A stretch of 64,000 bases of DNA from Gemmatimonadota bacterium. GTDB taxonomy: Bacteria > Gemmatimonadota > Gemmatimonadetes > Gemmatimonadales > Gemmatimonadaceae. The notes below the pieces were generated by a model. It was not told where the DNA came from and searched no databases. It saw only the letters and a list, made by a program, of their open reading frames with translations. Position numbers and translations under genes: made by a program. The stretch lies in contig JBKOYV010000160.1 of NCBI GenBank assembly GCA_046725585.1, positions 2,742-66,741 on the forward strand. Reading direction: 5' to 3'. Below are positions 1 to 64,000 of the stretch, in pieces; within the stretch, counting starts at the first letter, position 1; each line of letters begins with the position of its first letter.

Positions 1-1
1 G

Positions 2-1342
2 TCGGCCGCCGAGCGAGCGGCGGACCGAACCAACCGACTCCGTCGCACGGCCGAAGCGCTCTCGGGCGCACTGACGCCAATCGCCGTTGCGCGCGTCATC
101 GTCTCGGAGGGTTTGCCGGCGCTCAGCGCCACCGCGAGCGAGGTGGCAGTCCTCACGGGCGATGGCATCGCGCTGGATCTCATGGCGGTGAGCGGGGTGC
201 CGGCCGAGGTCGCCGACGCGTGGCGCCGGTTCCCGGTGACGAGTCGCGTGCCGCTGGCGGACGCGGTGCGCACGACCGAGCCGGTTCTGCTCGACTCGCC
301 GGACGAAATCGCGCGTCGCTATTCGGACCTGGCGCCGGTCCTCGAGCGCGTGAACGTCCGCGCGATGATCGTGACGCCGATGATCGTCGATGGGAGGCCA
401 CTCGGCTCGCTGAGCTTCAGCTTCAGCGGGCCCCGAACGTTCGACGACAGTGATGTCACGTTCACCCGCGCGCTCGGGCAACAGTGCGCGCAGGCGCTCG
501 AGCGGGCGCGACTTTTCGCGGCCGAGCAATCCGCGAGGGCTGACGCCGAGGCGGCGAACCGCGCCAAGACGGAGTTTCTGGCGATGATGTCCCACGAGCT
601 CCGGACGCCACTCAACGCCATTGCCGGCTATGCCGAGCTGATGGAGCTCGGCATCAGCGGTCCGGTGAGCGACATGCAGCGGGAGCAGCTCGGCCGCATT
701 CGGCGGAGCCAGCGCCATCTCCTGGGGATCATCGAGGACCTGCTGGACCTCTCGCGGCTCGAGCACGGGATGCCGGCGGACATCGAGCTGGGTCCGGTGC
801 CGGTCCACGACACGTTAGGCAACCTCGAGCCACTGATCGCGCCGCAGCTCAAGGCGCGGAACCTGACCTACATCTATAACCCCGCCGAGGGTGGCCTCAT
901 CGCGTACGGGAACCGGGCGCGCATCGAGCAGATTGTGCTCAACCTGCTGTCGAACGCCATCAAGTACACGGCGCCCGGTGGGCGCGTGGGACTTTCCAGC
1001 AGCCTCCACGCCGGGCGAGTAGAGATTCGCGTCAGCGACACCGGCCACGGGATTCCGCGCGAGAAGCTCGATTCGATCTTCGAGCCGTTCACCCGACTGG
1101 AGATGGACCTCACGCGGACGACGGAGGGTACCGGGCTTGGTCTCGCCATCAGCCGCCACCTTGCGCGGGCGATGATGGGCGACCTCAGCGCCCGCAGCGA
1201 GGTGGGGCGGGGATCGATCTTCACGCTCACGCTGCCCGTAAACGCCCCGGTGATCGCCGACCAGCCGCCGGCGGTCACGCCCGCGGCGTCCATGGTGGCC
1301 GTGCCTCGCGACGCCATCCCGCTCCACCGAGTCCGGATGTAG
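2..1342 (+). CDS. GAF-domain sensor histidine kinase, probably 5'-truncated by the window edge
   Basis: ORF 113..1342. The frame stays open back to nt 2, and the upstream residues (..ALSGALTPIAVARVIVSEG..) read like the start of the GAF fold. H-box MSHELRTPLNAI; HATPase boxes NLLSNAIKYT, DTGHGI, GTGLGLAI. Confidence 0.85.
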   Translation, partial: SAAERAADRTNRLRRTAEALSGALTPIAVARVIVSEGLPALSATASEVAVLTGDGIALDLMAVSGVPAEVADAWRRFPVTSRVPLADAVRTTEPVLLDSPDEIARRYSDLAPVLERVNVRAMIVTPMIVDGRPLGSLSFSFSGPRTFDDSDVTFTRALGQQCAQALERARLFAAEQSARADAEAANRAKTEFLAMMSHELRTPLNAIAGYAELMELGISGPVSDMQREQLGRIRRSQRHLLGIIEDLLDLSRLEHGMPADIELGPVPVHDTLGNLEPLIAPQLKARNLTYIYNPAEGGLIAYGNRARIEQIVLNLLSNAIKYTAPGGRVGLSSSLHAGRVEIRVSDTGHGIPREKLDSIFEPFTRLEMDLTRTTEGTGLGLAISRHLARAMMGDLSARSEVGRGSIFTLTLPVNAPVIADQPPAVTPAASMVAVPRDAIPLHRVRM

Positions 1343-1508
1343 GTCGGCGCGCGCGGGCGGTTCCGACTGCAGCCCCGGTTCGGCTCCACAGTTTTCTGAC
1401 AGAGCAGCCCTCGGCGCCGATGAGGCTCCGACGCCAGTCGCGCTATACATTGACAGGTGTCCCGCCGTCGCCGCGTGGGCGGGGCGACGACTTCAACCAT
1501 TTCGGTCC

Positions 1509-3233
1509 GTGCTGGCAGGGATGCGCCGCTCGCGCGCGACCATCGCGGTAGTGGTGTGCACGTTCACCGCCGCGTCGGTCGCCGCCTATCAGGTCTACAA
1601 CGCCGTGTGCGCGCAGGAGTCGGCCGCGCAGCGCGCGTTGTTATCGCACGCGCGGTTTGCGGCGTGGACGTTCACGCGCGAGGCCAACGCGGAGCTCGAG
1701 CGCGCCGCGCGGCGTGTTCTCGCGCCCACGGTGGCGCTTGCGGCGGAGCGCGGCGCCGCCTCGGCGCCGTCAGTGCTCGTGGCGGAGGGCATCCGAGCTG
1801 CCCGCCGCTGTGCGTGCGTGGCGGTGCCGGATGTTCGGTTCACGTTCGCGGTCGATCTGTCGCGCGGCGACGTCGTCGTCGGAGCGGTGGGTGACGAAAT
1901 GCCCGAGACCCCGAGCGGCGACATCGAACAGAGCGTCATTCGGACGGTTCGTGACGGTATCGCCGCCGGGGCGGTGACGGGCGACCCGATCATCACTCGG
2001 ATGCCGAGCGACGGCACGATCGCGATTGCCTACATGCTCGCCGGACAGACGGGCGTGCACCGGGGCAACAAGCCGCACAGGGCCTATGGCTACGCCTTCG
2101 ATGTGGGATCTGCGGGGCGTGCGGTGTTCCCCGCGGTTCTGGCATCGCGTGCGCTCCTTCCGCCCATGGGGCCGGCGCCAGTACCCGTGGACTCTACACT
2201 CACGCTCTCGGTGACCGGGCCGGATGAGCGCATCGTCTATCGCTCGGCGGCGACGCGCGGGCTCCGCCCGGCGGCGACGTTAGGCATGACCGGCGCCTTC
2301 GACGGGTTCGCCGTGCGGGTGGCGATGCGTCCCGCGTTCGCGTCCCGCGTGGCCGTAGGCAACTGGACGTGGAACCGGTCGCAGTTCGTGCTCGGGTTCA
2401 TCACGCTGAGTGCCGGGCTCGTGATCGTGTCACTGCTGCAACTGCACCGCGAGCGGCAGCTCGCGCGCGTAAAGAGCGAGCTGGTGTCGGGCGTGTCGCA
2501 CGAGCTTCGGACGCCGCTGGCGCAGATTCGGATGTTCGCCGAGATGCTGCGGCTCGGCTGGGTGCGCAGCGACGACGAGCGACAGCGGTCGGTCGCCATC
2601 ATCGACCAGGAGGCACGGCGGCTGGCGCATCTCGTCGAGAACATTTTGCAGTTCTCGAGAGCCGAGCGATCGGCGACGCGTGTGTCACTCGAGCCGCTGG
2701 AGCTGGCGGCGCTGGTGGACGAGGTGGTGGAGAGCTTCGCGCCGCTGGCGGGCTCGCGCGGCGTGACCGTCCGCACGACGCACTCCGGTCATGCCGTGGC
2801 GCTCGCGGACCGTGACGCGCTACGGCAGGTCCTGCTCAACCTCCTGGACAATGCGGTGAAGTATGGCCCCGCGGGCCAGACGGTCACGGCGGGAACGCGC
2901 GTGCTCGGGGACGGGCGTGTGCAGCTCTGGGTGGATGATCAGGGGACCGGGATCCCGGCGCGCGACAAGGCACGCATCTGGGAGCCGTTCCGCCGACTCG
3001 ACCGGGCGGTGGAGGCCGGAATCTCGGGCAACGGCATTGGACTCGCTGTCGTGCGCGAGCTGGCGGCCGCGCAGGCCGGGACGGTGACGGTGCACGACGC
3101 GGCGGGTGGAGGCGCGAGCTTCGTGGTGACGCTGCAGGCGGCGACGCAGGTGTCGCTGGCCCACTCGGAGGCCAGGCCTAACGCGTCCGAGGCGTTCGAC
3201 GCGGCGCCCCACCGCGAGCACTCGCTGCCATGA
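1509..3233 (+). CDS. membrane sensor histidine kinase
   Basis: 574-aa ORF with a TM segment FVLGFITLSAGLVIVSLLQL, H-box VSHELRTPLAQI, and ATPase boxes LLDNAVKYG, DQGTGIP, GNGIGLAVV. The stop overlaps the next start (ATGA). Confidence 0.85.
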   Translation: MLAGMRRSRATIAVVVCTFTAASVAAYQVYNAVCAQESAAQRALLSHARFAAWTFTREANAELERAARRVLAPTVALAAERGAASAPSVLVAEGIRAARRCACVAVPDVRFTFAVDLSRGDVVVGAVGDEMPETPSGDIEQSVIRTVRDGIAAGAVTGDPIITRMPSDGTIAIAYMLAGQTGVHRGNKPHRAYGYAFDVGSAGRAVFPAVLASRALLPPMGPAPVPVDSTLTLSVTGPDERIVYRSAATRGLRPAATLGMTGAFDGFAVRVAMRPAFASRVAVGNWTWNRSQFVLGFITLSAGLVIVSLLQLHRERQLARVKSELVSGVSHELRTPLAQIRMFAEMLRLGWVRSDDERQRSVAIIDQEARRLAHLVENILQFSRAERSATRVSLEPLELAALVDEVVESFAPLAGSRGVTVRTTHSGHAVALADRDALRQVLLNLLDNAVKYGPAGQTVTAGTRVLGDGRVQLWVDDQGTGIPARDKARIWEPFRRLDRAVEAGISGNGIGLAVVRELAAAQAGTVTVHDAAGGGASFVVTLQAATQVSLAHSEARPNASEAFDAAPHREHSLP

Positions 3234-3922
3234 AGCGGATTCTCATCGTCGAGGACAACGCCGACCTGGCGTTCGGCCTTCGCAACAGCCTCGAGATCGC
3301 GTCGTACGAGGTGGTCGTCGCGAACGACGGGCCATCGGGATTGCGGGAGGCGCGAACGGTCTCGCCCGATCTCATCATCCTCGACCTCATGTTGCCGGGC
3401 ATGGACGGCTACCGCGTGCTGCGCGCGGTCCGCGAAGGTGGATCGCAGGTCCCGGTGCTGATCCTGACGGCGCGGGGCGAGGAAGCGGATAAGGTCACGG
3501 GGTTCCGGCTTGGCGCCGACGACTATGTGACGAAGCCGTTCGGTGTTCTGGAGCTCGTCGCGCGGGTGGAAGCGGTGCTGCGGCGCGCGTCGGCGTCGTC
3601 GAGTCCGAAGGCGCCGTCGGCGGATTCGTCGCGGTTCGGCGACATCGAGATCCAGCCGGTTTCGCGCGTCGTGCGGAAGAATGGCAGGCCGGTGGAGCTC
3701 TCGCCCAAGGAGTACGAGCTCCTGCTCGCCCTGGTGCAGCGGCCGGGGCAGGTCATCTCGCGTGCGGAGCTGCTCAAGACGGTGTGGGGGTACCACGCGT
3801 CGGTCGTGAGCCGGACGATCGACACGCACATTGCCGAGCTGCGACGAAAGCTCGAGCCGAACCCGGCGTCGCCGAGGCACATAACGACGGTCTGGAAAAC
3901 GGGATACCGATTTCTGCCATAA
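3230..3922 (+). CDS. OmpR/PhoB-family response regulator
   Basis: Receiver domain (ILIVEDNADL, DLIILDLMLPGMDG, DDYVTKPF) plus winged-helix output (ELSPKEYELLLALV.., TVWGY...RTIDTHIAELRRKLE). Translationally coupled to the upstream kinase. Confidence 0.9.
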   Translation: MKRILIVEDNADLAFGLRNSLEIASYEVVVANDGPSGLREARTVSPDLIILDLMLPGMDGYRVLRAVREGGSQVPVLILTARGEEADKVTGFRLGADDYVTKPFGVLELVARVEAVLRRASASSSPKAPSADSSRFGDIEIQPVSRVVRKNGRPVELSPKEYELLLALVQRPGQVISRAELLKTVWGYHASVVSRTIDTHIAELRRKLEPNPASPRHITTVWKTGYRFLP

Positions 3923-4003
3923 AGCAGCTGCAGGCTGGTACCCGACGGCTGCGTGCTACTGCCGCTAGCTACGAACTGCTGCCAATAGCCCAACGAGCCC
4001 GGG
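3923..4003 (+). repeat. GCTGCC-rich repeat arm (third copy of the arms at 27317..27411 and 27541..27620)
   Basis: ..GCTACTGCCGCTAGCTACGAACTGCTGCCAATAGCCCAACGAGCCCGG.. aligns at roughly 85% with 27365..27412 (same orientation) and with the reverse complement of 27541..27600. Confidence 0.6.
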
Positions 4004-4192
4004 TCGTCAGGCATCCAGTCCCGCGTTTGGGACATGTCCCATCCCGGGGCTGGGATTTCGTGCGGATGCCGGCGAGTCTTCCCGATTCATAACTCGCGAC
4101 AGCTCTAGGCGTTAGGCAGCGACGCCGCGGTGGCATTGGGCTGGCCTAGGGTTTCGGTTCGCGGTTGTCGCGGCCGCGCGTCCGTTGCGCGC

Positions 4193-4229
4193 CGATTCCC
4201 GATTCCCGATTCCCCATTCCCGATTCCCG
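4193..4229. repeat. heptad tandem array (CGATTCC)x5, = (GGAATCG)n on the minus strand
   Basis: CGATTCC CGATTCC CGATTCC CCATTCC CGATTCC CG, running directly into the ATG at 4230. Confidence 0.9.
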
Positions 4230-6650
4230 ATGCTCCGGTACGCGCTCCGAACACTCGCCAAGAATCCGGCGTGGACGCTCGCCGCCGTTGCGTGTCTCGC
4301 GATCGGCATTGGCGCAAACACGACCGTGTACACGGCCATGCGGGCGATTGCGATCGAGCCGGTCCCCACGCCCAACAGCGACCGGCTCGTCATGATGTCG
4401 GAGGTGAAGCCACGGGATCCGGACGACCCCGATTTCGATCAGCTCGCGCCGGCCAATCTCGTCGATTGGATGCAGCAGACGCGCACGCTCGAGCATATTG
4501 CGGCGTTCTCGTGGTGGGACGTCAACATCACGGGCATCAACGACCCCGAGCGCGTCACGGGGTTTCGCGTGACGCCCGAGTTCTTCCGCACGCTCGACGA
4601 GCGTCCCGTGCTCGGGCGTGCGTTCACGGAGGAGGAAGGACACACCGGCAACACCGATCGCGTCATTCTCAGTCATCCGCTGTGGATGCGGCGGTTCGGC
4701 GGTGATCCTGGCGTGGTTGGTCGGACGGTGCAGCTCAACGGAGCGCCGCACACGATCGTCGGTGTAATGGGCGAGGACTTCATCTTCCCGCCGGGCGCCG
4801 AGCTGTGGAAGGCGTTCGCGCTCGAAGGTGCGGTTGCGGCCGACCGCGACGGACGCTGGTTGAACGCGATCGCGCGGTTGCGGCCCACGGCGACGCTCAC
4901 CGAGGCCCGCGCGGAGGCCCGCGCCATCGCTCGGCGGCTCGAGCTGCAGTATCCCGACATGAACGCGAAGTGGGGAATGAAGGTCGAGCCCGCACAGGTG
5001 TTCTACGGACGCCATCCGCGGCCGTACATGGTCGTGATGCTGGCGTCGGTGGCGCTGGTGCTGCTCATCGGGTGCGCGAACGTGGCGAACCTGCTGCTGG
5101 CACGCGCCACCACACGCGGGCGGGAGCTCGCCGTGCGGGTCGCGTTAGGCGCACGGCGCAGCGATCTCGTCCGGCAGATGCTCGCCGAGAGCATGGTGAT
5201 CGCGCTCATTGGCGGCGCGCTCGGCGCGTTGCTCGCGCTCTGGGGCGTGAGGCTCATGCGAAACACGCTGCCAGCGGACCTGGTGCGCTTCAACCCGGGG
5301 TGGACGCGCATAACGATCAACGGCCACGCGCTTCTGTTCACCATGGCCGTGTCGATCGCTACCGCGGTGGTGGTGGGTCTCGTTCCGGCGCTCATTGCGT
5401 CTCGCGCCGATCCGCAGCAGGCGCTGAAGGAAAGTGGGCGGACCGCGAGCGGCGCCGCCGGGCGTTACCGGCTCCGGAGCGCGCTGGTGGTTGGTGAGGT
5501 CGCGCTCGCGCTGATGCTGCTGTTCGGTACCGGCCTCATGGTGCGGAGCTTCATCGGGCTGATCGAAACGGACCAGGGGTACACCGTGGAGAAGGCGCTC
5601 ACCATGCAGCTCACGCTGCCGAGCGCGCGGTACAAGACCGACGGTGACCGCACGAGGTTCTATACGGCCCTCATCGATCGCGTGCGTGAGCTGCCGGGGG
5701 TTCGCGCGGCCAGCCTGATCAACGAGCTCCCGCCCTCATGGAATGACGTCTCTACACGCTTCATCCTGGAGGGCGAGCCAAAGCCACAACGTGGCGATCC
5801 GGCGCATCAGGAGCGCCAGCACCTGGTCTGGGATGGGTACTTCGCGGCCATGGACATTCCCGTTAGGCGCGGCCGGGACTTCGATCGCCATGATGACACG
5901 ACGAGTCCATCGGTGGCGATCGTCAGCGAGGCGTTCGCCCGGAAGTACTGGCCAGGTCAGGACGCGATCGGCAAGCGAATCTCGGGGCTCGCGGACTCGA
6001 TGCACCTGACGACGGTGGTTGGTGTCGTCGGGGATGTGCGGCACAACCCGAACACCGGACGGGCGCTGCTCGCCCCGGTGGTCTACTACCCGGCGACCCA
6101 GGGTCCGTGGGACACCATGACGCTCCTCGTGCGGACAGCCGGGAGCCCTCTCTCGATCACCGCGGATGTGCAGCGAGCGATTGGGTCGCTCGACCAGACG
6201 CTCGCTCCGGGCGAGGTCAAGACCCTCGAGCGGATGCTGTCGTCGTCGCTGTCGCCGCAGCGCATCACGGCCGGGATGCTGAGCGTGTTCGCGGGCATCG
6301 CGCTGCTGCTGGCGGTGATCGGCATCTACGGCGTCATGTCGTACACCGTAAACCAGCGCACGCACGAGATCGGAATCCGCATGGCGCTGGGCGCGCAGCG
6401 CGCGGACGTGGTGAGGCGTGTCCTGCGTCAGGGCGTGGCGTTGGCCGCGTTAGGTATCACGATCGGGGCGTTCGGGTCGTTCGCAATGACGCGAGGAATG
6501 GCGACCCTGCTTCACGAGGTGAGTCCAACGGATCCGCTCACGTTCGTGGCGGTGGCGGCGATGCTGGCGGCGGTGGCACTGCTGGGGAGCTGGCTCCCGG
6601 CGCAGCGCGCGGCGGCAGTCGATCCGGTTGTGGCGTTGAGGGACTCGTGA
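4230..6650 (+). CDS. ADOP-family (MacB-like periplasmic core + duplicated FtsX) permease
   Basis: ORF 4185..6650 trimmed to MLRYALRTLAKNP.. because the upstream 15 codons only translate the heptad array. Two FtsX modules (..GCANVANLLLARA.., ..RTHEIGIRMALGA..) and C-terminal ..PAQRAAAVDPVVALR. Confidence 0.85.
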   Translation: MLRYALRTLAKNPAWTLAAVACLAIGIGANTTVYTAMRAIAIEPVPTPNSDRLVMMSEVKPRDPDDPDFDQLAPANLVDWMQQTRTLEHIAAFSWWDVNITGINDPERVTGFRVTPEFFRTLDERPVLGRAFTEEEGHTGNTDRVILSHPLWMRRFGGDPGVVGRTVQLNGAPHTIVGVMGEDFIFPPGAELWKAFALEGAVAADRDGRWLNAIARLRPTATLTEARAEARAIARRLELQYPDMNAKWGMKVEPAQVFYGRHPRPYMVVMLASVALVLLIGCANVANLLLARATTRGRELAVRVALGARRSDLVRQMLAESMVIALIGGALGALLALWGVRLMRNTLPADLVRFNPGWTRITINGHALLFTMAVSIATAVVVGLVPALIASRADPQQALKESGRTASGAAGRYRLRSALVVGEVALALMLLFGTGLMVRSFIGLIETDQGYTVEKALTMQLTLPSARYKTDGDRTRFYTALIDRVRELPGVRAASLINELPPSWNDVSTRFILEGEPKPQRGDPAHQERQHLVWDGYFAAMDIPVRRGRDFDRHDDTTSPSVAIVSEAFARKYWPGQDAIGKRISGLADSMHLTTVVGVVGDVRHNPNTGRALLAPVVYYPATQGPWDTMTLLVRTAGSPLSITADVQRAIGSLDQTLAPGEVKTLERMLSSSLSPQRITAGMLSVFAGIALLLAVIGIYGVMSYTVNQRTHEIGIRMALGAQRADVVRRVLRQGVALAALGITIGAFGSFAMTRGMATLLHEVSPTDPLTFVAVAAMLAAVALLGSWLPAQRAAAVDPVVALRDS

Positions 6651-6656
6651 ACGGCC

Positions 6657-6720
6657 GGGAAGCGGGAAGCGGGAAGCGGGAAGCGGGAGGCGGGATCAGG
6701 GAACAGGGAACACGGGATCG
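6657..6720. repeat. heptad tandem array (GGGAAGC)n, about 9 units
   Basis: GGGAAGC x4, GGGAGGC, GGGATCA, GGGAACA x2, GGGATCG. It ends 2 nt before the ATG at 6723, giving ten G3 tracts separated by 4-nt loops. Confidence 0.9.
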
Positions 6721-6722
6721 CT

Positions 6723-9122
6723 ATGATCTCTGAACTCCGATTGGCCAGTCGAACCCTCGCGCGCTCGCGTGGCTTCGCCATTGCGGCTGTCGGTGTCCTC
6801 GCGCTCGGCATCGGCGCGGCGGCAACCGTGTTCAGTGTGGTCGACGCGATACTCATCCGGCCGCTGTCGTATCCAGCGGCCGACCGGTTGGCGGTCATCT
6901 ACGCGACGCAGCCATCTCGCGGCGTGAGGCGTGGTGGCGCGTCGTTCCCCGACCTCAACGACTGGCGCGCCCAGCTTCCCGCGTTCGACGGCATCTTTGC
7001 GTACCTCGGCTCCAACGTGTCGCTCTCGGGAGCTGGCGAGGCCGAGCGCGTGCGAGCCGCGCTCGTGTCGGAGGACTTCTTCCACGTCATGGGCGCATCC
7101 CCCGCGTCAGGCCGATCGTTCCGCGGGGACGAGTGGAAGCCAGGTGGTCCGAAGGTCGCGATCCTGAGCGACGCGCTCTGGCGCAGGCGATTCGGCGCCG
7201 ACCAGCGTATTCTCGGACGCACGGCAATCGTCGACGGCGCGAGCTACGAGATCGTGGGCGTGATGCCGCGCGGTTTCGATTTCCCCGACGTCGAGGTGTG
7301 GGCGCCGTTCACCTTCCCGCCTGACGTCGCGACGCGGGAGGAGCGCGCGCTGGGAGCCGTGGCCCGGCTCCGAGACGGAGCGTCGATGCGCGACGCGCAG
7401 GTGCAGCTCGACGCGTTCAACACCCGATTGGAACGCGCCTTTCCGGCCACGAACGCCGGCTGGCAGGCGAGGATCGTCTCGCTGCACGATGACCTCGCCG
7501 CGGACTTCCGCTCAGGGTTGTATCTGCTCGCTGCGACGGTCGTGCTCGTTTTGCTGATCACCTGCGCGAACGTCGCGAATCTCATGCTCGCCCGCACGAA
7601 CGACCGGCGTCGAGAGCTGGCCGTGCGAATTGCGTTAGGCGGCAGCCGACGCCAGATCGCGCGCCAGACCCTGGCCGAGAGCGCGATCATCGCCACTGCG
7701 GGCGCCGGCCTCGGAATGCTCATCGCCCTCTGGGGCGCCCGACTCGTTCGGGTCGTGATTCCGGTCGAGATCCCGTCATGGATCCGTCTCAACGTGGGCC
7801 CGCGGACTGTTCTGTTTGCGTTAGGCGTTGCCGGGGCGCTGGCACTGGTCCTGAGCCTCGCGGCGAGCGCGCACATCACGGATCGATCGGTGGCTGACGC
7901 CCTTCGCGACGGTAGCCGCGCCGGGGCAGGCGCGCACCGCGCAAGATCGCGGCGCGCCCTCGTGGTCTCGGAGATCGCGGTGTCGCTCGCGCTGCTCGTC
8001 GGAGCGCTGCTCCTGACGCGCAGCTTTGCGCGGATGGCGCGTGCCGATCCCGGCTTCGACGCGACCGGCGTGCTGACGCTTCGCATCTCGCTGCCGGCCT
8101 CTCGCTACGCCAGCGACTCGTCCGTCGCGCGGTTCCACGAGGACGTCAACGCCGAACTGCGCGCGCTGCCGGGGGTCTCGTCGAGCGCGAGCGTCCTCAT
8201 GGCGCCGTTGAGCGACGAAAACATCTTCACGGCCATTACGATCGAGGGACAACCTGCGCCACCCGGGCAGGCGATGCACGCACTCCGACAAGCCATCATG
8301 CCGGACTACTTCTCGGTGCTGCGGATTCCACTGGTCGCTGGCCGCGCGTTCACGGCGGCCGATGGCGCGTCGGCACCACCGGTCGCGATCGTCACCGAGG
8401 CACTTGTGCGCGACCGATGGCCGAACGAGAGCGCCGTGGGTCGACGGTTCAAGCTCGGGCAGGCGGACTCGAAGGAAGCGTGGATCACGGTGGTGGGCAT
8501 AGCGCGCGACATCAAGCAGTTCGGCGTCCGCGAGGGCACCGCCGAAGGGATCTATCTGCCCATCGCCCAGTCGCCGCCGCGGACGGCAACGATCGTGCTT
8601 CGCGTAACGGGCGAGCCTACCGCGCTCGCGCCGTTGGCACGGAGGGTAATCCACGCACTGGACCCCGAGCTCGCGGTCTTCGGCGTGGAGTCATTGCCGC
8701 AGGTCCTCGCGCGATCGATCTGGCAACCGAGGCTGCAGGCGATCCTCGTGGGCACGTTCGCGGTCATTTCGCTGGTGCTCGCCGCCGTTGGCGTTTATAG
8801 CGTGGTCTCGTACGTGGTCGCCCAGCGGACGCGTGAGATCGGCGTACGCATGGCGCTCGGCGCTCAACAGTCGTCGGTGTTGCGGCTCGTCATCGCACAG
8901 GGCGTGCGCTTAACGCTCGCCGGCATCGCGCTCGGTCTCATCGGGTCGCTCGCGGCGGCGCGACTGCTCCAGGGACTGCTGTTCGGCGTTGGCGCGCGCG
9001 ACCCCGTGACGTTCGCGGGGGTTCCGATTCTCCTGTTTCTCGTCACGGTGCTCGCGTGTTACCTGCCCGCGCGTCGAGCGGCGAGCGTCGACCCGGCGGT
9101 TGCGCTCCGCGCCGATCAGTAA
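6723..9122 (+). CDS. ADOP-family permease
   Basis: 799 aa with the same architecture as 4230..6650 (MISELRLASRTLARSRGF.., ..TCANVANLMLART.., ..RTREIGVRMALGA.., ..PARRAASVDPAVALR). Confidence 0.9.
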   Translation: MISELRLASRTLARSRGFAIAAVGVLALGIGAAATVFSVVDAILIRPLSYPAADRLAVIYATQPSRGVRRGGASFPDLNDWRAQLPAFDGIFAYLGSNVSLSGAGEAERVRAALVSEDFFHVMGASPASGRSFRGDEWKPGGPKVAILSDALWRRRFGADQRILGRTAIVDGASYEIVGVMPRGFDFPDVEVWAPFTFPPDVATREERALGAVARLRDGASMRDAQVQLDAFNTRLERAFPATNAGWQARIVSLHDDLAADFRSGLYLLAATVVLVLLITCANVANLMLARTNDRRRELAVRIALGGSRRQIARQTLAESAIIATAGAGLGMLIALWGARLVRVVIPVEIPSWIRLNVGPRTVLFALGVAGALALVLSLAASAHITDRSVADALRDGSRAGAGAHRARSRRALVVSEIAVSLALLVGALLLTRSFARMARADPGFDATGVLTLRISLPASRYASDSSVARFHEDVNAELRALPGVSSSASVLMAPLSDENIFTAITIEGQPAPPGQAMHALRQAIMPDYFSVLRIPLVAGRAFTAADGASAPPVAIVTEALVRDRWPNESAVGRRFKLGQADSKEAWITVVGIARDIKQFGVREGTAEGIYLPIAQSPPRTATIVLRVTGEPTALAPLARRVIHALDPELAVFGVESLPQVLARSIWQPRLQAILVGTFAVISLVLAAVGVYSVVSYVVAQRTREIGVRMALGAQQSSVLRLVIAQGVRLTLAGIALGLIGSLAAARLLQGLLFGVGARDPVTFAGVPILLFLVTVLACYLPARRAASVDPAVALRADQ

Positions 9123-9175
9123 CGCTCATGCGAGCGCTTCGCTCCGACTCGTAACGTCTTTCCTCTTCGAACGAG

Positions 9176-11575
9176 ATGTTGGTCAACGACATTCGCTTTG
9201 CAGTCCGTGCGCTCGCGCGCAGCCGCACGTTCAGCATCACGGCGCTCGCGACGCTGGCGCTCGGCATCAGTGTCAACACCGCGATCTTCAGCGTGATCGA
9301 CTCGGTGCTGCTCACGCCGCCGCCATTCGCCCAGCCCGACCGGATCGTCACGATCGAAGGCCAGAACAAGGCGCACGGGCTCGAGGGTTCGAGCGTGGCG
9401 TACCCCGACGTGCTCGACTGGCGCGCCGACGCCCACGCCTTCGACGAGATCGCGATCTACCGTAGCCAGACGTTCAACGTCGCCGGCGACGACCGGGCCG
9501 AGCGCGCGAGTGGCGCGCGGGTGTCGGCGAACTACTTCCGGGTGTTCGGCGTCACGCCCCAGCTCGGGCGAACGTTCCTGCCGGAGGAGGAGGCGTTAGG
9601 CAGAGAGCGTGTGATCGTGCTGAGCGACGCATACTGGCGGCGCCGGTTCGCGGCGTCGTCGGCCATCATTGGGCAGCCGCTCCTGATCAACGGGTGGCAG
9701 TACACGGTCGTTGGTGTGATGCCGAAGGGGTTCGCGTACCCGCCGAATGCCGAGGCGTGGTCACCGTTCGTGGCCGACTCGCAGGCGATGCACCGGGGAA
9801 GTCGGTTCATTCGCGGCGTCGGCCGTCTGTCGGCACCCGCCACAGTTCAGCAAGGAGTGGCGGAGCTGAACGCGATCGCGACGCGACTCGAGCAGGCGTA
9901 TCCGGGATCGAACACAGGATGGCGGGTGACGGCCCGCCCGATTCAGGAAGCCATGGAGGGCCGAGCACCGAAGATTCTGTACACGTTCCTCGGCGCGGTG
10001 GGATTCGTGCTGCTCATCGCCTGCGCGAACGTCGCGAATCTGCTCCTGGCCCGTGCGTCGGGTCGGGCGCGTGAGGTGGCAGTGCGTAAGGCACTCGGCG
10101 CATCGGGCTGGCGCCTGATGAGGCAGCTGCTTACCGAGAGTATCATCCTCGCGATGGGCGGCGCGACGCTCGGAGTCTTGCTGTCACTCTGGGAAGTGCG
10201 TCTCCTCAAATCGGTCGTGCCGATTCCGCTTCCGCCCTGGCTGTCGATCGAAGTGAGTGCGCGCGCGCTTGCGTTCACGGTATTGCTGGCGGTCGTGACT
10301 GGCGTGATCGCGGGCATCGTTCCCGCGCTCAAGTTGGCGCGCGGTGGCGTGCACGAGTCATTGGCAACCGGTGTTCGCGGCTCCGGTTCGATGCGACGGA
10401 GTCGGGCACAGCGGACTCTCGTCGTGGCCGAAGTCGCGCTCGCGGTCGTTCTACTCGCAGGCGCCGGGCTCCTGCTCACGAGCCTCGCTCGGCTGCAGGC
10501 GGTGTCACCGGGCTTCTCGGCCGACGGCGTGCTCCTCGCGCGCCTAACGCTGGCCGGTCCGCGATACCAGGACCGTGCGGCGATGGTGCGATTCTACGAC
10601 AATGTGCTGAATCGGCTCCAAGAGACGCCGGGAGTGGAGGCCGCCGGGGCCGCCGGCGCGCTGCCGCTCACCGGATCCGCGAACACGTCGAGCTTTCGCA
10701 TTCCTGGCCGACCCGAGCCTGCCGACGGTCAGGGGCCGACATCGCGGTGGGAGCGGGTGACGCCTGGCTACTTTCGCACGCTCGGGATTCCGCTCAAATC
10801 GGGGCGCGAGTTCGACGCTCGAGACAAAGCGGACGCACCGGCCGTTCTCGTGGTGACGGAGTTGTGGGCGCGAACGTTCTTCCCGGGCGAGCGGAACGTC
10901 GTTGGGAGGCTCGTCGGGCAAGGCGGATCCGACAAACAGTCGACGATCGTGGGCGTCGTGGGCGACGTACGGCACGACGGGCTCGACGAGCCGGTGCAGC
11001 CCACGATGTATTTCCCGTATGCTCAAATGCCGGACGGCGGCATGACGATGGTCGTTCGCTCGTCAGGCGACGCTGCGGCAATGACGAGCGCTGTGCGCGA
11101 CGCGGTCCGCGCCGTGGACGCCACCATTCCTGTGTACGACGTGTCGACAATGCACGAGCAGGTGTCGCGCTCGATCCTGGCGCAGCGATTGAGTGGATCG
11201 ATGATCGGTGTGTTCGCGCTCATGGCCCTCGTACTGGCGACGGTCGGGGTGTACGGATTGATCGCGTACTCGGTGGCTGAGCGCAGGCACGAGATCGGGA
11301 TTCGGCTCGCGCTCGGGGCACGGGGGCAGGATGTACGCCGCCTGGTGGTTGGTCAGGGCGTGCGGTTGACGCTGGCCGGCGTGGCGATCGGACTTGTCGG
11401 CGCGATCCTGGTCGGCCGAGGTATTCGAAGCATGCTGTATGGCGTTACGGCCATACATGTCCCGACGCTCCTGATCGTCTCCGCGGTCCTACTGATCGTG
11501 GCCGTGCTGGCAAGCTGGATTCCGGCGCGTCGCGCGGCACGCACTGACTTGCTTGGAGCATTGCGCGGGGAGTAA
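9176..11575 (+). CDS. ADOP-family permease
   Basis: 799 aa, third tandem paralogue (MLVNDIRFAVRALARSRTF.., ..ACANVANLLLARA.., ..RRHEIGIRLALGA.., ..PARRAARTDLLGALR). Confidence 0.9.
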   Translation: MLVNDIRFAVRALARSRTFSITALATLALGISVNTAIFSVIDSVLLTPPPFAQPDRIVTIEGQNKAHGLEGSSVAYPDVLDWRADAHAFDEIAIYRSQTFNVAGDDRAERASGARVSANYFRVFGVTPQLGRTFLPEEEALGRERVIVLSDAYWRRRFAASSAIIGQPLLINGWQYTVVGVMPKGFAYPPNAEAWSPFVADSQAMHRGSRFIRGVGRLSAPATVQQGVAELNAIATRLEQAYPGSNTGWRVTARPIQEAMEGRAPKILYTFLGAVGFVLLIACANVANLLLARASGRAREVAVRKALGASGWRLMRQLLTESIILAMGGATLGVLLSLWEVRLLKSVVPIPLPPWLSIEVSARALAFTVLLAVVTGVIAGIVPALKLARGGVHESLATGVRGSGSMRRSRAQRTLVVAEVALAVVLLAGAGLLLTSLARLQAVSPGFSADGVLLARLTLAGPRYQDRAAMVRFYDNVLNRLQETPGVEAAGAAGALPLTGSANTSSFRIPGRPEPADGQGPTSRWERVTPGYFRTLGIPLKSGREFDARDKADAPAVLVVTELWARTFFPGERNVVGRLVGQGGSDKQSTIVGVVGDVRHDGLDEPVQPTMYFPYAQMPDGGMTMVVRSSGDAAAMTSAVRDAVRAVDATIPVYDVSTMHEQVSRSILAQRLSGSMIGVFALMALVLATVGVYGLIAYSVAERRHEIGIRLALGARGQDVRRLVVGQGVRLTLAGVAIGLVGAILVGRGIRSMLYGVTAIHVPTLLIVSAVLLIVAVLASWIPARRAARTDLLGALRGE

Positions 11576-11577
11576 TC

Positions 11578-11600
11578 GGGACTGGGGGCTGGGGACTCGG
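11578..11600. repeat. heptad array GGGACTG GGGGCTG GGGACTC GG (left inverted arm)
   Basis: 22 of 23 positions match the reverse complement of 12099..12130. Confidence 0.85.
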
Positions 11601-11613
11601 CTACTCAGACCGT

Positions 11614-11993
11614 TTACCTCACCGTCTGTTTGGAAGCGCGGTAAAGCGCGCGAAGGAGCTTCGTTAGCATCCTGCCGATCGAGCTGATTAGCCTGAACGC
11701 CTTGGCGCATTCTTCCTCGCTGAGACGCTTGTAGCGAATCGCCACGTAAAGAATGGATTCCACCTCGAGCAGTGACCCACGCGCCATCGACACGTGATGC
11801 GCGTACTCGAGACGGTGTACGCGCCCGTTGCCCTCCGCGATATTCGATGGCGCGGATAGGGCGGCGCTACAGATCTGGTTTGCCATGGCGAACCGACGGC
11901 AGCGGATCGGTTTCTCCGCTAGCTCATCGACCGTTGCAGGCAGTTCACGCCAAGGTTCCAGACGTCGAGATCCTTGTAGCTGTGCAGAGTCAT
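11614..11993 (-). pseudogene. four-helix-bundle protein (23S rRNA intervening-sequence-protein family) split by a 1-nt frameshift
   Basis: The N-terminus MTLHSYKDLDVWNLG.. (ATG at 11993) runs into a TAG at 11919. The rest of the family signature (..ELPATVDELAEKP..ANQICSAALSAPSNIAEGNGR..ARGSLLEVES..) continues in another frame to the stop at 11614. The junction is near 11950 (TTGGCG). Confidence 0.7.
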
Positions 11994-12095
11994 GTCGCGT
12001 ACCGTAGTTGATCGTCCGGACGCGAGGTAAACTGCTTCCGGGCTTTCGCCGACTCGCCATCGCCATTCTTCAGGTAGGCACAAACCTTTGCAACG

Positions 12096-13472
12096 ATGCC
12101 GAGTCCCGAGTCCCCAGTCCCCAGTCCCCAAATCCTCATTGCCGACGACCAACCGGCCGTGCTCGATGCACTCCGACTCCTTCTGAAGGAAGAAGGCTGG
12201 CGTGTCGTCTCGGCATCGCGACCCGTCGAGATCCTGAAGGCTGTCGAGGCACACACGCTCGACGCGGTCGTCATGGATCTCAACTACGCGCGCGACACGA
12301 CGTCGGGGAAGGAAGGGCTCGACGTTCTCGCGCGCGTGCGCGGGTTCGACGCGACGTTGCCGATCATCGTCATGACCGCGTACGGCAGCGTCCAGGGCGC
12401 CGTCGAGGCCATGCGCCGAGGGGCGGCGGATTACATCGAGAAGCCGTGGGATGACGAGCGGCTCATCGCGATCCTGAGGACACAGATCGAGCTCTCCCAG
12501 GCGCGGCGAGCGAACGAGCGGCTCGCGACCCAGAACAAGCGCCTCGCGCCTAACGTGCCGACGCTCGTCGCGGGCTCGCGCGCGATGCAGCCGGTGCTCG
12601 AGTTGATCGACCGCGTTGCGGCGTCCGACGCGAACGTGCTCATCACCGGTGAGCACGGGACCGGTAAAGAAGTCGTCGCGCAGCGTCTGCATGCCGCGTC
12701 GCACCGCGCCTCGCGGCCGCTCATCACGGTGAACGCCGGCGGGCTCTCCGAAGGCGTCGCCGAGAGCGAGCTGTTCGGTCACATGAAGGGCGCGTTCACC
12801 GACGCGAAGACCGATCGCGTCGGCTGCTTCGAGCTCGCCGACGGCGGCACCCTGTTTCTCGACGAGATCGCGAACATGGCGGCCAAGCTCCAATCGAAGC
12901 TCCTCCGCGTGCTGCAAACGGGCGAGTTCCAGCGCGTGGGGTCGTCGCGCACCCTGCGCGCGGACGTGCGCGTGCTGGCCGCGACCAACGCGGACATCAA
13001 CGCCGAGATCGCGGCCGGCCGCTTTCGCGAAGACCTGTTATACCGACTGAACACCGTGGAGATTCGCCTTCCGCCGCTCCGGGACCGGCGAGAAGACATC
13101 CCTCGTCTGGCCGCTCACTTCCTCGGGGAATACTCGGCACGCTACCGCAAGTCGCTCCACGGGTTCGATGACGACGCCACCGCAGCCATGCACGCGCACG
13201 GCTGGCCGGGCAACGTGCGCGAGCTGCAACATGCGGTCGAGCGCGCGGTGCTCATGGCCCGCACGGGCTCCATCACGAGCGGCGACCTCGGCCTCCGAGC
13301 GGGCGCACCCGGGAGCGCGGCCGACCTCTCGGGCATGACGATGGATGACGCCGAGAAGTACATCATCCAGCAGGCGCTGGCGCGACATGGCGGCAACGTC
13401 GTGCAGGCGGCTGAGGCGTTAGGCATGAGCCGGAGCGCGCTGTACCGGCGGATACAGCAGCATGGGCTCTGA
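12096..13472 (+). CDS. sigma-54-dependent NtrC-family response regulator
   Basis: Receiver domain (ILIADDQPAVL.., DAVVMDLNY), AAA+ sigma-54 interaction domain (GEHGTGKEVVA, ESELFGHMKGAFTDA, RVLAATN, GNVRELQH) and a C-terminal Fis-type HTH (AAEALGMSRSALYRRI). Confidence 0.9.
   Translation: MPSPESPVPSPQILIADDQPAVLDALRLLLKEEGWRVVSASRPVEILKAVEAHTLDAVVMDLNYARDTTSGKEGLDVLARVRGFDATLPIIVMTAYGSVQGAVEAMRRGAADYIEKPWDDERLIAILRTQIELSQARRANERLATQNKRLAPNVPTLVAGSRAMQPVLELIDRVAASDANVLITGEHGTGKEVVAQRLHAASHRASRPLITVNAGGLSEGVAESELFGHMKGAFTDAKTDRVGCFELADGGTLFLDEIANMAAKLQSKLLRVLQTGEFQRVGSSRTLRADVRVLAATNADINAEIAAGRFREDLLYRLNTVEIRLPPLRDRREDIPRLAAHFLGEYSARYRKSLHGFDDDATAAMHAHGWPGNVRELQHAVERAVLMARTGSITSGDLGLRAGAPGSAADLSGMTMDDAEKYIIQQALARHGGNVVQAAEALGMSRSALYRRIQQHGL
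12099..12130. repeat. heptad array CCGAGTC x2, CCCAGTC x2, CCC (inverted copy of the GGGGACT arrays)
   Basis: Starts at codon 2 of the 12096 CDS, where it is translated as PSPESPVPSPQ. It is the reverse complement of the unit used at 11578 and 13483. Confidence 0.85.
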
Positions 13473-13482
13473 ATCGAGGACG

Positions 13483-13527
13483 GGGGACCGACGACCGGGG
13501 ACTGGAGACTCGGGACTGGGGACTCGG
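13483..13527. repeat. heptad array GGGGACC GACGACC GGGGACT GGAGACT CGGGACT GGGGACT CGG
   Basis: Same unit and orientation as 11578..11600, and inverted relative to 12099..12130. Confidence 0.85.
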
Positions 13528-13572
13528 CGTGGGCCGCGATCGTCTCGGGTCCGGCTCCCTGTAGAGTCTCGT

Positions 13573-14877
13573 GTGCCGCTCGTCGTTCTTCTCGGCGGGT
13601 TGCCGGGCGTCATCGTGTCACTCGTGTGGCTCTGGACGGGCGACCACGGGATCGAGGTTCGGTGGACGCTGACCGTCGTCGTGTTAGGCGCATGGTTGAC
13701 GGCTGCGGCCATCGCGCGCGAGCGGGTCATCCGGCCGATTCAGACGCTCGCCAACCTGCTTTCGGGGCTCCGTGAAGGCGACTACTCGGTTCGCGGCGCC
13801 GGTGCCAACGAGGACGACGCCCTAGGTATCGCCATCACCGAGATCAACGCGTTAGGCAACACGCTCCAGGCGCAGCGACTGGGCGCGCTGGAAGCGACGG
13901 CGCTCCTCCGGACGGTGATCGCCGAGATCGACGCGGCGATCTTCGCGTTCGATAGCGAGGGGAAACTCCGGCTCGTCAACCGCGAGGGCGGACGGCTGCT
14001 CGGCCAGCCGATCGAACGCCTGTTGGGTCGTGGGGCAGACACGTTAGGCCTGGACATCTACCTGCGCGACGACGCACCGCGTACCCTCGACCTCTCACGC
14101 GACGGCCGGATAGCGCGGTGGGAGGTGAGGCGCCGCGAGTTTCGGCAGGATGGGCTTCCCCATCAACTGCTCGTGCTCACCGATGTGAGTCACGTGCTGC
14201 GCGAAGAGGAGCGCCAGGCGTGGCAGCGCATCGTGCGCGTGCTGAGCCATGAGATCAACAACTCGCTCGCTCCCATCAAGTCCATCGCGCGCAGCCTGAA
14301 CCGGGTGCTCAAGCGGGAACCCCGGGCGCCCGACTGGGAGCACGAGATGTCGCATGGGCTCGACGTGATCGAGGGGCGTTCGGGTTCGCTCAGTCGATTT
14401 CTCCAGGCGTACGCGCGGCTCGCCCAGCTCCCGAAGCCCGTGCGGCGGCCAGTGGATGTGGAAGCATGGGTACGGCGCGTCGTGGAGCTGGAAGAGCGGA
14501 TGGCGGTCGCGCTCTGCCCTGGTCCACCAACGACGGTCCTCGCCGATCGCGATCAGCTCGACCAGCTGCTCATCAATATCGTGCGCAACGCGGTGGACGC
14601 TGCGTCCGACAGCGGCGGTGGCGTGCGCGTCTCCTGGATGAGCGATGAGTCGTCGGTGATCGTGTCCGTCGAGGACGAGGGTCCGGGCCTGAGCAACACG
14701 GCAAACCTCTTCGTGCCGTTCTTCACGACCAAGCCGGAGGGCACGGGGATTGGCCTCGCGCTCAGCCGACAGATCGCCGAAGCGCATGGTGGGACGCTCA
14801 CGCTGGAGAACCGGGAGGACCGTCCCGGGGCCCGTGCCCGGCTACGGCTTCCGCTTCGGCAGAACGCTCAGGCCTAA
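13573..14877 (+). CDS. sensor histidine kinase (partner of the NtrC-type regulator)
   Basis: ORF 13462..14877. The first 37 codons only translate the heptad array, so GTG 13573 (VPLVVLLGGLPG.., TM) is preferred, though the start is uncertain. HAMP-like segment, H-box LSHEINNSLAPI, ATPase boxes NIVRNAVDA, DEGPGL, GTGIGLALS. Confidence 0.75.
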   Translation: MPLVVLLGGLPGVIVSLVWLWTGDHGIEVRWTLTVVVLGAWLTAAAIARERVIRPIQTLANLLSGLREGDYSVRGAGANEDDALGIAITEINALGNTLQAQRLGALEATALLRTVIAEIDAAIFAFDSEGKLRLVNREGGRLLGQPIERLLGRGADTLGLDIYLRDDAPRTLDLSRDGRIARWEVRRREFRQDGLPHQLLVLTDVSHVLREEERQAWQRIVRVLSHEINNSLAPIKSIARSLNRVLKREPRAPDWEHEMSHGLDVIEGRSGSLSRFLQAYARLAQLPKPVRRPVDVEAWVRRVVELEERMAVALCPGPPTTVLADRDQLDQLLINIVRNAVDAASDSGGGVRVSWMSDESSVIVSVEDEGPGLSNTANLFVPFFTTKPEGTGIGLALSRQIAEAHGGTLTLENREDRPGARARLRLPLRQNAQA

Positions 14878-15333
14878 CGCGGCCGGAACGGCGGTCAGCC
14901 AGCCAACGTGGATCACGCCCCAGAGCCCGATCAGGATCGCCTCGGCGGCGTCGTGGCGGAGCGACGTAGGCCGCGAGGCCTCTGACCATTCGACGACGCG
15001 TCGCGCGATGCCATCGGCGATGCGCTTCGCCTGCTCGCCCGAGCGCTGATCGCGGGCGAGCAGGAACATCGACCGCCACTCTTCCGCGCTGACGCGTCGT
15101 ACGCGCGACCCGTGTCGCTCGGACGCCGTGGCCCAGTGCTCGGCGAGCGGGCCGCCGCCCTCCAGCACGACATAGCTGGGATCGAAGGCCTCGTGCAGCA
15201 GCGCGGGTATCGCGCGCTTGAGACGCGAGGCCGCACCGAAGTTCCGCGAGCGGTACCAGATGAGGCGACCATCATCGCGGTAGACGGCAAGCCCGGTGCG
15301 GACGCCAACATCAACGGCGAGGAGCGACGGCAT
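14842..15333 (-). CDS. hypothetical protein, RNase H-fold (RuvC/YqgF-like) pattern
   Basis: 163 aa. LLAVDVGVRTGLAVY.., ..YVVLEGGG.., ..RHDAAEAILIGLWG.. resemble the acidic residues of RuvC-like nucleases. The 3' end overlaps the kinase convergently by 36 nt. Confidence 0.4.
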   Translation of the reverse strand: MPSLLAVDVGVRTGLAVYRDDGRLIWYRSRNFGAASRLKRAIPALLHEAFDPSYVVLEGGGPLAEHWATASERHGSRVRRVSAEEWRSMFLLARDQRSGEQAKRIADGIARRVVEWSEASRPTSLRHDAAEAILIGLWGVIHVGWLTAVPAALGLSVLPKRKP

Positions 15334-15359
15334 CTGCCCCTTGATCGTCGGCGAAGCGG

Positions 15360-15797
15360 TCAGGCGAGATGCCGTTGCTCGCCCACGGCGTATGCCTCAC
15401 GCATCCACGCGACGAACGTTCCGTCCACCTCGTTAGGGTGCTCGAGGCGAAACGCGTGCAGGTGATTTCTTGGCGAGAACGTCTCGATCTTCCGAAATCG
15501 AGGATGCTCCAGACGTCGCGCCAGAACGACGTGACCGTCGAGCCACCGTTTGCGTGGGGTGACCTGCGCGAACGACATGCGAACCTGGAAGGCGATGCGC
15601 GTTTTCTCCGGGAGGATGATGACCGGCCCGATGGAGCGAACGGCGGTCGCCACGAGATCGTAGAGCTCCCGCACGACTGGCTCGCATCCGGCGAAGTGGT
15701 GGTCGAGGTCGTGCAACGCGCCGCAGGTGTGCGTCTGATTCCGGTTCGCGAACCGGCGCCCGCACTTTGGGCAGCGCCACAGCGACTCGTCAGGCAT
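15360..15797 (-). CDS. DUF5655-like protein with N-terminal zinc ribbon
   Basis: Trimmed from ORF 15360..16142 to MPDESLWRCPKCGRRFANRNQTHTC... The ATG overlaps the upstream stop by 8 nt (ATGCCTGA). Confidence 0.6.
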   Translation of the reverse strand: MPDESLWRCPKCGRRFANRNQTHTCGALHDLDHHFAGCEPVVRELYDLVATAVRSIGPVIILPEKTRIAFQVRMSFAQVTPRKRWLDGHVVLARRLEHPRFRKIETFSPRNHLHAFRLEHPNEVDGTFVAWMREAYAVGEQRHLA

Positions 15798-16206
15798 CGT
15801 CGAACCCCCAGAGTCTTGGCGACGCGAGCTCGACACAGTTGCCGGCCGGGTCGCGGACGTACAGCGATCGGCCTCCGCGCGGCCACGCGACCTCCGATTC
15901 GATGGCGACGCCGTCGCCTTCGAGGCGCGTGCGCCACGCCGGAATGTCCGCGTCGGGGACGGCGAACGCCACGTGCCCGGGACCGATGGCGCCATGCGCC
16001 GGGACGATCGCGCCGCCAACGAGCGACGGCTCGCCACTGGTGCGCTCCGGATTGAAGACGAGAAACATCCCGGATCCGCATCGAAAGAAGACATGCCTCC
16101 CAGGCATGCTCGAGTATCGCTCCAGGCCGAGCACGTCGACATAGAACCGCTCGGCGGCGTCGAGGTCGGTGGCGTAGAGGCAGGCTTCGAGAACTCGAGA
16201 GATCAT
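15790..16206 (-). CDS. VOC/glyoxalase-family protein
   Basis: 138 aa. LEACLYATDLDAAERFYVDVLGL.., ..GHVAFAV.., ..SLYVRDPAGNCVEL.. follow the typical paired beta-alpha-beta-beta-beta module. Confidence 0.8.
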   Translation of the reverse strand: MISRVLEACLYATDLDAAERFYVDVLGLERYSSMPGRHVFFRCGSGMFLVFNPERTSGEPSLVGGAIVPAHGAIGPGHVAFAVPDADIPAWRTRLEGDGVAIESEVAWPRGGRSLYVRDPAGNCVELASPRLWGFDDA

Positions 16207-16221
16207 TGAAACGGGGTGTTC

Positions 16222-16333
16222 GTCATTTCGAGCGTAGCTATGTCAGCCCGAGCGAAGCGAGGGATCTTCAGGTTCCCGACAGAGGGCCTCGATCGGGACG
16301 ATGAGGATCCCTCGCCTGACGGCTCGGGATGAC
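16222..16333. repeat. GTCATCC..GGATGAC hairpin repeat (MITE/REP-like), copy a
   Basis: GTCATTTCGAGCG..GAGCGAAGCGAGGGATC..GGATCCCTCGCCTGACGGCTCGGGATGAC. Family members are at 20708, 25293, 27426, 33791 and 62461. Confidence 0.8.
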
Positions 16334-16400
16334 ACGCGCTCACAGCATTCTCACATCGTTCGGATGAGCCGGGCTGGGCAATCCCGACTAGATTGGGCCC

Positions 16401-18752
16401 ATGTTTTCGACGACGTTTTTGCTGCTCCAGATGGCCGCCGCGCAGGGCGCTGCACTACCGGCCCAATCATACGACGGCACGGGCCGTCCCGCTGTTCGCA
16501 TTCCGAGAATCGCCAGTCCCGCCGTCACGGTCGATGGGTCGTTGAGTGAGCCCGCCTGGGCGCAAGCGGCGCGACTGACAGGGTTCCATCAATACCAACC
16601 CGTCGACGGCCGCCCCGCCGAGGAGCGCACCGAGGCGCGCGTCCTTTATTCGCCAGATGCGATTTATTTCGGGGTCATCGCCAGCGCGAAGAACCCGGCG
16701 TCCATCCGTGCCACGGTCGCCGATCGCGACAACCTCGGCAACGAAGACCGGATCACGATCTACCTCGACACGTTCAACGATCATCGCCGAGCGTTCTTCT
16801 TCGTTGTGAACCCGTTAGGCTCGCAGGGGGACGGCATGCGCACGGAGGGCGCGGCGAGCGCAGGCAACATCTTCGGCGGGAACATCGACTGGAACCCTGA
16901 TTTCCGCTTCGAGTCCAAGGGGCAGCTCACCGACAGCGGGTACGTCGTCGAGCTCCGCATTCCGTTCAAGAGCCTGCGCTTTCCGTCGAGCGATCCGCAG
17001 ACGTGGGGCATCAACGTCGTGCGGAACGTGCAGGCGACGGGCTTCGAGGACACGTGGACCGACGCGCGAAGGGCGACGGCGAGCTTCCTGAGCGAGGCGG
17101 GTTCGCTGACGGGCATCGGGAACATCGAGCGCGGCATCACGACCGAGGTGCAGCCGTTCGTGACGGCGCAGTTGACTGGCACGCGGACGCCGACGGGTGG
17201 CTTCGATCACGACGACGTGAACCCCGACGCGGGCGTCAACCTCAAGGTCGCGTTCCCGTCGGTGACACTCGACGCGACGGTGAAGCCCGACTTCTCGCAG
17301 GTGGAGTCGGACGCCGGGCTCGTGACGGTGAACGAGCGGTTCGCGCTCTTTTTCGCGGAGAAGCGGCCGTTCTTCCTCGAGGGGATCGAGCTGTTCAACA
17401 CGCCGAACCAGCTCGTCTACACGCGGCAGATCGCATCGCCAGTCGCGGGGGCGAAGGTGACGGGGAAGCTCGGCCCGATCAGCATCGCCTATCTCTCCGC
17501 GCTCAATGACACGCCGTGTCCGACGGTCATCGGCGACGCTCCCGACTTCGAGCCGACTTGCGACAAGGCGCTGTTCAACGTCGCGCGGCTGCGTCGCGAC
17601 TTCGGCGGAAACTCGACGATCGCGCTCACGATGACCGACCGTCGGGCGGGCGACACGACCAATACGGTGATCGCGAGCGACCTGCGCTATGTGTTCGGCC
17701 GCATGTACTACTTCGAGGCGCAGGCCGGCGGCTCGTACACGAAGGATCCGCTGCGGTTAGGCGCGTCGGACGCGAAGACGTCGCCGGTGTGGAAGACGGA
17801 GCTCGATCGCACCGGACGTCTCTGGGGATTCAACTATCTCTTCAGCGGCCTGGGCGAGGACTTCATCAGCCGTGCCGGGTTCGTGCCACGCACTGGGATC
17901 GTCACGTTCCACGGCTTCAACCGATTCTCGTATTACGGCAAGCCAGGTGCGCGGCTCGAGAACATCACGTTCTTCTTCGGACCGACACGCATCTGGCAGT
18001 ACGACAACTTCTCGTTGCCCGACGCGTACGAGGGCCAGGAATCGGGCAACGCGATGTTCCGGCTGCGCGGCGGGTGGAACGCCTCGCTCAACGGCTCGCG
18101 CAACTTCTTCACCTTCGACGAAGGGTCGTACAACGGGCTATACGTCGGCGGGCCGGGCGGGCTCCAGCCGTACGTCCCGCCGGACGATCAGCTCTCCGGC
18201 CTGATGAACGTGTCGATGACGGTGACGACGCCGACGTTCCGCCGGTTCAACGCTTTGGTGAGCGTTGCGCGCAACGAGGTTGCGATCTTCGCGGAGGGGT
18301 CCGAGGGGCGTGAGCTGAGGACGACGGGAAGCCTAACGATGCGCCCGACGAAGAGTGTGCGCAGCGAGGCGAGCTTACAACTGTCGCAGATCGACCGCGC
18401 CTTCGACGGGTCGGAGTATGCGCGGACGGTGATCCCACGGCTCAAGGTCGAATACCAGCCCACGCGCGCGCTGTTCTTTCGCGTCGTGAGTCAGTACCAG
18501 GCGCAGCGAACGAGCGGGCTCCGAACGCCGACGGGCGAGCAGATCTTTCGCCAGGATGGGTCGCCCGTTTCGGGCGGTGATTTCGGAACGTTGCAGACGG
18601 ACTGGCTAGTGTCGTACGAGCCGACCCCCGGGACCGTGGCGTTCTTCGGGTACGGCGACACGCGGGACGCACTGGACTCATCGAAGCTCTCCGATCTCGA
18701 GCGAAGGCGCGACGGGTTCTTCGTGAAGATCGCGTATCAGTGGAGGCGGTGA
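16401..18752 (+). CDS. DUF5916-type secreted protein with CBM9-like N-terminal domain
   Basis: 783 aa with a signal peptide. ..VDGSLSEPAWAQAARLTGFHQYQPVDGRPAEERTEARVLYSPDAIYFG.. is the characteristic N-terminal module, followed by a long beta-rich C-terminus. Confidence 0.7.
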   Translation: MFSTTFLLLQMAAAQGAALPAQSYDGTGRPAVRIPRIASPAVTVDGSLSEPAWAQAARLTGFHQYQPVDGRPAEERTEARVLYSPDAIYFGVIASAKNPASIRATVADRDNLGNEDRITIYLDTFNDHRRAFFFVVNPLGSQGDGMRTEGAASAGNIFGGNIDWNPDFRFESKGQLTDSGYVVELRIPFKSLRFPSSDPQTWGINVVRNVQATGFEDTWTDARRATASFLSEAGSLTGIGNIERGITTEVQPFVTAQLTGTRTPTGGFDHDDVNPDAGVNLKVAFPSVTLDATVKPDFSQVESDAGLVTVNERFALFFAEKRPFFLEGIELFNTPNQLVYTRQIASPVAGAKVTGKLGPISIAYLSALNDTPCPTVIGDAPDFEPTCDKALFNVARLRRDFGGNSTIALTMTDRRAGDTTNTVIASDLRYVFGRMYYFEAQAGGSYTKDPLRLGASDAKTSPVWKTELDRTGRLWGFNYLFSGLGEDFISRAGFVPRTGIVTFHGFNRFSYYGKPGARLENITFFFGPTRIWQYDNFSLPDAYEGQESGNAMFRLRGGWNASLNGSRNFFTFDEGSYNGLYVGGPGGLQPYVPPDDQLSGLMNVSMTVTTPTFRRFNALVSVARNEVAIFAEGSEGRELRTTGSLTMRPTKSVRSEASLQLSQIDRAFDGSEYARTVIPRLKVEYQPTRALFFRVVSQYQAQRTSGLRTPTGEQIFRQDGSPVSGGDFGTLQTDWLVSYEPTPGTVAFFGYGDTRDALDSSKLSDLERRRDGFFVKIAYQWRR

Positions 18753-19024
18753 GCCGCGGCCGCCACGCATGCCGCGGGCGGCTGCTGTACGGCCGCCGGA
18801 GACGCGGGCGCCGACGCGCGGCCTAACGCTGCTCCGCCCAGCGCTCCGAGCCCCACGTAGGCCAGGTCGATCACGAAGGCCAGACGGAAGGAGAACTGCG
18901 TCAGCTCTCCTCCCAGTTGGCGGCGCCCCGTGAGCCGGACGCCGCCAGCGGCACGCGGCGTGTGAACGATCGGGGCGACAAGGCGGCGAGCACGAACGGC
19001 GAGCTCAATGAAGCGGCCAGGCAT
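18737..19024 (-). CDS. hypothetical small protein (weak call)
   Basis: 95 aa from ATG 19024, with moderate GC3 and no recognisable motif. It lies directly downstream of 17-mer box A. Confidence 0.25.
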   Translation of the reverse strand: MPGRFIELAVRARRLVAPIVHTPRAAGGVRLTGRRQLGGELTQFSFRLAFVIDLAYVGLGALGGAALGRASAPASPAAVQQPPAACVAAAAHRLH

Positions 19025-19063
19025 GGTGACCTCGAGTGCAGCGGTGACTCTGGAATGCTTTCC

Positions 19064-19093
19064 CCTCTGTCTCGAATGACACCGGAGTGTTAC
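19064..19093 (-). promoter_or_regulatory. conserved box A: GTAACACTCCGGTGTCA-N6-ACAGAGG (minus-strand reading)
   Basis: The perfect 17-mer TGACACCGGAGTGTTAC (19077..19093) is repeated at 20828..20844. It contains the imperfect palindrome TAACAC-TCCG-GTGTCA and has a nearby shared CCTCTGT. Confidence 0.55.
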
Positions 19094-19121
19094 CGCCAAC
19101 GCCGGCTGGCTGCCTAACGCC

Positions 19122-19865
19122 TCAATGCACCCGCTGTTCTCCGTGCGTACACCAGCGCAGCAGCACCGTACCTAACACGAGTGACGGGTCGCGCGGGATC
19201 ACGATCGGCGGGTAGTCCGGGTTGAGCGATGCGAGCTCCACGCGCGAGCCCGCGACACCGCCCACGCGCTTCACCACGTAGCCACCGTCGGGCACGCGGG
19301 CCACCACCACCGAATCTGGCACGATCTCGTCGCTCAGCTTCACGAGGATCGTGTCGCCGTCGTGCAGCAGCGGGATCATGCTGTCGCCCGTCACGCGTAG
19401 CGCGACGTACTTCCCATCCGGCGCGCTCTCCGGGAGCGGGATCCACCGGTCGCAGGGCTCATCCCAGAGCTCGCGCCCCACGCCGGCCGCGACCGACAGC
19501 GCCATGGCCGGCGCGTGCCGAACGCGAGCAGCCGCGGCCACCACCTGGGCGAGCGTCCCCTCCTCCCAGGCGGGGGCCATCTCCGGCTCAGCCGCCACCT
19601 CTCGCACCCGCGAGCGCTCCGCTGCGCGCCGGGCGACCACGTCGCGCACGAAACGATCGGCGGTGGCCTCGAGCCGCTGCCGCTCCGCGAGCGACAGCGT
19701 CGCTCTCGCCTCGCGCGCGTACCACTCGATGAACCCCGTCTCGGTCGGATCGAGTGGATCGAGCCGCCGCATCGCGCGGTCGCCGGCGATGCGCACGAGC
19801 AGATCCTTCGTTCGCTCCAGTCCCGCGCGCTCTCCGGCGCTCAGGGATTCGTCGTCGTATCTCAC
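19122..19865 (-). CDS. S24 (LexA/UmuD-type) self-cleaving peptidase without a recognisable N-terminal HTH
   Basis: The C-terminus has a VAAG cleavage-site-like motif (..ALSVAAGVGRE..), the Ser motif ..RVTGDSMIPLL.. and the Lys motif ..YVVKRV... The 120-aa N-terminus is helical with no wHTH pattern. The start overlaps the sigma stop (ATGA). Confidence 0.8.
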   Translation of the reverse strand: MRYDDESLSAGERAGLERTKDLLVRIAGDRAMRRLDPLDPTETGFIEWYAREARATLSLAERQRLEATADRFVRDVVARRAAERSRVREVAAEPEMAPAWEEGTLAQVVAAAARVRHAPAMALSVAAGVGRELWDEPCDRWIPLPESAPDGKYVALRVTGDSMIPLLHDGDTILVKLSDEIVPDSVVVARVPDGGYVVKRVGGVAGSRVELASLNPDYPPIVIPRDPSLVLGTVLLRWCTHGEQRVH

Positions 19866-20674
19866 TGGTCCTCCCCTTCATTTCGTTCGTTTCGTTCATT
19901 CCGTGACGCGCGGCCCGCACCGCGCCGGTTCCGTTCCGGTTCCAGGGCGTCCCGCGAGCCCTCGACGGCTCTGCGTGCGCGCTCCGACAGACCGCTCCGG
20001 CGAAAGAACTCGTACAGCTCCTGGCGCTCGCCGGGACGCCACGGGCCCGAGTCGCGGAGCGCGACCTCGATGAGTCGCTCGCGAAGGCGCAGTACGCGCA
20101 CCCGCGCCGCGTTATGCGTGATACCCAGCCACTCGCCGATGAGGCGCTGCGGGATGGACGCGCTCACCCAGCGGAGGATCTGACGTTCCTCGTCGGTGAT
20201 GCCTGCTTCGATCACGCGCGAGAGTCGCTCGAGCACCGGTGAGAGCGGCGGCGCCTCGGCTGCCGGCCCGGCACTCGCGCGGATCGAGGCCTCGGAGACC
20301 ACCTCGCGCACGACGCGCTCGCCGTCGCCGAGCGACGCCGCGGCGGTTCCGGTGGCGGCGCGGCGCTTCGTCGCGCGGCGGTCGTTCGCGAGCCGATGCC
20401 GGAACATCGCGATGAGGTAGCCCGTGAGGTTCGCCGGAAAGGCGACCGCTGGTTGCATGAGATGAATGGCGGCATCGCTCAGGCAGTCCGTGACGACGTC
20501 GTCACGGAGCGCGATCTGCACGTGGGCCTGCCGAGCGAGCTTGTAGAGCGCAGGACTGAAACGCCGGTAGAACTCGCGAATGGCGAGCGCCTCGTCGTGT
20601 CGCATCCGGTGCAGCAACTCCTGATCGCTCCACGACTCGGCGCTCGCCTCATCCGCTCGTCTCTCGATTCGCAT
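19862..20674 (-). CDS. ECF-like sigma-70-family RNA polymerase sigma factor
   Basis: Region 2-like ..ALAIREFYRRFSPALYKLARQ..DCLSDAAIHL.. and region 4 HTH ..ITDEERQILRWVSASIPQRLIGEWLGITHNAARVRVLRLRERL... The C-terminal tail carries (NER)n from a 9-nt repeat. Confidence 0.75.
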   Translation of the reverse strand: MRIERRADEASAESWSDQELLHRMRHDEALAIREFYRRFSPALYKLARQAHVQIALRDDVVTDCLSDAAIHLMQPAVAFPANLTGYLIAMFRHRLANDRRATKRRAATGTAAASLGDGERVVREVVSEASIRASAGPAAEAPPLSPVLERLSRVIEAGITDEERQILRWVSASIPQRLIGEWLGITHNAARVRVLRLRERLIEVALRDSGPWRPGERQELYEFFRRSGLSERARRAVEGSRDALEPERNRRGAGRASRNERNERNEGEDQ

Positions 20675-20707
20675 CGCTCCCGCACCGGCCCTGTAGTCCG
20701 ACCTTCA

Positions 20708-20801
20708 GTCATCCTGAGGCGTCCGGCCGAAGGATTCTCATTGTCCCGGCAGAGAGCCCTCGCTCGGGACGACGAACATCCTTCGCTTTGCTCAGGATGA
20801 C
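20708..20801. repeat. GTCATCC..GGATGAC hairpin repeat, copy b
   Basis: GTCATCCTGAGGCGTCCGGCCGAAGGATTCTCAT...CATCCTTCGCTTTGCTCAGGATGAC. Confidence 0.8.
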
Positions 20802-20816
20802 ATGCCTTCGTGTCCT

Positions 20817-20844
20817 CCTCTGTTAACTGACACCGGAGTGTTAC
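20817..20844 (-). promoter_or_regulatory. conserved box B: GTAACACTCCGGTGTCA-N4-ACAGAGG (minus-strand reading)
   Basis: Second perfect copy of the 17-mer (20828..20844), located upstream of the sigma gene. It overlaps the TAA stop of the 20841..21530 gene. Confidence 0.55.
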
Positions 20845-21530
20845 AGCCTGAGACGCAGGGCATGACGCGACGCGGTCCACGAGCGGAGCATGCGTTCAAC
20901 CCGGTGAACAGTCGCCTCGCTCACCGTTGGCCGCATGAGCGTTTCACGCAGTCGGCGCGCAGGACACGGGGTCAGGCCGGCGCGCTGCGCCACCGCGAGC
21001 AGGTCGAGCGCATCCATCAAGCGGTCGGCGTTGCGCTGGAGGGCGATACTCCCTGGCGGGGGAGACGTTAGGCGACGAGGTGACGCCTCCGCCACGCGCA
21101 GGGGGCGCTCGCGATTCGCTTTGAGCATCTCCTCGCGACTCGGCCGCTGCATCGACGCCGTGAGGCCGAGGTTCGCGAGCGCTCGGCCGATGGCCGAGGT
21201 CTCGGTGTTCTCGAGGCAGGCGACGGTGTTGACGTCGCCGTCGCCGATGCGCTCGGATGCGAGGCCCGTTGCCGACGGGCGCTGCTCGTCGACGGACCGA
21301 AACACGAACGCCTGCACCGTGATGTCGTGCTCGGTCCGCGAGATGAGCCGGGTGATGATGCGACCGGTCGGGAAGCGTGCGTAGAACAGGATGATCCGAT
21401 CCGCGACCGGCGCGTACTCCCCGACATCGAACAGCAGCTCGTGTTTCGGCACTGGTCCTCCCGTCGCTGGCGCCGGCGCGACCGGCGACGGCGGGAGGCA
21501 TACAATAAGCCGAACAAACACCGAAAACAA
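20841..21530 (-). CDS. hypothetical protein with a phage-protein-like core
   Basis: 229 aa. The core ..YAPVADRIILFYARFPTGRIITRLI..VQAFVF..ATGLASE..NTVACLENTETSAIGRALANLG.. resembles a module I associate with phage/prophage (possibly ssDNA-annealing) proteins. Family not verified and start uncertain. Confidence 0.5.
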   Translation of the reverse strand: MFSVFVRLIVCLPPSPVAPAPATGGPVPKHELLFDVGEYAPVADRIILFYARFPTGRIITRLISRTEHDITVQAFVFRSVDEQRPSATGLASERIGDGDVNTVACLENTETSAIGRALANLGLTASMQRPSREEMLKANRERPLRVAEASPRRLTSPPPGSIALQRNADRLMDALDLLAVAQRAGLTPCPARRLRETLMRPTVSEATVHRVERMLRSWTASRHALRLRL

Positions 21531-21560
21531 GACCCGCGCACGGGTCAGTCGCGGGAGTGC

Positions 21561-22478
21561 TTAATGGTTGGCAGTCAACGCGTTACATGCCCGGAACACG
21601 AGATCGCTGACATGCACCTCGGGATCAGCCCGGAACCGCATCGGCAACGAGCCCTGCCCAATCCCCCGGCTCACGAGCAGGATCCGCTCTCCCGGCTTCC
21701 CAAGCTCGAACAGCCCGCCGTACAGGTAGCGCTGACTGAGCGGCCCCTTGGCGCCGATGAGCGACTTCCCGCCCGGAAGTACGAACTGCCCGCCGTGCAC
21801 GTGCCCAGTAAACGCCACTGCGAATGGCTCGCCGCCTAACGCGGTCAACCCGTCGGGCGAATGCATGAGGATCAACCGTAATCCTTCCGCGCCCGCGAGC
21901 GCGCGCTGGCCGTGCGGCGTCCCCTGTTCGGTGTTGTCGAGCCCACAGACACAGAGCTGGTCGTACGGCGTAGCGAGACGAACGTTCTCGTTCACCAGCG
22001 TCCGCACCCCGATCGTGGCGAGCCGCTTCACCAGGTAGGCGTCATCGACGATGAGATCGTGGTTGCCGAGCACGGCCAGCTTGCCGAGCGGCGCGTCGAC
22101 GCTCGCGATCGCGTCGAGCACGGCACCGTCCACGTGGCGCGCGTGGAACGAGACGAAGTCGCCGCCTAACAGCAGCAGCTGCGGCTTCGCCTCGGCCAAC
22201 AACCGGAAGGCGCGCCGGATCGTGGCCGGATGCGTCCCGGGGCCGCCGTGGAGGTCCGACGCAAAGGCAATGCGGAGCGGCGGAATGGGTGCGCCATCGT
22301 TCGCGATCGTGAACTGATGCGTCGCCAGGTGAAGCCGTCCTTGGAGCCCGAGCGGCCTCGCGAGCCACGACGGCCAGCCGCCGGTGTACACGAGGTCGTA
22401 CAGTCGCTCCATCCGCCGCTTGCGCGCCGAGAGGCGCAGCGCGCGGCCGAATCGTCTCGGGCCCGGCTCGTCGGTCAC
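21561..22478 (-). CDS. metallophosphoesterase (calcineurin-like)
   Basis: ..LRIAFASDLHGG.., ..LLLLGGDFV.., ..VLGNHD.., ..FTGHVHGGQ.. motifs. Confidence 0.85.
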   Translation of the reverse strand: MTDEPGPRRFGRALRLSARKRRMERLYDLVYTGGWPSWLARPLGLQGRLHLATHQFTIANDGAPIPPLRIAFASDLHGGPGTHPATIRRAFRLLAEAKPQLLLLGGDFVSFHARHVDGAVLDAIASVDAPLGKLAVLGNHDLIVDDAYLVKRLATIGVRTLVNENVRLATPYDQLCVCGLDNTEQGTPHGQRALAGAEGLRLILMHSPDGLTALGGEPFAVAFTGHVHGGQFVLPGGKSLIGAKGPLSQRYLYGGLFELGKPGERILLVSRGIGQGSLPMRFRADPEVHVSDLVFRACNALTANH

Positions 22479-23233
22479 GCGATGAGCGGGCCGTCGTCGG
22501 TCGGCAGGAACGTCCGCCGAATAAACTCGCGCGCGGGCACCCGTCGGTCATCCAGGGCGCGAAAGACCGGGTCCGGGTCGTACGGCGCGCTCCGGAACGA
22601 CACCGCCCAGTTCCCGCCCGGTTCGACATCGACGATCAGGAATCGGGCGACAGGATCGCGCGAGCAGCCGAGCGAACCAGGGTTCATGAAGTGCGTGCGT
22701 CCGCCAGTCACGTTCCACGGGCGATGGTCGTGGCCGAAAAACACGAGGGTGGACGTCGGCAACTGAAACAGCGATGACACCGAGTCCGGCGACAGGAGCT
22801 GTGGGGATTGGAACCCACCCGCGTCACTGAGCGGGTAGTGCAGGAAATCCAGACGGAGCCCCTCGATGCGGAGGGTCGATGCATACGGCCACGCAGCCAC
22901 GACCTCCTTCAACCCCGGGTCGAGCTGCCCGTGGACCCAGCGCTGATGCTCGCGCTCGTCCGGCGGCATCGACGACACCGACTCGTCAGGCAGGCCGAAC
23001 GCGAACCACGCATCATGATTTCCCATGAGGAGATGCGTCGACCGTCGTGACAGCAGCCGGTCGAGACACTCCGCGGGAAACGGGCCGATGCCGATCGCGT
23101 CGCCGGTGTGGTACGTCGCGTCAACCCCGAGCCGGTCGATCTGGGCGAGCGCGGCGTCCAGCGCAGGCAGGTTCGCGTGCACGTCGGTGAAGACGGCGAT
23201 GCGCGCGGTCGTGGCGCCCGGGCGGGGAGGCAT
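22475..23233 (-). CDS. metallophosphoesterase-family protein (YfcE/MJ0936-like)
   Basis: ..IAVFTDVHAN.., ..HTGDAIG.., ..LMGNHD.., ..FFGHDH... 4-nt overlap with the downstream gene. Confidence 0.8.
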   Translation of the reverse strand: MPPRPGATTARIAVFTDVHANLPALDAALAQIDRLGVDATYHTGDAIGIGPFPAECLDRLLSRRSTHLLMGNHDAWFAFGLPDESVSSMPPDEREHQRWVHGQLDPGLKEVVAAWPYASTLRIEGLRLDFLHYPLSDAGGFQSPQLLSPDSVSSLFQLPTSTLVFFGHDHRPWNVTGGRTHFMNPGSLGCSRDPVARFLIVDVEPGGNWAVSFRSAPYDPDPVFRALDDRRVPAREFIRRTFLPTDDGPLIA

Positions 23234-23278
23234 GGGGAGAGTCTACCTGCCTCGCCGCCGCTGGCGCGACGACACGCG

Positions 23279-24772
23279 TCACGTCTCGCGCAGGGAGGGC
23301 TTTCTGGGCGCCGCGCCCGGCTTCGGCGCCGCCGGCGTGCTCTGTTGGGGGATCACGCGCTTCGCCGAATCGGCCTTCGCGGAATCCGCTCGCGCCTTCG
23401 CGACCGAGTCGGCACGCGCCTTCACGCGCGCGGAATCGGCAGCGGTGCGCGGCGGCTCCTCGAACTCCTCCTTCGGGATCCGGAACGCCTTCGCGACCGC
23501 CGGGTCGCCCTCGATGCCCATCACGCGCTTCGCCGTGTAGTCGCCCACCATCGGGCCGAACTTGAATCCCTCGGCCGACCCGCCACCGGCGATCCAGACG
23601 TTCGACCACTCGGGGTGGGTGTCGATGTAGAAGTTGCGCGTGACGGAGAGCTCGTAGTGGCAGGAGCGTGTCTCGAGCAGCGGCGCGTCGATCAGCAATG
23701 GGAACCGGTCGATGAGGAACTGGCGCGGGCGCGAGAAGTTGCTCGGGTCGATCCAGCGCTGGCTCGTGTCGGGGTCCGTCTGCGTGCCGCCGCCCACGCG
23801 CACGCGGAAGCCGCGGGCATCGTTAGGCAGCGCCGGCCACCCGGTGATGCCGGGAAAGTTGAAGCTCGGCAGGTTCGGCGCGATCCACCGGTTATCACCG
23901 ACGGGAGTGCCGTAGTAGTAGACGTTCCCCATCGGCGTGCGGAGCCGAGTGCGGAGGAACTCGGGGAAGAGCTTCCAGAGCCACGGCCCGCAGGCGAAGA
24001 CGAACTTCTCCGCCCGGAGCGTCTCTCCGCTCGAGAGCGCGATGTCCTGCAGTCGATTGCCATTGGCGAGCGACGGCAGCGCCCGCGCGACGACCATCTT
24101 TCCGCCGTTATGCTGGAACGACTCGGCCACCCGCTCGCACGAGCGGCGTGCGCGCACGACGCCCGCCTGCGGCTCGTACATGATGACGCCGATCTCCTTG
24201 AGGTCGATCACCGGGTACTGCGAGCGGACATCGTTAGGTGTCAGGACCTCGTACTTCACGCCGACGGTGTCCCAGTTCTTCCGCGTGTCCTTCATGTAGG
24301 GCTCCCAGTCCTTGCGGAAGATCAGGTCACCCGTGGTGAAGAAGACGCGCTCCTGGGTCGTGCGGCTGAACTCCTCGTCCCACTCCTTCCAGCGCTGGAT
24401 GGCCTGCGACGCCCAGCGCGCCCAGAGCACGCCGTGCGGACGGTCGCCGTAGGACGTGCGGACGCCGCGCGTCTCCTCCCCTGACGTGGACCGCGAATTT
24501 CCAGGGCCCCACGTGTCCACGAGCGTGACGCGCGCGCCCATCTTCCGCAGGTGATAGGCAGTCCATCCGCCGAACGCGCCGGCGCCGATGACCGCGATGT
24601 CGGGAGACTTCTGCCCTATGACCGCCGGCGCGCGACGCGGCGTGGGTTGCTGCTGCTGGGCGATCGCCTTTGCCCCTGAAGCGGCGGCAACGAGCAATCC
24701 CGTCTGGACGCCGGCAACCTTGAGAAAACGCCGCCGGTCGAGGGTGGTGTTATGGTCGTCGTCCTTCTTCAC
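23279..24772 (-). CDS. Tat-exported FAD-dependent oxidoreductase (DAO/sarcosine-oxidase-like)
   Basis: Twin-arginine signal ..DRRRFLKVAGV..AKA and dinucleotide fold ..IAVIGAGAFGGWTAYHLRKMGARVTLVD... Low-complexity C-terminus (ADSAK/ARADS repeats). Confidence 0.8.
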   Translation of the reverse strand: MKKDDDHNTTLDRRRFLKVAGVQTGLLVAAASGAKAIAQQQQPTPRRAPAVIGQKSPDIAVIGAGAFGGWTAYHLRKMGARVTLVDTWGPGNSRSTSGEETRGVRTSYGDRPHGVLWARWASQAIQRWKEWDEEFSRTTQERVFFTTGDLIFRKDWEPYMKDTRKNWDTVGVKYEVLTPNDVRSQYPVIDLKEIGVIMYEPQAGVVRARRSCERVAESFQHNGGKMVVARALPSLANGNRLQDIALSSGETLRAEKFVFACGPWLWKLFPEFLRTRLRTPMGNVYYYGTPVGDNRWIAPNLPSFNFPGITGWPALPNDARGFRVRVGGGTQTDPDTSQRWIDPSNFSRPRQFLIDRFPLLIDAPLLETRSCHYELSVTRNFYIDTHPEWSNVWIAGGGSAEGFKFGPMVGDYTAKRVMGIEGDPAVAKAFRIPKEEFEEPPRTAADSARVKARADSVAKARADSAKADSAKRVIPQQSTPAAPKPGAAPRKPSLRET

Positions 24773-24796
24773 GCGGAGAGAGGCGAGAGTTGGCGA

Positions 24797-25267
24797 CTAT
24801 CGCGTCGCCGTGGCTGGAATGTGAGCGTGCGGGTGGTACATCGGCCGAAGGGCCGTCTGCTTGTTCGGCTTCGCGTCGATTCTGAGACGCCGCATGGCCT
24901 CCGGATCGTTCGACAGGGAGTCGGTGCCCGCCGGGATGCCGTTGGTCTTCAGGATGTACGCAACGATGTCCTTGTACTGTTGAGCCGACAGCCCGCCGGG
25001 GTTGTCGTCAGGCATCGTGGTCTTGATCTGGTCGAAGAGGTCGAACACAGTGCGGCCGACCCAGTTCTTCGTGAACGCGTCGCCGGCGTACTTCTCGGTG
25101 CCGTGACAGGAGCTGCAGTTGGTCTGGTGCTCCGTGTCTCCGCGCGTGGCCTGCTCCTCGGTGTAGACGCCCTGCCACACGGATTTGCCGGCGGTAGAGT
25201 CGGTGCTCTGGGCGCGGGCGGTGCCAGCAAGGAGGAACGGAAGGGTGAACAGGAAAAGACGACGCAT
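24797..25267 (-). CDS. c-type cytochrome (monohaem), secreted
   Basis: ORF 24797..25297 trimmed to MRRLFLFTLPFLLAGTARA (signal peptide). Haem-binding CSSCH motif. 24 nt upstream of the flavoprotein gene on the same strand. Confidence 0.8.
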   Translation of the reverse strand: MRRLFLFTLPFLLAGTARAQSTDSTAGKSVWQGVYTEEQATRGDTEHQTNCSSCHGTEKYAGDAFTKNWVGRTVFDLFDQIKTTMPDDNPGGLSAQQYKDIVAYILKTNGIPAGTDSLSNDPEAMRRLRIDAKPNKQTALRPMYHPHAHIPATATR

Positions 25268-25292
25268 ACGGGCCAGGTGAGAAAACGTCAAT

Positions 25293-25457
25293 GTCATCCC
25301 GGGCAGATTTTGTCATGCCGAGCCGCCATCCCTATACCGCCCGCTTCGCGGGCCCCCGCGCTCGGGATGACAAGCGAGGGATGACACCATCCGGGCCGGG
25401 ACGATGAAGATCCTTCGCTGCGCTCAGGATGACAACCTCCCGGATCCTTGTCATCAC
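25293..25457. repeat. GTCATCC..GGATGAC hairpin repeat, composite copy c
   Basis: GTCATCCCGGG..GTCATGCCGAGCC..GCTCGGGATGAC..GGGATGAC..GCGCTCAGGATGAC..GGATCCTTGTCATCAC, i.e. several half-sites. Confidence 0.7.
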
Positions 25458-25515
25458 GACGGCGGCCCCTATCAGGACCCATTGGACTCCGCCTCCGCCT
25501 CCCGCTTCCCTCTGA

Positions 25516-26466
25516 TCAGGCGGATTCGTCCGGGGCGCCGCCCGTGCGAGCAACCTGATCCACCCTGATCTTGCTCGCGTCGAAGCGCGTCGCCGACCCG
25601 ATCATCTTGTCGATCGTCTCATCGAAGTCCGCGGTCGGCTTTCGCTGGAACCGCAGCGGGTTGATGCGCGCGACCACGAACGCCTTGAGGTACGGGCTCT
25701 CGAAGCCGCGTTGCTTGAGGTTCGCGACCGCTGCGTTCACCGCCTCGTTGAGCTCCAGCAGCTTGTTCGCCCGCTCGCGTCGCGTCTCGATCGCCTTCGG
25801 CAGCCTGGAGCCGAGGAACTTGTCGCAGCGCTTGAGGACGGGGTGGAAGGCGCCGCCAGCGAACCGGCCGTTCTGCTGATAGCAGAACCCGAGCGTCACG
25901 AGGCCGGCCTCCTCGAACTCGGTGGCGAACTCGCGCTCCGGGCGCTCGTCGAGCGCGGCGAGCGCCTCGGCCAGGCGCGCCACCTCGAGCGAGCGCTCGC
26001 GGAGGTTGTGCGCCTTCTCCGTATTGAGGAGCAGGATGCGATGGGCAACTTCGACCTCGGGAACCACGAGCGCCACGATGGACTTCGCGCCGAGTTGCTT
26101 CATCGCGCCGAGCCGGTGGTACCCGTTAGGCGACCAGTATTTGCCGTCGCCCGCCGGTACGGCGATGACGGGATCGAGGAAGCGATCCAGCTTGTCGATC
26201 GCCACCGCGAGGCGTTCGACGTGCGACTCCGAGAGATCGCGCTGGAAGGGCGTGGGCTCGACGCGGTCAATGGGAAGAGAGGCGAGGATCTGCCAGTGTC
26301 CGCCGAGTGGATCGCGGTAGCTCGCGAGCGCAGAGCCGCCATCATCCTCGATGGTCCGCGCGAGCGTCATGACGCTGGTTGGCGCTGCGGCGCTGGCGAG
26401 GCGGCGGGCATCGAGCCCGCGCGAGGCGGGTTCGACCTCGGGTTTCTTCTTCTTTGCACGCGGCAT
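25516..26466 (-). CDS. ParB N-terminal (ParB/Srx-fold) domain protein, orphan
   Basis: 629-aa ORF trimmed to MPRAKKKKPE.. (316 aa). ..LPIDRVEPTPFQRDLSESHVERLAVAI.., ..SPNGYHRLGAMKQLG... No parA or second partner gene nearby. Confidence 0.7.
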   Translation of the reverse strand: MPRAKKKKPEVEPASRGLDARRLASAAAPTSVMTLARTIEDDGGSALASYRDPLGGHWQILASLPIDRVEPTPFQRDLSESHVERLAVAIDKLDRFLDPVIAVPAGDGKYWSPNGYHRLGAMKQLGAKSIVALVVPEVEVAHRILLLNTEKAHNLRERSLEVARLAEALAALDERPEREFATEFEEAGLVTLGFCYQQNGRFAGGAFHPVLKRCDKFLGSRLPKAIETRRERANKLLELNEAVNAAVANLKQRGFESPYLKAFVVARINPLRFQRKPTADFDETIDKMIGSATRFDASKIRVDQVARTGGAPDESA

Positions 26467-26567
26467 TGTCCCCAACTCCCCGCTGGATGCTTTGGAACGA
26501 AAGCAGTACGCAGAGAACCGGTGGCGCAAGGCGAGCGCCACCGGTCGGTCCCGGCCGCGACCGCGCG

Positions 26568-27224
26568 TCAGTCGTGTGAAGCGAAGCGACTCGTGGCTCG
26601 ATGCCGAGTGATGCTGACACCCGGGACGACTATGTAGCTGGTCGAGCGCACGCCGAGCGCGGACCTGTCGTGATAGACGCCGAGCTCGGGGCTCACGTCC
26701 ACGTCGGCGAACCGGAGGCGCATCCCGACGTAACCACCAGCCGTTGGCGTGTCGCGGACGGCGGATCGCGATAGCGGAAAGACCTGCATGACGCGAAGCC
26801 CGCCATAGGGCGTCACGATCCCTCCGCCGCGGCCGGAAGCCATGAGCGTCAGCTCGGTCTCGGCGTGCTCGCCCCAGTTCACGAATCCCCCGCCGGCCAT
26901 GACCGATATCGCGGCGCTCTCCGGTGCCGACGTGCCAGCGAGGCGCCGCTTGTAGGTGAAGACGGCACCGCTGTACGCCGGAATGCGAAAGCCGAGATCG
27001 GACTTGTCGTCGAGGCCGTAGCGCATCTCGAGGTCGGTACCGCGCATGGGGCTCGCGATCGAATCGCCAGAGAGGTCGATGGCGTCGGGGATGTAGTACA
27101 CGATCGCGCTTCGGGTGGACTGGCCCTGGGGAATGGTGTGCGCCGTGGACCCGACAGTGTACGGCAGGCACCCTGTCGTGAGCGCGAGCGTGAGCGCGGC
27201 GGCGGTGAGGTAACGCGGAGCCAT
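26568..27224 (-). CDS. hypothetical lipoprotein (beta-rich)
   Basis: Trimmed to MAPRYLTAAALTLALTTGC (lipobox). Alternating beta-strand-like sequence. Confidence 0.6.
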   Translation of the reverse strand: MAPRYLTAAALTLALTTGCLPYTVGSTAHTIPQGQSTRSAIVYYIPDAIDLSGDSIASPMRGTDLEMRYGLDDKSDLGFRIPAYSGAVFTYKRRLAGTSAPESAAISVMAGGGFVNWGEHAETELTLMASGRGGGIVTPYGGLRVMQVFPLSRSAVRDTPTAGGYVGMRLRFADVDVSPELGVYHDRSALGVRSTSYIVVPGVSITRHRATSRFASHD

Positions 27225-27316
27225 CGGTTCTCCGTGAAGTGTCGAGAACCAGAGTAGGCCGTCTGGCATTGCGTCGGCATACGTCGGTCGACGTAGGAAT
27301 CAGGCGGCACGATCGC

Positions 27317-27620
27317 GCTGGCTGCCTGCTGCGTGCAGCTGCTGGCTGGTAGCCGACGGCCGGCGCGCTACTGCCGCGGGCTTCGAGCTGCTGCCAATAC
27401 CCCAACGAGCCCGGTCAGGACGCCAGTCATCCCGAGCCGTCAGGCGAGGGATCCTCATCGTCCCGACGGAGAGCCCTCGATCGTGAGCCTGAGGATCCCT
27501 CGCTTCGCTCGGGATGACACGACGGCTCGAGATGACACGCGGCTCGTTGCGCTAATAGCAGCAGCTCGCAGCACGCGGCAGCAGCGCGAAGCCGTCGGCT
27601 ACCAGCGGGCAGCTGGCAGC
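27317..27620. repeat. about 300-bp nested palindrome: GCTGCC-rich arms flanking hairpin repeat copy d (27426..27536)
   Basis: The left arm 27317..27411 is approximately the reverse complement of the right arm 27541..27620 (..CTGGTAGCCGACGGC..GCTGCTGCC..AACGAGCC). The core is GTCATCCCGAGCC..GGATCC...GGATCCCTCGCTTCGCTCGGGATGAC. Confidence 0.8.
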
Positions 27621-27663
27621 TGAACCCACGCAACCTTGATGACGAATCCTGTGTCTGTAGCAT

Positions 27664-27682
27664 ATGTGGTATAACCATACAT
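27664..27682. promoter_or_regulatory. AT-rich imperfect palindrome ATGTGGTATAACCATACAT upstream of padR (candidate operator/-10 region)
   Basis: ATGT-N11-ACAT with inner GGT-ATA-ACC, 10 nt upstream of the ATG at 27693, in otherwise GC-rich DNA. Confidence 0.3.
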
Positions 27683-27692
27683 GGCTTAGGCA

Positions 27693-28025
27693 ATGCTGGA
27701 TCGCGAACTCAAGAAGGGCAGCGCGGAGCTTCTCATCCTCTCGCTCGTCGAACACGAGCCGCGACACGGCTACGAGCTGAGCAAGCTCATCGACTCGCGG
27801 TCGAAGGGCGCGATTCGGTTCCACGTCGCGTCGCTCTACCCGCTGCTCTACCGGTTGGAGAAGCGCGGCTGGATCGAGGGGCGCTGGGTCGAGAAGGCCG
27901 GCCAGCGCCGGCGACGCTACTACCGCCTCACCGCGGAGGGACGTCGCGTGCTCGCGGCGCAGCGCCGGAATTGGCGGGAGTTTGTCCAGGCCATTGCCAG
28001 GATCACGGGGGTGCAGAATGCATGA
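27693..28025 (+). CDS. PadR-family transcriptional regulator
   Basis: 110 aa. ..LLILSLVEHEPRHGYELSKLI..FHVASLYPLLYRLEKRGWIEGRW.. is a classic PadR wHTH. Confidence 0.9.
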   Translation: MLDRELKKGSAELLILSLVEHEPRHGYELSKLIDSRSKGAIRFHVASLYPLLYRLEKRGWIEGRWVEKAGQRRRRYYRLTAEGRRVLAAQRRNWREFVQAIARITGVQNA

Positions 28026-30732
28026 CGCATCGAGCGACGCCGAACGACAAGACTGGCGAGCCGAGATCGCCCGCCGCCTGACGAGCCTTCGCCTCGCACC
28101 GGAAGAGGAAGTCGATCTCGCTGACGAGCTTTCCCAGCACCTCGAGGACCGCTTCCGCGAGCTTCGCCTCCGCGGCGCGAGCGAGGCGGAGGCAAGGCGA
28201 GTTGTCCTCGAGGAGCTGGACCGCGAAGACGGGCTGGCGTCGAAGCTCCGCGACGTCGTGCATCGCGGAACACCCTCCACGCCGCTCGGCACACGGGGAC
28301 GCGGTGGGCTGGCCGGGCAGATCGCGCAGGACGTCCGCTACGCGATACGGGCCATGCGGCGGTCGCCGGGGTTCACCGCAGTCGTCGTGCTCACGCTGGC
28401 GTTAGGCATCGGGGCCGCCACCACGATCTTCAGCGTCGTGAACGGCGTTCTGCTGACGCCATTGCCGTACCGGGATCAGCGCCAGCTGGTCGTGTTCTAC
28501 GGTACGGCACCCGAGAAGCAACTTCCCTACGTTGAATTCCCGGCGGGGCTATTCGTAGCAATTCGAGAAAAAAGCCACGCCTTCACCAACATGGCGGCCT
28601 ATGAGCCAGCCGGGTTCACAGTCACCGGGACAGGCGATCCTGTTCGTATCGACGCGGCGAGTGTCTCGCTCGATTTCTTCCGCGTGTTCGGAACGCCGCC
28701 GCTCATGGGCCGGACGTTCGTCGCCGCAGAAGATACGCCCGACCAAAGCCGTGTGAGTGTGATCAGCTATGGGCTCTGGCAACGGATGTTCGGAGGCGAC
28801 TCGAGCATCCTCGGGCGCGTGATCAAGCTCAATGGCAATCCCTCCACCATCGTCGGCGTGATGCCACGCGAGTTCACAATGCCCGATCGCGCCGAGCTGT
28901 GGGTGCCGCTGCGGCTCGATCCGGCGGAATTCCATTGCTGGTGTTACGCGATGTTGGGGCGCATGAAGCCGGGCATCACCGATGATGGCGCCAGGCGTGA
29001 CCTGATCACGACGGTCGACGCGTTCGCGCTGTCGCGTCCCGACGTCTTCCCCGACGCGAAGCCCGACGATCACGCGAAGATCGTCGTCATGCCTCTCGTG
29101 AAGCGGATCGCCGGCGACATACGCACGCCACTGCTCGTGCTCATCTCGGCCGTTGGCGTAGTGCTGCTCATTGCCTGCGCCAACATTGCGAACCTGTTAC
29201 TGTCGCGCGCCTCCGCCCGCAATCGCGAGATGGCGGTCCGATGCTGCCTCGGCGCGAGCCCTCGCCGGATCGCGACGCAGTTGCTGACGGAAAGCGCGTT
29301 GTTAGCTGGAACTGGTGCTGCGTTGGGACTCGCCCTCACCGTCGTCGCGCTCAGGCTCATCAGGCGTCTGCCCGAGGGACAGATCCCGCGAGTCGAGGAA
29401 GTTCGTGTGGATCCGGTCGTGCTGCTGTTCGCGGTCGGCGTGACCGTGATCTGTGCGCTGTTGTTCGGGTTGGCGCCGGCCATTCGTGCCGCGCGTGTGG
29501 ACCTGCAAACCAACCTGAAGGACGGCGCGCGCGGTTCCTCGTCGGGCAGCTCGCGGCGCCTGAGCGATGCGTTCGTGGTGGTGCAGTTCGCCTCGTCGCT
29601 CGTGCTCCTTGCGGGATCCGGCTTGCTCCTCAAGAGCTTCCAGCGGCTCCTGTCGGTCGACCCCGGGTTCCGGGCCGAGAACGTGCTCGTAACCCGCCTG
29701 CAGCCGCCGTATCCTCGCTACGCGGACGCGCAGATGGTTCGCGCGTTCTACGACCGTCTTCTCGAGCGTGCGGCGGCGATCCCAGGCGTCCGGGCCATCG
29801 GTCTGACAACACGTGCCCCGTTCACGCGCGGAAACCCTCAGGCAAACGTGATCGTCGAGGGCAAGGAGCCAAAGCCGGGCGAGCCGATCGTCGTCTCCAA
29901 CGTTCGCAACGTCACCCCCGGGTTCTTCGAAGCCATGGGGACACCGATCCTCAAAGGCCGGTCGTTCCGTGCGACCGACGGACCGGCCGCGCCTCGGGTT
30001 GCCGTGGTGGACGAGACGTTCGCGCGACACTACTGGCCGAACGGTGAAGCACTTGGCAAGCGGATCATGGCCCAGGGTGACACGAGCGCCAGACGGTGGA
30101 TCACGATCGTCGGCGTCGTGCCTAACGTTCGCCACGCCAGCCTCGGCGAGGAGCCGAGCCTGCAGGTGTACGAGCCGTTTTTCCAAAGAACGTCGTGGAC
30201 GATGTATCTCATCGTTCGCAGCGCGCGCGAGCCGCGTTCGCTGGTGTCGTCCATCCGGTCGCAGGTCGCGGCCGTGGATCCGGAGATTCCGTTGTACGAG
30301 GTCCGGACCATGGAGGAAGCCGTGTCGACCTCCCTCTCGACTCGGCGCCTAACGAACATGCTGCTCGCGGCGTTTGCGACGGCCGCGTTCGTGCTCGCGG
30401 CGATCGGGATCTACGGCGTGATTGCGATCGGTGTTGCCGGCCGAACGCGTGAGTTCGGGGTGCGCATTGCACTCGGGGCGAAGCCGGCGGACGTCCTGCA
30501 GCTCGTTCTCCAACAGGGTGTGTGGTTGGCGGGCGCCGGGATCGCGATCGGGCTCGTCGGGGCGACGTGGGTCGTGCGGTTTCTCCGCTCGCTGCTGTTC
30601 GGCGTCAGTGTGTTCGACGTGCCCACGTTCGTTGCGGCGACCGCAGTGCTGGCCCTCGTTGCGATCGTTGCATGCTTGATCCCCGCTCGGCGCGCGACCC
30701 AGGTCGCGCCGGCAGTCGTGCTTCGCGAGTGA
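28018..30732 (+). CDS. ADOP-family permease with the N-terminal extension typical of PadR-coupled members
   Basis: ORF 27982..30732 trimmed to MHDASSDAERQDW... The ATG overlaps the PadR stop (ATGCATGA). MacB-like core plus two FtsX modules (..ACANIANLLLSRA.., ..RTREFGVRIALGA..). Confidence 0.85.
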   Translation: MHDASSDAERQDWRAEIARRLTSLRLAPEEEVDLADELSQHLEDRFRELRLRGASEAEARRVVLEELDREDGLASKLRDVVHRGTPSTPLGTRGRGGLAGQIAQDVRYAIRAMRRSPGFTAVVVLTLALGIGAATTIFSVVNGVLLTPLPYRDQRQLVVFYGTAPEKQLPYVEFPAGLFVAIREKSHAFTNMAAYEPAGFTVTGTGDPVRIDAASVSLDFFRVFGTPPLMGRTFVAAEDTPDQSRVSVISYGLWQRMFGGDSSILGRVIKLNGNPSTIVGVMPREFTMPDRAELWVPLRLDPAEFHCWCYAMLGRMKPGITDDGARRDLITTVDAFALSRPDVFPDAKPDDHAKIVVMPLVKRIAGDIRTPLLVLISAVGVVLLIACANIANLLLSRASARNREMAVRCCLGASPRRIATQLLTESALLAGTGAALGLALTVVALRLIRRLPEGQIPRVEEVRVDPVVLLFAVGVTVICALLFGLAPAIRAARVDLQTNLKDGARGSSSGSSRRLSDAFVVVQFASSLVLLAGSGLLLKSFQRLLSVDPGFRAENVLVTRLQPPYPRYADAQMVRAFYDRLLERAAAIPGVRAIGLTTRAPFTRGNPQANVIVEGKEPKPGEPIVVSNVRNVTPGFFEAMGTPILKGRSFRATDGPAAPRVAVVDETFARHYWPNGEALGKRIMAQGDTSARRWITIVGVVPNVRHASLGEEPSLQVYEPFFQRTSWTMYLIVRSAREPRSLVSSIRSQVAAVDPEIPLYEVRTMEEAVSTSLSTRRLTNMLLAAFATAAFVLAAIGIYGVIAIGVAGRTREFGVRIALGAKPADVLQLVLQQGVWLAGAGIAIGLVGATWVVRFLRSLLFGVSVFDVPTFVAATAVLALVAIVACLIPARRATQVAPAVVLRE

Positions 30733-30815
30733 CCCTGGCATCGGGGTCGGGACGCTTGAAAAGGGGAACGCGGATTTGACGGATCTTGAACGGTGATTGC
30801 CGGAGCGAGTCCAAA

Positions 30816-31187
30816 TCAGGCGGAGCCGTCAGCGGAATTCATCCAGGCGGCGCGCGTTCGTTGTCCGAGATAGGGCTCGACTCGCCGAGAGTCGATTGCC
30901 GCGAGACGACATTCGGTGGCGAGGGCTTGCACGAGATCGCGGTCGAGGAGGTCTCGCAGGACCGGATCCGCCTCGCCCAGCAGACGTTCGAGGGCGTAGA
31001 AGAACCGCGTTGTCTCCGCGACGCGACCGGTGAGGAGCAGCGACACCACGTGCGCGCGGAACGCGGCGAGAAAATCAGCGTCACTGGGCGATGAGCCGGC
31101 CGGGTAGGCTCGCCGGAGCGCGTCCCACTCCGCGGCGAACGACGGGAGCGTGCCCGCCAGCGCCGACTCGAGATATGACCGCGCCAT
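30816..31187 (-). CDS. hypothetical protein
   Basis: 123 aa, helical, with coding-like composition and no recognised motif. Confidence 0.5.
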   Translation of the reverse strand: MARSYLESALAGTLPSFAAEWDALRRAYPAGSSPSDADFLAAFRAHVVSLLLTGRVAETTRFFYALERLLGEADPVLRDLLDRDLVQALATECRLAAIDSRRVEPYLGQRTRAAWMNSADGSA

Positions 31188-31206
31188 GAGGGCGACCAGT
31201 GCGTGC

Positions 31207-32484
31207 CTAACGCTGTTTGTCGGAGTCGGGCGCGGGACGCAAGTCCAGGGTGACGGTCGCTCGCTTCAGCGAGACCGTGAACCGCGATCCTTCACCCACC
31301 GTGCTCTCGACCGTGAGATCGCCCTGCATGCCGCGCGCGAGGTCGCGACTGATCGCGAGGCCGAGTCCGGCCCCTTCCCGCGGATTGCCGAAGGTTCGAT
31401 CGAGCTGAACGAACGGCTCGAAGATCACACCGAGACGATCCGCCGGGATACCGGGACCGTTGTCCTGCACGTGCGCCAGCACGCGATCCCCCACTGCCTC
31501 GCAGCGCAGCGACACGTGCCCGCCGGGTTTCGTGAACTTCACCGCGTTCGACAACAGGTTGAGCAGGACCTGCTCGAGCTTCGACGCGTCGGCGAGCGCC
31601 GCCAGCGTGGGCGGGCACGGCTCCAGGGTGAACGTGATGTTCTTCGATCTGGCTTGCGGAGTGATCATGCTGGCGGCGGCATCCACGACGGCGCCTAACG
31701 GCACCGCCCGGATCTCGTACGTCAGCGCCCCGGCCTCGAGGCGACTGAAGTTCAGGATGTCGTTGATGAGGCTGAGCAGATGCTGCTGACTGCGCTGGAT
31801 GCGCGTGAGGTCGGCGATCTGCTCTTCAGTGACCGGACCACGCACTCCCAGCAGCAGGAGTTGCACGTAGCCCGCAATGGCGTTGAGCGGCGTTCGCAGT
31901 TCGTGCGACATCGCCGCGAGGAAGTCGGCCTTCGTGCGGTTCGCGACATCCGCCTCCCTGCGGCGCTCCTCGATCTCCTCCGCCTGGCGGTGAGAGCGCA
32001 CGAGCAGGTCCGACAGCTCGCTCGATCGCATCTCGGCTGCGCGCCGGAGTGCCTCCTCCGCGGCAATGATTCGAGCGTCTTCCACGGCCTGCAGCTCGGC
32101 CGCGCGCCGTTGCGTGAGGTCGCGGGTGACCTTCGCGAACCCCACGAGCTCACCGTCCGGCCCACGCAGGGCCGTGATCACGACGTTCGCCCAAAACTGC
32201 GTGCCGTCCTTCCGAACGCGCCACCCTTCGTCCTCGAGGCGGCCAACCGCGGTCGCGATTTCCAGCTCGATCTGTGGCTTCCGCGCCAGGAGATCTTCCG
32301 GCGGATAGAACACCGAGAAGTGTTTACCGATGATCTCCGGAGCGGTGTAGCCCTTGAATCGCTCCGCACCCGGATTCCAGCTCACGATGTACCCGTTGGG
32401 ATCGAGCGCAAAGATCGCGTAGTCTCTGACGCTCTCTACCAGCAGGCGGTAGAGCTCCGTGGTCGTGATCGAGAGTTGTGTCAC
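31207..32484 (-). CDS. PAS-domain sensor histidine kinase (cytoplasmic)
   Basis: PAS (..DYAIFALDPNGYIVSWNPGAERFKGY..), coiled linker, H-box MSHELRTPLNAIAGY, ATPase boxes NLLSNAVKFT, DNGPGIP, GAGLGLAIS. Confidence 0.9.
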   Translation of the reverse strand: MTQLSITTTELYRLLVESVRDYAIFALDPNGYIVSWNPGAERFKGYTAPEIIGKHFSVFYPPEDLLARKPQIELEIATAVGRLEDEGWRVRKDGTQFWANVVITALRGPDGELVGFAKVTRDLTQRRAAELQAVEDARIIAAEEALRRAAEMRSSELSDLLVRSHRQAEEIEERRREADVANRTKADFLAAMSHELRTPLNAIAGYVQLLLLGVRGPVTEEQIADLTRIQRSQQHLLSLINDILNFSRLEAGALTYEIRAVPLGAVVDAAASMITPQARSKNITFTLEPCPPTLAALADASKLEQVLLNLLSNAVKFTKPGGHVSLRCEAVGDRVLAHVQDNGPGIPADRLGVIFEPFVQLDRTFGNPREGAGLGLAISRDLARGMQGDLTVESTVGEGSRFTVSLKRATVTLDLRPAPDSDKQR

Positions 32485-32506
32485 TGCGGTCGGTGTGCTG
32501 TGCCGT

Positions 32507-32995
32507 TCATAACGCGAGAAGGTAGCGACATTTTCGTTCGCTTCCAGGCACGAACACGTCGCTGTCGCGCGGCACGTCGACGATGTCGATCAACTCGGCG
32601 CCGAGTCGTTCGCACGTACGACGCGACGGCCAGTTGTCCGGGTTGCAAGTTATCCAAAGCTCGTGGAACCCGTGCCGACGAGCGAGCGGCAGCACCAGTC
32701 GGCACGACCGCTCCGCAAGTCGATTGCCGCGAAACGCGGGAGATACCTCATAACCCAAATGTCCTGCGTACTGCTCGATCGTGTGGCTGGTTCCGACCCG
32801 AAATCCGAGCCGGCCCACCGGCTGCTCCACCCCGTCGAGTCGCATCGCGAACCGGTACGCGGGAACCCAACCCCGGACCGGGTTTTCCGGTTCGCGCGCA
32901 CGCAGCTCGAGCCAGAGGTCGCGATCGCGAAGGTGCCCGACCTCGTCGAGAAGCGCCGTGCTGATTATTATCGGCCGATTCGACATCGTTGCCAT
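32507..32995 (-). CDS. GNAT-family N-acetyltransferase
   Basis: ..GYEVSPAFRGNRLAERSCRLVLPLARRHGFHELWITCNPDNWPSRRTCERLGAEL... Start uncertain (ATG at 32995 or 32986; the ORF opens at 33052). Confidence 0.7.
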   Translation of the reverse strand: MATMSNRPIIISTALLDEVGHLRDRDLWLELRAREPENPVRGWVPAYRFAMRLDGVEQPVGRLGFRVGTSHTIEQYAGHLGYEVSPAFRGNRLAERSCRLVLPLARRHGFHELWITCNPDNWPSRRTCERLGAELIDIVDVPRDSDVFVPGSERKCRYLLAL

Positions 32996-33113
32996 ACGCT
33001 CGCTCGCGGCGCCGGTGGCGCGACGTCCTTGCGAAAGATACGAGTTGGGCATCCGCAGCGCCTCGTCGGTATGACGATGCGATCACAGTCCCGGCCACTT
33101 CGACGCGGCAGAC

Positions 33114-33767
33114 TTAGCGCTGGAACTGGCCGCCCGCCAGAAACGTGAAGATCTGCGCGAGCACATCCGGGGCCCACATGATGAAGGTGTGTGCCCGGTC
33201 GACGATGACGCGGTCGCGCATCCCCTCGAGCTGCGTGCTCTCGACGGTCACCTTCCCGTCGCTTTCGGCGCCGAGGACGCGGCCGAAAAATGGGTTAGTG
33301 CTCCGGCGGCCGGCGATGATGCCCACCTCGAATGGCGGCGGAGGAAGGCGCCTCGGTACGCTGTCGTCGCTCGTGCCGATCTGCTGACCGGCTGGTCCGG
33401 TTGCCAGTCGGTAGACGCGAAGGTCACGGAGGCGATCGGCGAGCTCGCTACCGTGGTTAGGCGGCGCGAGCATGACGACCCGGCGGATGGCCTCGGGCGG
33501 AAGGATACCGGCGGCGACGGCTGCGCGGAGGACGATGCCTCCCATGGAATGCGTCACGACATCGACTGCGCCGTCGCCCGCGATGTGGCGCACGCGGTGG
33601 GCGACATCTTCGGCGAGCTCTTCGATTGGTGCGCTGCGCGACGGGTAGCCGAGGTTGTGGACCTGGTACCCGCGCCGCATTGCCTCGCGAGCGACGGGCC
33701 AGAGCGACCAGCGCGTGCGGCCGAGGCCGTGGAGGAGGACGAGGGAGCCAGTCGGGGCGAGAGTCAT
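33114..33767 (-). CDS. alpha/beta-fold hydrolase (esterase/lipase-like)
   Basis: ..LVLLHGLGRT.. and nucleophile elbow ..VTHSMGG... Confidence 0.8.
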   Translation of the reverse strand: MTLAPTGSLVLLHGLGRTRWSLWPVAREAMRRGYQVHNLGYPSRSAPIEELAEDVAHRVRHIAGDGAVDVVTHSMGGIVLRAAVAAGILPPEAIRRVVMLAPPNHGSELADRLRDLRVYRLATGPAGQQIGTSDDSVPRRLPPPPFEVGIIAGRRSTNPFFGRVLGAESDGKVTVESTQLEGMRDRVIVDRAHTFIMWAPDVLAQIFTFLAGGQFQR

Positions 33768-33790
33768 CCAGGCAAAAACTAGCAGTCGTT

Positions 33791-33883
33791 GTCATCCTGA
33801 GGCGTCAGCCGAAGGATCCTCATCGTCCCGGCAGGCTCTCTGCCAGGAACCCGAAGATCCCTCGCCTGACGGCTCGGGATGAC
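33791..33883. repeat. GTCATCC..GGATGAC hairpin repeat, copy e
   Basis: GTCATCCTGAGGCGTCAGCCGAAGGATCCTCATCGTCCCGG...GATCCCTCGCCTGACGGCTCGGGATGAC. Confidence 0.8.
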
Positions 33884-33890
33884 ACACCGG

Positions 33891-34007
33891 CTAGTACCCC
33901 GGGTTTTGTGTGAGTCCGGGCGAGACGATGATCTCACGCGTCGGAATCGGGACCGAACCCACGAACGCGACGAACGCGACGCACCGTAATAGACGTGCGA
34001 CGTACAT
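33891..34007 (-). CDS. candidate small ORF (38 aa) with a strong Shine-Dalgarno
   Basis: GGAGGACTC-ATG. Product MYVARLLRCVAFVAFVGSVPIPTREIIVSPGLTQNPGY. Locally lower G+C, with an internal 9-nt direct repeat (VAF VAF). Confidence 0.3.
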   Translation of the reverse strand: MYVARLLRCVAFVAFVGSVPIPTREIIVSPGLTQNPGY

Positions 34008-34326
34008 GAGTCCTCCATGGTTAGGCAGGCAGGGCTGACCCTTGTCGTGGGTCGCCGACGAGAAGGAGGGAAGCTGCTGGATGACGCGCGTTATGTTCGG
34101 GGGGCACCTGTGGTTGGTCAAGGAGGACCAGACCACTTTCACTCGCTCCGAACAGGGCGACTCGCTAGGCGTTAGGCGCTCAGCACCTGAGATGTACTGA
34201 CGTCAGACCACCAGACACAGTGAGGCAGCACGCACGATGGCGTGATGAGACGCGTTCCGTACGCCGACCGTGTGAATTGGTCGGCGCGCCCGCATCGGCA
34301 TCGCGGTGGGGATGGTCTGAAGGTCC

Positions 34327-37020
34327 TTAATCGCTCCGGAGCGCGTTCAGCGGATCGACGTGCGCGGCGCGCAGGGCGGGGAGCCAGTTGGCGACCAGCG
34401 TCGCGACGCCAATCACCGCGGCCACCGAAACGAGCGTGGCGACGTCGTAGGGGCTAACCCCGTACAGAAGTCCCGTCATGAGCCGGCCGGCGACGAGCGC
34501 CCCGGCGAGCCCGACGCCGAGTCCGATCATCGCCACGATCATCCCCTGCCGCACGACCATACCCACCACCTGTGCGGGTTGAGCGCCAAGCGCGAGGCGG
34601 ACGCCGACCTCGCGCGTGCGCTGCGCCACGAGATACGACGTCACGCCATACACGCCCACGACGCCGAGAACGAGCGCCAGCCCGGCGAAGGCGCCGAGCA
34701 GCGTCATGCTGAAGCGCCGCTGCGCGACCATCGACGACAGCAGCTGGTCCATGGACGCGACCTCGAACACCGGTTGCTCGGCGTCGAGCGCGCGCACCTG
34801 CCCGCGCACCGCCGGCACGGCGGCGAGCGGGTCGCCCGCGGTGCGCACGACGAGCGTGAAGTAACCGACCACGCGCTGCGTGTGTGGGAGGAACGTCTCG
34901 TAGCGGACGGGTGCGTCGAACCCGGTACGACGCATGTCGGCTACGACGCCGACGATGGTCATGAGCGGCCCGCTGCTCCCGTCGCCATACCGGAAGCGCT
35001 TGCCGAGCGGATCCTCGTTAGGCCAGAAGCGGCGCGCCATCGTCTCGTTGATGATGACGACCTGCGGCGCATCGAGGTTGTCCGCGGCGGTGAAGGTGCG
35101 GCCACGGCGCAGCGGAATACCCATCACCTTGAAGTAGTCCGCCGATGTGGCGTCGAGCGGAATCTCGACGTTCTGCTCCTCGGGCGTCATCTCGCGCCCG
35201 TCGATGCGGAAAATCGTGGAGTTCGGCGTCGAGCTGAGGAAGATGTCCGAGATGAGCCCCGCGCCCTGGACGCCAGGCATCTGCCTCACGCGGTCGAGCA
35301 GGGCATCCTGGAACGCCGCGCGCGCCTGAGGCGTGCCGTACTTCGCGGCCGGGATCGAGAGCCGCATCGTCAACAGGTGGTCCGGTCGAAAGCCGAGGTC
35401 CACCCGCTGCAGGTGCAGGAAGCTGCGAATCAGGAGACCGGCGCCCGTTAGGAGCACGACGACGAGCGCGACCTGCGCGCCCACGAGACCGCGCCGCATG
35501 CGCTGCGCGCGACGCCCGCCCGTGCCGCCGCGAATGTGCTCGCGCAGGGCGCCGCCCGAGGCGGCGCGGGACGACTGCATCGCCGGTACCAGCCCGAACA
35601 AGAGCCCGGTCACGACGGCGAGGCCGAGCGTCACGGCGAGCACGGACAAGTCGATGCTCACCTGGTCGAGCCTCGGAATGTCCTCGGGGGCAAGGCGCGT
35701 GAGGACGCGCAATCCGCCCCACGCCAGCGCGGCGCCTAACGCCGCGCCGACCACCGACAACAGCACGCTCTCCGTCAGCAGCTGGCGGATGAGGCGCGAG
35801 CGCGCGGCGCCGAGCGCGACCCGCACGCCGATCTCACGCTCGCGGACGGCGGCGCGAGACATCATGAGGTTCGCGACGTTGGCACAGGCGATGAGGAGCA
35901 CGGCACCCACGGCCGCCATCATGACCCAGAGCGACGTGCGCAGCGTCCGGCCAACGACCTGTTCCGGCAACGGAACGAGGTAGACACCGATGTCCTTGTC
36001 CACGGGATACTGCTGCTCGAGCCGCCGACCGATGGCGTTGAGGTCGGCCACCGCGCGCTCGAACGGGACGCCGGGGTTGAGCCGCCCGACCGCCCACAAG
36101 AAGTAGCTCGATCGCTGCTGCTTGTTATCGGCGTCGAGCGCGAGCGGCACCCAGATGTCGATGTCGCGTGTCGGGAACGCGAAGCCGGGGGGCATGACGC
36201 CAATGACCGTATACTCGCGTCCACTGAGTCGCACGGTGCGGCCGATCGCGTTGCGGTCGCCAGCGAAGAGACGCATCCAGATGCCGTTGCTCAGCACCAC
36301 GACCGCGTCGCGACCCGGCTCGTCTTCGCCCGCGGTGAACGTTCGGCCAAGGATCGGGCTCACGCGCAGGACGGCAGCCATATCGGGGGTCGAGACCAGC
36401 GCGCGGACCCGCTGCGGCTCGCACTCGTTCTCGCGGCAGCCGGCCGCCGTGAGGTTATACCCGCCCGTGAAGTACGCGGCCGCGGCCGAGAACACCCGGT
36501 TCTGGTCGCGCAGGTCGGCGTAATTGGGCCACGAGTGCAGGTCCTCCTTGAGGCCCGTTCGCCGGTTGTCCATCCACATCTGGACGAGGTGGTCGGCCTC
36601 GGGGTACGGGAGCGGCCGCAGGATGACCGCGTTGACGACGCTGTAGATCGCGGTGGTGGCGCCGATGCCTAACGCGATGGTCAGCAGCGCGACGGTCGTG
36701 AAGGCCGGCGCGCGGACGAACGCGCGGAGGCCGTAGCGGATGTCGTTCGTGAGGTCGCTCATATACTCCTGCCTCTGGCGGCCGCGCTCGCGGCGCCTGT
36801 CGTGGGTGCGCAGTGCCCCGCCAATGCCCTGGACGTCGCCGAACCGCTCGGCTGCCGCGCGGCGGGCGTCGTCGGACGCAAGCCCGCGCGCCTCGTAGTC
36901 GCGCGCGCGCATGTCGAGGTGAAACCGCAGCTCGTCGTCGACGTCCGCTTCAATGTTGGATCCCCAGAAGCGGAGGTAGCGACGCCAAGCCGGCGTCTTC
37001 CCGGGTGACTTGTCCGTCAT
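34327..37020 (-). CDS. ADOP-family permease (PadR-coupled type)
   Basis: ORF 34327..37164 trimmed to MTDKSPGKTPAWRRYLRFW... The ATG overlaps the PadR stop (ATGA). ..ACANVANLMMSRA.., ..RTREVGVRLALGA.., ..PALRAAHVDPLNALR. Confidence 0.85.
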   Translation of the reverse strand: MTDKSPGKTPAWRRYLRFWGSNIEADVDDELRFHLDMRARDYEARGLASDDARRAAAERFGDVQGIGGALRTHDRRRERGRQRQEYMSDLTNDIRYGLRAFVRAPAFTTVALLTIALGIGATTAIYSVVNAVILRPLPYPEADHLVQMWMDNRRTGLKEDLHSWPNYADLRDQNRVFSAAAAYFTGGYNLTAAGCRENECEPQRVRALVSTPDMAAVLRVSPILGRTFTAGEDEPGRDAVVVLSNGIWMRLFAGDRNAIGRTVRLSGREYTVIGVMPPGFAFPTRDIDIWVPLALDADNKQQRSSYFLWAVGRLNPGVPFERAVADLNAIGRRLEQQYPVDKDIGVYLVPLPEQVVGRTLRTSLWVMMAAVGAVLLIACANVANLMMSRAAVREREIGVRVALGAARSRLIRQLLTESVLLSVVGAALGAALAWGGLRVLTRLAPEDIPRLDQVSIDLSVLAVTLGLAVVTGLLFGLVPAMQSSRAASGGALREHIRGGTGGRRAQRMRRGLVGAQVALVVVLLTGAGLLIRSFLHLQRVDLGFRPDHLLTMRLSIPAAKYGTPQARAAFQDALLDRVRQMPGVQGAGLISDIFLSSTPNSTIFRIDGREMTPEEQNVEIPLDATSADYFKVMGIPLRRGRTFTAADNLDAPQVVIINETMARRFWPNEDPLGKRFRYGDGSSGPLMTIVGVVADMRRTGFDAPVRYETFLPHTQRVVGYFTLVVRTAGDPLAAVPAVRGQVRALDAEQPVFEVASMDQLLSSMVAQRRFSMTLLGAFAGLALVLGVVGVYGVTSYLVAQRTREVGVRLALGAQPAQVVGMVVRQGMIVAMIGLGVGLAGALVAGRLMTGLLYGVSPYDVATLVSVAAVIGVATLVANWLPALRAAHVDPLNALRSD

Positions 37021-37361
37021 GCCAGCGACGGTGACGAGCGGAGGACCTGACTCACAGCGCCGGCGTAGCGGAACCAGACGGTCGCTTCGGCCCGCAGGTG
37101 CGAGCGGCCGGCGCGCGTGATCGTGTAGTAGCGAGCGCGCCGGTTGTTCTCGGAGAGTCCCCACTCGGAAGTGACCCAGCCGTTGTCCTCGAGGCGGCGC
37201 AGCGCGGGGTAGAGCGAGCCTTCCTCTATTCGCAGGACGTCATCGGTGGTGGACTCGACCCAACGCGCGATTCCGTAACCGTGCGAGGGGCCGCTGACCA
37301 GCGCCTTGAGGATGAGGATGGCGAGCGTGCCCTGAAGCAGATCGCCGGTGTTGGCGGCCAT
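37017..37361 (-). CDS. PadR-family transcriptional regulator
   Basis: 114 aa. ..LAILILKALVSGPSHGYGIARWV..EEGSLYPALRRLEDNGWVTSEW... Confidence 0.9.
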   Translation of the reverse strand: MAANTGDLLQGTLAILILKALVSGPSHGYGIARWVESTTDDVLRIEEGSLYPALRRLEDNGWVTSEWGLSENNRRARYYTITRAGRSHLRAEATVWFRYAGAVSQVLRSSPSLA

Positions 37362-37363
37362 AA

Positions 37364-37390
37364 CTGTCCCTTGGCAAGACTATGGGACAG
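37364..37390. promoter_or_regulatory. inverted repeat CTGTCCC-N13-GGGACAG abutting the padR start (candidate operator)
   Basis: Perfect 7-bp arms, 3 nt upstream of the ATG at 37361. A second small hairpin TCTTGCGA-AGA-TCGCAAGA lies at 37401..37419. Confidence 0.35.
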
Positions 37391-37434
37391 GGTAGAGCAA
37401 TCTTGCGAAGATCGCAAGACCCAACGCCGTATGA

Positions 37435-37468
37435 AACTGATGACCGAGTACGTACTCGGTCATCAGTT
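37435..37468 (-). terminator. perfect 34-bp palindrome (17-bp stem) downstream of the tricorn-like gene
   Basis: AACTGATGACCGAGTAC|GTACTCGGTCATCAGTT, 13 nt after the stop at 37481. The U-tract is weak (..GUUUCAU). Confidence 0.5.
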
Positions 37469-37480
37469 CCCGCTCCGGGA

Positions 37481-40400
37481 TCAGAACGGCTTGACTCGCT
37501 TGCCCCACGTCGGTGGCGGCGGCTCCGCCATCAGACGATCGCCCGGGTTCGCGGCGAGAAGCCTCATCGCCTCCTGGACCGCGCGTTCCAGCTGTGGATC
37601 GCGACCCGCGATCACGTCCTTGGGCCAGTTCTCGACGTCGATGTCAGGCGCCACGCCTTCGTTCTCCACGGCCCACTTGTTGTCGCGCGCGAAGAACCCG
37701 AACCGCGGTGCGATCATCGACCCGCCGTCAACGAACGGCGGCGTGTCGCTCGTGGCGACGAGACCGCCCCACGTCCGCTTGCCCACGAGCGGCCCGATCT
37801 TGCGGCGCTTGAACATGTACGGCATGAGGTCGCCGCCCGAGCCGGCCATTTCGTTGATGATCATGACCTTCGGACCCCAGATGCCCGATGCAGGGCTCGT
37901 GAACGGCACGCGATCGCCGGCGGGGTTGTTGAAGTACCCGTCGTAGTCGCGGCCGAGGATGTCGACGATGTAGTCGGCCGCGGATCCGCCGCCGTTGTAG
38001 CGCTCATCGATCACGGCGCCTTTGCGATCCTGCTGCGCGAAGTAGTAGCGGTTGAAGCTCGTGTAGCCGGGCTGCCCGGTGTTCGGGACATACACGTAGG
38101 CGAGCTTGCCGTTGGAGAGCGAGTCGACGAGGTGCCGGTTGCGCTCCACCCACGCGCGTGTGCGGAGGCCCTGTTCGTTCGCGACGGGAATGACCGTGAC
38201 CTGTCGCGCGCCCTCGATAGCCGGCCGCGAGTTCACCGCGATGACTGTCTGCTTGTTCGCCGTACCGTCGAGCAGCCGGTAGATGTTGTCCGGCGCTTTG
38301 AGCTCGACGCCGTTGATGGCGACGATGTAGTCGCCCTTGCTCACGTTGACGCCGGGCATGGCGAGCGGCGCACGCAGCTCGGGGTTCCAGGCCTCGGTGT
38401 CGTAGATGCGGGCGATCCGGTACCGCCCGTTCTCGATGGTAAAGTCGGCGCCTAACAAGCCACCGTTGGCCTGCGGCACTTCAGGCATCTCGCCACCGCG
38501 CACGTACGAGTGCCCGATGGCGATCTCCGCGCCCATCATGTCGAGCAGGTAGTTGAGATCGGCGCGGTGGTTCACGTACGGGAGGAGCTGGCCGTACATC
38601 TGCTTCATCTTCGGCCAGTCGGTGCCGTGCAGGTTCTTCACGTACAGGTTGTTGCGCTCGTTGCGCCACCCTTCGTTGAAGATCTGGCGGAACTCCGCCC
38701 TGGGGTCGATGAACGCGCGGAGCTGCGCCGTCAGGCGACCCTGCCCGGCCTGCGGCGGCTGCTTGTCGGTGTCCACGAGGTAGAGCGCGGGGCCGGCGCC
38801 GGCGCCCTGGGCGGCGCCACCGCCCTGACCACCGCCGCCACCGCCGGTCCGATACAGCAGCTTGCGGCCGTCGGCGCTCACGACGTACTGCGCCACACCC
38901 TGGGCGACGAACGGAACCGCTTTGCGCGTGCTCAGTTGATAGCGATGCAGGGTGTTGTTGCCGCCACCGCCGAAGCCGCCACCCGGACGATCGGTCGTGC
39001 CGGTGGCCGGGATTGGTTCGAGGAAGAACACGGTGCCCGGCGGGCCGGCGCGGAGCTGTGCGTAGTCGCGCAGTGCCAGATCGGGCACCGCCACGATCCG
39101 CTGCTGGATGCCGTCGAAGTCGATGCGAACCGGACGCCCGGGCACGGCGCGCTGGGCGTTAGGCATCGAGTCCGGAGCCTCCGCGTTCTGCGCGGGGTTG
39201 GTGGTGGCGCCGCGCGCTGGCGGCGCGGCACTGTCGGGTCGGTTCGGGACCTCCCGGCCCGGCTCGCGCGGCGGGCGACCAGCGCGCGCGGCTTCCTCGT
39301 CGCTCTCAGGGAGCAGCGGCGACGAGTCGGCCTTCGACAGCACCATCAGGTAGAGGCCACGCGTCGTCGCGCGCTCGTACGCCGACATGTCGAGCACCGA
39401 CGAGTTGAGACCGTAGTTCGTGGACCCGAAGAACCAGACATACTTGCCGCTCGCGTCCCACGCGGGCGACGTCGCATCGGCGAGGCCGTCGGTGATCTGG
39501 TGCTTCTCGCCGGTCTGTGTGTCGTACAGGAAGATCGCCCGAAAAAGTGACGGCAGGTGCTTCGGGTACGCGATATAGCGCGAGTCCGGGCTCCACACCG
39601 GCACGATGGAGCGGTCCGCGTTATAGAACGGGTCCGCGTCCGTCACCTTCACGTTCCCGCTGGCCACATCCACGAGCCACAGGCGATAGTGGGTGTCCTG
39701 GAACGCGATCCGCTGCCCGTTAGGCGACCACGCCGGCGAGAAGAACCGGCTTGGCTCGGGAATCGTGATCTCGCGCGGCGGCGTGAGCCCATCCTGCGAC
39801 GCGATGTAGAGTTTGTATTCGCCCGATTTGTCGCTGAAGTACGAGACGGACCGCCCGTCCGGAGACCACGCCGGCCAGATCTCCGCCGACCCGCTCGAGC
39901 TCGTGAGGTTGCGCACGTCGCCCTTTTCGGCCGGGATCGTGAAGATCTCGCCGCGCGCCTCGACCGCGGCACGCTTGCCGGTCGCGGACAGGGCGAGGTT
40001 CGTCATGCGGTTCGAGACGTCCTTCCACTGCGGCATCATCCACGGGAAGTCCCCCGTGGCGGCGATGTTCACGACGCGGTCGCGCTCGGAGCCGGGGTCG
40101 ATCTCGTGGATGTAGCCGGCCTGCTCGAAGACGAGCACGCCCGCACCGGCGTCGAGTGTCTTCACGTCGAAGTCGCCGTAGTTCGTGATCTGGCCGAGCT
40201 TCTTGGTGCGCGTTTCGTAGGCCCAGATGTTGGAGACGCCGTCGCGGTCCGAGAGGAAGTACACGACGTCGCCCAACCACACCGGGTCCATGTCCTTCGA
40301 GTCCTTCCACGGCGGCGACTCGAGCTCGAACGTCTTGAGATCGACGATCCAGATCGGGCGGTTCTGGCCGCCGCGGTAGTTGCGACGCTCCTCGTCCCAC

Positions 40401-40939
40401 GAATTGTTCATGCGGTAGGCGATCCGCTTGCCGTCGGGCGAGATCTTGCCCTGGTAGGCGCGCGGCAGCACCATCGGCTCCTCGACGCCGCCTTCGAGCG
40501 GCACGGTGTAGAAGCGCGGTGCGGCGTTAGGCGCGTTCGCCGCCCGGCCGGTCGAGAACATGACGCGCTTGCCGTCGGGGGTCCATCCCTGAACGAGGTC
40601 GGCGCCGGGATGCCAGGTGAGGCGCTTCGGCTGGCCACCGGTTTCCGCCGCAGCGGCGGGATCGGTCGCCACGACATACACGTCCGTGTTCCCACCGTAC
40701 TCGGCGCTGAACGCCACCCACTTGCCGTCGGGCGAAAGCTTCGGGTTCTGCGTTTCCCCCTGGAAGCTCGTGAGGCGCCGCGCCGCGCCGCCGCCGCGGT
40801 CCACGACCCAGATGTTGTTCGCGTACGCGAACGCGATGTGTTTTTCGCTGACGGTGGGGCTGCGCAGCATGCGGGTCTGCGCGGCGGCGGGCGCGGCTGA
40901 CACGACCGCGAGGGCGAGAGCAAGACGAAGGTGGCGCAT
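37481..40939 (-). CDS. tricorn-protease-like multidomain peptidase (beta-propellers + PDZ + S41-like domain)
   Basis: 1152 aa with a signal peptide. TolB-like repeats (..LSPDGKWVAFSAEYGGNTDVYV.., ..WSPDGRSVSYFSD.., ..WSPNGQRIAF..) and a C-terminal S41-like region (..NGGGSAADYIV.., ..INEMAGSGGD..). Confidence 0.85.
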   Translation of the reverse strand: MRHLRLALALAVVSAAPAAAQTRMLRSPTVSEKHIAFAYANNIWVVDRGGGAARRLTSFQGETQNPKLSPDGKWVAFSAEYGGNTDVYVVATDPAAAAETGGQPKRLTWHPGADLVQGWTPDGKRVMFSTGRAANAPNAAPRFYTVPLEGGVEEPMVLPRAYQGKISPDGKRIAYRMNNSWDEERRNYRGGQNRPIWIVDLKTFELESPPWKDSKDMDPVWLGDVVYFLSDRDGVSNIWAYETRTKKLGQITNYGDFDVKTLDAGAGVLVFEQAGYIHEIDPGSERDRVVNIAATGDFPWMMPQWKDVSNRMTNLALSATGKRAAVEARGEIFTIPAEKGDVRNLTSSSGSAEIWPAWSPDGRSVSYFSDKSGEYKLYIASQDGLTPPREITIPEPSRFFSPAWSPNGQRIAFQDTHYRLWLVDVASGNVKVTDADPFYNADRSIVPVWSPDSRYIAYPKHLPSLFRAIFLYDTQTGEKHQITDGLADATSPAWDASGKYVWFFGSTNYGLNSSVLDMSAYERATTRGLYLMVLSKADSSPLLPESDEEAARAGRPPREPGREVPNRPDSAAPPARGATTNPAQNAEAPDSMPNAQRAVPGRPVRIDFDGIQQRIVAVPDLALRDYAQLRAGPPGTVFFLEPIPATGTTDRPGGGFGGGGNNTLHRYQLSTRKAVPFVAQGVAQYVVSADGRKLLYRTGGGGGGQGGGAAQGAGAGPALYLVDTDKQPPQAGQGRLTAQLRAFIDPRAEFRQIFNEGWRNERNNLYVKNLHGTDWPKMKQMYGQLLPYVNHRADLNYLLDMMGAEIAIGHSYVRGGEMPEVPQANGGLLGADFTIENGRYRIARIYDTEAWNPELRAPLAMPGVNVSKGDYIVAINGVELKAPDNIYRLLDGTANKQTVIAVNSRPAIEGARQVTVIPVANEQGLRTRAWVERNRHLVDSLSNGKLAYVYVPNTGQPGYTSFNRYYFAQQDRKGAVIDERYNGGGSAADYIVDILGRDYDGYFNNPAGDRVPFTSPASGIWGPKVMIINEMAGSGGDLMPYMFKRRKIGPLVGKRTWGGLVATSDTPPFVDGGSMIAPRFGFFARDNKWAVENEGVAPDIDVENWPKDVIAGRDPQLERAVQEAMRLLAANPGDRLMAEPPPPTWGKRVKPF

Positions 40940-41131
40940 GAGACGGGGCGCGGTTCGGGTGCGCGGGGAAGTGCTCGGGCAGGGTGTTAAGCATTGCGCG
41001 GGGCGATGCGGTCGGCTAGTGCAACCGTGGCCGGCATCTCTCCCGCTTTTCCTGTTGGGTTCGTGATGTCTCGCGCTTGCGACGCCCGCGGTCTAGACTT
41101 GGACCGGTAGTCTCTCGAGGGAGCAGTTGTT

Positions 41132-42625
41132 GTGGCAGTACAATCCACGCGAGCCACGTACCTCGTGGCGACGCGCCCGCGCACCGACCTGCAGACCGCG
41201 TCGTGGCGCATGTTGCGGGAGGAGTGGGCCGCCGACTCGGCGGCCGCCGCGGAGTGTGAGGAGTGGGAGCGCGAGCGCGCTCGCGTGCGACCCCAGATGG
41301 TCGCCCTCCTCCAGCGGTTTCTCACCGGAGGCATCGGGCTCGAGCAGTTTCGATCGACGTTCGACCGTCGCACGCGAACCGACTGGGACGCGTTCGCGCT
41401 CAAGGGTGCCTCCGGCGCGATGTTTCTCAACGCGCTCGTCAAGCACACGGCCCACCGGGTAGTACTCGCTCGGCAATTGCGCGCGGCGTTCCGCGCGCCG
41501 AAGGACGTCGACACCGCCGCCGCCCAACTCGCCGAGCTCATCGGCGCGGTCGCTCCCCCGGTGCTGGCGCTCGACACCAACGAGCACGGCGAGAGTCCCG
41601 CGGAGAAGCCGGTCGTCGCGCCGGCGCACGCCGCCTTCTTCGCGACGATGTGCTGGCACCTCCAGACGCCCGATCAGTGGCCGGCGTTCCAACCGTCATC
41701 GCGGCGGGTGCTCCATGATGAAGAGGATCTGTTCACCGCGACCGGTGACCCGATACACGACTATCTGCTCTTTCGTGAGTCGTTCCTCTCGCTTGCTGCG
41801 GTCCTCTCCCTCACGACGTGGCAGCTCGAACATCTGTGCTGGTGGCAGTCGCAACGGTTGCATGAAACGGACGAGCCGCTCTTCGGGTTCGAGGAGGCGC
41901 CGAGTCGCGGCCGACCGAAGACACGCCGGACGGTCGGGGACAGGTCGGCGCCGCGCCTAACGTGGGTCGAGCCGTCGGTGCGAGCGAGCATGCCCCTCGC
42001 CCGGGCGCATCGCGATTCCTCGCCTTCGCGGCCTGACAGCCGCTCCACTCGGAATGACAGAGTCCGGGAAACGCCTCCGCCCTACGTGCCCTTCACCGAC
42101 ACGCCGACGCTCGACCACACGCACGTGCAGTGGCTGCTGGCGAAGGTCGGCAAGCAGCTCGGATGCCGGGTGTGGATCGCGGCGAACGACCGGCGGCGCC
42201 AGTGGGGAGGCGAGCCACTGGGCTCGCTGAGCGTGCCAGCGCTGCCACCCCTCGGCCTCAGTGCCGACTCGCAGCGCGTGATCTCGATGATCGACGTCGT
42301 GTGGCTGACCGGTGTGAACCAGGTGGCCGCGGCGTTCGAGGTCGAGCACACGACCTCAGTCTATTCGGGATTGCTCCGGATGGCGGACCTGGCCGCGCTC
42401 TCGCCGAACCTGAGTTTCCCGCTCTATGTAGTCGTTCCGGCCTCGCGCCTGCCGAAGGTGCGGCGTGAGCTCGTGCGCCCGACGTTCCGCGCGCTCGGGC
42501 TCGACCACCGCTGCCGATTCTTCTCGAGCGAGGCGCTGCTCAAGGCACTGCCGAGCCTCGCGCGATGGGCAACCGGGCCCGAGGCCATCGAAAAGCTCGC
42601 CGAGGCGGTGATGGCGGCCGATTGA
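41132..42625 (+). CDS. hypothetical protein with a C-terminal restriction-endonuclease-like (PD-(D/E)xK-type) module
   Basis: 497 aa. The C-terminus ..HVQWLLAKVGKQLGCRVWIAANDR...ISMIDVVWL..AAFEVEHTTSVYSGLLRMADL..PLYVVVP..VRRELVRPTF.. has a nuclease-like beta-strand/acidic pattern. A disordered R/S/P linker separates it from an unknown helical N-terminal domain. Start uncertain (GTG 41132 or a later ATG). Confidence 0.55.
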   Translation: MAVQSTRATYLVATRPRTDLQTASWRMLREEWAADSAAAAECEEWERERARVRPQMVALLQRFLTGGIGLEQFRSTFDRRTRTDWDAFALKGASGAMFLNALVKHTAHRVVLARQLRAAFRAPKDVDTAAAQLAELIGAVAPPVLALDTNEHGESPAEKPVVAPAHAAFFATMCWHLQTPDQWPAFQPSSRRVLHDEEDLFTATGDPIHDYLLFRESFLSLAAVLSLTTWQLEHLCWWQSQRLHETDEPLFGFEEAPSRGRPKTRRTVGDRSAPRLTWVEPSVRASMPLARAHRDSSPSRPDSRSTRNDRVRETPPPYVPFTDTPTLDHTHVQWLLAKVGKQLGCRVWIAANDRRRQWGGEPLGSLSVPALPPLGLSADSQRVISMIDVVWLTGVNQVAAAFEVEHTTSVYSGLLRMADLAALSPNLSFPLYVVVPASRLPKVRRELVRPTFRALGLDHRCRFFSSEALLKALPSLARWATGPEAIEKLAEAVMAAD

Positions 42626-42637
42626 CGCTGCCGCCGG

Positions 42638-43744
42638 TTACCCGCCCACATCGTAGATGGCCGTCAACGCCTGCGCCTTCGCCACGTCATCGAGGATGTC
42701 GGTCGAATCGGCGAATTGATCGACCGCGCCCACGTACGGGGCGAGCGCGCGGACCGTCGGCGACTCGATGGCGCCGAGGAGCGCGCCGGTGAACCGCATC
42801 GCGTGGGGCACCTGATACGGCCGTCCGAAAAACGGAGCCAGCCGCGGCTCGACGGGCTCCGTCAGCCCGAGCTCGTTATGCATCGCGCCGACCTGCAGGT
42901 ACGCGCGGCCGAGCACCGCCTCGCGCGTCCTCCAGTCGGTCGTGCTCATCACGTCGTGAAAGATCGGCGTCAGGGTGGCGGCGCAGCGCAGACGCGAGAA
43001 CGCCCTCCCGAACCACTTGAAGTAGGGCCAGTACTCGCCCTCGATCAGGAAGCACAGGCGCATGAGCTCGACGACCAATCGAGTCGCGACAACGCGTGAC
43101 CCGAGCTCGTCACCGACGTCGCCACACCGGCCCACCCACGGTTCCTCCTGGTCGATGCGCCGCCACTGGTTGGCCATGCGGTAGAGCCAGACGTCACGCG
43201 GATACCAGTGAACCCGTTCGCGCGCGGCGGCGAGTCCCAGGCCGTCGTGGAAGACGCGTCCGGCCCGCACGGTTCGCAGTCGCTGCGACGGGATCGCGAG
43301 CCACGCGCGCTCGTCGATCGGTCGAGTAGCATCCACACCGAGGTACGCGCGCGTGAAGCGCGCGATGGTCGTGACGTCCACGCCGTGTGTGATGGGGCGG
43401 CGGTCCGTGGCGGTGAGGAAACCGCCGTCGACGTTAGGCTCACCGAAGTGCGTGGGGTAGCCGTCGACCGTGAACGGAAGCTCGTTCCCCAGCATCGTCA
43501 AGATTGCTTCCCCGTGGCGGGTGAGGTCCTCGTCCGTAAGAAACAGCGTCGTTTTCGGGCCCCAGTGATGGTCGCGCGATTGCGCGGTGTCGAAGCCCAT
43601 GACGTCGGACCCCCGGCCGAGGTGCGCAGCGCTGTAGCGAAGCGCGCGGAAGTGCCTCGCGAGCAGCGGCTCGACCGCCGTCCGGAAGAACTGCTCGGAG
43701 AGCGCCAGCCCCGGGACGAACGGCGGCAGGGCATCCGCCGCCAT
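42638..43744 (-). CDS. DUF4037-like protein
   Basis: ORF trimmed to MAADALPPFVPGL... ..GSDVMGFDTAQSRDHHWGPK.., ..DVWLYRMANQWRRI... Family recognised from memory only. Confidence 0.55.
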   Translation of the reverse strand: MAADALPPFVPGLALSEQFFRTAVEPLLARHFRALRYSAAHLGRGSDVMGFDTAQSRDHHWGPKTTLFLTDEDLTRHGEAILTMLGNELPFTVDGYPTHFGEPNVDGGFLTATDRRPITHGVDVTTIARFTRAYLGVDATRPIDERAWLAIPSQRLRTVRAGRVFHDGLGLAAARERVHWYPRDVWLYRMANQWRRIDQEEPWVGRCGDVGDELGSRVVATRLVVELMRLCFLIEGEYWPYFKWFGRAFSRLRCAATLTPIFHDVMSTTDWRTREAVLGRAYLQVGAMHNELGLTEPVEPRLAPFFGRPYQVPHAMRFTGALLGAIESPTVRALAPYVGAVDQFADSTDILDDVAKAQALTAIYDVGG

Positions 43745-43746
43745 CG

Positions 43747-44052
43747 TCAGGGCATCCAGCCCGGTGGCAGGCCTTCGACGAGCAGCATGCGAGTGCTCGC
43801 CGTTGCATGACGGAGCTTCTTGGCCTCCGCGTACTCCGGCGACGCCCACCAGGCGCGGGCGCGGTCGGCGTTCTCGAACTCGAGGATCACGAAGCGCGGC
43901 GGGGTCCAGTCGCCCTCGAGCGTTTCCGTCTTGCCGCCTCGGGCGATGTAGCGGCCGCCGTACTGATAGATCGAAGGCGGCGCGAGATCCTTGTAACGGG
44001 CGTAGCGTTCGGGGTCGTGGATATCCACTTCAACGACGACGTAGGCTGGCAT
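43747..44052 (-). CDS. DUF1330-domain protein
   Basis: 101 aa. MPAYVVVEVDIHDPERYARYKDLAPPSIYQYGGRYIARGG..LEFENADRARAWWASPEY... Confidence 0.75.
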   Translation of the reverse strand: MPAYVVVEVDIHDPERYARYKDLAPPSIYQYGGRYIARGGKTETLEGDWTPPRFVILEFENADRARAWWASPEYAEAKKLRHATASTRMLLVEGLPPGWMP

Positions 44053-44096
44053 GTTCTAAAGGTTGGTGAGTGGTTCCGAGGAAGGGGAAATCGTTT

Positions 44097-44247
44097 GAGA
44101 CGGCAGACGGAAGCGCACTGAAGCCGGCGGTGGGCGGTGGGCAGTAGGCAGAAGGCAGAGGAGAAACCGCGATGCCTGGCGCTCTCTCTGCCGTCTGCTA
44201 TCTGCCGTCTGCCGTCTGCCCGCTTCAGTTCGCTGCCGTCTGCCCTC
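44097..44247. repeat. about 150-bp imperfect hairpin built from GGCAGAC-type heptads
   Basis: The left arm GAGACGGCAGACGGAAGCGCACTGAAGC..GGCAGTAGGCAGAAGGCAGAGGAG is approximately the reverse complement of the right arm CTCTCTCTGCCGTCTGCTATCTGCCGTCTGCCGTCTGCCCGCTTCAGTTCGCTGCCGTCTGCCCTC. Confidence 0.8.
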
Positions 44248-44306
44248 TCATTCGGTTCGTTGCGATAGAAGCCGATCAATGCTGCCGGTCGTGAAACGAA
44301 CCTCGG

Positions 44307-44786
44307 TTACGATATCGGCGCATTGCCTAACAAGCGCAGGAACGCCTCGAGTACCAGCACGACAGGGGGAATGACGGCCAGCCCGCCGGCGACCACGCGG
44401 ACCACGCGCACCCACCGCGCCCGCGACGGGTTGTCCGATGCCGACTCTGCCAGCCAATGATCCGCCAACCCCCACGCGCCGAACGACGCGATCGCCAGCG
44501 ACCAGCCGGCGCCGCGCCACCAGCCACGCATCGCGAAATCGATCGCCACCGGCAACGCGAGATGAAGGACCTGATACAACCGCCGCGGCACCGTCGTGCG
44601 GACGAAACGCGTCGCCAGCGCGGCGAGCGTTGGTTCGGGCGCAGCACGTTCGTATTCGATCTCGTACTTCTCCGACACCGTGGCCATGTGCCCTCGCGTG
44701 ACGCTCCCCGTCGGTACGGTACGACGCGTGAATGCACTCGTCCAGCGCACCAGGGCGCGTCTCGCCCCGTCGAGCAGCGTGCTCAT
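44307..44786 (-). CDS. hypothetical membrane protein
   Basis: 159 aa with three or four hydrophobic segments. The ATG overlaps the upstream stop (ATGA). Confidence 0.55.
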   Translation of the reverse strand: MSTLLDGARRALVRWTSAFTRRTVPTGSVTRGHMATVSEKYEIEYERAAPEPTLAALATRFVRTTVPRRLYQVLHLALPVAIDFAMRGWWRGAGWSLAIASFGAWGLADHWLAESASDNPSRARWVRVVRVVAGGLAVIPPVVLVLEAFLRLLGNAPIS

Positions 44787-46030
44787 CGAGCGGCCGATCG
44801 CACGACCGCAGCGAGCTCGCGCGCCAGCGTACCGCGTCGCGCCACCGACACCGCATCGAGCTCGAGCCAGCGCGCCATCGTCGCGAGCTCGCGCGCGAGC
44901 GCTGGCGCCACCTCGTCGGCTCGTGCGTGCGGCTCGATGTAGGCGCCGAGCACGCGCAGGTCCCCCCCGGCACGATCGGCCTTGAGGTCCACCCGACCCA
45001 CCAGCCGATCGCCGAGCAGGAATGGCAGCACGTAGTAGCCGTATTTGCGCTTCTCGCGCGGGACGTAGATCTCGATGCGATAGTCGAACTCGAAGAGTCG
45101 CTCCGCCCGCGGACGATACCAGATCACCGGGTCGAACGGCGACAGGAGTGCCGCCGCCTCGATCCGCCGTGGTACGCGCGCGTCACGATGCACGTACGCC
45201 TTGTCTCGCCAGCCCTCGACCTGCACCTCCAGCAGCTCGCCGGCGCTCGTCAGCTCCGCCACTCGCTGCCGAGCCTCGCGAGGCGCCATCCGGTAGTAGT
45301 CGGCGAGATCGCTCGCGGTAGCGACGCCGTTCGCACGCGCTGCGAGACGCACGAGCTCTCGCTGCGCCTCCTCGCGCGACAGCGTCCGCGTCTGGTGGTC
45401 GTTAGGTACGATACGCTCGGCGAGATCGTAGGCGCGCGCGAACCCGGCGGATCGCCGCTCCGCGATGGCGATGTTGCCGCGAGCGAAGTGCCCCTCGAGC
45501 GCGATCTTGGCTTGCGTCCATCCCCACCACCCTCCGCCCTTGCCGCGCGTCCCGTCAGGTTCGTGAACCTCGCCGGCCAGGACCGGCCCGCGCGCACGCA
45601 CCTCCTCGAGCACGCGCGCGGCGTAGTCCGCGTTCGCCTCCATCCACTTCGAAAGCGCTCCCCAGCGGCGTTCGTGCGGGCTCAAGTGATGCCGGATGAG
45701 CGGCCAGTGTTCGACGGGCAGGATGGACGCTTCGTGCGCCCACTGCTCCGCGAACTCGCGGTCGCGATAGATGAGCGCGTCCAGCCGCGAGCGATCGTAC
45801 GGCCCGAGCCGCGAGAACGGCACTTGGTAGTGCGCGGGCAGCAACACGTTCACCGAGTCGATCTGCAGCAGCCCGACCTGGCGAATGATGCGGCGCAGAT
45901 GTCCGGCGTTGACGCTGCCAGGTCGGGGCCGGTCGAACCCCTGTGCCGCAAGCGCGATGCGACGCGCCTCGCCTAACGACAAGGGGTCACGCCGCGCGCG
46001 CGTCCGCCCCGCAGGTGCCGAAGCCGTCAC
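44783..46030 (-). CDS. YcaQ/AlkZ-family winged-helix DNA glycosylase-like protein (DUF1006)
   Basis: ..LSLGEARRIALAAQGFDRPRP..HLRRIIRQVGLLQIDSVNVL..HYQVPFSRLGPY..EQWAHEASILP... ORF 44783..46240 trimmed to GTG 46030, just after the upstream stop. Confidence 0.7.
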   Translation of the reverse strand: MTASAPAGRTRARRDPLSLGEARRIALAAQGFDRPRPGSVNAGHLRRIIRQVGLLQIDSVNVLLPAHYQVPFSRLGPYDRSRLDALIYRDREFAEQWAHEASILPVEHWPLIRHHLSPHERRWGALSKWMEANADYAARVLEEVRARGPVLAGEVHEPDGTRGKGGGWWGWTQAKIALEGHFARGNIAIAERRSAGFARAYDLAERIVPNDHQTRTLSREEAQRELVRLAARANGVATASDLADYYRMAPREARQRVAELTSAGELLEVQVEGWRDKAYVHRDARVPRRIEAAALLSPFDPVIWYRPRAERLFEFDYRIEIYVPREKRKYGYYVLPFLLGDRLVGRVDLKADRAGGDLRVLGAYIEPHARADEVAPALARELATMARWLELDAVSVARRGTLARELAAVVRSAAR

Positions 46031-46031
46031 G

Positions 46032-46679
46032 TCACACTGCCGCGCGATGCCGGTCGACCCACCAGCCGAAGAGCGGTATGAGCCACCCGGCGAGCGCTGC
46101 CCACGCGAGCCCCGAGACGCTCGCCGGCGGTGGTGTGTAGACGCTCGCGACATAGAGCACCGCGAGCAGCGCCACGAATCCCCACAATGCCCAGCGGCCG
46201 GTTCGGTCGGTCGCCCGCGTAACCCGCGTATAGACGGCAACGCCGACCACGAACATCACGGCCTCCACGACCATCGTTCCGTACATCGATCGCCAAAGTC
46301 CCAGGCCAACGCGTGGGCCACCCGGATAGAGTGGCAGGTCGGGCAAATGCACGATCCAGTCGAGCACCCAGTGGCTCACGACCAGCAGCCCGACGACCAC
46401 GCCACCCCGGCGATCACCGCGAATGGCGGCGTATCCGCCACCGGCGAGCACCCCCCACACGATTGCCATGAGGAGGCTGTGCGTCCACGGATACGAGTCG
46501 AACGAGAGTCTGAGAAGCGGATTCGCGTTCGGCACGATGCTCACGTGCTCCACCCCGACGAGCAGCAGCACTGGCCAGATGAGGTCCGCTAACTGCGCCG
46601 CGCCGGTCAGCGTGCCGAGCGACACCCGTGGTGCCGCACGCTTCATGACGAGCGCGAGTCCGTAATGTCCTAGGACCAT
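46032..46679 (-). CDS. membrane-bound metal-dependent hydrolase, YdjM/DUF457-like
   Basis: Trimmed to MVLGHYGLALVMK... Multiple TM helices and conserved His/Asp (..SYPWTHSLL.., ..VVSHWVLDWIVH..). Confidence 0.6.
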   Translation of the reverse strand: MVLGHYGLALVMKRAAPRVSLGTLTGAAQLADLIWPVLLLVGVEHVSIVPNANPLLRLSFDSYPWTHSLLMAIVWGVLAGGGYAAIRGDRRGGVVVGLLVVSHWVLDWIVHLPDLPLYPGGPRVGLGLWRSMYGTMVVEAVMFVVGVAVYTRVTRATDRTGRWALWGFVALLAVLYVASVYTPPPASVSGLAWAALAGWLIPLFGWWVDRHRAAV

Positions 46680-46835
46680 GTGGGGTTCCGTGACGGACGC
46701 CGGAGCGAGAACATACGATCGAACGAGTGCTCGAATAGATGCCGTGCTCGGGCACATCAGGGTAGAGACGGATCAAAGGGTTCCTGAACGGGTAGCACTG
46801 AGGCTTTCTTCGCGCCCAACCGCCGCATCCGACGC

Positions 46836-49226
46836 ATGCGTCTCACTCCGGCCGCGCTCGTCACAGCAATCACTCTCGTTGCGGGCGCGCCGACGGTCCG
46901 GTTGGCAGCGCAGCAACCGCCAACGCGGCCGGTCACCCAGGCGGTGGGCTCGCTCACCGGCGCCGTCACCAACGTCGCGACCGGCGACGCGGTTCGCGCC
47001 GAGATCAGCATCGATCGGCCCCGACGCAGCGTCCGTGCGGATTCGGCGGGTCGTTTCGCGTTCCGTGACATTCCAGCGGGACGCGTTCGGTTGCGCGCCA
47101 TCTCGTTCGGCTACGAGCCCGCCGATACGATGGTCGTGGTTCGCGGTGGGGAGGTCGTCACCGTCTCCCTGCGGCTTCGCATGGTGCCGCAATCACTCGC
47201 CGCCGTGCGCACCGTCGCCAAGTCGCCGGAGCGCACGCGCTTCGACGAACAGGCGACACCCAGCGTCGTGAGCATCTCGGGCGCCGAGGTTCGTCACCTG
47301 CCCGCCCTCGGCGAGAGCGATGTGCTGCGATCGGTTGCCCTCCTGCCGGGCGTCATCGCGCGCAACGACTTCTCCGCCGGCTTCAACGTGCGCGGCGGCG
47401 AGGCCGATCAGAACCTCGTGCTGCTCGACGGCATCCCGATCTACAATCCCTTCCACCTCGGCGGTCTATTCGGGACGTTCATCGACAAGGCCGTGAGTGG
47501 CGTGGACGTCATCACGGGCGCCTTCCCGTCTCGCTACGGCGGCCGCCTGTCGAGCGTGCTCGATGTGAAGAGTCTCGAGGAGACGCGACGCGGCATGCAC
47601 GGGACGGCGGAGATCTCGCTGCTGTCGTCGTCGCTGTTTCTGGGTGGCGCGTTGAGCCAGAACAAGCTCTCGTGGAACTTCGCCGCGCGCCGCACCTACG
47701 CCGACAAGGTCGTGGAGTGGATCCGCGGGAACAATGACTTCCCCTACCACTTCCAGGACGCGCAGTTCCGGTCGCGCCTCGCCCTGCCGAAAGGCGGCTC
47801 GCTCGGCCTAACGATGTACATGGGGAAGGATCTGCTCTATCACCAGGATGAGAGCGTGCGGCTCGGCAGCGATCCCGGCGGCCCCATCGACATCACCGAC
47901 GATGATGACGAAACGATCACGTTCGACTGGGGGAACCGCGTCGTCGGCCTCACGCTGGACCAGCCGCTCGGCGCGCGGACGATACTGTCGCAGCGCCTCG
48001 CGTACACACGGTTCGGGACGCACTTCGATCTGCCCAGCGAGTCGGTGTTCCTCGCCCAGAGCGTGACGGAACTGCAGCTCGCTGGCACGATCACGCATGC
48101 CCGCGGCGGACAGACGCTGTCGGCTGGATACGAGGCGTCGAGCTACCGGACGTCCTACCGCGAGCGGATCGCGATCGCGACGGAGGACGACAACGGAGAC
48201 GTCGGGTTCCCCGACCCGCTCGCGACGGACGGCGACACCACGATGCGGCAGGCTCCGGGAATGGGCGCCCTGTTCGCGGAAGACCTGTGGAAGCCTAACG
48301 ACCGATGGTTGGTGCGCGCGGGGCTCCGCGGCGAGTTCGTTTCCGGCGCGAGCTGGTTCGGCCTCTCACCGCGGGTGTCGGCCAAGTACTTCGTCACGCC
48401 GCGGCTCGCGATCACGGCGGCTGGCGGCCGGTACTCGCAGTGGATGCGCGCAATGCGCAACGAGGACCTGCCGCTGCGCGTGTTCGACCTCTGGATGGCC
48501 AGCGACCGGACGATCCCGGTCTCGACATCGACGCAATTCGGCCTGGGTGCCGAGCGCTGGCTGTCGAACGACCGGTTTCTTCGAGTGGAGGGGTATACCA
48601 AGACGTACGACCGGCTGGCGGAGCCCGCGAGCACGGTGGACCCCCGCATCCGACCGACGCTGCTGCGCTACTACGATGGGCGGTCGTACGGGGCGGACTT
48701 CTACCTGCGACAGCTCGCCCACAACGGCTTCAGCGGCTGGATCGCGTACAGCTACGGCGTCACGACGCGCGAGCGGAACGGTGTCTCGTACTGGCCGGCA
48801 CACGACCGGCGCCACAACGCGAACATCGTGGCGACGTACGCACCTGACGGGAGTCGCTGGGCGTTAGGCAGCCATCTGGGGCTCGCGACCGGAACGCCCT
48901 ATACCGGCTGGGCAGGGCTGATGAACCGCTACCGGTACGACCCCATCCGCAACGTGTGGGGTGGACCCGGAAGCGATGGCGAGGAGGACGTGCGCGGGCC
49001 GCGCAACGGAGAGCGCTTCCCCTTCTACTGGAGGATGGACCTGAGCGCAGAGCGACGGTTCGACATCGGGGCGATGACGGTCAAGCCCTACCTCAACCTC
49101 GTGAACGTCTTCAACAGAAAGAACGTGTTCCTGTACACGATCGAGACGAACACCGACCCGCCACTCGTGCAGGGTGCGTCGCAGCTGCCGTTCCTGCCGT
49201 CGTTCGGGTTGAGGATCGAATGGTGA
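46836..49226 (+). CDS. TonB-dependent receptor with CarboxypepD_reg-like N-terminal domain
   Basis: Signal peptide. ..GSLTGAVTNVATGDAV..FRDIPAGRVRLRAISFGYEP... Plug (..DVLRSVALLPGV..NVRGG..LLDGIPIYNPFHLGG..). The beta-barrel ends ..FGLRIEW. Confidence 0.85.
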   Translation: MRLTPAALVTAITLVAGAPTVRLAAQQPPTRPVTQAVGSLTGAVTNVATGDAVRAEISIDRPRRSVRADSAGRFAFRDIPAGRVRLRAISFGYEPADTMVVVRGGEVVTVSLRLRMVPQSLAAVRTVAKSPERTRFDEQATPSVVSISGAEVRHLPALGESDVLRSVALLPGVIARNDFSAGFNVRGGEADQNLVLLDGIPIYNPFHLGGLFGTFIDKAVSGVDVITGAFPSRYGGRLSSVLDVKSLEETRRGMHGTAEISLLSSSLFLGGALSQNKLSWNFAARRTYADKVVEWIRGNNDFPYHFQDAQFRSRLALPKGGSLGLTMYMGKDLLYHQDESVRLGSDPGGPIDITDDDDETITFDWGNRVVGLTLDQPLGARTILSQRLAYTRFGTHFDLPSESVFLAQSVTELQLAGTITHARGGQTLSAGYEASSYRTSYRERIAIATEDDNGDVGFPDPLATDGDTTMRQAPGMGALFAEDLWKPNDRWLVRAGLRGEFVSGASWFGLSPRVSAKYFVTPRLAITAAGGRYSQWMRAMRNEDLPLRVFDLWMASDRTIPVSTSTQFGLGAERWLSNDRFLRVEGYTKTYDRLAEPASTVDPRIRPTLLRYYDGRSYGADFYLRQLAHNGFSGWIAYSYGVTTRERNGVSYWPAHDRRHNANIVATYAPDGSRWALGSHLGLATGTPYTGWAGLMNRYRYDPIRNVWGGPGSDGEEDVRGPRNGERFPFYWRMDLSAERRFDIGAMTVKPYLNLVNVFNRKNVFLYTIETNTDPPLVQGASQLPFLPSFGLRIEW

Positions 49227-50404
49227 GGCGTACTCGTCGCCCGCTCGGCGCCCGCATCACGGCCCTCTTCGCCGCGTTGACGACATCGGTCGCCGCCGGC
49301 TGCGAGATCAAAGGCACCGCGGCCCCCGAGATCGAGTCGCGTGTCGTGGTGCACGCGGTGCTCAACCCAACGAGCGGTGTGCAGACCGTCATCGTCGAGC
49401 GCTCGCTGCGGTCGATCGTTCGGACTGCCCGCGAGACGCCGCAATACGAGGAGATCGGCAATGCGCGTGTCGTCTTCTACGGTCCGCGCGGGGACTCCGC
49501 CGTTGCCGGCAAAGCAACCGGCACCGGCGTGAGTGACGGCGTGTATCGCGTGTCGAGCATCACGATCACCGATGGCTCCACGGGCAACGTACAGCCTAAC
49601 GTCCTGCGCCTCCGTCCCGGCGAGCGCTATCGGCTGCGCGTCGAGACGGCGATCGGCGTCGCGGTCGGGGAGACGACCATTCCGGTCAGCGAGCCGGTGG
49701 ACGGAGCGCGGCGCACGTTCAATCTCGACCGCGACACGCTGCGGGCGAAGACCGCGAACGTGCGACAGGCCGCCGGCTACTATCTGCGCCACGAAACGAC
49801 CCGCGCCGCGCACGAACGCTACGTGACGACCCTGGACGACGCCCTGATTCGGCCGCTGAGCAGCGCCGACGACACGGACTGGTCGTTCTCGTTCGCGCAG
49901 GAGGCGATCTACCCCGGACTCGCGCAGCGGTTCACGATCGTCGCCGTCGACTCGAACTATTTCCGCTACTACGTGGCCAGCTTCGATCCCTTCGGCGACG
50001 ACACGCGTGGCAACACGTTGACCGGTGGCGTGGGTCTCTTCGGGTCAGTTGCCCCGCTCATGTCGAAGGTCCTCGACCTCACGGCGAACACCGACACGCC
50101 GGTCGAAGGCTCGTGGGCGGCCGACCGCACGTCGTCGACCTTGCCGAGCACGATGGTGCTCTATTCGTCGCCGTACTTTCCGCGTGAGGAATTCGGTCGG
50201 CGCGTTTCGTTGTCGGGCACCGGCCAGATCTCGGGGAAGACAGTCGAAGCCTACGGGACGAACGATGGCACCGGGACAACCCTCCTATTCTTCCCGATCG
50301 ACCAATCGAGTCCCGCGTCCCCGGCCACTGGATCGATGAGCGGGGCAGATCTGGTGTTGACCGACACTCGCACCGGGGAGCGCGTGACGTACCGGAGGCG
50401 GTAG
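49220..50404 (+). CDS. DUF4249-like lipoprotein (usual partner of CarboxypepD_reg TonB receptors)
   Basis: ORF trimmed to MVRRTRRPLGARITALFAALTTSVAAGC (lipobox). The ATG overlaps the receptor stop (ATGGTGA). Confidence 0.55.
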   Translation: MVRRTRRPLGARITALFAALTTSVAAGCEIKGTAAPEIESRVVVHAVLNPTSGVQTVIVERSLRSIVRTARETPQYEEIGNARVVFYGPRGDSAVAGKATGTGVSDGVYRVSSITITDGSTGNVQPNVLRLRPGERYRLRVETAIGVAVGETTIPVSEPVDGARRTFNLDRDTLRAKTANVRQAAGYYLRHETTRAAHERYVTTLDDALIRPLSSADDTDWSFSFAQEAIYPGLAQRFTIVAVDSNYFRYYVASFDPFGDDTRGNTLTGGVGLFGSVAPLMSKVLDLTANTDTPVEGSWAADRTSSTLPSTMVLYSSPYFPREEFGRRVSLSGTGQISGKTVEAYGTNDGTGTTLLFFPIDQSSPASPATGSMSGADLVLTDTRTGERVTYRRR

Positions 50405-50470
50405 ATTGGCGGTATCCCCGGCCCGATGGTGTGCTGCACACCGTCCGGGTCGGCATCTACTCAGTCCTTC

Positions 50471-52561
50471 ATGACAAGACGAAAGCGGGTGAGCCAGCGC
50501 ATTGCCCGGGACGGCCGTGTGTCGTGCGTCGCGATAACCGCGGTCGTGTCCGCTACGATCCTCGCGTGCTCGTCAGGCACACGGCCGGCGACAAGCGCGC
50601 CGGCCGCCGCTCCCTCGGTGCAGCCCGTCGGAGCGCGTCCGGTTCCGTACCCGATCTTCGAGACGCCGGCGTTCAAGCGAGCGATCGATCGCGGTACGCG
50701 GTCCCGCACCGGGGACCCGGGGCCGAGGTACTGGACGCAGTACGTGCGGTATGCGCTGAGGGCCGAGCTCGATCCGAAGGACAAGCGCCTAACGGGTAAC
50801 GCGCGCGCGCGGTACCAGAACCGGTCGCCCGACACGCTCCGCCTCGTCGCCGTCCATCTCTACCAGAACCTCTTCGCACCCCGTGCGGCGCGTAACGTCG
50901 AGGTGCCGCCCACGGAAGGCATGAAGCTGTCGCGTGTGATGGCGCAGGGCCGAGCGCTGCCGCAGCTTCGCGATGTCGATGCCAGCGTTCAGGCCGGATT
51001 CCAGATCGACGGGACAGTCGCCTGGATCCGCCTGCCGACACCACTCGCGCCGGGCAGCGCCGCCGATTTCGAGTTTTCCTGGGAGTACACCGTTCCGACG
51101 GATGGTGCTCCCCGCTCCGGAACCGACGGTGAAGTGTTCATGATCGCGTACTGGTACCCACAGTTCGCCGTGTACGACGACATGACCGGGTGGCAGACCG
51201 ACCACTACATGGGGAACGCCGAGTTCTACATGGGCTACGCGGACTATGACGTGGCACTCACGGTACCGGCTGGATGGCTCATTGGCGCGACGGGAGAGCT
51301 CAAGAACGCGTCGGAGGTGTTGACACCGGAAACGCGCCAGCGACTCGCCGAAGCGCGGCGAACGCCGGAGGTCGTGCACGTGGTGACGGAGGACGACCGC
51401 GCGCCGGGACGCTCGACGACGACGGGAACCGGCGGCAAGGTGACCTGGCTGTTCGAGGCGCGAAACGTCCGCGACTTCGCCTGGGGAACGTCCGACCAAT
51501 ACCTGTGGGACGCGACGCGTGCGGCGGTCGGTACGGTTGGGTGCCTCCCGACCGCCTCGTCAGGCGCTGCGGCGTCCGCACAGCCACCGGCCTGCGGTCA
51601 GGGTACCGACAGCGCGACGATCAACTCGTTCTATCGCCCGTCGCGAATCCCGTGGGCGTGGGATCAGTCGGCGCGTTATGCACGCCACTCGATCGAGTTC
51701 CTGTCCGGTTTCCTCTGGCCGTACCCGTACCCGCAGATGACGGCGCTCGACGGCGTCGTGTCGTGCAGCGGGATGGAGTACCCGATGATCACCTGCATCG
51801 GTGGCCAGCGCGACACGTTAGGCCTGTACTCGGTGACCGTGCACGAGTTCGGTCACATGTGGTTCCCCATGCAGGTGGGGTCCGACGAGAAGCGGCACGC
51901 GTGGCAGGACGAGGGGCTCACGCGGTTCAACCAGGCGCAGGCCATGCGGTCGTTCTTCGGCGGGTACGACCTCGAGCGCGTCGTGCGCGAGGCGTACCTC
52001 GGCTTCGCTCGCACTGGCGATGAGGTAGAGCTCATGCGGCACGGCGACCTCTATCCCGTGGGGACGCCGGCCTATGCCGTGGCGAGCTATCAGAAGATGG
52101 CGACGAACCTCGTGGCGCTGCGCGCCGTGCTCGGTGACGACGTATTCATGCGCGCGTACCGCGAGTATGGTCGGCGATGGATCAACAAGCACCCGACGGA
52201 GTACGATTTCTTCAACACGTTCAACGACGTGAGCGAGCGGGACCTCTCGTGGTTCTGGCGCACGTGGTTCTACGAGACGTGGACGCTGGATCAGGCGATC
52301 GCGGGCGTGCAGGTGAGTGGAGACAGCGCGACGGTCACGATCGAGGATCGCGGCCTCGCGCCAATGCCTGTCAGGCTCGCCATCACCCGGCAGGGCGTGT
52401 CGGCGGTCGAGCGGCGGGAGATTCCGGTGGACGTCTGGCTCCGCGGCGAGCGCCGCGCGACGCTTCGCGTGGCGGCGTCGCCGAAGATCGTGAAGGTCGA
52501 GATCGATCCGGAGAACGCGTTCCCGGACATCGATAGAACGAACAACCGATGGGGACGTTAG
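50471..52561 (+). CDS. M1-family (gluzincin) metallopeptidase, lipoprotein
   Basis: HEFGH-x18-E (HEFGHMWFPMQVGSDEKRHAWQDEGLTRF). N-terminal ..ILACSSG lipobox. The stop TAG lies inside a CGTTAGGC copy. Confidence 0.85.
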   Translation: MTRRKRVSQRIARDGRVSCVAITAVVSATILACSSGTRPATSAPAAAPSVQPVGARPVPYPIFETPAFKRAIDRGTRSRTGDPGPRYWTQYVRYALRAELDPKDKRLTGNARARYQNRSPDTLRLVAVHLYQNLFAPRAARNVEVPPTEGMKLSRVMAQGRALPQLRDVDASVQAGFQIDGTVAWIRLPTPLAPGSAADFEFSWEYTVPTDGAPRSGTDGEVFMIAYWYPQFAVYDDMTGWQTDHYMGNAEFYMGYADYDVALTVPAGWLIGATGELKNASEVLTPETRQRLAEARRTPEVVHVVTEDDRAPGRSTTTGTGGKVTWLFEARNVRDFAWGTSDQYLWDATRAAVGTVGCLPTASSGAAASAQPPACGQGTDSATINSFYRPSRIPWAWDQSARYARHSIEFLSGFLWPYPYPQMTALDGVVSCSGMEYPMITCIGGQRDTLGLYSVTVHEFGHMWFPMQVGSDEKRHAWQDEGLTRFNQAQAMRSFFGGYDLERVVREAYLGFARTGDEVELMRHGDLYPVGTPAYAVASYQKMATNLVALRAVLGDDVFMRAYREYGRRWINKHPTEYDFFNTFNDVSERDLSWFWRTWFYETWTLDQAIAGVQVSGDSATVTIEDRGLAPMPVRLAITRQGVSAVERREIPVDVWLRGERRATLRVAASPKIVKVEIDPENAFPDIDRTNNRWGR

Positions 52562-52644
52562 GCGTGCCACTGCCCACTGCACACCGCCCGCTGCGTGTCC
52601 AAGGTCGACCGATCACTCGCCACTCCTACCCTGGTCGTCGTCTG

Positions 52645-53136
52645 ATGCGAATGGATCGAGTGTTGATCGCTACGGTCGCTGTGGGATTGATCGCCGTCTC
52701 GGCGTGCAGCCGCATAGCCGAGCGGGCCTACGCCCGCCCGACGATCGCGGTCCGGAGCGTGAAGCTGAAGAGTGTCGGCCTCACCGGCGGCTCTATCGAG
52801 ATCGCGCTCGCCATCGCGAACCCAAACCCCTATCCACTCCCGGTGCACCACGCCGTCTACAGCTTCGCCCTCGCGGACTCGACGGAAGTGGGCCGAGGCG
52901 AATCGGCTGCCGCGTTCACGCTGCCCGCGCACGACTCGGCCGTCGTCAATCTTCCGGTCGACGTCTCGTGGCCGGGACTTCGCGCCGCCGCGCGCGATGC
53001 GGCCCGCGACGGCACCGTCGACTACATCCTGAAGGGTTCCGTCACGCTGGACACGCCGCTCGGGAACCCGAACGTGCCGTTCCAGCTTGCCGGGCGTTTC
53101 ACGCCACCGCCGTCGCTCGTGCGATCACTCAACTAA
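52645..53136 (+). CDS. LEA type-2 (NDR1/HIN1-like) family lipoprotein
   Basis: MRMDRVLIATVAVGLIAVSAC... ..VRSVKLKSVGLTGGSIEIALAIANPNPYPLPV..Y.F... Confidence 0.65.
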   Translation: MRMDRVLIATVAVGLIAVSACSRIAERAYARPTIAVRSVKLKSVGLTGGSIEIALAIANPNPYPLPVHHAVYSFALADSTEVGRGESAAAFTLPAHDSAVVNLPVDVSWPGLRAAARDAARDGTVDYILKGSVTLDTPLGNPNVPFQLAGRFTPPPSLVRSLN

Positions 53137-53970
53137 CCGCGGCCGCGTCATGAAGCCGACGACCGGCGCCCAGTACTCGTCGGTCGGCCGCTGATGGCCG
53201 TCTTCATGCCGATAGCCGTGGAGCACGACCATCTGCTTCGGTACCGTCGCCGCGTCGTACACAGCCTTCGCCATGCTCACGGGGAAGAGCTGATCGGCGT
53301 CGCTCTGCATGACGAGCAGTGGCTGACGGAGATTGCGGGTGTCGCGGACGTTGTTCCACAGGTCCGGCAGGAGGACCGTGGCCCACTTCGGGATGAGACC
53401 GAACGCCACGGCACCGTCCCGCGCGGACGAGTACGAGGCCACGAACACGACGCCAGCCGGCGACGGCGTGAAGCGGCGAACGGCGTCGAACACGACGCCC
53501 GTACCTAACGAGTAGCCAAGCACGTAGTGGCGGGCCCGCGGGTCGACGCGCCGCACGAACTCGGCGTAGGCCGAGTCCGCATCCTCCTCCAGATGCGCGG
53601 CCGTCGGGCGGCCGCTGCTCCGGCCGAAGCCCGAGTAATCGAACACCATCGAGGTGATGCCGTGGCGGTAGAGCAACGCCTGCGTGTCCGACCAGTACGA
53701 CACGGCTTCGGCGGTGCCGTGAAAGATCAGCAAAGCAGGGGCGGTGTCGTCCGGGGCGCGCACGAGTGTGGCGTCCAGCGTCCGGTCTCCGCTCGCGAGC
53801 GCGAGCCGCTCGAACGGCGCGCCGAATACCGCCGGCGTCTCTGGCCCGTTGGGCGCGACGATCAGCCCGCTGCGCTCGACGGACATGAACGCAACGCGAC
53901 GAATCCCGAGGAACACCACGGCCAACACGAGCACCAGCGCACAAAGCTGCGCCAACCGTCGCCGTGCCAT
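53125..53970 (-). CDS. alpha/beta hydrolase
   Basis: N-terminal TM, ..LLIFHGTAE.., nucleophile elbow ..GYSLGTG... Confidence 0.8.
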   Translation of the reverse strand: MARRRLAQLCALVLVLAVVFLGIRRVAFMSVERSGLIVAPNGPETPAVFGAPFERLALASGDRTLDATLVRAPDDTAPALLIFHGTAEAVSYWSDTQALLYRHGITSMVFDYSGFGRSSGRPTAAHLEEDADSAYAEFVRRVDPRARHYVLGYSLGTGVVFDAVRRFTPSPAGVVFVASYSSARDGAVAFGLIPKWATVLLPDLWNNVRDTRNLRQPLLVMQSDADQLFPVSMAKAVYDAATVPKQMVVLHGYRHEDGHQRPTDEYWAPVVGFMTRPRLVE

Positions 53971-53971
53971 G

Positions 53972-54487
53972 TCAGCCGTCCCTCGATGCCACGGGAGATC
54001 CGAGCCGGATCGTTGGCGTCACGGACCGGTACTGCTTTGCCAGGAGACGCCGGAAGAGATGCGCTTTCCTGTGCTTGGCGCTCGACACGAAGACGATCAT
54101 CGTCGATCTTCCCGCCGGAGAAACGCGCAGGTGCACGACGCCGCCCGGCACCGTCAGCGTGCAGGCGTCAGCGGCGCGGGCGGACGGCGCGCACAGCCGG
54201 GAGGCGCACTCCTCGATCACCGTCAGCACCGCGCCCGAGTCCTGACCGATCACCCACCAGCGCGACCGCACGAGCCAGCCTCCAAGCAGCACGACGATGG
54301 CGCCCGCCAGCACGCCTAACGACAAGTGTCCGCCGCCCAGCACGGTGATCGCCGCGGCCACCAGGACGTACAGCGCCGTCAGGAAAAAGACCCAGTCACC
54401 ACGCACGACCGTCGGCTCGCGCCGCGCGAGGACGACCACCGACGCCGCAATCACCAGTGCGACGTACGCGGCCGCCCAGCCGAGCAC
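53972..54487 (-). CDS. hypothetical membrane protein
   Basis: 171 aa with three N-terminal TM helices. The stop is 1 nt before the hydrolase start. Confidence 0.55.
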   Translation of the reverse strand: MLGWAAAYVALVIAASVVVLARREPTVVRGDWVFFLTALYVLVAAAITVLGGGHLSLGVLAGAIVVLLGGWLVRSRWWVIGQDSGAVLTVIEECASRLCAPSARAADACTLTVPGGVVHLRVSPAGRSTMIVFVSSAKHRKAHLFRRLLAKQYRSVTPTIRLGSPVASRDG

Positions 54488-54500
54488 GTCCCGGCTCCGT

Positions 54501-54935
54501 CTACTGGTCGAGAATCGCCTTCAGATTCTCGACCGCGCGAGCGCCTTCCGCCTCGTTCAACCTCTCGACTACCCCGGTTTGCATCTTCGCCAGGAGCGAC
54601 TGCGGCACGTCGTATGTCACATCGACCATCACCTTCACGCTATTGCCCTGTGGCTCGGCACTGTAGGTGAAGGTGCTCTTGATCCCGGTGGTCGTCTTGA
54701 AGCTGAATTTTTTCCCGCTCTCATAGCTCACCGTCTCGGCGCGGCCGGAGAATTCGACGCCCGCCATCACGAACGTCCAATCCCAGGACGTGCCCGCCTT
54801 TTTCGGATCGCCGTTGATGTTTGCGACAGACTTGAGCGGTCCGAGAAAGGCCGGATGGTTTCTCACATCGGCGATGTAGCTCATGATCTGATCGGCCTTG
54901 TTCGTGATGATCGCTGACTTGGCTACATGGGACAT
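54501..54935 (-). CDS. SRPBCC (START/polyketide-cyclase-like) family protein
   Basis: 144 aa. ..ADQIMSYIADVRNHPAFLGPLKSV.. and a beta-rich core. Visibly lower G+C than its neighbours. Confidence 0.65.
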   Translation of the reverse strand: MSHVAKSAIITNKADQIMSYIADVRNHPAFLGPLKSVANINGDPKKAGTSWDWTFVMAGVEFSGRAETVSYESGKKFSFKTTTGIKSTFTYSAEPQGNSVKVMVDVTYDVPQSLLAKMQTGVVERLNEAEGARAVENLKAILDQ

Positions 54936-55754
54936 CGTGCCCTCCGAAAATGCGACGCTGATTCGAGTGAACGCCTGCCGCCGGACGATAATCGCCAGAC
55001 CGTCGGCGCGGCTACTACCTTACTCGAACCTTCTGCGTTGAGCGAGACGTTGCTGGTCCGATTCCCGGTAGCCCGACACTCGGCGCGTGTACACCTCGTG
55101 ACCCCGGCGGTCGTCGAGCGGACGGTCGCGCGTCGCGGCGTGGAAGGAATCCTGACGGCCGGCGAGCGCGCGGCCTTCGACGCGTTCCCCCTCGAGCGAC
55201 GTCGCCGCGACTGGCTCGCCGGCCGTCTGGCAGCCAAGCGTGCCCTGCGCGCGACGTGTCGAGGTCGGGGCGGGACCGTACCGGCATACACCGCGATCGA
55301 GATCCGAAACGACGCCGACGGTGCGCCGGGCTTCGCCATCGATGGAAGCCCCGAGCTCGACGGACGCCTCGACATCTCCATCGCGCACTCAGACGGTGCC
55401 GCGGTCGCCGCGGTCGCGGACAGACTCGCGTCAGGCCCCGTCGGCGTTGACGTGGAGGTCACGAAACCACTGTCGATCGGTCTTGTGCGACGCGTGCTCC
55501 GATCCGCCGAGATCGACCGCCTTGGCGGAAGCTCGACCATTGATCCGACGCCACTCGAGATGTGGACCGCCAAGGAGGCGGCGATGAAGGCGGCGCGACA
55601 TCTGTGTGAAGCGCTCCGCGACGTGGAGCTCTCGTGGACGCGCGCGCGTACGATGCGTGCGCGCATCGTACGCGACGGGTTGCCGGCGCACTCGATCCTC
55701 GTCAGGCATCGGACTGCTGGCCCGTACACCATCGCCCTCGCACTCTATCGATGA
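54927..55754 (+). CDS. 4'-phosphopantetheinyl transferase
   Basis: ..RRRRDWLAGRLAAKRAL.., ..ISIAHSDGAAVAAV.., ..GVDVEV.., ..WTAKEAAMKA... The true start is probably downstream (TTG near 55035/55047), because ATG 54927 overlaps the divergent SRPBCC start. Confidence 0.75.
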   Translation: MGHRALRKCDADSSERLPPDDNRQTVGAATTLLEPSALSETLLVRFPVARHSARVHLVTPAVVERTVARRGVEGILTAGERAAFDAFPLERRRRDWLAGRLAAKRALRATCRGRGGTVPAYTAIEIRNDADGAPGFAIDGSPELDGRLDISIAHSDGAAVAAVADRLASGPVGVDVEVTKPLSIGLVRRVLRSAEIDRLGGSSTIDPTPLEMWTAKEAAMKAARHLCEALRDVELSWTRARTMRARIVRDGLPAHSILVRHRTAGPYTIALALYR

Positions 55755-56725
55755 CACGCGTCGGCATCGACGCCCTGACCTACTACCTGCCCGCGTCTGC
55801 CCCCACCCTTGCGGAGCTCGAGCAGCGTGGGGCGCTGCGCGGACCCGCATCCACGCTTGCCGGGTTCGGCTTCGAGCGGGCGCGCGTGGCCGAGTCGGAG
55901 AGTCACGTGGACATGGCGATGCACGCCGTGCGAACGCTCCTCGACGAGACGAACACCTCGCCCGATGAGATCGATCTCGTCCTCTATGCGGGCGCGCTGA
56001 CGTCCAGCTCCACCATGGAGTGCGCACCTGCCCCCGCGGGGTCGGTGCTGCAGCTGCGGGACCTCATGGACTTCTTCAAGTACCCGGTCTCACAGCTCCA
56101 GAGTGAGCTCGATCTCGTGAACGCATCGGTCGCCGGCATCGACCAGCAAGGGTGTGCCGCGATCTTCTCGAGCGTTCGGCTCGCCCGCGCGACACTGCTC
56201 GCGGAGCCCGACGTTCGCACGGTGCTGTGCGTGAGCGCGGACCGGTTGCCGCACGGTACGTCACGCGAGGTCGTTTACAATCTGGTGTCGGACGGTGCGT
56301 GCGCGATGCTCGTGCGCCGTGACGCGGCGCGAAACCGTCTCGTCGCCACGCACCAGGTGACCAAGGGGGCGTTCTGGGATTCCGGGTCGCTCGAGAACGA
56401 GATCATCGCCGCCTACTTTCCGACCGCACGCACCGTGATCGGGGACACGCTGCGGAAGGCAGGCGTCACCCTGAACGACATCCGGTGGGTGATCCCGCAT
56501 AACGTGTCCCTGCGCAGCTGGGAAATCCTGCTCGGGCTCATCGGGTGTCCCCGCGAAAAGCTGTTCAGCGCCAACATCGGGCGCGTGGGCCACACGATCG
56601 CCGCGGACAACTTCATCAACCTTCGCGACGCGACCGACGCTGGGCTCCTCCACACGGGCGATCTGCTGCTCCTCTTCACGTTCGGCTACGGGCTGAACTG
56701 GAGCTGCATGGTGCTCGAGCACTGA
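55751..56725 (+). CDS. KAS III (FabH)-like condensing enzyme/acyltransferase
   Basis: Trimmed to MTRVGIDALTYYLP.. (ATGA overlap with the PPTase). Active-site Cys ..DQQGCAAIF.., ..VIPHNVS.., ..VGHTIAADN.. (GHT where FabH has GNT). Confidence 0.8.
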   Translation: MTRVGIDALTYYLPASAPTLAELEQRGALRGPASTLAGFGFERARVAESESHVDMAMHAVRTLLDETNTSPDEIDLVLYAGALTSSSTMECAPAPAGSVLQLRDLMDFFKYPVSQLQSELDLVNASVAGIDQQGCAAIFSSVRLARATLLAEPDVRTVLCVSADRLPHGTSREVVYNLVSDGACAMLVRRDAARNRLVATHQVTKGAFWDSGSLENEIIAAYFPTARTVIGDTLRKAGVTLNDIRWVIPHNVSLRSWEILLGLIGCPREKLFSANIGRVGHTIAADNFINLRDATDAGLLHTGDLLLLFTFGYGLNWSCMVLEH

Positions 56726-56734
56726 CCGCCGCGC

Positions 56735-57844
56735 ATGACGAGCTCGCGGGTGCCGGAGCGGCGAACGATCCTCGTGACGGGCGGGACCGGTACGTTAGGC
56801 AGGGAGCTGGTCGCGCGTTTCGCCCGCGCAGATGACGCTTCGGTCGTCGTGCTCGCGCGCGGTACGGCGCATCCGCGTCCCGCCGTGCTGCCGCCAGGTG
56901 TCCGCGCGCTCGCGAGCGACGTGCGGCATGGTTCCACGCTCGGGCTCAGTGCGTCCGACCGCGCGATGCTTCGCGAGAGCGTCACCGACATTGTACACTG
57001 TGCGGCCGACACGACGTTCAACCGCCCGCTCGCCGACGCGCGCGCAACCAACGTGACGGGCACCGAGGCGGTCCTCGCGTTCGCAAAGGAGTGTCGGCGG
57101 CTCCGGCGGCTTGCCTGCTTCAGTACGGTGTACGTCGCGGGGCGCACGACGGGCTGCTTCACGGAGCACGATGTCGGCGGCGCCGACGGGTTCGTGAACA
57201 GCTACGAGCAGTCGAAGGCGGAAATGGAAGCGGTGGTGCGCGACGCGATGCGCCGGCTGCCGATCGCCATCTACCGCCTGAGCACGATCATTGGCGACGC
57301 TCGTACCGGCGAGGTCTCCGGGTTCAACGCGATCCATCACGCCCTGAGACTGCTGTATCAGGGCCTTGCCCCGATGGTGCCGGGTCGGGAAACCGGCCTC
57401 GTGGACCTCATCCCCGTGGATTTCGCTGCCGACGCGAGCCACCATCTCTTCGAGCGCGAGTTCACTGCCGGCGCGACGTATCATCTGTGTGCCGGCGCGG
57501 CGCATTCTGCCACGCTGGGAACCCTGCTGGATGCGACGATGGCGGCGTTCGAGCGATACCGCCCGGCGTGGCGCAAGCGCAGCATCGCCCGGCCCGCAAT
57601 CGTGGAGTTGGAGACGTACGAGCTGTTCGTACGCTCGGTGGAGGAGGCGGGGAATCAGGTGCTGCTGCAGGCGACGCGGGCCGTGCAGGCGTTCGCCTAC
57701 CAGCTCGCGTATCCCAAGGTGTTCGATGCTCGGTACGCCGAGGGCGTGCTCGCGCCGGCAGGCATCGCGGCGCCGAATGTGCTCGACTATTACGACGGGA
57801 TCGTGCGGTGGTGTATCGAAACAAACTGGGGGGCACAGGCATGA
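56735..57844 (+). CDS. NAD(P)-dependent SDR of the thioester-reductase / fatty-acyl reductase type
   Basis: ..ILVTGGTGTLGRELV.. Rossmann motif, catalytic ..NSYEQSK.. (YxxxK), about 370 aa as in stand-alone TR domains. Confidence 0.75.
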   Translation: MTSSRVPERRTILVTGGTGTLGRELVARFARADDASVVVLARGTAHPRPAVLPPGVRALASDVRHGSTLGLSASDRAMLRESVTDIVHCAADTTFNRPLADARATNVTGTEAVLAFAKECRRLRRLACFSTVYVAGRTTGCFTEHDVGGADGFVNSYEQSKAEMEAVVRDAMRRLPIAIYRLSTIIGDARTGEVSGFNAIHHALRLLYQGLAPMVPGRETGLVDLIPVDFAADASHHLFEREFTAGATYHLCAGAAHSATLGTLLDATMAAFERYRPAWRKRSIARPAIVELETYELFVRSVEEAGNQVLLQATRAVQAFAYQLAYPKVFDARYAEGVLAPAGIAAPNVLDYYDGIVRWCIETNWGAQA

Positions 57845-59034
57845 CGGGCTCGTCGCCGAAGGCGCTGCCGACCCCCGCTGAGCTCGAGCGGCAGCTCGCG
57901 CACTTCGTCAACGTCACGCTGCTGGGCGGAGGCAACGCGGTCGGGCGCGACACGCGCCTGTTCGAGGATGGGTACATGAACTCGCTCCGCATCCTCGATC
58001 TGATCGCGATGGTGGAGAAAACGTTAGGCGCGCGCATACCCGACCGCTCGGTTCGCCTCGCGAACTTCCGTACGATCGCCACCATCGTGCAGGTGTTTCA
58101 CCCGGACGCCGGCGTTGTCGCCGCCTCGGCCCCCGATCGGCTGTTCGAGCGCCGCGCTGACCGATCACGCTTTGCCTCGCCAGTCGAACTGCTTCGACAC
58201 CGGGGTGACGTCAGAGTCACCGGTGCCGGTCGCGTCGCCCTGGCTGGCCTCGCGCTCCAGGTCCTCGAGGCGGTCGATGACACCGTCGTGCGTTGGGCGG
58301 AATCCCTCGGCGCTTCCGATCACCGCTACCCGAGCCTGATCGACACGGCCATCCTCCGGCGTGCCGGGCAGACGCCATCCACGATGGTCATCCCGAGCGC
58401 GGATGTCATCCCGAGCGCTGATGACGAGGTTATGCTCGCCCCCGCCGTCTGCTACCACGCCTATCCCGAGTGGGCCGGCAAGGCCATCGGAGACACCCCC
58501 ACGGTCCTCACCGCGCGCGGCCACTGTTACCGCTACGAGGGCGGCCACCACGTCCCGCTGGAACGGCTGTGGGAGTTCACGATGCGCGAGATCATCGTGA
58601 TGGGAACACGCCAGCAGGTCGAAGACGTCCGGCAGTCACTCGTCAGGCAGGTCGCGACTCTCGTCGACACGCTGAAGCTGGACGCCTCGATCGAAACCGC
58701 CACCGACCCGTTCTTCACGGCCGGTGATGAGGGCCGCCGCCTCATGCAGCAGGCCGGCGCGCTCAAGTACGAGCTCCGCCTCGCCGTCGACGCGACGGGC
58801 CGCACGATAGCCGCCGCGTCGTTCAACCATCACCACGACTTCTTCGGCACGCGCTTCGGCATTCGCCTCGCCGACGACACCCCCGCGCACAGCGGATGCG
58901 TCGCGTTCGGGCTCGAGCGGTGGATGCTTGCGCTGCTCGCGCAGCACGGTGTTGAGCGAGACGCGTGGCCTAACGCGGTGCGAGCGTGGCTCGATGAGGC
59001 GCTCCACCGACCGGCTTGGGGATCCGGTGCGTGA
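57841..59034 (+). CDS. carrier-protein domain fused to a class-II aaRS-like (SerRS-type) amino acid:[carrier protein] ligase
   Basis: N-terminal PP-binding-like ..FEDGYMNSLRILDLIAMVEKTLG... C-terminal motif-2-like ..GHCYRYEGGHHVPLERLWEFTMREIIVMG.., motif-3-like ..HSGCVAFGLERWMLALL.. and Cys residues (..APAVCYHAY..) as in Zn-dependent atypical SerRS homologues. No tRNA-binding arm. ATGA overlap with the SDR. Confidence 0.7.
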   Translation: MTGSSPKALPTPAELERQLAHFVNVTLLGGGNAVGRDTRLFEDGYMNSLRILDLIAMVEKTLGARIPDRSVRLANFRTIATIVQVFHPDAGVVAASAPDRLFERRADRSRFASPVELLRHRGDVRVTGAGRVALAGLALQVLEAVDDTVVRWAESLGASDHRYPSLIDTAILRRAGQTPSTMVIPSADVIPSADDEVMLAPAVCYHAYPEWAGKAIGDTPTVLTARGHCYRYEGGHHVPLERLWEFTMREIIVMGTRQQVEDVRQSLVRQVATLVDTLKLDASIETATDPFFTAGDEGRRLMQQAGALKYELRLAVDATGRTIAAASFNHHHDFFGTRFGIRLADDTPAHSGCVAFGLERWMLALLAQHGVERDAWPNAVRAWLDEALHRPAWGSGA

Positions 59035-59918
59035 CTCGGCTGCACAACCGCACGCGCACGTCGGAGTCCATCCCGCGAAAGCTGCTCCGCCAGGGCAAGC
59101 TGCATCTCCTCCCCATCTACGCGCTCATGCGCACCAGCGACCTCGCGCGCGAAGGCATTGAGAACTCCGGCAGCTATCGATTCGCGGACCATGTCTATCG
59201 TAACGAGCCCAGTGGCCGCTTCGGCATCGGCCGCGCGCTCGATGCGGTGTTGCTGCGCATGCGCGGCGCCCGGTCCATGCGCAACCGCTTCCACCACACC
59301 CAGCGCGAAATCCTCGCTGCAGCCCGGACGCTCGAGTCGCGCAGCGCCACCGACCCGGTTGCGGCCAGCGCACCGTTTCGCGTACTGTCGATCCCGAGCG
59401 GTATCGCGCGTGACCTCGTCCTCGCTGCCCGGGCCGTCGAGCGGGAGCTCCCGGGGGTGTACGCGCGCAGCACATTTTTCGGCGTGGACCTCGACCCCGT
59501 GCCGCTCGAGCTTTCGCGTGACCTCGCGGGACGGGACGACCACTACTTCTTCACCCGTGGCGACGCCCTCGATCCGGCGTCCTTCCCCTCGGAGCTCGAC
59601 ATCATCGTCTCCACGGGACTCGGAGAATTCCTGAGCGATGACCTGCTCGTGCAGTTCTACACGAACTGTCGCAATCGGCTTCGGCCGGGCGGCACCTTCG
59701 TCACATCCGCCATGCAACCCGACCGCGTCGCGGACTACCTGATGCGTCAACTCGCGGAGCTTCATGCGCACTACCGCCGCGGCGATGAGATCATTCGATG
59801 GCTGCACGCGGCCGGCTTCCACGAGGTGTCGACACGCCAGGACGAGGTGGGCCTGCAGACGCTCGTCGTCGCGCGGCGTGTCGAGCGCCGGAGTGCCCCC
59901 CGCGGCCAGGAGGCGTGA
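59016..59918 (+). CDS. class I SAM-dependent methyltransferase
   Basis: ..FRVLSIPSGIARDL.., ..GVDLDP.., ..DIIVSTGLGEFLSD.., ..LRPGGTFVTS... Start is TTG 59016 or GTG 59031 (GTGA overlap). Confidence 0.65.
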   Translation: MGIRCVTRLHNRTRTSESIPRKLLRQGKLHLLPIYALMRTSDLAREGIENSGSYRFADHVYRNEPSGRFGIGRALDAVLLRMRGARSMRNRFHHTQREILAAARTLESRSATDPVAASAPFRVLSIPSGIARDLVLAARAVERELPGVYARSTFFGVDLDPVPLELSRDLAGRDDHYFFTRGDALDPASFPSELDIIVSTGLGEFLSDDLLVQFYTNCRNRLRPGGTFVTSAMQPDRVADYLMRQLAELHAHYRRGDEIIRWLHAAGFHEVSTRQDEVGLQTLVVARRVERRSAPRGQEA

Positions 59919-59921
59919 CAA

Positions 59922-60653
59922 GTGATCTACGAATCCCACCTGCGCGCCACCGAGGAAAACGCGTGGCCCCTCGACTCCTCCATCGCGTGGGATGCGATCG
60001 ACCTCGACGTCGCGCGCAGCGAGCGCGATCTACACCAGGCACTGCACGACGCGGCGCTCATCGAAGGGTACCTGCCGGTGTACGCCGCGCGGCTCATGCA
60101 GCTCCTCTGGGACGACGTCGATGCGACCGCCGTGCTCAGCATGGAGCTCTACGAGGGACTCAAGCACTTCACCGCGCTCGCCCGGTACCTCGACCGCGTG
60201 GGCTATCAACGCGAGGAGGTCTCCGAGGCGACGCTCGTGGCCGCGCGAGCGCGCGCGCTCGCGATCGCGTACGACAGGGCCGACCTCATCGCGCACCTCA
60301 CGAACTTCATGTGCTCGGAGCTCTTCGCCGCGTACTTCTTCCTGCGTATTGCCCGCCGCACTAACGAGCCGGTGCTGCGAGAGCTGTTAGGCTACATGTC
60401 GCGCGATGAGTTCCGTCACAGCGCAAGCGCCGGCGACGTCCTCAAGAAGCGCATCGATCGCGATCCCGGGATCGCTGCCCAGGTCCTCGCGGCCGCCGAG
60501 CGGTTTCGCCACTATGGGAGCGACGTCGTTCAGGTCCCCGTCGCCGAGGAGAACGACTTCGAGGCGATCATGGCCATGAACCGAAAGGTCCGCCTGCTGT
60601 GCGGCCTCGCGCCGACCGAGCATCTCAAGGAGTCCGTCCCCGGTGGAGATTAG
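59922..60653 (+). CDS. ferritin-like / acyl-ACP-desaturase-like putative diiron protein
   Basis: 243 aa, all-helical. ..MELYEGLKHF.. and ..SRDEFRHS.. (DExRH-type ligand motif). Confidence 0.55.
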   Translation: MIYESHLRATEENAWPLDSSIAWDAIDLDVARSERDLHQALHDAALIEGYLPVYAARLMQLLWDDVDATAVLSMELYEGLKHFTALARYLDRVGYQREEVSEATLVAARARALAIAYDRADLIAHLTNFMCSELFAAYFFLRIARRTNEPVLRELLGYMSRDEFRHSASAGDVLKKRIDRDPGIAAQVLAAAERFRHYGSDVVQVPVAEENDFEAIMAMNRKVRLLCGLAPTEHLKESVPGGD

Positions 60654-61497
60654 CGAAAACGATCTCTGGATCCTCAGCTACTACCGCGAGTCGGAGCTCG
60701 CGGGAAGTCTCGTCATGGGCCGCCTCGCGCGGGAAACGGACGACGACGACCTGCGTGTGCACCTCACCGAGCATTGCGCGGAAGAGGCCCACCACGCGTG
60801 GCTGTGGACGGAGACGATCCTCAAGGTGGGCGGTACCCCGAAGCGCGTGGCCGAGACGTACCAGACGCGCTACTACGCCGAGATCGGGATGCCGGCGAGC
60901 CTGCTCGAGATTCTTACACTCACACAAGTTTTCGAGCGGCGCGTAATACGGCATTTCCGCGCCCACCTCAAGTGGCCTGACGTGCACCCCGCGGTGGCCG
61001 AAACGCTCCGCCGCATGATCGAGGACGAGGTCGGCCACATCAGCTGGGTAAAGGACCGCCTCGATCGATACGCGGCCGAGAAGGGGGAAGCGATCGTGGC
61101 CGAAACGATGCGCCGCTTCACCGAAGTGGATGAACGCGTCTACGAAGCGGCGATGCGCTACCGGGACAACGCACGCGAGCTGCTCGACCCCGCGCTCCGT
61201 GGGAACGGACAGGCGCGCCCCCAGCCGACGTCGATCACGGCACCGTCGGCCTCACGCGCGACCACGAGCAATGCCGAGCTCCGCCACCTCGTGGCGAAGT
61301 CGCTCGGCGTGAACGACGACATCGTGCTCGATACGTCGTCGCTCCGCGACCTGGGTGTCAACTCGCTCGACCTCGTGGTGCTCGTGATGTCGATCGAGGA
61401 GCATTTCCACGTCGAGTTCGAGGCGAGCGACCTGGAGCGACTGCGGACGTTCGCCGACCTGGCGCGCCGCGTGACCGAGCTGACCGCGGTTCGTTAG
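60643..61497 (+). CDS. diiron four-helix-bundle (ferritin-like) oxygenase domain fused to a C-terminal acyl-carrier domain
   Basis: E..ExxH x2 ligand pattern (..YRESELAG.., ..CAEEAHH.., ..VFERRV.., ..IEDEVGH..). A linker is followed by ..LRDLGVNSLDLVVLVMSIEEHF.. (PP-binding). The stop TAG lies inside a CGTTAGGC copy. Confidence 0.7.
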   Translation: MEISENDLWILSYYRESELAGSLVMGRLARETDDDDLRVHLTEHCAEEAHHAWLWTETILKVGGTPKRVAETYQTRYYAEIGMPASLLEILTLTQVFERRVIRHFRAHLKWPDVHPAVAETLRRMIEDEVGHISWVKDRLDRYAAEKGEAIVAETMRRFTEVDERVYEAAMRYRDNARELLDPALRGNGQARPQPTSITAPSASRATTSNAELRHLVAKSLGVNDDIVLDTSSLRDLGVNSLDLVVLVMSIEEHFHVEFEASDLERLRTFADLARRVTELTAVR

Positions 61498-61513
61498 GCA
61501 GGCCTGACGGCGG

Positions 61514-61786
61514 CTATTTCTTCGTGATGCCCGTCGGCTCGGTATGCTCGACCACGATGGTATAGTCCGACGCGAGCGCGGCAATGCCGGCGATGGCTGC
61601 CCAGAACGGGAGCAGCGCGGCACCCAGGAGGCCGGCGGTGAGCGGAATGTCCAGGATCGTGCGACCCTGCGCGTTCTTGATGACCACGCGCCTAACGGTG
61701 CCCTTGCGAATGATCTCTTTCAGCTTGGCCTTGAGGTTGGCGCCGCTGACCTTGAACTCTTCGGTGCGTGGGCCGGTGGTGGACAT
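61514..61786 (-). CDS. DUF4342-domain protein
   Basis: Trimmed to MSTTGPRTEEFKVSGANLKAKLKEIIRKGTVRRVVIKNAQGRTILDIPLT.. with a C-terminal hydrophobic segment. Confidence 0.65.
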   Translation of the reverse strand: MSTTGPRTEEFKVSGANLKAKLKEIIRKGTVRRVVIKNAQGRTILDIPLTAGLLGAALLPFWAAIAGIAALASDYTIVVEHTEPTGITKK

Positions 61787-61888
61787 GGTGCCTGGGTCGG
61801 AAAGGGAACGAGCCGGGATGGCGTGCCGATCTCCCGGCACGCCGCCCGTCCAGCGCCCAAGCTAGAGGAGCGCCGGCCCCTCGGCTAG

Positions 61889-62290
61889 TCAACCGGTCGG
61901 CTGCGCGAACATCACCACGTGCCCGCCCGGCTCCCGCACGCCGATCTCGTCCATCCCGTAGAACGTCTGGCGCCGCGGCACCACGACCTCCACACCTTCG
62001 AGCGCGCGCACGACGCTCTCGATGTCGCTCACCTCGATGAAGAACCCTGCTCCGTGCCCGTGCGCACGCGGCACGAGCCCCGCCGCGTCCTTCTCGACGC
62101 TCTCGTGCGTCTGGTACATCACCTCGACGTTGTCCTTGGCGAGGATGACGAATCCGAGGCGGTCGCCTTCCGGAACCTCGGCGGTTTTCGTGAACCCCAG
62201 CCGCTCCCAGAACGGCAGGCACGATTCGATGGCGTCTACCATGATCACGGGGCTCAGCTTCTTCATGGCGCTCTGTTGCATGGTCTGCAT
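61889..62290 (-). CDS. VOC/glyoxalase/bleomycin-resistance-family protein
   Basis: ..VIMVDAIESCLPFWERLGF.., ..GFFIEVSDIESV.., ..QTFYGMDEIGVREPGGHVVMF... Start uncertain (several in-frame ATGs). Confidence 0.75.
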   Translation of the reverse strand: MQTMQQSAMKKLSPVIMVDAIESCLPFWERLGFTKTAEVPEGDRLGFVILAKDNVEVMYQTHESVEKDAAGLVPRAHGHGAGFFIEVSDIESVVRALEGVEVVVPRRQTFYGMDEIGVREPGGHVVMFAQPTG

Positions 62291-62373
62291 GGTTGGTCGG
62301 TGCTCCGTTTCAGGTTGCTGGCAACGAAGCTATCGGCTTCGATGGCCGAGGTCTTGGAAAAATGGAACTGCTC

Positions 62374-62578
62374 GGGAGACGGGAAGCGGGAGGCGGGAGG
62401 CGGGAAGCGAAGGCGGGAACCGCGAACGGGGAACCGGGAGCCGTGCTGCTCTACCGGGAACCTGAGGATCCTTCGCTTCGCTCAGGATGACTAAGCCTGT
62501 CATTCCGAGCGCAGCGAGGAATCCTCATTCTCCTGGTAGAGGGCTCCTGTTCCCGGTTCCCCGTTCCCGGTTCCCGCC
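62374..62578. repeat. about 200-bp nested palindrome: GGGAAGC/GGGAACC heptad arms around two back-to-back hairpin-repeat half-sites (copy f, 62461..62528)
   Basis: The left arm GGGAGAC GGGAAGC GGGAGGC GGGAGGC GGGAAGC ..GGCGGGAACCGCGAACGGGGAACCGGGAG pairs with the right arm CTCCTGTTCCCGGTTCCCCGTTCCCGGTTCCCGCC. The core is ..GAGGATCCTTCGCTTCGCTCAGGATGAC-TAAGCCT-GTCATTCCGAGCGCAGCGAGGAATCCTC... Confidence 0.8.
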
Positions 62579-63406
62579 TTACCCCCGATGCCAAGCCGTT
62601 GGAGTAACCCCGGTCAGCTCTCGAAATTCATCGACCAGATGTGACTGGTCGTAGTACCCCACCTCCAGAGCCAGCGCGCTCCAGTTGATTGCCTCACCAG
62701 CCGGCAACGCGCGCGCCCGATCGATCACGCGGCCCAACCGCACCACCCGCGCGAACGTCTTCGGCGACACCCCCACGAGCTGCGAGAACCGCCGTGCCAG
62801 ATGCTGGCGCGTGACGCCTAACGCCGGAGCCAGCCGGGTGATGCCGAGACTTCCTCCGGCCGCGACGATCCGGCGTATCGCCTCGTCCACGTCGTACTGT
62901 GCCGACACAGCACTCGGCGACACGCGAGCCGCGAGCACCCGTTCGAGTGCCCGCACCCGCTCCACCGCGCCGGCGCTCACCGCGAGCGCGTCACGAACCT
63001 CGCCGGCATCGAGCCACAGCGCATCGAGCGGCACGCGCAGGTCCGTGAGCTCGTTCGCCGGGACGCTCAGGAACGCCGCGGCCTTCCCCGGGTGAAACCG
63101 CACGCCCACGAAGCACTCCGGCGATGCCCCGGGCTCGAGAACGAGCGCGCGCGTCATCGTCCCGACAGCCATCGCCGATTCCGGTTCGTCCGCCTGCCCC
63201 GAAAACCCGAGCACCACGTCGATGCACCCATCCGGCAGCACGCGGTGTACTGATGGGCTCGCGGGCTCGCGACCCACTGCCGGGTCGCGCGTCCAGAAGC
63301 ATTCCACGAACGGGCGAAGCTTCTCGGACGGCGCGTATTCGCGATAGCTCGCCGGCGTGAGCGGCTGCGGGCCGGGCGGCGGCGGTCCTCCGGCGGGGGC
63401 GGTCAT
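62579..63406 (-). CDS. AraC-family transcriptional regulator
   Basis: C-terminal double HTH (..ITRLAPALGVTRQHLARRFSQLVGVSPKTFARVVRL.., ..LALEVGYYDQSHLVDEFRELTGVTP..). Confidence 0.85.
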   Translation of the reverse strand: MTAPAGGPPPPGPQPLTPASYREYAPSEKLRPFVECFWTRDPAVGREPASPSVHRVLPDGCIDVVLGFSGQADEPESAMAVGTMTRALVLEPGASPECFVGVRFHPGKAAAFLSVPANELTDLRVPLDALWLDAGEVRDALAVSAGAVERVRALERVLAARVSPSAVSAQYDVDEAIRRIVAAGGSLGITRLAPALGVTRQHLARRFSQLVGVSPKTFARVVRLGRVIDRARALPAGEAINWSALALEVGYYDQSHLVDEFRELTGVTPTAWHRG

Positions 63407-63592
63407 CGATCACAGCCTACCGGGCGGAAACCGGCGGCTCAAGGGGGTCGCCCGTTTCGTGGAGTGCACTGCTACGTCATTTCACCGGGGCTCCTACGTA
63501 CGGTGGCCGATCCACGTCCCGCGAGGTCCGCGGTATCGTCACCAGGAACCCGCGTCATGCCTGGCCGCACCGGTTCTTCGTCGGAGACGCCA

Positions 63593-64000
63593 ATGCACCA
63601 CACATCCATCGTGCGATCGATCGCCCGGCTCGCGACCACCCTGCTCGCGGAGCTTGGAGCCATCGCGGGCACCACGGGGATCGTCGCCGCACAGCACCCG
63701 GCGCCGACACCGAAGACCGTGACCATCCGCGTCGCCGACTCCACGCAGGTGCAGGTGATTCGCCTGAGGGACGGCTCGTCGATCGTCGGTCGCGTCACGG
63801 AAATCGGCACCGACACGATCCGCTTCGCCGCCACGGGTGGCACGCTCTCGCTCACCCGCGCCGACATCGTCGGCGTGCGCGACGTCGCGAAGTCCTCGAT
63901 GCGTGACGGCGAGGTCTGGCCCGCCAACCCTAACGCGACCCGACTGTTCTTCGCGCCGACCGGTCGGATGCTCGCTCAGGGCGAGGGCTACTTCAACGAC
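63593..64000 (+). CDS. hypothetical secreted protein, 3'-truncated by the window edge
   Basis: Not in the ORF track because there is no stop. ATG 63593, MHHTSIVRSIARLATTLLAELGAIAGTTGIVAAQ (signal-like), then beta-rich sequence in frame through nt 64000. The 151-aa minus-strand ORF there looks like a shadow. Confidence 0.45.
   Translation, partial: MHHTSIVRSIARLATTLLAELGAIAGTTGIVAAQHPAPTPKTVTIRVADSTQVQVIRLRDGSSIVGRVTEIGTDTIRFAATGGTLSLTRADIVGVRDVAKSSMRDGEVWPANPNATRLFFAPTGRMLAQGEGYFND

Follow-up and report, generated by a model that had tools for sequence, protein, structure and literature searches.

To our knowledge, DNA uptake sequences are so far known from only two other bacterial families: the Neisseriaceae, which carry the DUS, and the Pasteurellaceae, which carry the USS. 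Roughly half of all DUS and USS copies sit in terminator hairpins, and both words are under-represented in coding sequence. The USS is found 438 times where 3 copies are expected, as compared with 1008 copies against 151 for Chi (PMC1939737). In Haemophilus influenzae the USS is spaced at about 1,000 bp, and its relatively even distribution is described as an expected outcome of uptake-driven molecular drive (PMC7811141).

The eight-letter word CGTTAGGC, which is found roughly once in every 1,000 bases, on either strand, in the DNA of a Gemmatimonadaceae soil bacterium and in all of its sampled relatives, shows the genomic pattern of DNA uptake sequences. Its 50-60-fold excess lies within the USS range and far above that of E. 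coli Chi (about 7-fold; PMC1939737), and its density of about one per kb resembles that of the H. influenzae USS; its sequence is unrelated to either DUS or USS. The original prediction had likened the word to DUS, USS and HIP1 rather than to Chi or KOPS. That likeness is partly supported: it holds for its excess, density, presence on both strands, lack of polarity, family-wide occurrence, conservation and even spacing, and is limited by the findings on hairpins, coding depletion, HIP1 palindromy and the SMRT methylome. Unlike DUS and USS, only one of 60 copies lies in a hairpin and the density in coding sequence equals that between genes, while the HIP1 analogy fails because CGTTAGGC, as had been claimed, is not palindromic. 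No earlier description of CGTTAGGC was found in the literature searched.

Abundance in the window and across the family

Within the 64-kb stretch of DNA analysed here (‘the window’), exact counting finds GTTAGGC 33 times on the forward strand and GCCTAAC 27 times, for a total of 60 copies (0.94 per kb; Table 1), of which 52 (28 + 24) extend to the 8-mer CGTTAGGC/GCCTAACG. These counts agree with those of the original prediction, whose coordinates are exact in all but two cases (the correct positions are 61493 for 61494 and 47806 for 47815). The G+C content, assumed there to be about 70%, is 67.3%; the chance expectations given were nonetheless about right, with 2.4 copies of the 8-mer expected at order 0 and 1.0-2.7 under Markov models of orders 1-3. 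One hundred dinucleotide-preserving shuffles of the window gave a mean of 1.06 copies and a maximum of 4. A codon-aware null, in which synonymous codons were shuffled within each gene so that protein sequence and codon usage (the TTA codons supplied by the motif included) were kept, gave 1.8 +/- 1.3 copies (maximum 6) in the coding sequence of the window, against 46 observed. Order-4 and order-5 Markov models predict 28 and 49 copies; the maximal-order Markov test that had been proposed is uninformative for this word, because its 5-7-mer sub-words occur almost solely inside the motif. The hyper-abundance of CGTTAGGC is real, and survives codon-aware nulls.

Table 1. Copies of the word in the window. 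Form: 8, CGTTAGGC 8-mer; 7T or 7G, GTTAGGC 7-mer with T or G at -1. Codons are those of the gene; the last column gives conservation in related loci.
Form	Positions	Strand	Location	Word in gene	Codons = peptide	Conserved
8	813..820	+	CDS 113-1342(+)	sense	GAC-ACG-TTA-GGC-AAC = DTLGN	
8	2278..2285	+	CDS 1509-3233(+)	sense	GCG-ACG-TTA-GGC-ATG = ATLGM	
8	3176..3183	-	CDS 1509-3233(+)	antisense	GCC-AGG-CCT-AAC-GCG = ARPNA	
8	4110..4117	+	intergenic, upstream of CDS 4185-6650			
8	5143..5150	+	CDS 4185-6650(+)	sense	GTC-GCG-TTA-GGC-GCA = VALGA	
8	5861..5868	+	CDS 4185-6650(+)	sense	CCC-GTT-AGG-CGC-GGC = PVRRG	
8	7633..7640	+	CDS 6723-9122(+)	sense	ATT-GCG-TTA-GGC-GGC = IALGG	
8	7819..7826	+	CDS 6723-9122(+)	sense	TTT-GCG-TTA-GGC-GTT = FALGV	
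8	9594..9601	+	CDS 9176-11575(+)	sense	GAG-GCG-TTA-GGC-AGA = EALGR	
8	10542..10549	-	CDS 9176-11575(+)	antisense	GCG-CGC-CTA-ACG-CTG = ARLTL	
8	12548..12555	-	CDS 12096-13472(+)	antisense	CTC-GCG-CCT-AAC-GTG = LAPNV	
8	13417..13424	+	CDS 12096-13472(+)	sense	GAG-GCG-TTA-GGC-ATG = EALGM	
7T	13683..13689	+	CDS 13462-14877(+)	sense	GTC-GTG-TTA-GGC-GCA = VVLGA	
8	13850..13857	+	CDS 13462-14877(+)	sense	AAC-GCG-TTA-GGC-AAC = NALGN	
8	14042..14049	+	CDS 13462-14877(+)	sense	GAC-ACG-TTA-GGC-CTG = DTLGL	
8	14872..14879	-	stop codon of CDS 13462-14877(+); overlaps end of ORF 14842-15396(-)		TAA = stop	
8	16813..16820	+	CDS 16401-18752(+)	sense	AAC-CCG-TTA-GGC-TCG = NPLGS	
7G	17756..17762	+	CDS 16401-18752(+)	sense	CTG-CGG-TTA-GGC-GCG = LRLGA	
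8	18331..18338	-	CDS 16401-18752(+)	antisense	GGA-AGC-CTA-ACG-ATG = GSLTM	
8	18821..18828	-	intergenic, between convergent CDS 16401-18752(+) and 19122-19865(-)			
8	19112..19119	-	intergenic, just downstream of CDS 19122-19865(-)			
8	21066..21073	+	CDS 20841-21530(-)	antisense	CGT-CGC-CTA-ACG-TCT = RRLTS	
8	21834..21841	-	CDS 21561-22478(-)	sense	ACC-GCG-TTA-GGC-GGC = TALGG	
7T	22164..22170	-	CDS 21561-22478(-)	sense	CTG-CTG-TTA-GGC-GGC = LLLGG	
8	23821..23828	+	CDS 23279-24772(-)	antisense	GCG-CTG-CCT-AAC-GAT = ALPND	
8	26124..26131	+	CDS 25516-27405(-)	antisense	TGG-TCG-CCT-AAC-GGG = WSPNG	
8	28400..28407	+	CDS 27982-30732(+)	sense	CTG-GCG-TTA-GGC-ATC = LALGI	
8	30120..30127	-	CDS 27982-30732(+)	antisense	GTC-GTG-CCT-AAC-GTT = VVPNV	
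8	30347..30354	-	CDS 27982-30732(+)	antisense	CGG-CGC-CTA-ACG-AAC = RRLTN	
8	31205..31212	-	stop codon of CDS 31207-32484(-)		TAG = stop	
8	31693..31700	-	CDS 31207-32484(-)	sense	GTG-CCG-TTA-GGC-GCC = VPLGA	
7G	33456..33462	+	CDS 33114-33767(-)	antisense	GCG-CCG-CCT-AAC-CAC = APPNH	
7G	34020..34026	+	intergenic, between CDS 33114-33767(-) and 34327-37164(-)			
8	34170..34177	+	intergenic, downstream of CDS 34327-37164(-)			
8	35016..35023	+	CDS 34327-37164(-)	antisense	TTC-TGG-CCT-AAC-GAG = FWPNE	
8	35734..35741	-	CDS 34327-37164(-)	sense	GCG-GCG-TTA-GGC-GCC = AALGA	
8	36667..36674	-	CDS 34327-37164(-)	sense	ATC-GCG-TTA-GGC-ATC = IALGI	
7T	38450..38456	-	CDS 37481-40939(-)	sense	GGC-TTG-TTA-GGC-GCC = GLLGA	
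8	39157..39164	+	CDS 37481-40939(-)	antisense	TCG-ATG-CCT-AAC-GCC = SMPNA	
8	39718..39725	+	CDS 37481-40939(-)	antisense	TGG-TCG-CCT-AAC-GGG = WSPNG	
8	40525..40532	+	CDS 37481-40939(-)	antisense	AAC-GCG-CCT-AAC-GCC = NAPNA	
8	41955..41962	-	CDS 41132-42625(+)	antisense	CCG-CGC-CTA-ACG-TGG = PRLTW	
8	43432..43439	+	CDS 42638-43849(-)	antisense	GGT-GAG-CCT-AAC-GTC = GEPNV	
7T	44325..44331	-	intergenic, between CDS 42638-43849(-) and 44783-46240(-)			
8	45971..45978	-	CDS 44783-46240(-)	sense	TTG-TCG-TTA-GGC-GAG = LSLGE	
8	47806..47813	-	CDS 46836-49226(+)	antisense	CTC-GGC-CTA-ACG-ATG = LGLTM	5/8
8	48293..48300	-	CDS 46836-49226(+)	antisense	TGG-AAG-CCT-AAC-GAC = WKPND	6/9
8	48862..48869	+	CDS 46836-49226(+)	sense	TGG-GCG-TTA-GGC-AGC = WALGS	10/10
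8	49594..49601	-	CDS 49229-50404(+)	antisense	GTA-CAG-CCT-AAC-GTC = VQPNV	6/10
8	50787..50794	-	CDS 50426-52561(+)	antisense	AAG-CGC-CTA-ACG-GGT = KRLTG	12/12
8	51816..51823	+	CDS 50426-52561(+)	sense	GAC-ACG-TTA-GGC-CTG = DTLGL	7/13
8	52556..52563	+	stop codon of CDS 50426-52561(+); overlaps start region of ORF 52537-53136(+)		TAG = stop	
8	54314..54321	-	CDS 53972-54520(-)	sense	TTG-TCG-TTA-GGC-GTG = LSLGV	13/18
8	56793..56800	+	CDS 56735-57844(+)	sense	GGT-ACG-TTA-GGC-AGG = GTLGR	24/29
8	58022..58029	+	CDS 57841-59034(+)	sense	AAA-ACG-TTA-GGC-GCG = KTLGA	perfect 5/34; one-off GTTAGGT in 11
8	58968..58975	-	CDS 57841-59034(+)	antisense	GCG-TGG-CCT-AAC-GCG = AWPNA	19/46 locus alignments
7T	60386..60392	+	CDS 59922-60653(+)	sense	GAG-CTG-TTA-GGC-TAC = ELLGY	22/36; distant relatives: L-G via CTG-GGT/GGC/GGG
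8	61492..61499	+	stop codon of CDS 60643-61497(+); hairpin-like pair with GCCTGACG 61502-61509		TAG = stop	
8	61690..61697	-	CDS 61514-61861(-)	sense	ACC-GTT-AGG-CGC-GTG = TVRRV	14/23
8	62816..62823	-	CDS 62579-63406(-)	sense	CCG-GCG-TTA-GGC-GTC = PALGV	14/15

The word is neither a mobile repeat nor restricted to the window. Its flanks carry no information save C at -1 and a weak preference for R at +1, in keeping with the claim that it is not part of longer repeats. In related MAG loci (0.3-0.9 per kb) it ranks first or close to first among 8-mers, with first place in nearly all related loci tested, and it is present in 28 of 28 metagenome loci of at least 4 kb (0.4-2.0 per kb). Cultured species were represented by two secondary replicons, one of them whole, of Gemmatirosa kalamazoonensis; both of these megaplasmids carry the word, and the whole 1.04-Mb replicon, where it is again the top 8-mer, holds 701 copies (335 forward and 366 reverse), a 60-fold excess. 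With gene strand controlled, no replichore polarity was seen in this complete replicon, where a 2:1 orientation bias tracks gene strand equally in both halves. CGTTAGGC was not found in acidobacterial and Gloeobacter control plasmids, and the published Gemmatirosa SMRT methylome lists no methylation motif that matches it.

Placement, spacing and conservation

In the window the word occurs, as had been noted, in every kind of gene and in either orientation, with 31 gene copies on the sense strand and 21 on the antisense strand. On either gene strand it is found in each of the four reading frames that avoid a stop; it is as dense in genes as in spacers, and forces the use of the rarest codons: 29 of the 43 TTA codons in the window lie inside it, together with 14 of 83 CCT and 7 of 31 CTA codons. 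This use of frames, strands and rare codons, together with the equal density in genes and spacers, means that CGTTAGGC acts on DNA and not via protein. The word spells 35% of all [STPA]-L-G tripeptides and 40% of all P-N dipeptides, and at site 60386 relatives that lack it retain Leu-Gly using ordinary codons.

The copies are also maintained. The perfect 7-mer is kept at 160 of 267 orthologous locus-sites (0.60), as compared with 0.275 among background 7-mers of those genes, which makes conservation of copy positions roughly double that of the background; related locus L007 retains nine of nine copies (P = 4e-4). Copies originate by point substitution.

Spacing in the window is far more even than random (gap CV 0.58 vs 0.97 expected, with none of 5,000 simulations as even), the gaps ranging from 151 to 2,480, the latter against an expected maximum of about 4,900. 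Pooled related loci behave similarly (CV 0.73 vs 0.92; 0 of 2,000 simulations). In Gemmatirosa, counts per 5 kb are under-dispersed (mean 3.88, variance 2.83), and regularity at the level of individual gaps is weak (CV 0.88). An advantage that levels off once a fragment carries one copy predicts even spacing; a word bound by a protein inside the cell, which is one rival explanation, would likewise give even spacing and positional conservation. A repair-linked bias is another rival.

A candidate uptake word

The best explanation of these observations is that CGTTAGGC, with its weak R(+1) preference, serves the Gemmatimonadaceae as a ‘self’ word throughout the genome, and that it belongs to a third, unrelated DUS-like system marking DNA of the own family for natural transformation; this is a tentative reading, suggested by the genomic pattern, to which we assign slightly less than an even chance. 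Under such a scheme a protein, most probably the DNA-uptake machinery of presumably transformable hosts, would recognise the word on double-stranded DNA as a non-palindromic site of about 8-9 bp, whichever way round it lies, and the word would have the same function as the Neisseriaceae DUS and the Pasteurellaceae USS. Environmental DNA fragments bearing the word would be preferentially bound and imported, and upon their recombination word-bearing alleles would displace wordless ones; molecular drive, selection for own-family DNA, or both might then raise the word to one copy per 1-2 kb or so wherever coding tolerates it, with point substitutions, most of them synonymous, supplying new copies.

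Among bacteria without uptake sequences, both ComEC and type IV pili are widespread. An uptake machinery in the Gemmatimonadaceae is plausible: MAGs of soil Gemmatimonadetes show homologous recombination and encode ComEC (PF03772) homologues, the latter annotated as ‘two domain’ forms (PMC7305173, Table S3), and type IV pilus genes are found in non-marine Gemmatimonadota (PMC10581226). No competence genes lie within the 64-kb window, and the literature searched neither documents natural competence for the Gemmatimonadaceae nor holds an uptake or transformation experiment on any of its members.

Several other features of the word bear comparison with uptake sequences. The sole hairpin-like pair in the window is the one formed by the copy at 61492..61499 (Table 1). 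Variants one letter off the word are about 10-fold enriched when the A/T core is intact, as for the USS (TGTTAGGC, 5 observed vs 0.3 expected; CGTTATGC, 6 vs 0.6; CGTTAGGT, 4 vs 0.5). Finally, CGTTAGGC is A/T-richer than the genome, yet is denser where local G+C is higher (rho 0.28, P = 4e-5), a correlation that fits a slower build-up of the word in atypical, possibly newer DNA, as has been reported for USS and DUS.

Abundance, anatomy and placement of the octamer

Exact counting in the window (64,000 bp, 67.3% G+C) returns 33 copies of GTTAGGC on the forward strand and 27 of its reverse complement GCCTAAC, and 52 of these 60 7-mers extend to the octamer CGTTAGGC (a non-palindromic word, as its reverse complement is GCCTAACG). 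These values are those of the original prediction, whose coordinates for individual copies also hold, apart from two (61494 and 47815) that have been corrected to 61493 and 47806. Despite its three A/T positions, the octamer is tied for ninth among the most frequent 8-mers of the window. In 100 dinucleotide-preserving shuffles, the 8-mer was found a mean of 1.06 times (maximum 4), versus the 52 copies observed, and Markov models of order 0-3 give an expectation of 1.0-2.7. A codon-aware null, in which synonymous codons were permuted within each gene while proteins and codon usage (including the TTA codons supplied by the motif itself) were kept, predicts 1.8 +/- 1.3 copies in coding sequence, where 46 are observed. 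A maximal-order Markov model, which had been suggested as a check, fails to single out the word, because its 5- to 7-mer sub-words occur almost only within the motif (28 and 49 copies are ‘expected’ at orders 4 and 5); the low-order, shuffle and codon-aware nulls were used in its place.

Alignment of all 60 copies reveals only two conserved positions outside the core, a C at -1 (52/60) and a purine at +1 (46/60), and the same picture, with an information content of about zero elsewhere, is seen for 806 copies in plasmid 2 (NZ_CP007130.1) of the cultured species Gemmatirosa kalamazoonensis KBS708 (hereafter the Gemmatirosa replicon). The word thus does not belong to a longer repeat or mobile element, in line with the original prediction. 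Interspersed repeats of the REP or MITE type were considered and rejected, as the flanks show no extended similarity and 52 of the 60 copies lie in genes, rather than between them.

The 43 genes that we called in the window from GC3-supported open reading frames include many MacB/FtsX permeases, histidine kinases, a sigma-54 activator, a tricorn protease, a TonB-dependent receptor, an AlkZ-like glycosylase and a lipid/carrier-protein cluster. Within genes are found 87% of the copies; the other eight are intergenic or at gene ends, and the density of the word is the same in coding (0.94 per kb) and intergenic DNA (0.95 per kb). The genic copies, 21 of which are antisense, fill all four frames that avoid internal stops (TAG in the forward and TAA in the reverse word; see the table), and in four of the 43 called genes the TAG or TAA of the octamer is itself the stop codon (stop codon usage in the window is TGA 22, TAA 11 and TAG 10). 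The eight copies that match the 7-mer only are found where the preceding codon cannot end in CG without an amino-acid change, which therefore suggests that the 8-mer, rather than the 7-mer, is the real target.

The codons used by the word are conspicuous in a genome where GC3 is about 0.85 and TTA is the rarest leucine codon: 29 of 43 TTA, 14 of 83 CCT and 7 of 31 CTA codons in the window lie inside copies. The word spells 35% of (S/T/P/A)-Leu-Gly tripeptides and 40% of Pro-Asn dipeptides, and Pro-Asn is itself 1.39-fold more frequent than composition predicts. The word acts on DNA, overriding codon usage. Readings at the level of RNA or translation (for example, bldA-like TTA control) fail because of the antisense and non-genic copies. 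Searches of the window against Rfam and for tRNAs returned no matches, folding of motif-centred segments was no better than that of controls, and a single copy (61492) has an inverted partner in a hairpin-like pair.

Reading frames of the genic copies, and coordinates of the features mentioned in the text
Feature	Replicon	Position (strand)	Copies
Frame nCG-TTA-GGC (Leu-Gly)	window		29
Frame G-CCT-AAC-G (Pro-Asn, antisense)	window		14
Frame GC-CTA-ACG (Leu-Thr, antisense)	window		7
Frame GTT-AGG-C (Val-Arg)	window		2
Stop codon within octamer	window	14875-14877	
Stop codon within octamer	window	31207-31209	
Stop codon within octamer	window	52559-52561	
Stop codon within octamer	window	61495-61497	
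MacB_PCD/FtsX-type permease	window	4185-6650 (+)	
MacB_PCD/FtsX-type permease	window	6723-9122 (+)	
MacB_PCD/FtsX-type permease	window	9176-11575 (+)	
MacB_PCD/FtsX-type permease	window	27982-30732 (+)	
MacB_PCD/FtsX-type permease	window	34327-37164 (-)	
LexA-like S24 peptidase gene	window	19122-19865 (-)	
629-aa open reading frame	window	25516-27405 (-)	
Lipid/small-molecule gene cluster (probable)	window	55634-61497 (+)	
Octamer array or inverted pair	plasmid 2 (NZ_CP007130.1)	~108118-108160	
Octamer array or inverted pair	plasmid 2 (NZ_CP007130.1)	~697547-697600	
Octamer array or inverted pair	plasmid 2 (NZ_CP007130.1)	220550	
Octamer array or inverted pair	plasmid 2 (NZ_CP007130.1)	445822	
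Octamer array or inverted pair	plasmid 2 (NZ_CP007130.1)	755113	

The copies are also placed far more regularly than chance would have them. Gaps between successive copies in the window average 1,051 bp with a coefficient of variation of 0.58 (versus 0.97 for random placement), the smallest being 151 bp and the largest 2,480 bp (versus an expected ~4,900 bp), and such regularity was reached in none of 5,000 simulations; it is as though every 1-2 kb stretch requires a copy. Pooled related loci are regular as well (coefficient of variation 0.73 versus 0.92). In the Gemmatirosa replicon the 5-kb counts are under-dispersed, with a mean of 3.88 and a variance of 2.83, and motif-free gaps of more than 5 kb, which encode proteins of ordinary host type, number 12 versus the 16.7 expected from an exponential distribution.

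Neither in the window (33:27) nor along the 1.04-Mb Gemmatirosa replicon is there a switch in the orientation of the word. Sense-strand copies are about twice as numerous as antisense copies in Gemmatirosa genes, because the Leu-Gly frame is the most tolerant, and when genes of one strand are taken alone, forward copies make up 66-67% in each half of the replicon. Orientation thus tracks gene strand alone, and the lack of polarity sets the word apart from polar octamers such as Chi and KOPS, as well as from signals for priming or replication, a distinction from Chi and KOPS that had already been drawn from the sequence of the window. Okazaki priming and other replication-linked signals were rejected on the same ground.

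Distribution and conservation in the Gemmatimonadaceae

An exact look-up of proteins from the window gave no match; its closest protein relatives are metagenome sequences of 85% identity, and those that carry names belong to the Gemmatimonadaceae. A scan of species genomes yielded six loci from metagenome-assembled genomes (MAGs) of this family, all harboring the word at 0.3-0.9 per kb, including a distant one (L006, where the query protein is 45% identical) with 19 copies in 21 kb; in every examined MAG locus but the shortest, it scores highest among the 8-mers. It is likewise found, at 0.4-2.0 per kb, in each of the 28 syntenic metagenome loci that are 4 kb or longer. In two KBS708 megaplasmids (73% G+C, obtained via PLSDB) no 8-mer is more over-represented, and the complete plasmid 2 contains 701 copies versus 11.7 expected (60-fold; 335 forward and 366 reverse). 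The control stretches, acidobacterial and Gloeobacter plasmids, contain no copies of the 8-mer (counts 0-1 overall). The word is thus common to all of the sampled loci of the family and to the Gemmatirosa plasmids, a sharing of the DUS/USS type, within a sample made up of Gemmatimonadaceae MAG and metagenome loci and the plasmids of one cultured species; the original prediction had noted that confinement to the window, or to copies of one mobile repeat, would count against it, and the word's presence in relatives and plasmids answers that concern.

The replicon-wide results describe one megaplasmid of one cultured species. In it, the word is denser where local G+C is higher (rho 0.28, P = 4e-5), whereas composition alone would produce the reverse trend, and a self-BLAST for insertion sequence copies found almost no repeats. 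Octamers also occur there in tandem arrays with periods of 11-15 bp, or about one helical turn (units of 12 and 15 bp). These arrays comprise 3-4 copies, and a few perfect inverted pairs lie 10-13 bp apart; neither arrangement occurs in the window. Positions 1-2051 of the plasmid record are identical to 1037950-1040000, probably an untrimmed overlap of a circular assembly, by which two motif copies are counted twice. Among the MAG loci, L004 (a segment of DASUGD010000400.1) harbors a local repeat rich in GGGATGAGG / CCTCATCCC, unrelated to the octamer, that yields several 7- to 8-mers at 10-14 copies in 15 kb.

Copies at 44-64 kb of the window were mapped onto syntenic relatives by means of protein alignments. 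In the closest relative (L007, 87.5% nucleotide identity) nine of nine copies are kept, versus 42% of background 7-mers (P = 4e-4); the corresponding values are 8 of 12 versus 0.33 in L004 and 5 of 7 versus 0.20 in the distant L006, and in two lower-density lineages the copies are conserved at the background level. Over 49 loci, which are phylogenetically related and so contribute non-independent events, the perfect 7-mer is found at 160 of 267 locus-sites (0.60) versus 0.275 for other 7-mers in the same genes, and the three best-kept sites are perfect in 10/10, 12/12 and 14/15 loci. The comparison of motif positions with their surroundings that had been proposed earlier thus gives conservation at about twice the background. 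Where the word is missing from a relative, the peptide is often unchanged and spelled in common codons; at site 60386, for example, close relatives have CTG-TTA-GGC, and distant ones CTG-CTG-GGT, CTC-CTG-GGC or CTT-CTG-GGG. Copies are therefore gained and lost by point, largely synonymous, substitutions. One-off variants that retain the A/T core are enriched about 10-fold in the window.

A proposed role in DNA uptake, and the alternative explanations

By analogy with the known systems, the overall pattern of the word is that of DNA uptake enhancing sequences. Such a reading is proposed because the word is an asymmetric 8-9 bp sequence that occurs about once per kb in either orientation throughout the family, and because it is kept against codon preference, is evenly spaced and is sparser in atypical DNA. 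The DNA-uptake apparatus of the Gemmatimonadaceae would recognise CGTTAGGC in environmental DNA, and fragments that carry it would be imported and recombined preferentially, leading to its accumulation; we infer the uptake step from this likeness, and hold the proposal tentatively, at a little under an even chance. Published data lend it plausibility: ComEC homologues and homologous recombination have been described in soil Gemmatimonadetes MAGs (PMC7305173), and type IV pilus genes are present in non-marine Gemmatimonadota (PMC10581226). Within the window itself there are no competence genes (type IV pilus or secretin, ComEA, ComEC, DprA) and no ComP-like receptor, and the full-text literature searched contains no report of the octamer, of uptake sequences or of competence in Gemmatimonadota.

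The DUS of the Neisseriaceae (GCCGTCTGAA and its dialects) offers a close parallel: it too is a short, non-palindromic word that is present about once per kb on both strands with no replication polarity, is shared across a family and originates by point mutation inside genes, with enriched one-off variants and some inverted pairs (here, in Gemmatirosa). In contrast, the octamer is unrelated in sequence and phylum (Gemmatimonadota), is shorter (8-9 bp versus 10-12 bp), displays no dialects among the lineages sampled and is mostly genic with one hairpin in 60 copies, whereas about 35% of DUS are in ORFs (PMC2817400) and they are often found in terminators (10.1101/2025.10.24.684340). The USS of the Pasteurellaceae (AAGTGCGGT / ACAAGCGGT) resembles it in other respects. 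In H. influenzae these elements lie about 1,000 bp apart, and their ‘relatively even distribution’ is expected from the molecular drive of biased uptake and recombination (PMC7811141); their density is likewise lower in atypical DNA (PMC7811141), and they are mostly coding (65% in H. influenzae, versus 87% in genes here; PMC2817400). Both USS and DUS display frame preferences and inflate the peptides that they encode (PMC2817400), as the word does for Pro-Asn. However, the A/T-rich flanks of USS contribute to uptake, whereas the flanks of the word are uninformative; USS frames follow preferred codons (PMC2817400), whereas the favoured frame of the word uses the rarest leucine codon; and USS are under-represented in coding DNA (PMC7811141), whereas the word is not.

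Cyanobacterial HIP1 (GCGATCGC) is also a hyper-abundant octamer that occurs about once per gene, is conserved throughout a large clade, has a quasi-periodic arrangement and is kept by selection; it has now been put forward as an uptake sequence, a candidacy that is recent and still debated. Unlike CGTTAGGC, it is palindromic and associated with two methyltransferases. The likeness to DUS, USS and HIP1 in the original prediction accordingly stands for density, strand symmetry and family sharing, but not for terminators, coding depletion, or the palindromy and methylation of HIP1. Neither frequent placement in inverted pairs or terminators nor depletion from coding DNA is seen in the window; both are usual in DUS and USS without being strictly required. 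We place the octamer, as a new addition with a putative function, among the hyper-abundant, strand-symmetric genomic words. As CGTTAGGC is unrelated to GCCGTCTGAA and to AAGTGCGGT / ACAAGCGGT, it is at most a new, independent type; that the Gemmatimonadaceae have an uptake specificity of their own, and that the word represents a third, independently evolved system, is a possibility to which we give rather less than an even chance.

The most serious alternative, although we regard it as unlikely, is that the word is an intracellular protein-binding site for chromosome maintenance, with selection keeping about one copy per 1-2 kb; candidates include a recombination or repair signal without polarity (such as a Chi-like attenuator acting on a RecBCD/AddAB-type nuclease and frequent enough to operate in both directions), a mark of self DNA read by defence or SMC systems, and a nucleoid-protein site. 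Regular coverage of a chromosome would fit the even spacing, the kept positions and the equal density in genes and spacers, and the even spacing of USS was read in the same manner by Karlin et al. (as cited in PMC1939737). The Gemmatirosa tandem arrays look like cooperative protein-binding arrays, and the word is present on megaplasmids as well. However, while Chi (GCTGGTGG, for example) and the polar KOPS/AIMS octamers are also over-represented inside genes, Chi is enriched only about 7-fold (PMC1939737) and is co-oriented with replication, whereas the word is enriched 50-60-fold and oriented by gene strand only; no known Chi, KOPS or nucleoid-protein site reaches 50-60-fold as an exact 8-mer. 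Nor would a lower density in low-G+C segments be expected if every stretch needs a copy, and no candidate binding protein is known.

A bias from sequence-specific repair or modification, of the HIP1 or very-short-patch-repair type, seems improbable. Mismatches within the word would here be restored by its recognising enzyme, which might have a methyltransferase as partner, such that copies almost never decay and accumulate passively. Perfect copies are indeed kept at about twice the rate of background 7-mers, the word is family-wide with its one-off variants modestly enriched, and HIP1, the other hyper-abundant octamer, is linked to two methylases. However, the word is not palindromic, and a repair bias would lead to Poisson placement among permissive sites, rather than even spacing without short gaps; it also does not predict the lower density in low-G+C DNA. 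SMRT sequencing detects 5mC poorly. Methylation calls from such data had been named as a check, and the published SMRT methylome of KBS708 contains three m6A motifs (RGATCY, ATGCAC and CCAGN7TCA, each >99% modified) and none resembling CGTTAGGC (PMC3974934), which excludes an m6A site, and probably an m4C site, at the word in Gemmatirosa, and speaks against a HIP1-like mechanism that depends on methylation; a 5mC mark at the word would largely escape these data.

Two further explanations can be dismissed. In an attC site, 50-150 bp separate the inverse core (RYYYAAC) from the core (GTTRRRY), there is internal pairing, and such sites form cassette arrays beside intI. GTTAGGC fits the attC/attI core consensus and GCCTAAC its inverse, and the sole literature match for GCCTAAC is an integron paper; the geometry is nonetheless wrong, with no GCCTAAC...GTTAGGC pair 50-150 bp apart in the window (the closest opposite pair is in the wrong order, at 197 bp), only 9 attC-order pairs within 120 bp in the 1.04-Mb Gemmatirosa replicon (versus 11, 12 and 23 in the other orientations), 87% of copies in frame inside ordinary genes, and neither attC structure nor cassette organisation, leaving a role as recombination core sites with next to no credibility. 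GTTAGGC also contains TTAGGC, the nematode telomere unit; this match and that to GTTRRRY appear to be coincidences. Finally, the idea that the excess stems from composition, codon usage, some common peptide motif or a single mobile repeat, for which it could be said that the commonest frame encodes the frequent dipeptide Leu-Gly, is refuted by the codon-aware null (1.8 versus 46 observed), the use of the rarest leucine codon, the occupation of four frames, both gene strands and spacers, the unrelated flanks, and the occurrence of the same peptides in relatives without the word.

Implications, and other features of the window

As of late 2025, sequence-specific uptake words were documented only in the Neisseriaceae and Pasteurellaceae (10.1101/2025.10.24.684340). 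If the uptake reading is correct, the octamer would mark the first such system outside the Proteobacteria (the debated HIP1 aside), and a third unrelated word of this kind would indicate that such a genome architecture (about one copy per kb, strand-symmetric, family-wide and even) evolves repeatedly. Natural transformation biased towards the family's own DNA would then shape how a major soil lineage, widespread and still largely uncultured, evolves, and would have rewritten its coding sequences to the point where the word supplies two thirds of TTA codons and spells 35-40% of certain peptides. Such a word would also offer direct access to gene exchange in the abundant soil phylum Gemmatimonadota. 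The proposal can be tested at once in cultured strains whose genomes are complete (G. kalamazoonensis KBS708 and Gemmatimonas spp.), and addition of the word to transforming DNA may improve genetic tools. If the reader of the word were instead intracellular, an evenly spaced, exact 8-mer in about half of genes would constitute a new kind of chromosome-wide signal. The word accounts for the odd rare codons (TTA, CCT and CTA) in these high-G+C genomes, and can be used as a simple taxonomic marker for the binning of Gemmatimonadaceae contigs.

Several other features of the window were recorded. Five large paralogous MacB_PCD/FtsX-type ABC permeases are encoded, including a tandem run of three; on plasmids, their best relatives (about 40% identity) are those of Gemmatirosa, at 29-32 places per megaplasmid, which looks like a massively expanded family. 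A cluster near the right end of the window, conserved in synteny and in the same order in three related loci (L007, L010 and L012), encodes a KAS-III-like enzyme, an NAD-dependent reductase/epimerase, a methyltransferase, a 243-aa protein with no Pfam match, an aminoacyl-tRNA-ligase-like protein (named by sources as an amino acid/acyl-carrier-protein ligase) and a ferritin/AurF-like protein fused to a PP-binding domain, with a phosphopantetheinyl transferase also upstream in the relatives; its likely product is an aminoacylated lipid or small molecule. A 629-aa open reading frame with no Pfam match has a GC3 (0.73) below that of its neighbors and contains one octamer (26124), and the 370-bp convergent spacer downstream of a LexA-like S24 peptidase gene holds two (18821 and 19112).

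Follow-up and report, generated by a model that had tools for sequence, protein, structure and literature searches.

An evenly spaced octamer in coding and intergenic DNA of a Gemmatimonadaceae bacterium

The octamer and its copies

The window considered here is the whole 64-kb stretch of DNA that was analysed from a Gemmatimonadaceae soil bacterium. Its genes include the paralogues ADOP1 to ADOP5 and genes for a histidine kinase, a sigma-54 activator, a tricorn protease, a TonB-dependent receptor and an M1 peptidase. Written across both strands at approximately one copy per 1.2 kb is the 8-base word CGTTAGGC, with 52 full copies in the window (28 on the plus strand and 24 on the minus strand; Table 1). 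A further eight copies of GTTAGGC lack the leading C, and the window's 82 TTAG tetramers include 61 that fall within CGTTAG. A first-pass annotation had listed 35 copies by the position of the G of GTTAGGC rather than the start of the octamer. All of them exist, although the copy placed at 47815 lies at 47806–47813 and the one at 61494 was off by one (octamer 61492–61499). Literature searches found no earlier description of the octamer.

Table 1. Copies of CGTTAGGC and one-off variants in the window, with their coding context (L numbers denote contigs used for comparison)
Feature	Position	Strand	Context
octamer	813..820	+	ACG-TTA-GGC Leu-Gly, + histidine kinase gene
octamer	2278..2285	+	Leu-Gly frame, + gene 1509-3233
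octamer	3176..3183	-	CCT-AAC Pro-Asn, antisense to + gene
octamer	4110..4117	+	intergenic, upstream of ADOP1
octamer	5143..5150	+	ADOP1, Leu-Gly; Ala-Leu-Gly site common to ADOP2
octamer	5861..5868	+	ADOP1, GTT-AGG Val-Arg (rare frame)
octamer	7633..7640	+	ADOP2, Leu-Gly
octamer	7819..7826	+	ADOP2, Leu-Gly
octamer	9594..9601	+	ADOP3, Leu-Gly
octamer	10542..10549	-	ADOP3, antisense, CTA-ACG Leu-Thr
octamer	12548..12555	-	sigma-54 activator gene, antisense, Pro-Asn
octamer	13417..13424	+	sigma-54 activator gene, Leu-Gly
one-off variant TGTTAGGC	13682..13689	+	Leu-Gly frame
octamer	13850..13857	+	Leu-Gly, + kinase gene 13573-14877
octamer	14042..14049	+	Leu-Gly, + kinase gene 13573-14877
octamer	14872..14879	-	TAA stop (14875-14877) of + gene; also Leu-Gly in overlapping - ORF 14842-15333
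octamer	16813..16820	+	Leu-Gly, + gene 16542-18752
one-off variant GGTTAGGC	17755..17762	+	Leu-Gly frame
octamer	18331..18338	-	antisense, Leu-Thr, + gene 16542-18752
octamer	18821..18828	-	intergenic, convergent genes either side
octamer	19112..19119	-	intergenic, convergent genes either side
octamer	21066..21073	+	Leu-Thr, antisense to - gene
octamer	21834..21841	-	Leu-Gly, - gene 21561-22478
one-off variant TGTTAGGC	22164..22171	-	Leu-Gly frame, - gene
octamer	23821..23828	+	Pro-Asn, antisense to - gene
octamer	26124..26131	+	Pro-Asn, - ORF 25516-26466 (ambiguous call; Leu-Gly if + ORF 25883-26320); kept in L002
octamer	28400..28407	+	ADOP4, Leu-Gly; Ala-Leu-Gly-Ile site as in ADOP5
octamer	30120..30127	-	ADOP4, antisense, Pro-Asn
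octamer	30347..30354	-	ADOP4, antisense, Leu-Thr
octamer	31205..31212	-	TAG stop (31209-31207) of - gene 31207-32484
octamer	31693..31700	-	Leu-Gly, - kinase gene
one-off variant GGTTAGGC	33455..33462	+	Pro-Asn frame, antisense to - gene
one-off variant GGTTAGGC	34019..34026	+	intergenic
octamer	34170..34177	+	intergenic
octamer	35016..35023	+	ADOP5, antisense, Pro-Asn; kept in L002 and L082
octamer	35734..35741	-	ADOP5, Leu-Gly; kept in L002
octamer	36667..36674	-	ADOP5, Leu-Gly; synonymous CTC-GGG in L002
one-off variant TGTTAGGC	38450..38457	-	Leu-Gly, tricorn protease gene
octamer	39157..39164	+	tricorn protease, antisense, Pro-Asn; in L003, L082, L002, L001; substitute site 27 bp off in L081
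octamer	39718..39725	+	tricorn protease, antisense, Pro-Asn; outgroups Asp or Ser, not Asn
octamer	40525..40532	+	tricorn protease, antisense, Pro-Asn; CCG-AAC in L002 and L001
octamer	41955..41962	-	antisense, Leu-Thr, + gene 41165-42625
octamer	43432..43439	+	- DUF4037 gene, antisense, Pro-Asn
one-off variant TGTTAGGC	44325..44332	-	Leu-Gly, - gene
octamer	45971..45978	-	Leu-Gly near start of - AlkZ-like gene; common to L003 only
octamer	47806..47813	-	TonB-dependent receptor gene, antisense, Leu-Thr; copy 20 bp off instead in L002
octamer	48293..48300	-	TonB-dependent receptor gene, antisense, Pro-Asn
octamer	48862..48869	+	Leu-Gly; kept in 5/5 syntenic genomes
octamer	49594..49601	-	DUF4249 gene, antisense, Pro-Asn
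octamer	50787..50794	-	M1 peptidase gene, antisense, Leu-Thr; kept in 5/5 genomes
octamer	51816..51823	+	M1 peptidase gene, Leu-Gly
octamer	52556..52563	+	TAG stop (52559-52561) of + gene 50618-52561
octamer	54314..54321	-	Leu-Gly, - gene 53972-54487
octamer	56793..56800	+	+ reductase gene, Leu-Gly
octamer	58022..58029	+	Leu-Gly, + gene 57808-59034
octamer	58968..58975	-	antisense, Pro-Asn, + gene 57808-59034
one-off variant TGTTAGGC	60385..60392	+	Leu-Gly frame
octamer	61492..61499	+	TAG stop (61495-61497) of + gene 60643-61497
octamer	61690..61697	-	GTT-AGG Val-Arg frame, - gene 61514-61786
octamer	62816..62823	-	Leu-Gly, - gene 62579-63406

When synonymous codons were shuffled within each gene, approximately 1.7 coding copies were expected compared to the 45 observed, both in the sense orientation (25 observed, 0.56 shuffled) and antisense (20 observed, 1.11 shuffled). 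Two motif-rich regions together carry 67 copies in 81 kb, while motif-free Gemmatimonadaceae relatives carry none in 344 kb. Across related genomes the word is all-or-none, being either present at 0.5–1.1 per kb or absent, and two gene trees indicate that the motif-rich lineages are not monophyletic.

Reading frames and codon usage

Frames were assigned from codon-model gene calls, which match the database gene calls on syntenic contigs. These calls reproduced the earlier table of frames and extended it to minus-strand genes. The octamer is read as xCG-TTA-GGC (Leu-Gly) in 23 copies, xxG-CCT-AAC-G (Pro-Asn) in 13, xGC-CTA-ACG (Leu-Thr) in seven and xxC-GTT-AGG-C (Val-Arg) in two; four copies lie between genes. 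A different genomic region, represented by seven other contigs, shows the same spectrum. Since two of the six frames, CGT-TAG-GC and GCC-TAA-CG, hold a stop codon, just four are open within genes and all four are occupied. The fixed frames of the first-pass description are largely forced by these stops. Copies that double as stop codons, also described previously, number four and are simply the remaining two frames, used at gene ends only, where permitted.

Occupancy of encodable peptide contexts is 62% for Pro-Asn, 33% for Leu-Gly, 25% for Leu-Thr and 5% for Val-Arg, and runs roughly inverse to codon cost. The proposal that the motif arises wherever the protein sequence makes it cheap does not fully account for the three Pro-Asn sites of the tricorn protease. 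Outgroups lack Asn at all three, with Ser, Asp or Gln at two and the third falling in a variable linker, so that a change of amino acid probably contributed to some sites. The word is made and kept wherever the coding sequence tolerates it, stop codons included. Its creation is mostly by synonymous change to the otherwise avoided codons TTA, CCT and CTA, and amino-acid replacement at variable positions probably made some copies.

TTA supplies 41 of 1889 Leu codons in the window, 29 of which (71% of TTA) belong to TTA-GGC. Outside the motif it is about as uncommon in the window (0.6% of Leu codons) as in relatives (0.48%). The motif-free relatives use TTA for 31 of 6435 Leu codons, and none of their 497 Leu-Gly pairs is written TTA-GGC. 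Nor is TTA-GGC preferred for Leu-Gly irrespective of its flanks, since xCG precedes 23 of 29 TTA-GGC compared to 34 of 143 other Leu-Gly encodings (P = 3e-8), and the base before TTA-GGC is always G. CTA-ACG and CCT-AAC likewise depend on the flanking bases that finish the octamer. One conserved Ala-Leu-Gly site is encoded by GCG-TTA-GGC in ADOP1 and ADOP2 and by GCA-, TGC- or GCG-CTC-GGC in ADOP3, 4 and 5, in agreement with the earlier claim that these paralogues encode the site with or without the motif. Where paralogues and orthologues have the identical peptide context, they use CTC-GGC instead, and the octamer-encoded dipeptides are not enriched relative to the reversed dipeptides.

Because the rare codons appear only if the flanks complete the octamer, the word is specified at the level of DNA. 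The intergenic copies, the antisense copies and the use of four dipeptides rule out a protein-level cause, and the suggestion of selection or drive at the DNA level is upheld. The force holding CGTTAGGC acts on DNA and not on proteins or mRNAs.

Spacing, specificity and turnover

The coefficient of variation (CV) of the gaps in the window is 0.58; random placement gives 0.98, and a null limited to encodable peptide contexts gives 1.00. The longest gap measures 2539 bp, where the random null gives a mean largest gap of 5445 bp. Even spacing was replicated in contigs L026, L121, L087, L081 and L082. Evenness is a property of both orientations pooled, and neither alone is evener than random thinning of their union. 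Strand counts are balanced (28:24 in the window, 9:10 in L121, 7:6 in L087 and 8:7 in L002), orientation order along the window is random (26 runs, 26.8 expected), and the sole trend in orientation relative to genes tracks codon cost. The core GTTAGG has almost no variants, while at the outer positions, 1 and 8, one-off variants are enriched approximately 10-fold; pooled, all one-mismatch variants are enriched just ~1.9-fold. Neither an extended flanking consensus nor inverted-pair terminators were seen among the copies in the window.

With phase-matched octamers as the control, 9 of 11 and 8 of 16 octamer sites were kept in orthologue comparisons versus 3.1 and 2.2 expected, and rare codons were kept at 11 of 11 positions inside the motif versus 5 of 19 outside. 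Some sites were found in a single lineage only. Three lineages independently gained CGC-CTA-ACG at a conserved Arg-Leu-Thr-Ser site of the tricorn protease, and in two cases lost sites were substituted by new copies 20–27 bp away. The orthologue comparison shows that the octamer is maintained and created at the DNA level. There is interference between copies: where none is nearby a new one is favoured, but beside an existing copy it adds little, which gives rise to even spacing with a ceiling of ~2.5 kb and to local site turnover. CGTTAGGC is a lineage-specific genomic "watermark" in double-stranded DNA, present in either orientation about once per 1.2 kb, and drive or selection almost certainly acts on it as a word at the DNA level.

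Candidate forces acting on the word

An uptake-type drive is tentatively favoured as the likeliest of the candidate mechanisms. A surface or periplasmic competence receptor would bind the octamer on duplex DNA, and kilobase-sized fragments from relatives carrying a copy would be taken up preferentially and then recombined into the chromosome. Word-containing alleles would spread through molecular drive, with selection on codons and proteins working against this spread, and lineages losing the receptor or competence would lose the word. The closest analogues of CGTTAGGC are the DNA uptake sequences of Haemophilus (Pasteurellaceae USS) and Neisseria (Neisseriaceae DUS), followed by cyanobacterial HIP1. 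Its density matches that of USS, of which H. influenzae has 1,471 (PMC2817400), and its frames, like those reported for USS and DUS, are used in line with codon cost; both count in favour of uptake. USS are evenly spaced too, according to Karlin et al. as cited in PMC1939737. Against uptake, the ~1.9-fold enrichment of one-mismatch variants contrasts with ~10-fold for uptake sequences (Bakkali), the AT-rich flanking segments typical of USS and the inverted-pair terminators of Neisseria have no counterpart here, and the spread is patchy and non-monophyletic among close relatives where USS and DUS are family-wide. No report that literature searches returned ties Gemmatimonadetes to DNA uptake sequences, and among the matches listed none describes natural competence in Gemmatimonas. 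It also counts against uptake that a chromosomal protein with a selected binding site would explain all features measured just as well.

Other candidate forces would fit parts of the same evidence. That most sense copies encode Leu-Gly, several at conserved Ala-Leu-Gly positions of FtsX-type permeases, would suit a codon pair, a programmed pause at rare TTA or a recurrent peptide motif. Such a translation- or protein-level signal is the least credible alternative: antisense copies nearly equal sense copies and encode unrelated dipeptides, intergenic and stop-codon copies exist, the CG required before TTA-GGC is part of another codon, and neither the CTC-GGC contexts nor the reversed dipeptides fit. 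It was rejected on strand symmetry and dependence on flanking bases. Scarcely more plausible is a polar signal for recombination or segregation, akin to Chi or KOPS/AIMS and read by RecBCD/AddAB or FtsK on a single strand. The word is, like Chi and KOPS, a non-palindromic over-represented octamer; however, the balanced strand counts in every contig and the random orientation order disfavour this reading, as does evenness confined to the pooled orientations, and the one gene-relative trend reflects codon cost only. Dcm/Vsr very short patch (VSP) repair enriches palindromic methylation sites, far more weakly than is seen here. A VSP-like correction or nicking-repair enzyme that turns near-cognates into CGTTAGGC, so that the word piles up neutrally and with no function of its own, is nonetheless consistent with convergent gains at identical encodable sites, with the near absence of core one-off variants (as expected if these are converted) and with the all-or-none trait, which fits gain or loss of one enzyme. 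Site-autonomous repair or mutation of this kind is improbable, since it predicts the random spacing of the encodable-context null (CV 1.00), against a CV of 0.58 and no gap above 2.54 kb in the window. In addition, only 25–62% of encodable contexts are occupied (Leu-Thr to Pro-Asn), the unoccupied ones being usually CTC, two changes off, and nearby replacement of a lost site points to a neighbourhood-level constraint.

Somewhat less likely than uptake, but well ahead of these, is a chromosomal recognition site under selection, of the kind proposed for HIP1 and read by a lineage-specific cytoplasmic protein. Candidate readers are a nucleoid-associated protein, a repair or loading factor, an orphan methyltransferase, or a nuclease reading the word as a mark of "self". 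The cell would need one copy per 1–2.5 kb in any orientation, and ordinary natural selection on chromosome function would maintain the copies. Even spacing with a steady gap ceiling, evenness independent of orientation, conservation above controls, local substitution of lost sites and sharp specificity with nearly no core variants all argue for this reading, for which Xu et al. may also be cited, and the patchy, all-or-none presence fits gain or loss of one protein. The window offers a single lead, however: one of its ORFs has a ParB/Noc-like match at chance level (E = 0.006). Chi and KOPS/AIMS, the octamers of known function, are polar, unlike CGTTAGGC, and a word claiming 71% of all TTA codons carries a high coding cost. 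Since no function has been established for HIP1 itself, a recognition site names a class without a mechanism. The patchy distribution of the word also recalls HIP1, which, according to Elhai 2015 (PMC4390886), occurs at low frequency in exceptional cyanobacteria.

Reading frames and codon cost of the octamer

The window (67.3% G+C) contains 52 perfect copies of the octamer CGTTAGGC (reverse complement GCCTAACG), 28 of them in plus and 24 in minus orientation. Eight further copies of GTTAGGC lack the leading C. Apart from these copies, this genome avoids the core, 61 of the 82 TTAG tetramers being found within CGTTAG. The source organism is an uncultured member of the Gemmatimonadaceae; its tricorn-protease homologue shares 86–93% identity with soil-metagenome proteins and 70–75% identity with proteins named Gemmatimonadaceae, Roseisolibacter or Gemmatimonas. 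All 35 copies listed in the first-pass annotation are present in the window, with two corrections of position: the copy placed at 47815 occupies 47806–47813, and the one placed at 61494 was off by one base.

For gene calling, a codon log-likelihood model was trained on the window's long ORFs. The resulting 53 genes cover 89% of the sequence and are backed by Pfam matches and by the collection's own calls on syntenic contigs. Coding sequence holds 87% of the octamer copies, in the frames presented in the table. The minus-strand genes, which the first-pass annotation had left aside, have the same frame pattern as the plus-strand genes. The frames CGT-TAG-GC and GCC-TAA-CG are absent inside genes because both contain a stop. 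Since these frames occur only where a gene needs to end, what had been described as fixed frames is the use of every usable frame. The earlier observation that the octamer doubles as a stop codon was confirmed for both TAG and TAA. The octamer at the TAA lies in the overlap of two converging ORFs, where it ends a plus-strand kinase gene and encodes Leu-Gly in a minus-strand ORF for which no Pfam or NCBIfam match was found.

Octamer classes in the window and coordinates of other features in the window and in relatives
Feature	Location	Codons or content	Copies or arrangement
Leu-Gly frame	window	xCG-TTA-GGC	23 copies of 52
Pro-Asn frame	window	xxG-CCT-AAC-G	13 copies of 52
Leu-Thr frame	window	xGC-CTA-ACG	7 copies of 52
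Val-Arg frame	window	xxC-GTT-AGG-C	2 copies of 52
Stop codon only	31205, 52556, 61492	TAG stop of a gene	3 copies
Intergenic	window	no codons	4 copies of 52
Stop codon and Leu-Gly	14872	TAA stop and Leu-Gly in converging ORF	tallied under Leu-Gly
Overlap of converging ORFs	14842–14879		36 bases
Minus-strand ORF of this overlap	14842–15333		
ADOP permease genes	4230–11575, 27693–30732, 34327–37361	five MacB/FtsX-type paralogues	three in tandem; two preceded by PadR-family regulators
S24 (LexA/UmuD-like) peptidase gene and overlapping gene	19125–20605	second gene weakly resembles ECF sigma factors	four-base overlap
Ambiguous gene call	25516–26466	316-aa minus-strand ORF, or plus-strand ORFs 25559–25879 and 25883–26320	
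PadR-ADOP pair	34.3–37.4 kb		also in L002
SusC/SusD-type transporter pair	L081 and L082, 13.6–18.2 kb		downstream of tricorn gene
Cluster of biosynthetic appearance	55098–61497	described in the text	
NmeDI_C gene	L082, 8354–9445	restriction endonuclease C-terminal domain	adjoins tricorn gene
Acidobacteriota repeats	L042 9478–9582, 12276–12324		
Acidobacteriota repeats	L049 2062–2098, 5702–5865		
Acidobacteriota repeats	L066 1849–1941		
Acidobacteriota repeats	L054 4404–4446		

When synonymous codons were shuffled within each gene, a procedure that retains the already inflated rare-codon counts of the window genes, 0.56 sense and 1.11 antisense copies were expected compared to 25 and 20 observed. 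TTA makes up 41 of the 1889 Leu codons in the window and 29 of these 41 are TTA-GGC (71% of all TTA); CCT-AAC encodes 18 of the 38 Pro-Asn pairs (47%) and CTA-ACG encodes 8 of the 109 Leu-Thr pairs. Motif-free Gemmatimonadaceae loci were compared over 238 kb of coding sequence; there, TTA represents 0.48% of Leu codons, with TTA-GGC at 0 of 497 Leu-Gly pairs, CCT-AAC at 1 of 156 Pro-Asn pairs and CTA-ACG at 0 of 445 Leu-Thr pairs. As had been anticipated for such GC-rich DNA, TTA is rare outside the octamer, where the rare-codon use of the window equals that of its relatives.

The rare codons are present only where adjacent codons complete the octamer. TTA-GGC is preceded by xCG in 23 of 29 cases versus 34 of 143 for other Leu-Gly encodings (P = 3e-8), the preceding base always being G, and CTA-ACG is preceded by xGC in 7 of 8 cases versus 10 of 101 for other Leu-Thr encodings (P = 5e-6). 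CCT-AAC has G on both sides in 13 of 18 cases versus 6 of 20 for other Pro-Asn encodings. The occupancy of peptide contexts able to encode the octamer tracks codon cost, from 13 of 21 for Pro-Asn (one rare codon) through 23 of 69 for Leu-Gly and 7 of 28 for Leu-Thr to 2 of 39 for Val-Arg (two rare codons). The same relation was described for uptake sequences by Findlay and Redfield (PMC2817400). In the window, Leu-Gly, Pro-Asn and Leu-Thr occur no more often than the same dipeptides in reverse order. Compared with relatives, the window has a 1.4-fold excess of Leu-Gly and of Val-Arg and no excess of Pro-Asn or Leu-Thr. The ADOP paralogues, offered in the first-pass annotation as an example of one segment encoded with or without the octamer, bear this out: at one Ala-Leu-Gly site, two copies have GCG-TTA-GGC and three have xxx-CTC-GGC, and a second Ala-Leu-Gly site is split differently among the copies. 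A protein-level or codon-pair cause was rejected given the dependence on flanking bases and the antisense copies. In agreement with the earlier interpretation, the octamer is a feature of the DNA itself, and a force independent of the encoded proteins creates, maintains and spaces it.

Distribution and turnover among relatives

A comparison of 80 genome loci around tricorn-protease orthologues found the octamer to be abundant only in L001, L002 and L003 (87–93% protein identity, 0.56–0.70 per kb) and in the more distant L026 (69% protein identity, 15 copies in 16.7 kb). The remaining Gemmatimonadaceae and Acidobacteriota loci among the 80 contain 0–2 copies each. Two contigs from the clade of the window, L081 and L082, contain 0.62 and 0.68 copies per kb. 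A metagenome scan seeded with the UxuA gene that adjoins the tricorn gene of L026 recovered six more motif-rich contigs with 0.5–1.1 copies per kb, which is also the range across the 11 motif-rich contigs other than the window. The same scan recovered 35 other Gemmatimonadaceae-like contigs, of which 34 had no octamer and one, L099, had a single copy. For the window and L026 together there are 67 copies in 81 kb compared to none in 344 kb of motif-free relatives. Thus, the presence of the octamer among genomes is effectively binary. Lineage-specific insertions in the syntenic contigs, all short, have a normal octamer density.

Zero-order over-representation is uninformative since words that derive from codons, GATCGA for example, are enriched to a similar ratio throughout these GC-rich genomes; it was replaced by a differential 8-mer scan with 1.26 Mb of related DNA as the reference. 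The CGTTAGGC family was the sole strong, dispersed, lineage-specific word identified. Tricorn and UxuA gene trees were assessed by quartet bootstraps, with support of 100% for ((window, L015),(L026, L056)), 98% for ((window, L015),(L026, L012)) in the tricorn tree and 97% for ((L026, L085),(L121, L102)) in the UxuA tree. These quartets group motif-rich lineages with motif-free ones and not with each other; therefore, the octamer trait is not monophyletic in the two gene trees. Repeated loss, repeated gain and gene transfer are each possible origins of this pattern.

Gain and loss could be followed in orthologues, where conservation above controls, local turnover and convergent gain were all observed. 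The window is syntenic with L003 (85% nucleotide identity) and L002 (77%). Octamer sites shared with L003 number 9 of 11 and those shared with L002 number 8 of 16, when 3.1 and 2.2, respectively, were expected from octamers at the same codon phase (P = 4e-4 and 5e-4). TTA, CTA and CCT codons are kept relative to L003 in 11 of 11 cases inside the octamer and 5 of 19 outside (P = 8e-5), and relative to L002 in 8 of 15 inside and 2 of 20 outside. Across five syntenic genomes, two sites are common to all, three occur in the window and L003 only, and seven belong to a single lineage. Two of these seven lie 20–27 bp from a site that is absent there and present in relatives (39184 versus 39157 in L081 and 47786 versus 47806 in L002); by a rough hand estimate, approximately 0.2 such nearby replacements would be expected by chance.

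An invariant Arg-Leu-Thr-Ser segment of the tricorn protease is encoded with CGC-CTA-ACG in L081, L001 and L026, and with CTC or CTG in all others. Judged from the codon alignment, CTA, a Leu codon of the rarest kind, was gained convergently at this position. None of the tricorn octamer sites in the window is common to L026. At all three tricorn Pro-Asn sites the outgroups lack Asn; at two of these sites they have Ser, Asp or Gln, and the third site falls in a variable, indel-rich linker. With such sites at positions that are not Asn in the outgroups, octamer gain has probably not been confined to synonymous changes and would have proceeded through residue replacement at some sites.

Spacing and candidate roles of the octamer

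The copies are evenly spaced. The coefficient of variation (CV) of the gaps between the 52 copies is 0.58 compared to 0.98 for random placement (P < 1e-4) and 1.00 for a null limited to the 157 peptide contexts able to encode the octamer. The largest gap is 2539 bp versus a random-null mean of 5445 bp. Gap CVs are 0.43 in L026 (P ~1e-3) and 0.57–0.65 in L121, L087, L081 and L082 (P ~0.03), with largest gaps of 2.2–2.4 kb in L026, L121 and L087, 2.7 kb in L081 and 3.5 kb in L082. Orientation along the window is random (26 runs versus 26.8 expected) and copies in a single orientation are no more even than a random thinning of the both-strand union. From these two results, the regularity is a property of the word in duplex DNA, whichever way it points.

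A sequence logo of 15 bases on each side revealed no consensus beyond the eight bases. Given this result and the in-frame copies in unrelated genes without indels, an extended element of the REP/MITE type was rejected. An Rfam gathering scan of the window produced no RNA family match. One-mismatch variants are 1.85-fold enriched overall, and approximately 10-fold enriched at positions 1 and 8 with no enrichment in the core GTTAGG, all from small counts; Bakkali (2007) described an approximately 10-fold enrichment of one-mismatch forms for uptake sequences. Chi, KOPS/AIMS and the octamer are alike in being over-represented, non-palindromic words of 8 bases; however, the former are strongly strand-biased with respect to replication. 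A polar signal of the Chi/KOPS type was rejected since the octamer has, at the scale of the contigs, neither strand bias nor order in its orientations.

Sequence-specific 'self' words are represented by two proteobacterial families, USS and DUS, and by the cyanobacterial HIP1 whose function is unexplained. A word of this kind would be expected to leave just such a pattern of frames, rare codons and stop codons in coding DNA, and USS, DUS and HIP1 provide precedent. The USS of Pasteurellaceae (e.g. AAGTGCGGT of Haemophilus influenzae) and the octamer are both short non-palindromic words that occur about once per 1.2 kb, use both strands equally and are evenly spaced, a property of USS for which PMC1939737 cites Karlin et al. 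Both reside mostly inside genes, in few frames set by stop avoidance and codon cost (PMC2817400), occasionally shape amino acids at variable positions, and have a strict core with looser outer positions (PMC2817400; PMC1939737). In contrast to USS, the octamer has an unrelated sequence, belongs to Gemmatimonadota and not Proteobacteria, has no AT-rich flanking segments, has one-off variants that are barely enriched and is patchy among close relatives.

The DUS of Neisseriaceae (GCCGTCTGAA and its dialects), which is read by the minor pilin ComP, resembles the octamer as a hyper-abundant, strand-symmetric 'watermark' of a lineage's own DNA, present about once per kb. Both are kept in conserved genome regions, and in both cases lineages differ in having the word or in which word they have. 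DUS often forms inverted pairs in terminators with approximately 35% in ORFs, whereas the octamer is predominantly coding and is not paired in this way; the dialects of DUS vary the sequence of a single word, whereas for the octamer a lineage has the same word or none. HIP1 (GCGATCGC) is also an over-represented octamer (15- to 300-fold, compared to about 20-fold above base composition for CGTTAGGC) that occurs in coding and non-coding DNA in several frames with non-preferred codons, and the sites and codons of both are conserved above controls (PMC5861425). Its frequency is low in exceptional cyanobacteria, as mentioned in PMC4390886. HIP1 differs in being a palindrome with methyltransferase sites, whereas CGTTAGGC is asymmetric and not its own reverse complement, and in having a periodicity of 10–90 kb as opposed to a regularity at 1–2.5 kb within 64 kb.

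With respect to function, it is quite possible, if short of probable, that a sequence-specific competence system would read the octamer as a mark of self DNA, as in the uptake-sequence mechanism of Pasteurellaceae and Neisseriaceae. By analogy, hyper-abundance, strand equality and the frames used are all features of uptake sequences, as are the even spacing, the strict core with looser outer positions and the location at variable residues; loss of competence would account for the motif-free relatives. In a second, slightly less likely reading, the octamer would be a site that a chromosomal protein binds or modifies and that selection retains, as has been suggested for HIP1 (PMC5861425); the patchy distribution and sharp specificity fit this reading somewhat better. 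The data do not separate the two, and the uptake reading is favored because uptake sequences are the only unskewed, asymmetric, approximately one-per-kb words of known function. A site-independent process, such as a mutational or very-short-patch repair bias, is argued against by the even spacing and by the local replacement of lost sites. The analysis covered 64 kb of this genome and pieces of 4–23 kb from relatives. No competence genes were found in the window, and the search for a candidate reader protein there returned only a chance-level ParB/Noc-like match (E = 0.006).

If the uptake-sequence mechanism applied, CGTTAGGC might be a third, independently evolved uptake-sequence family and the first outside Proteobacteria, marking self DNA for competence in uncultured soil Gemmatimonadaceae; this proposal, also drawn by analogy, is somewhat less likely than not. 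The all-or-none, non-monophyletic distribution would then reflect repeated gain, transfer or loss of a receptor. A literature search found no description of the octamer in either orientation, the 20 matches listed being primers or unrelated sequences, and nothing relevant on uptake-like sequences or competence in Gemmatimonadetes/Gemmatimonadota. The interest lies in the word itself, a clean new instance of such words in a new phylum, one that is a major and poorly cultured component of soil. The testable prediction is either natural competence that favors self DNA or a novel system of chromosomal recognition. Close relatives with and without the octamer provide a natural experiment in which the contrast in gene content should point to the reading protein, a route that has not settled the function of HIP1. 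The octamer also quantifies a DNA-level force that overrides strong codon bias and is relevant to codon-usage models and gene finding, and as a near-binary lineage marker it is useful for the binning or classification of metagenomic contigs.

Other words and neighboring genes

No dialects of the octamer were found in other lineages. The candidate GTTGTACA in L010 and L013 was rejected as it arises at orthologous xTG-TAC-AAC sites from preferred codons, and ACGGAATG, CGACAAAC, AGTTTCAA and CAAACAGC were rejected as tandem or hairpin repeats. GCACGCAA occurs nine times in the whole 16-kb locus L011, in both orientations, compared to 0.35 expected from related DNA; it was rejected since it is mostly intergenic (5 of 9 copies outside called genes) and behaves unlike CGTTAGGC, and it may serve in regulation. 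Repeats in the Acidobacteriota loci comprise short hairpins (CGACAAAC..GTTTGTCG), ACGGAATG arrays with a period of approximately 12 bp and 7-bp tandem repeats, all unrelated to the octamer.

By base composition, the palindromes ATCGCGAT (22 strand-summed matches at 11 distinct sites) and GATCGCGATC (10 matches) are, together with TCGCGA-containing words, among the most over-represented 8- to 10-mers in the window. ATCGCGAT also heads the over-represented list in the Acidobacteriota locus L072. This excess could derive from codons (ATC-GCG-ATC) or reflect an independent effect on palindromes.

Downstream of the tricorn gene, the position of the SusC/SusD-type pair of L081 and L082 is taken in the window and L002 by a PadR-ADOP pair, a local gene replacement in otherwise conserved synteny with normal octamer density in both versions. 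The gene with an NmeDI_C domain is found beside the tricorn gene in L082 only and has no octamer copy in its 1.1 kb. The ParB/Noc-like match concerns N-terminal domains of that type and the minus-strand product of an ambiguous gene call. A set of genes resembling a small biosynthetic cluster codes for a phosphopantetheinyl transferase, a KAS III-like enzyme, a NAD_binding_4 thioester reductase, a methyltransferase and two proteins with carrier domains, one of them class II aminoacyl-tRNA-synthetase-like and the other a fusion with a ferritin/AurF-like di-iron protein.
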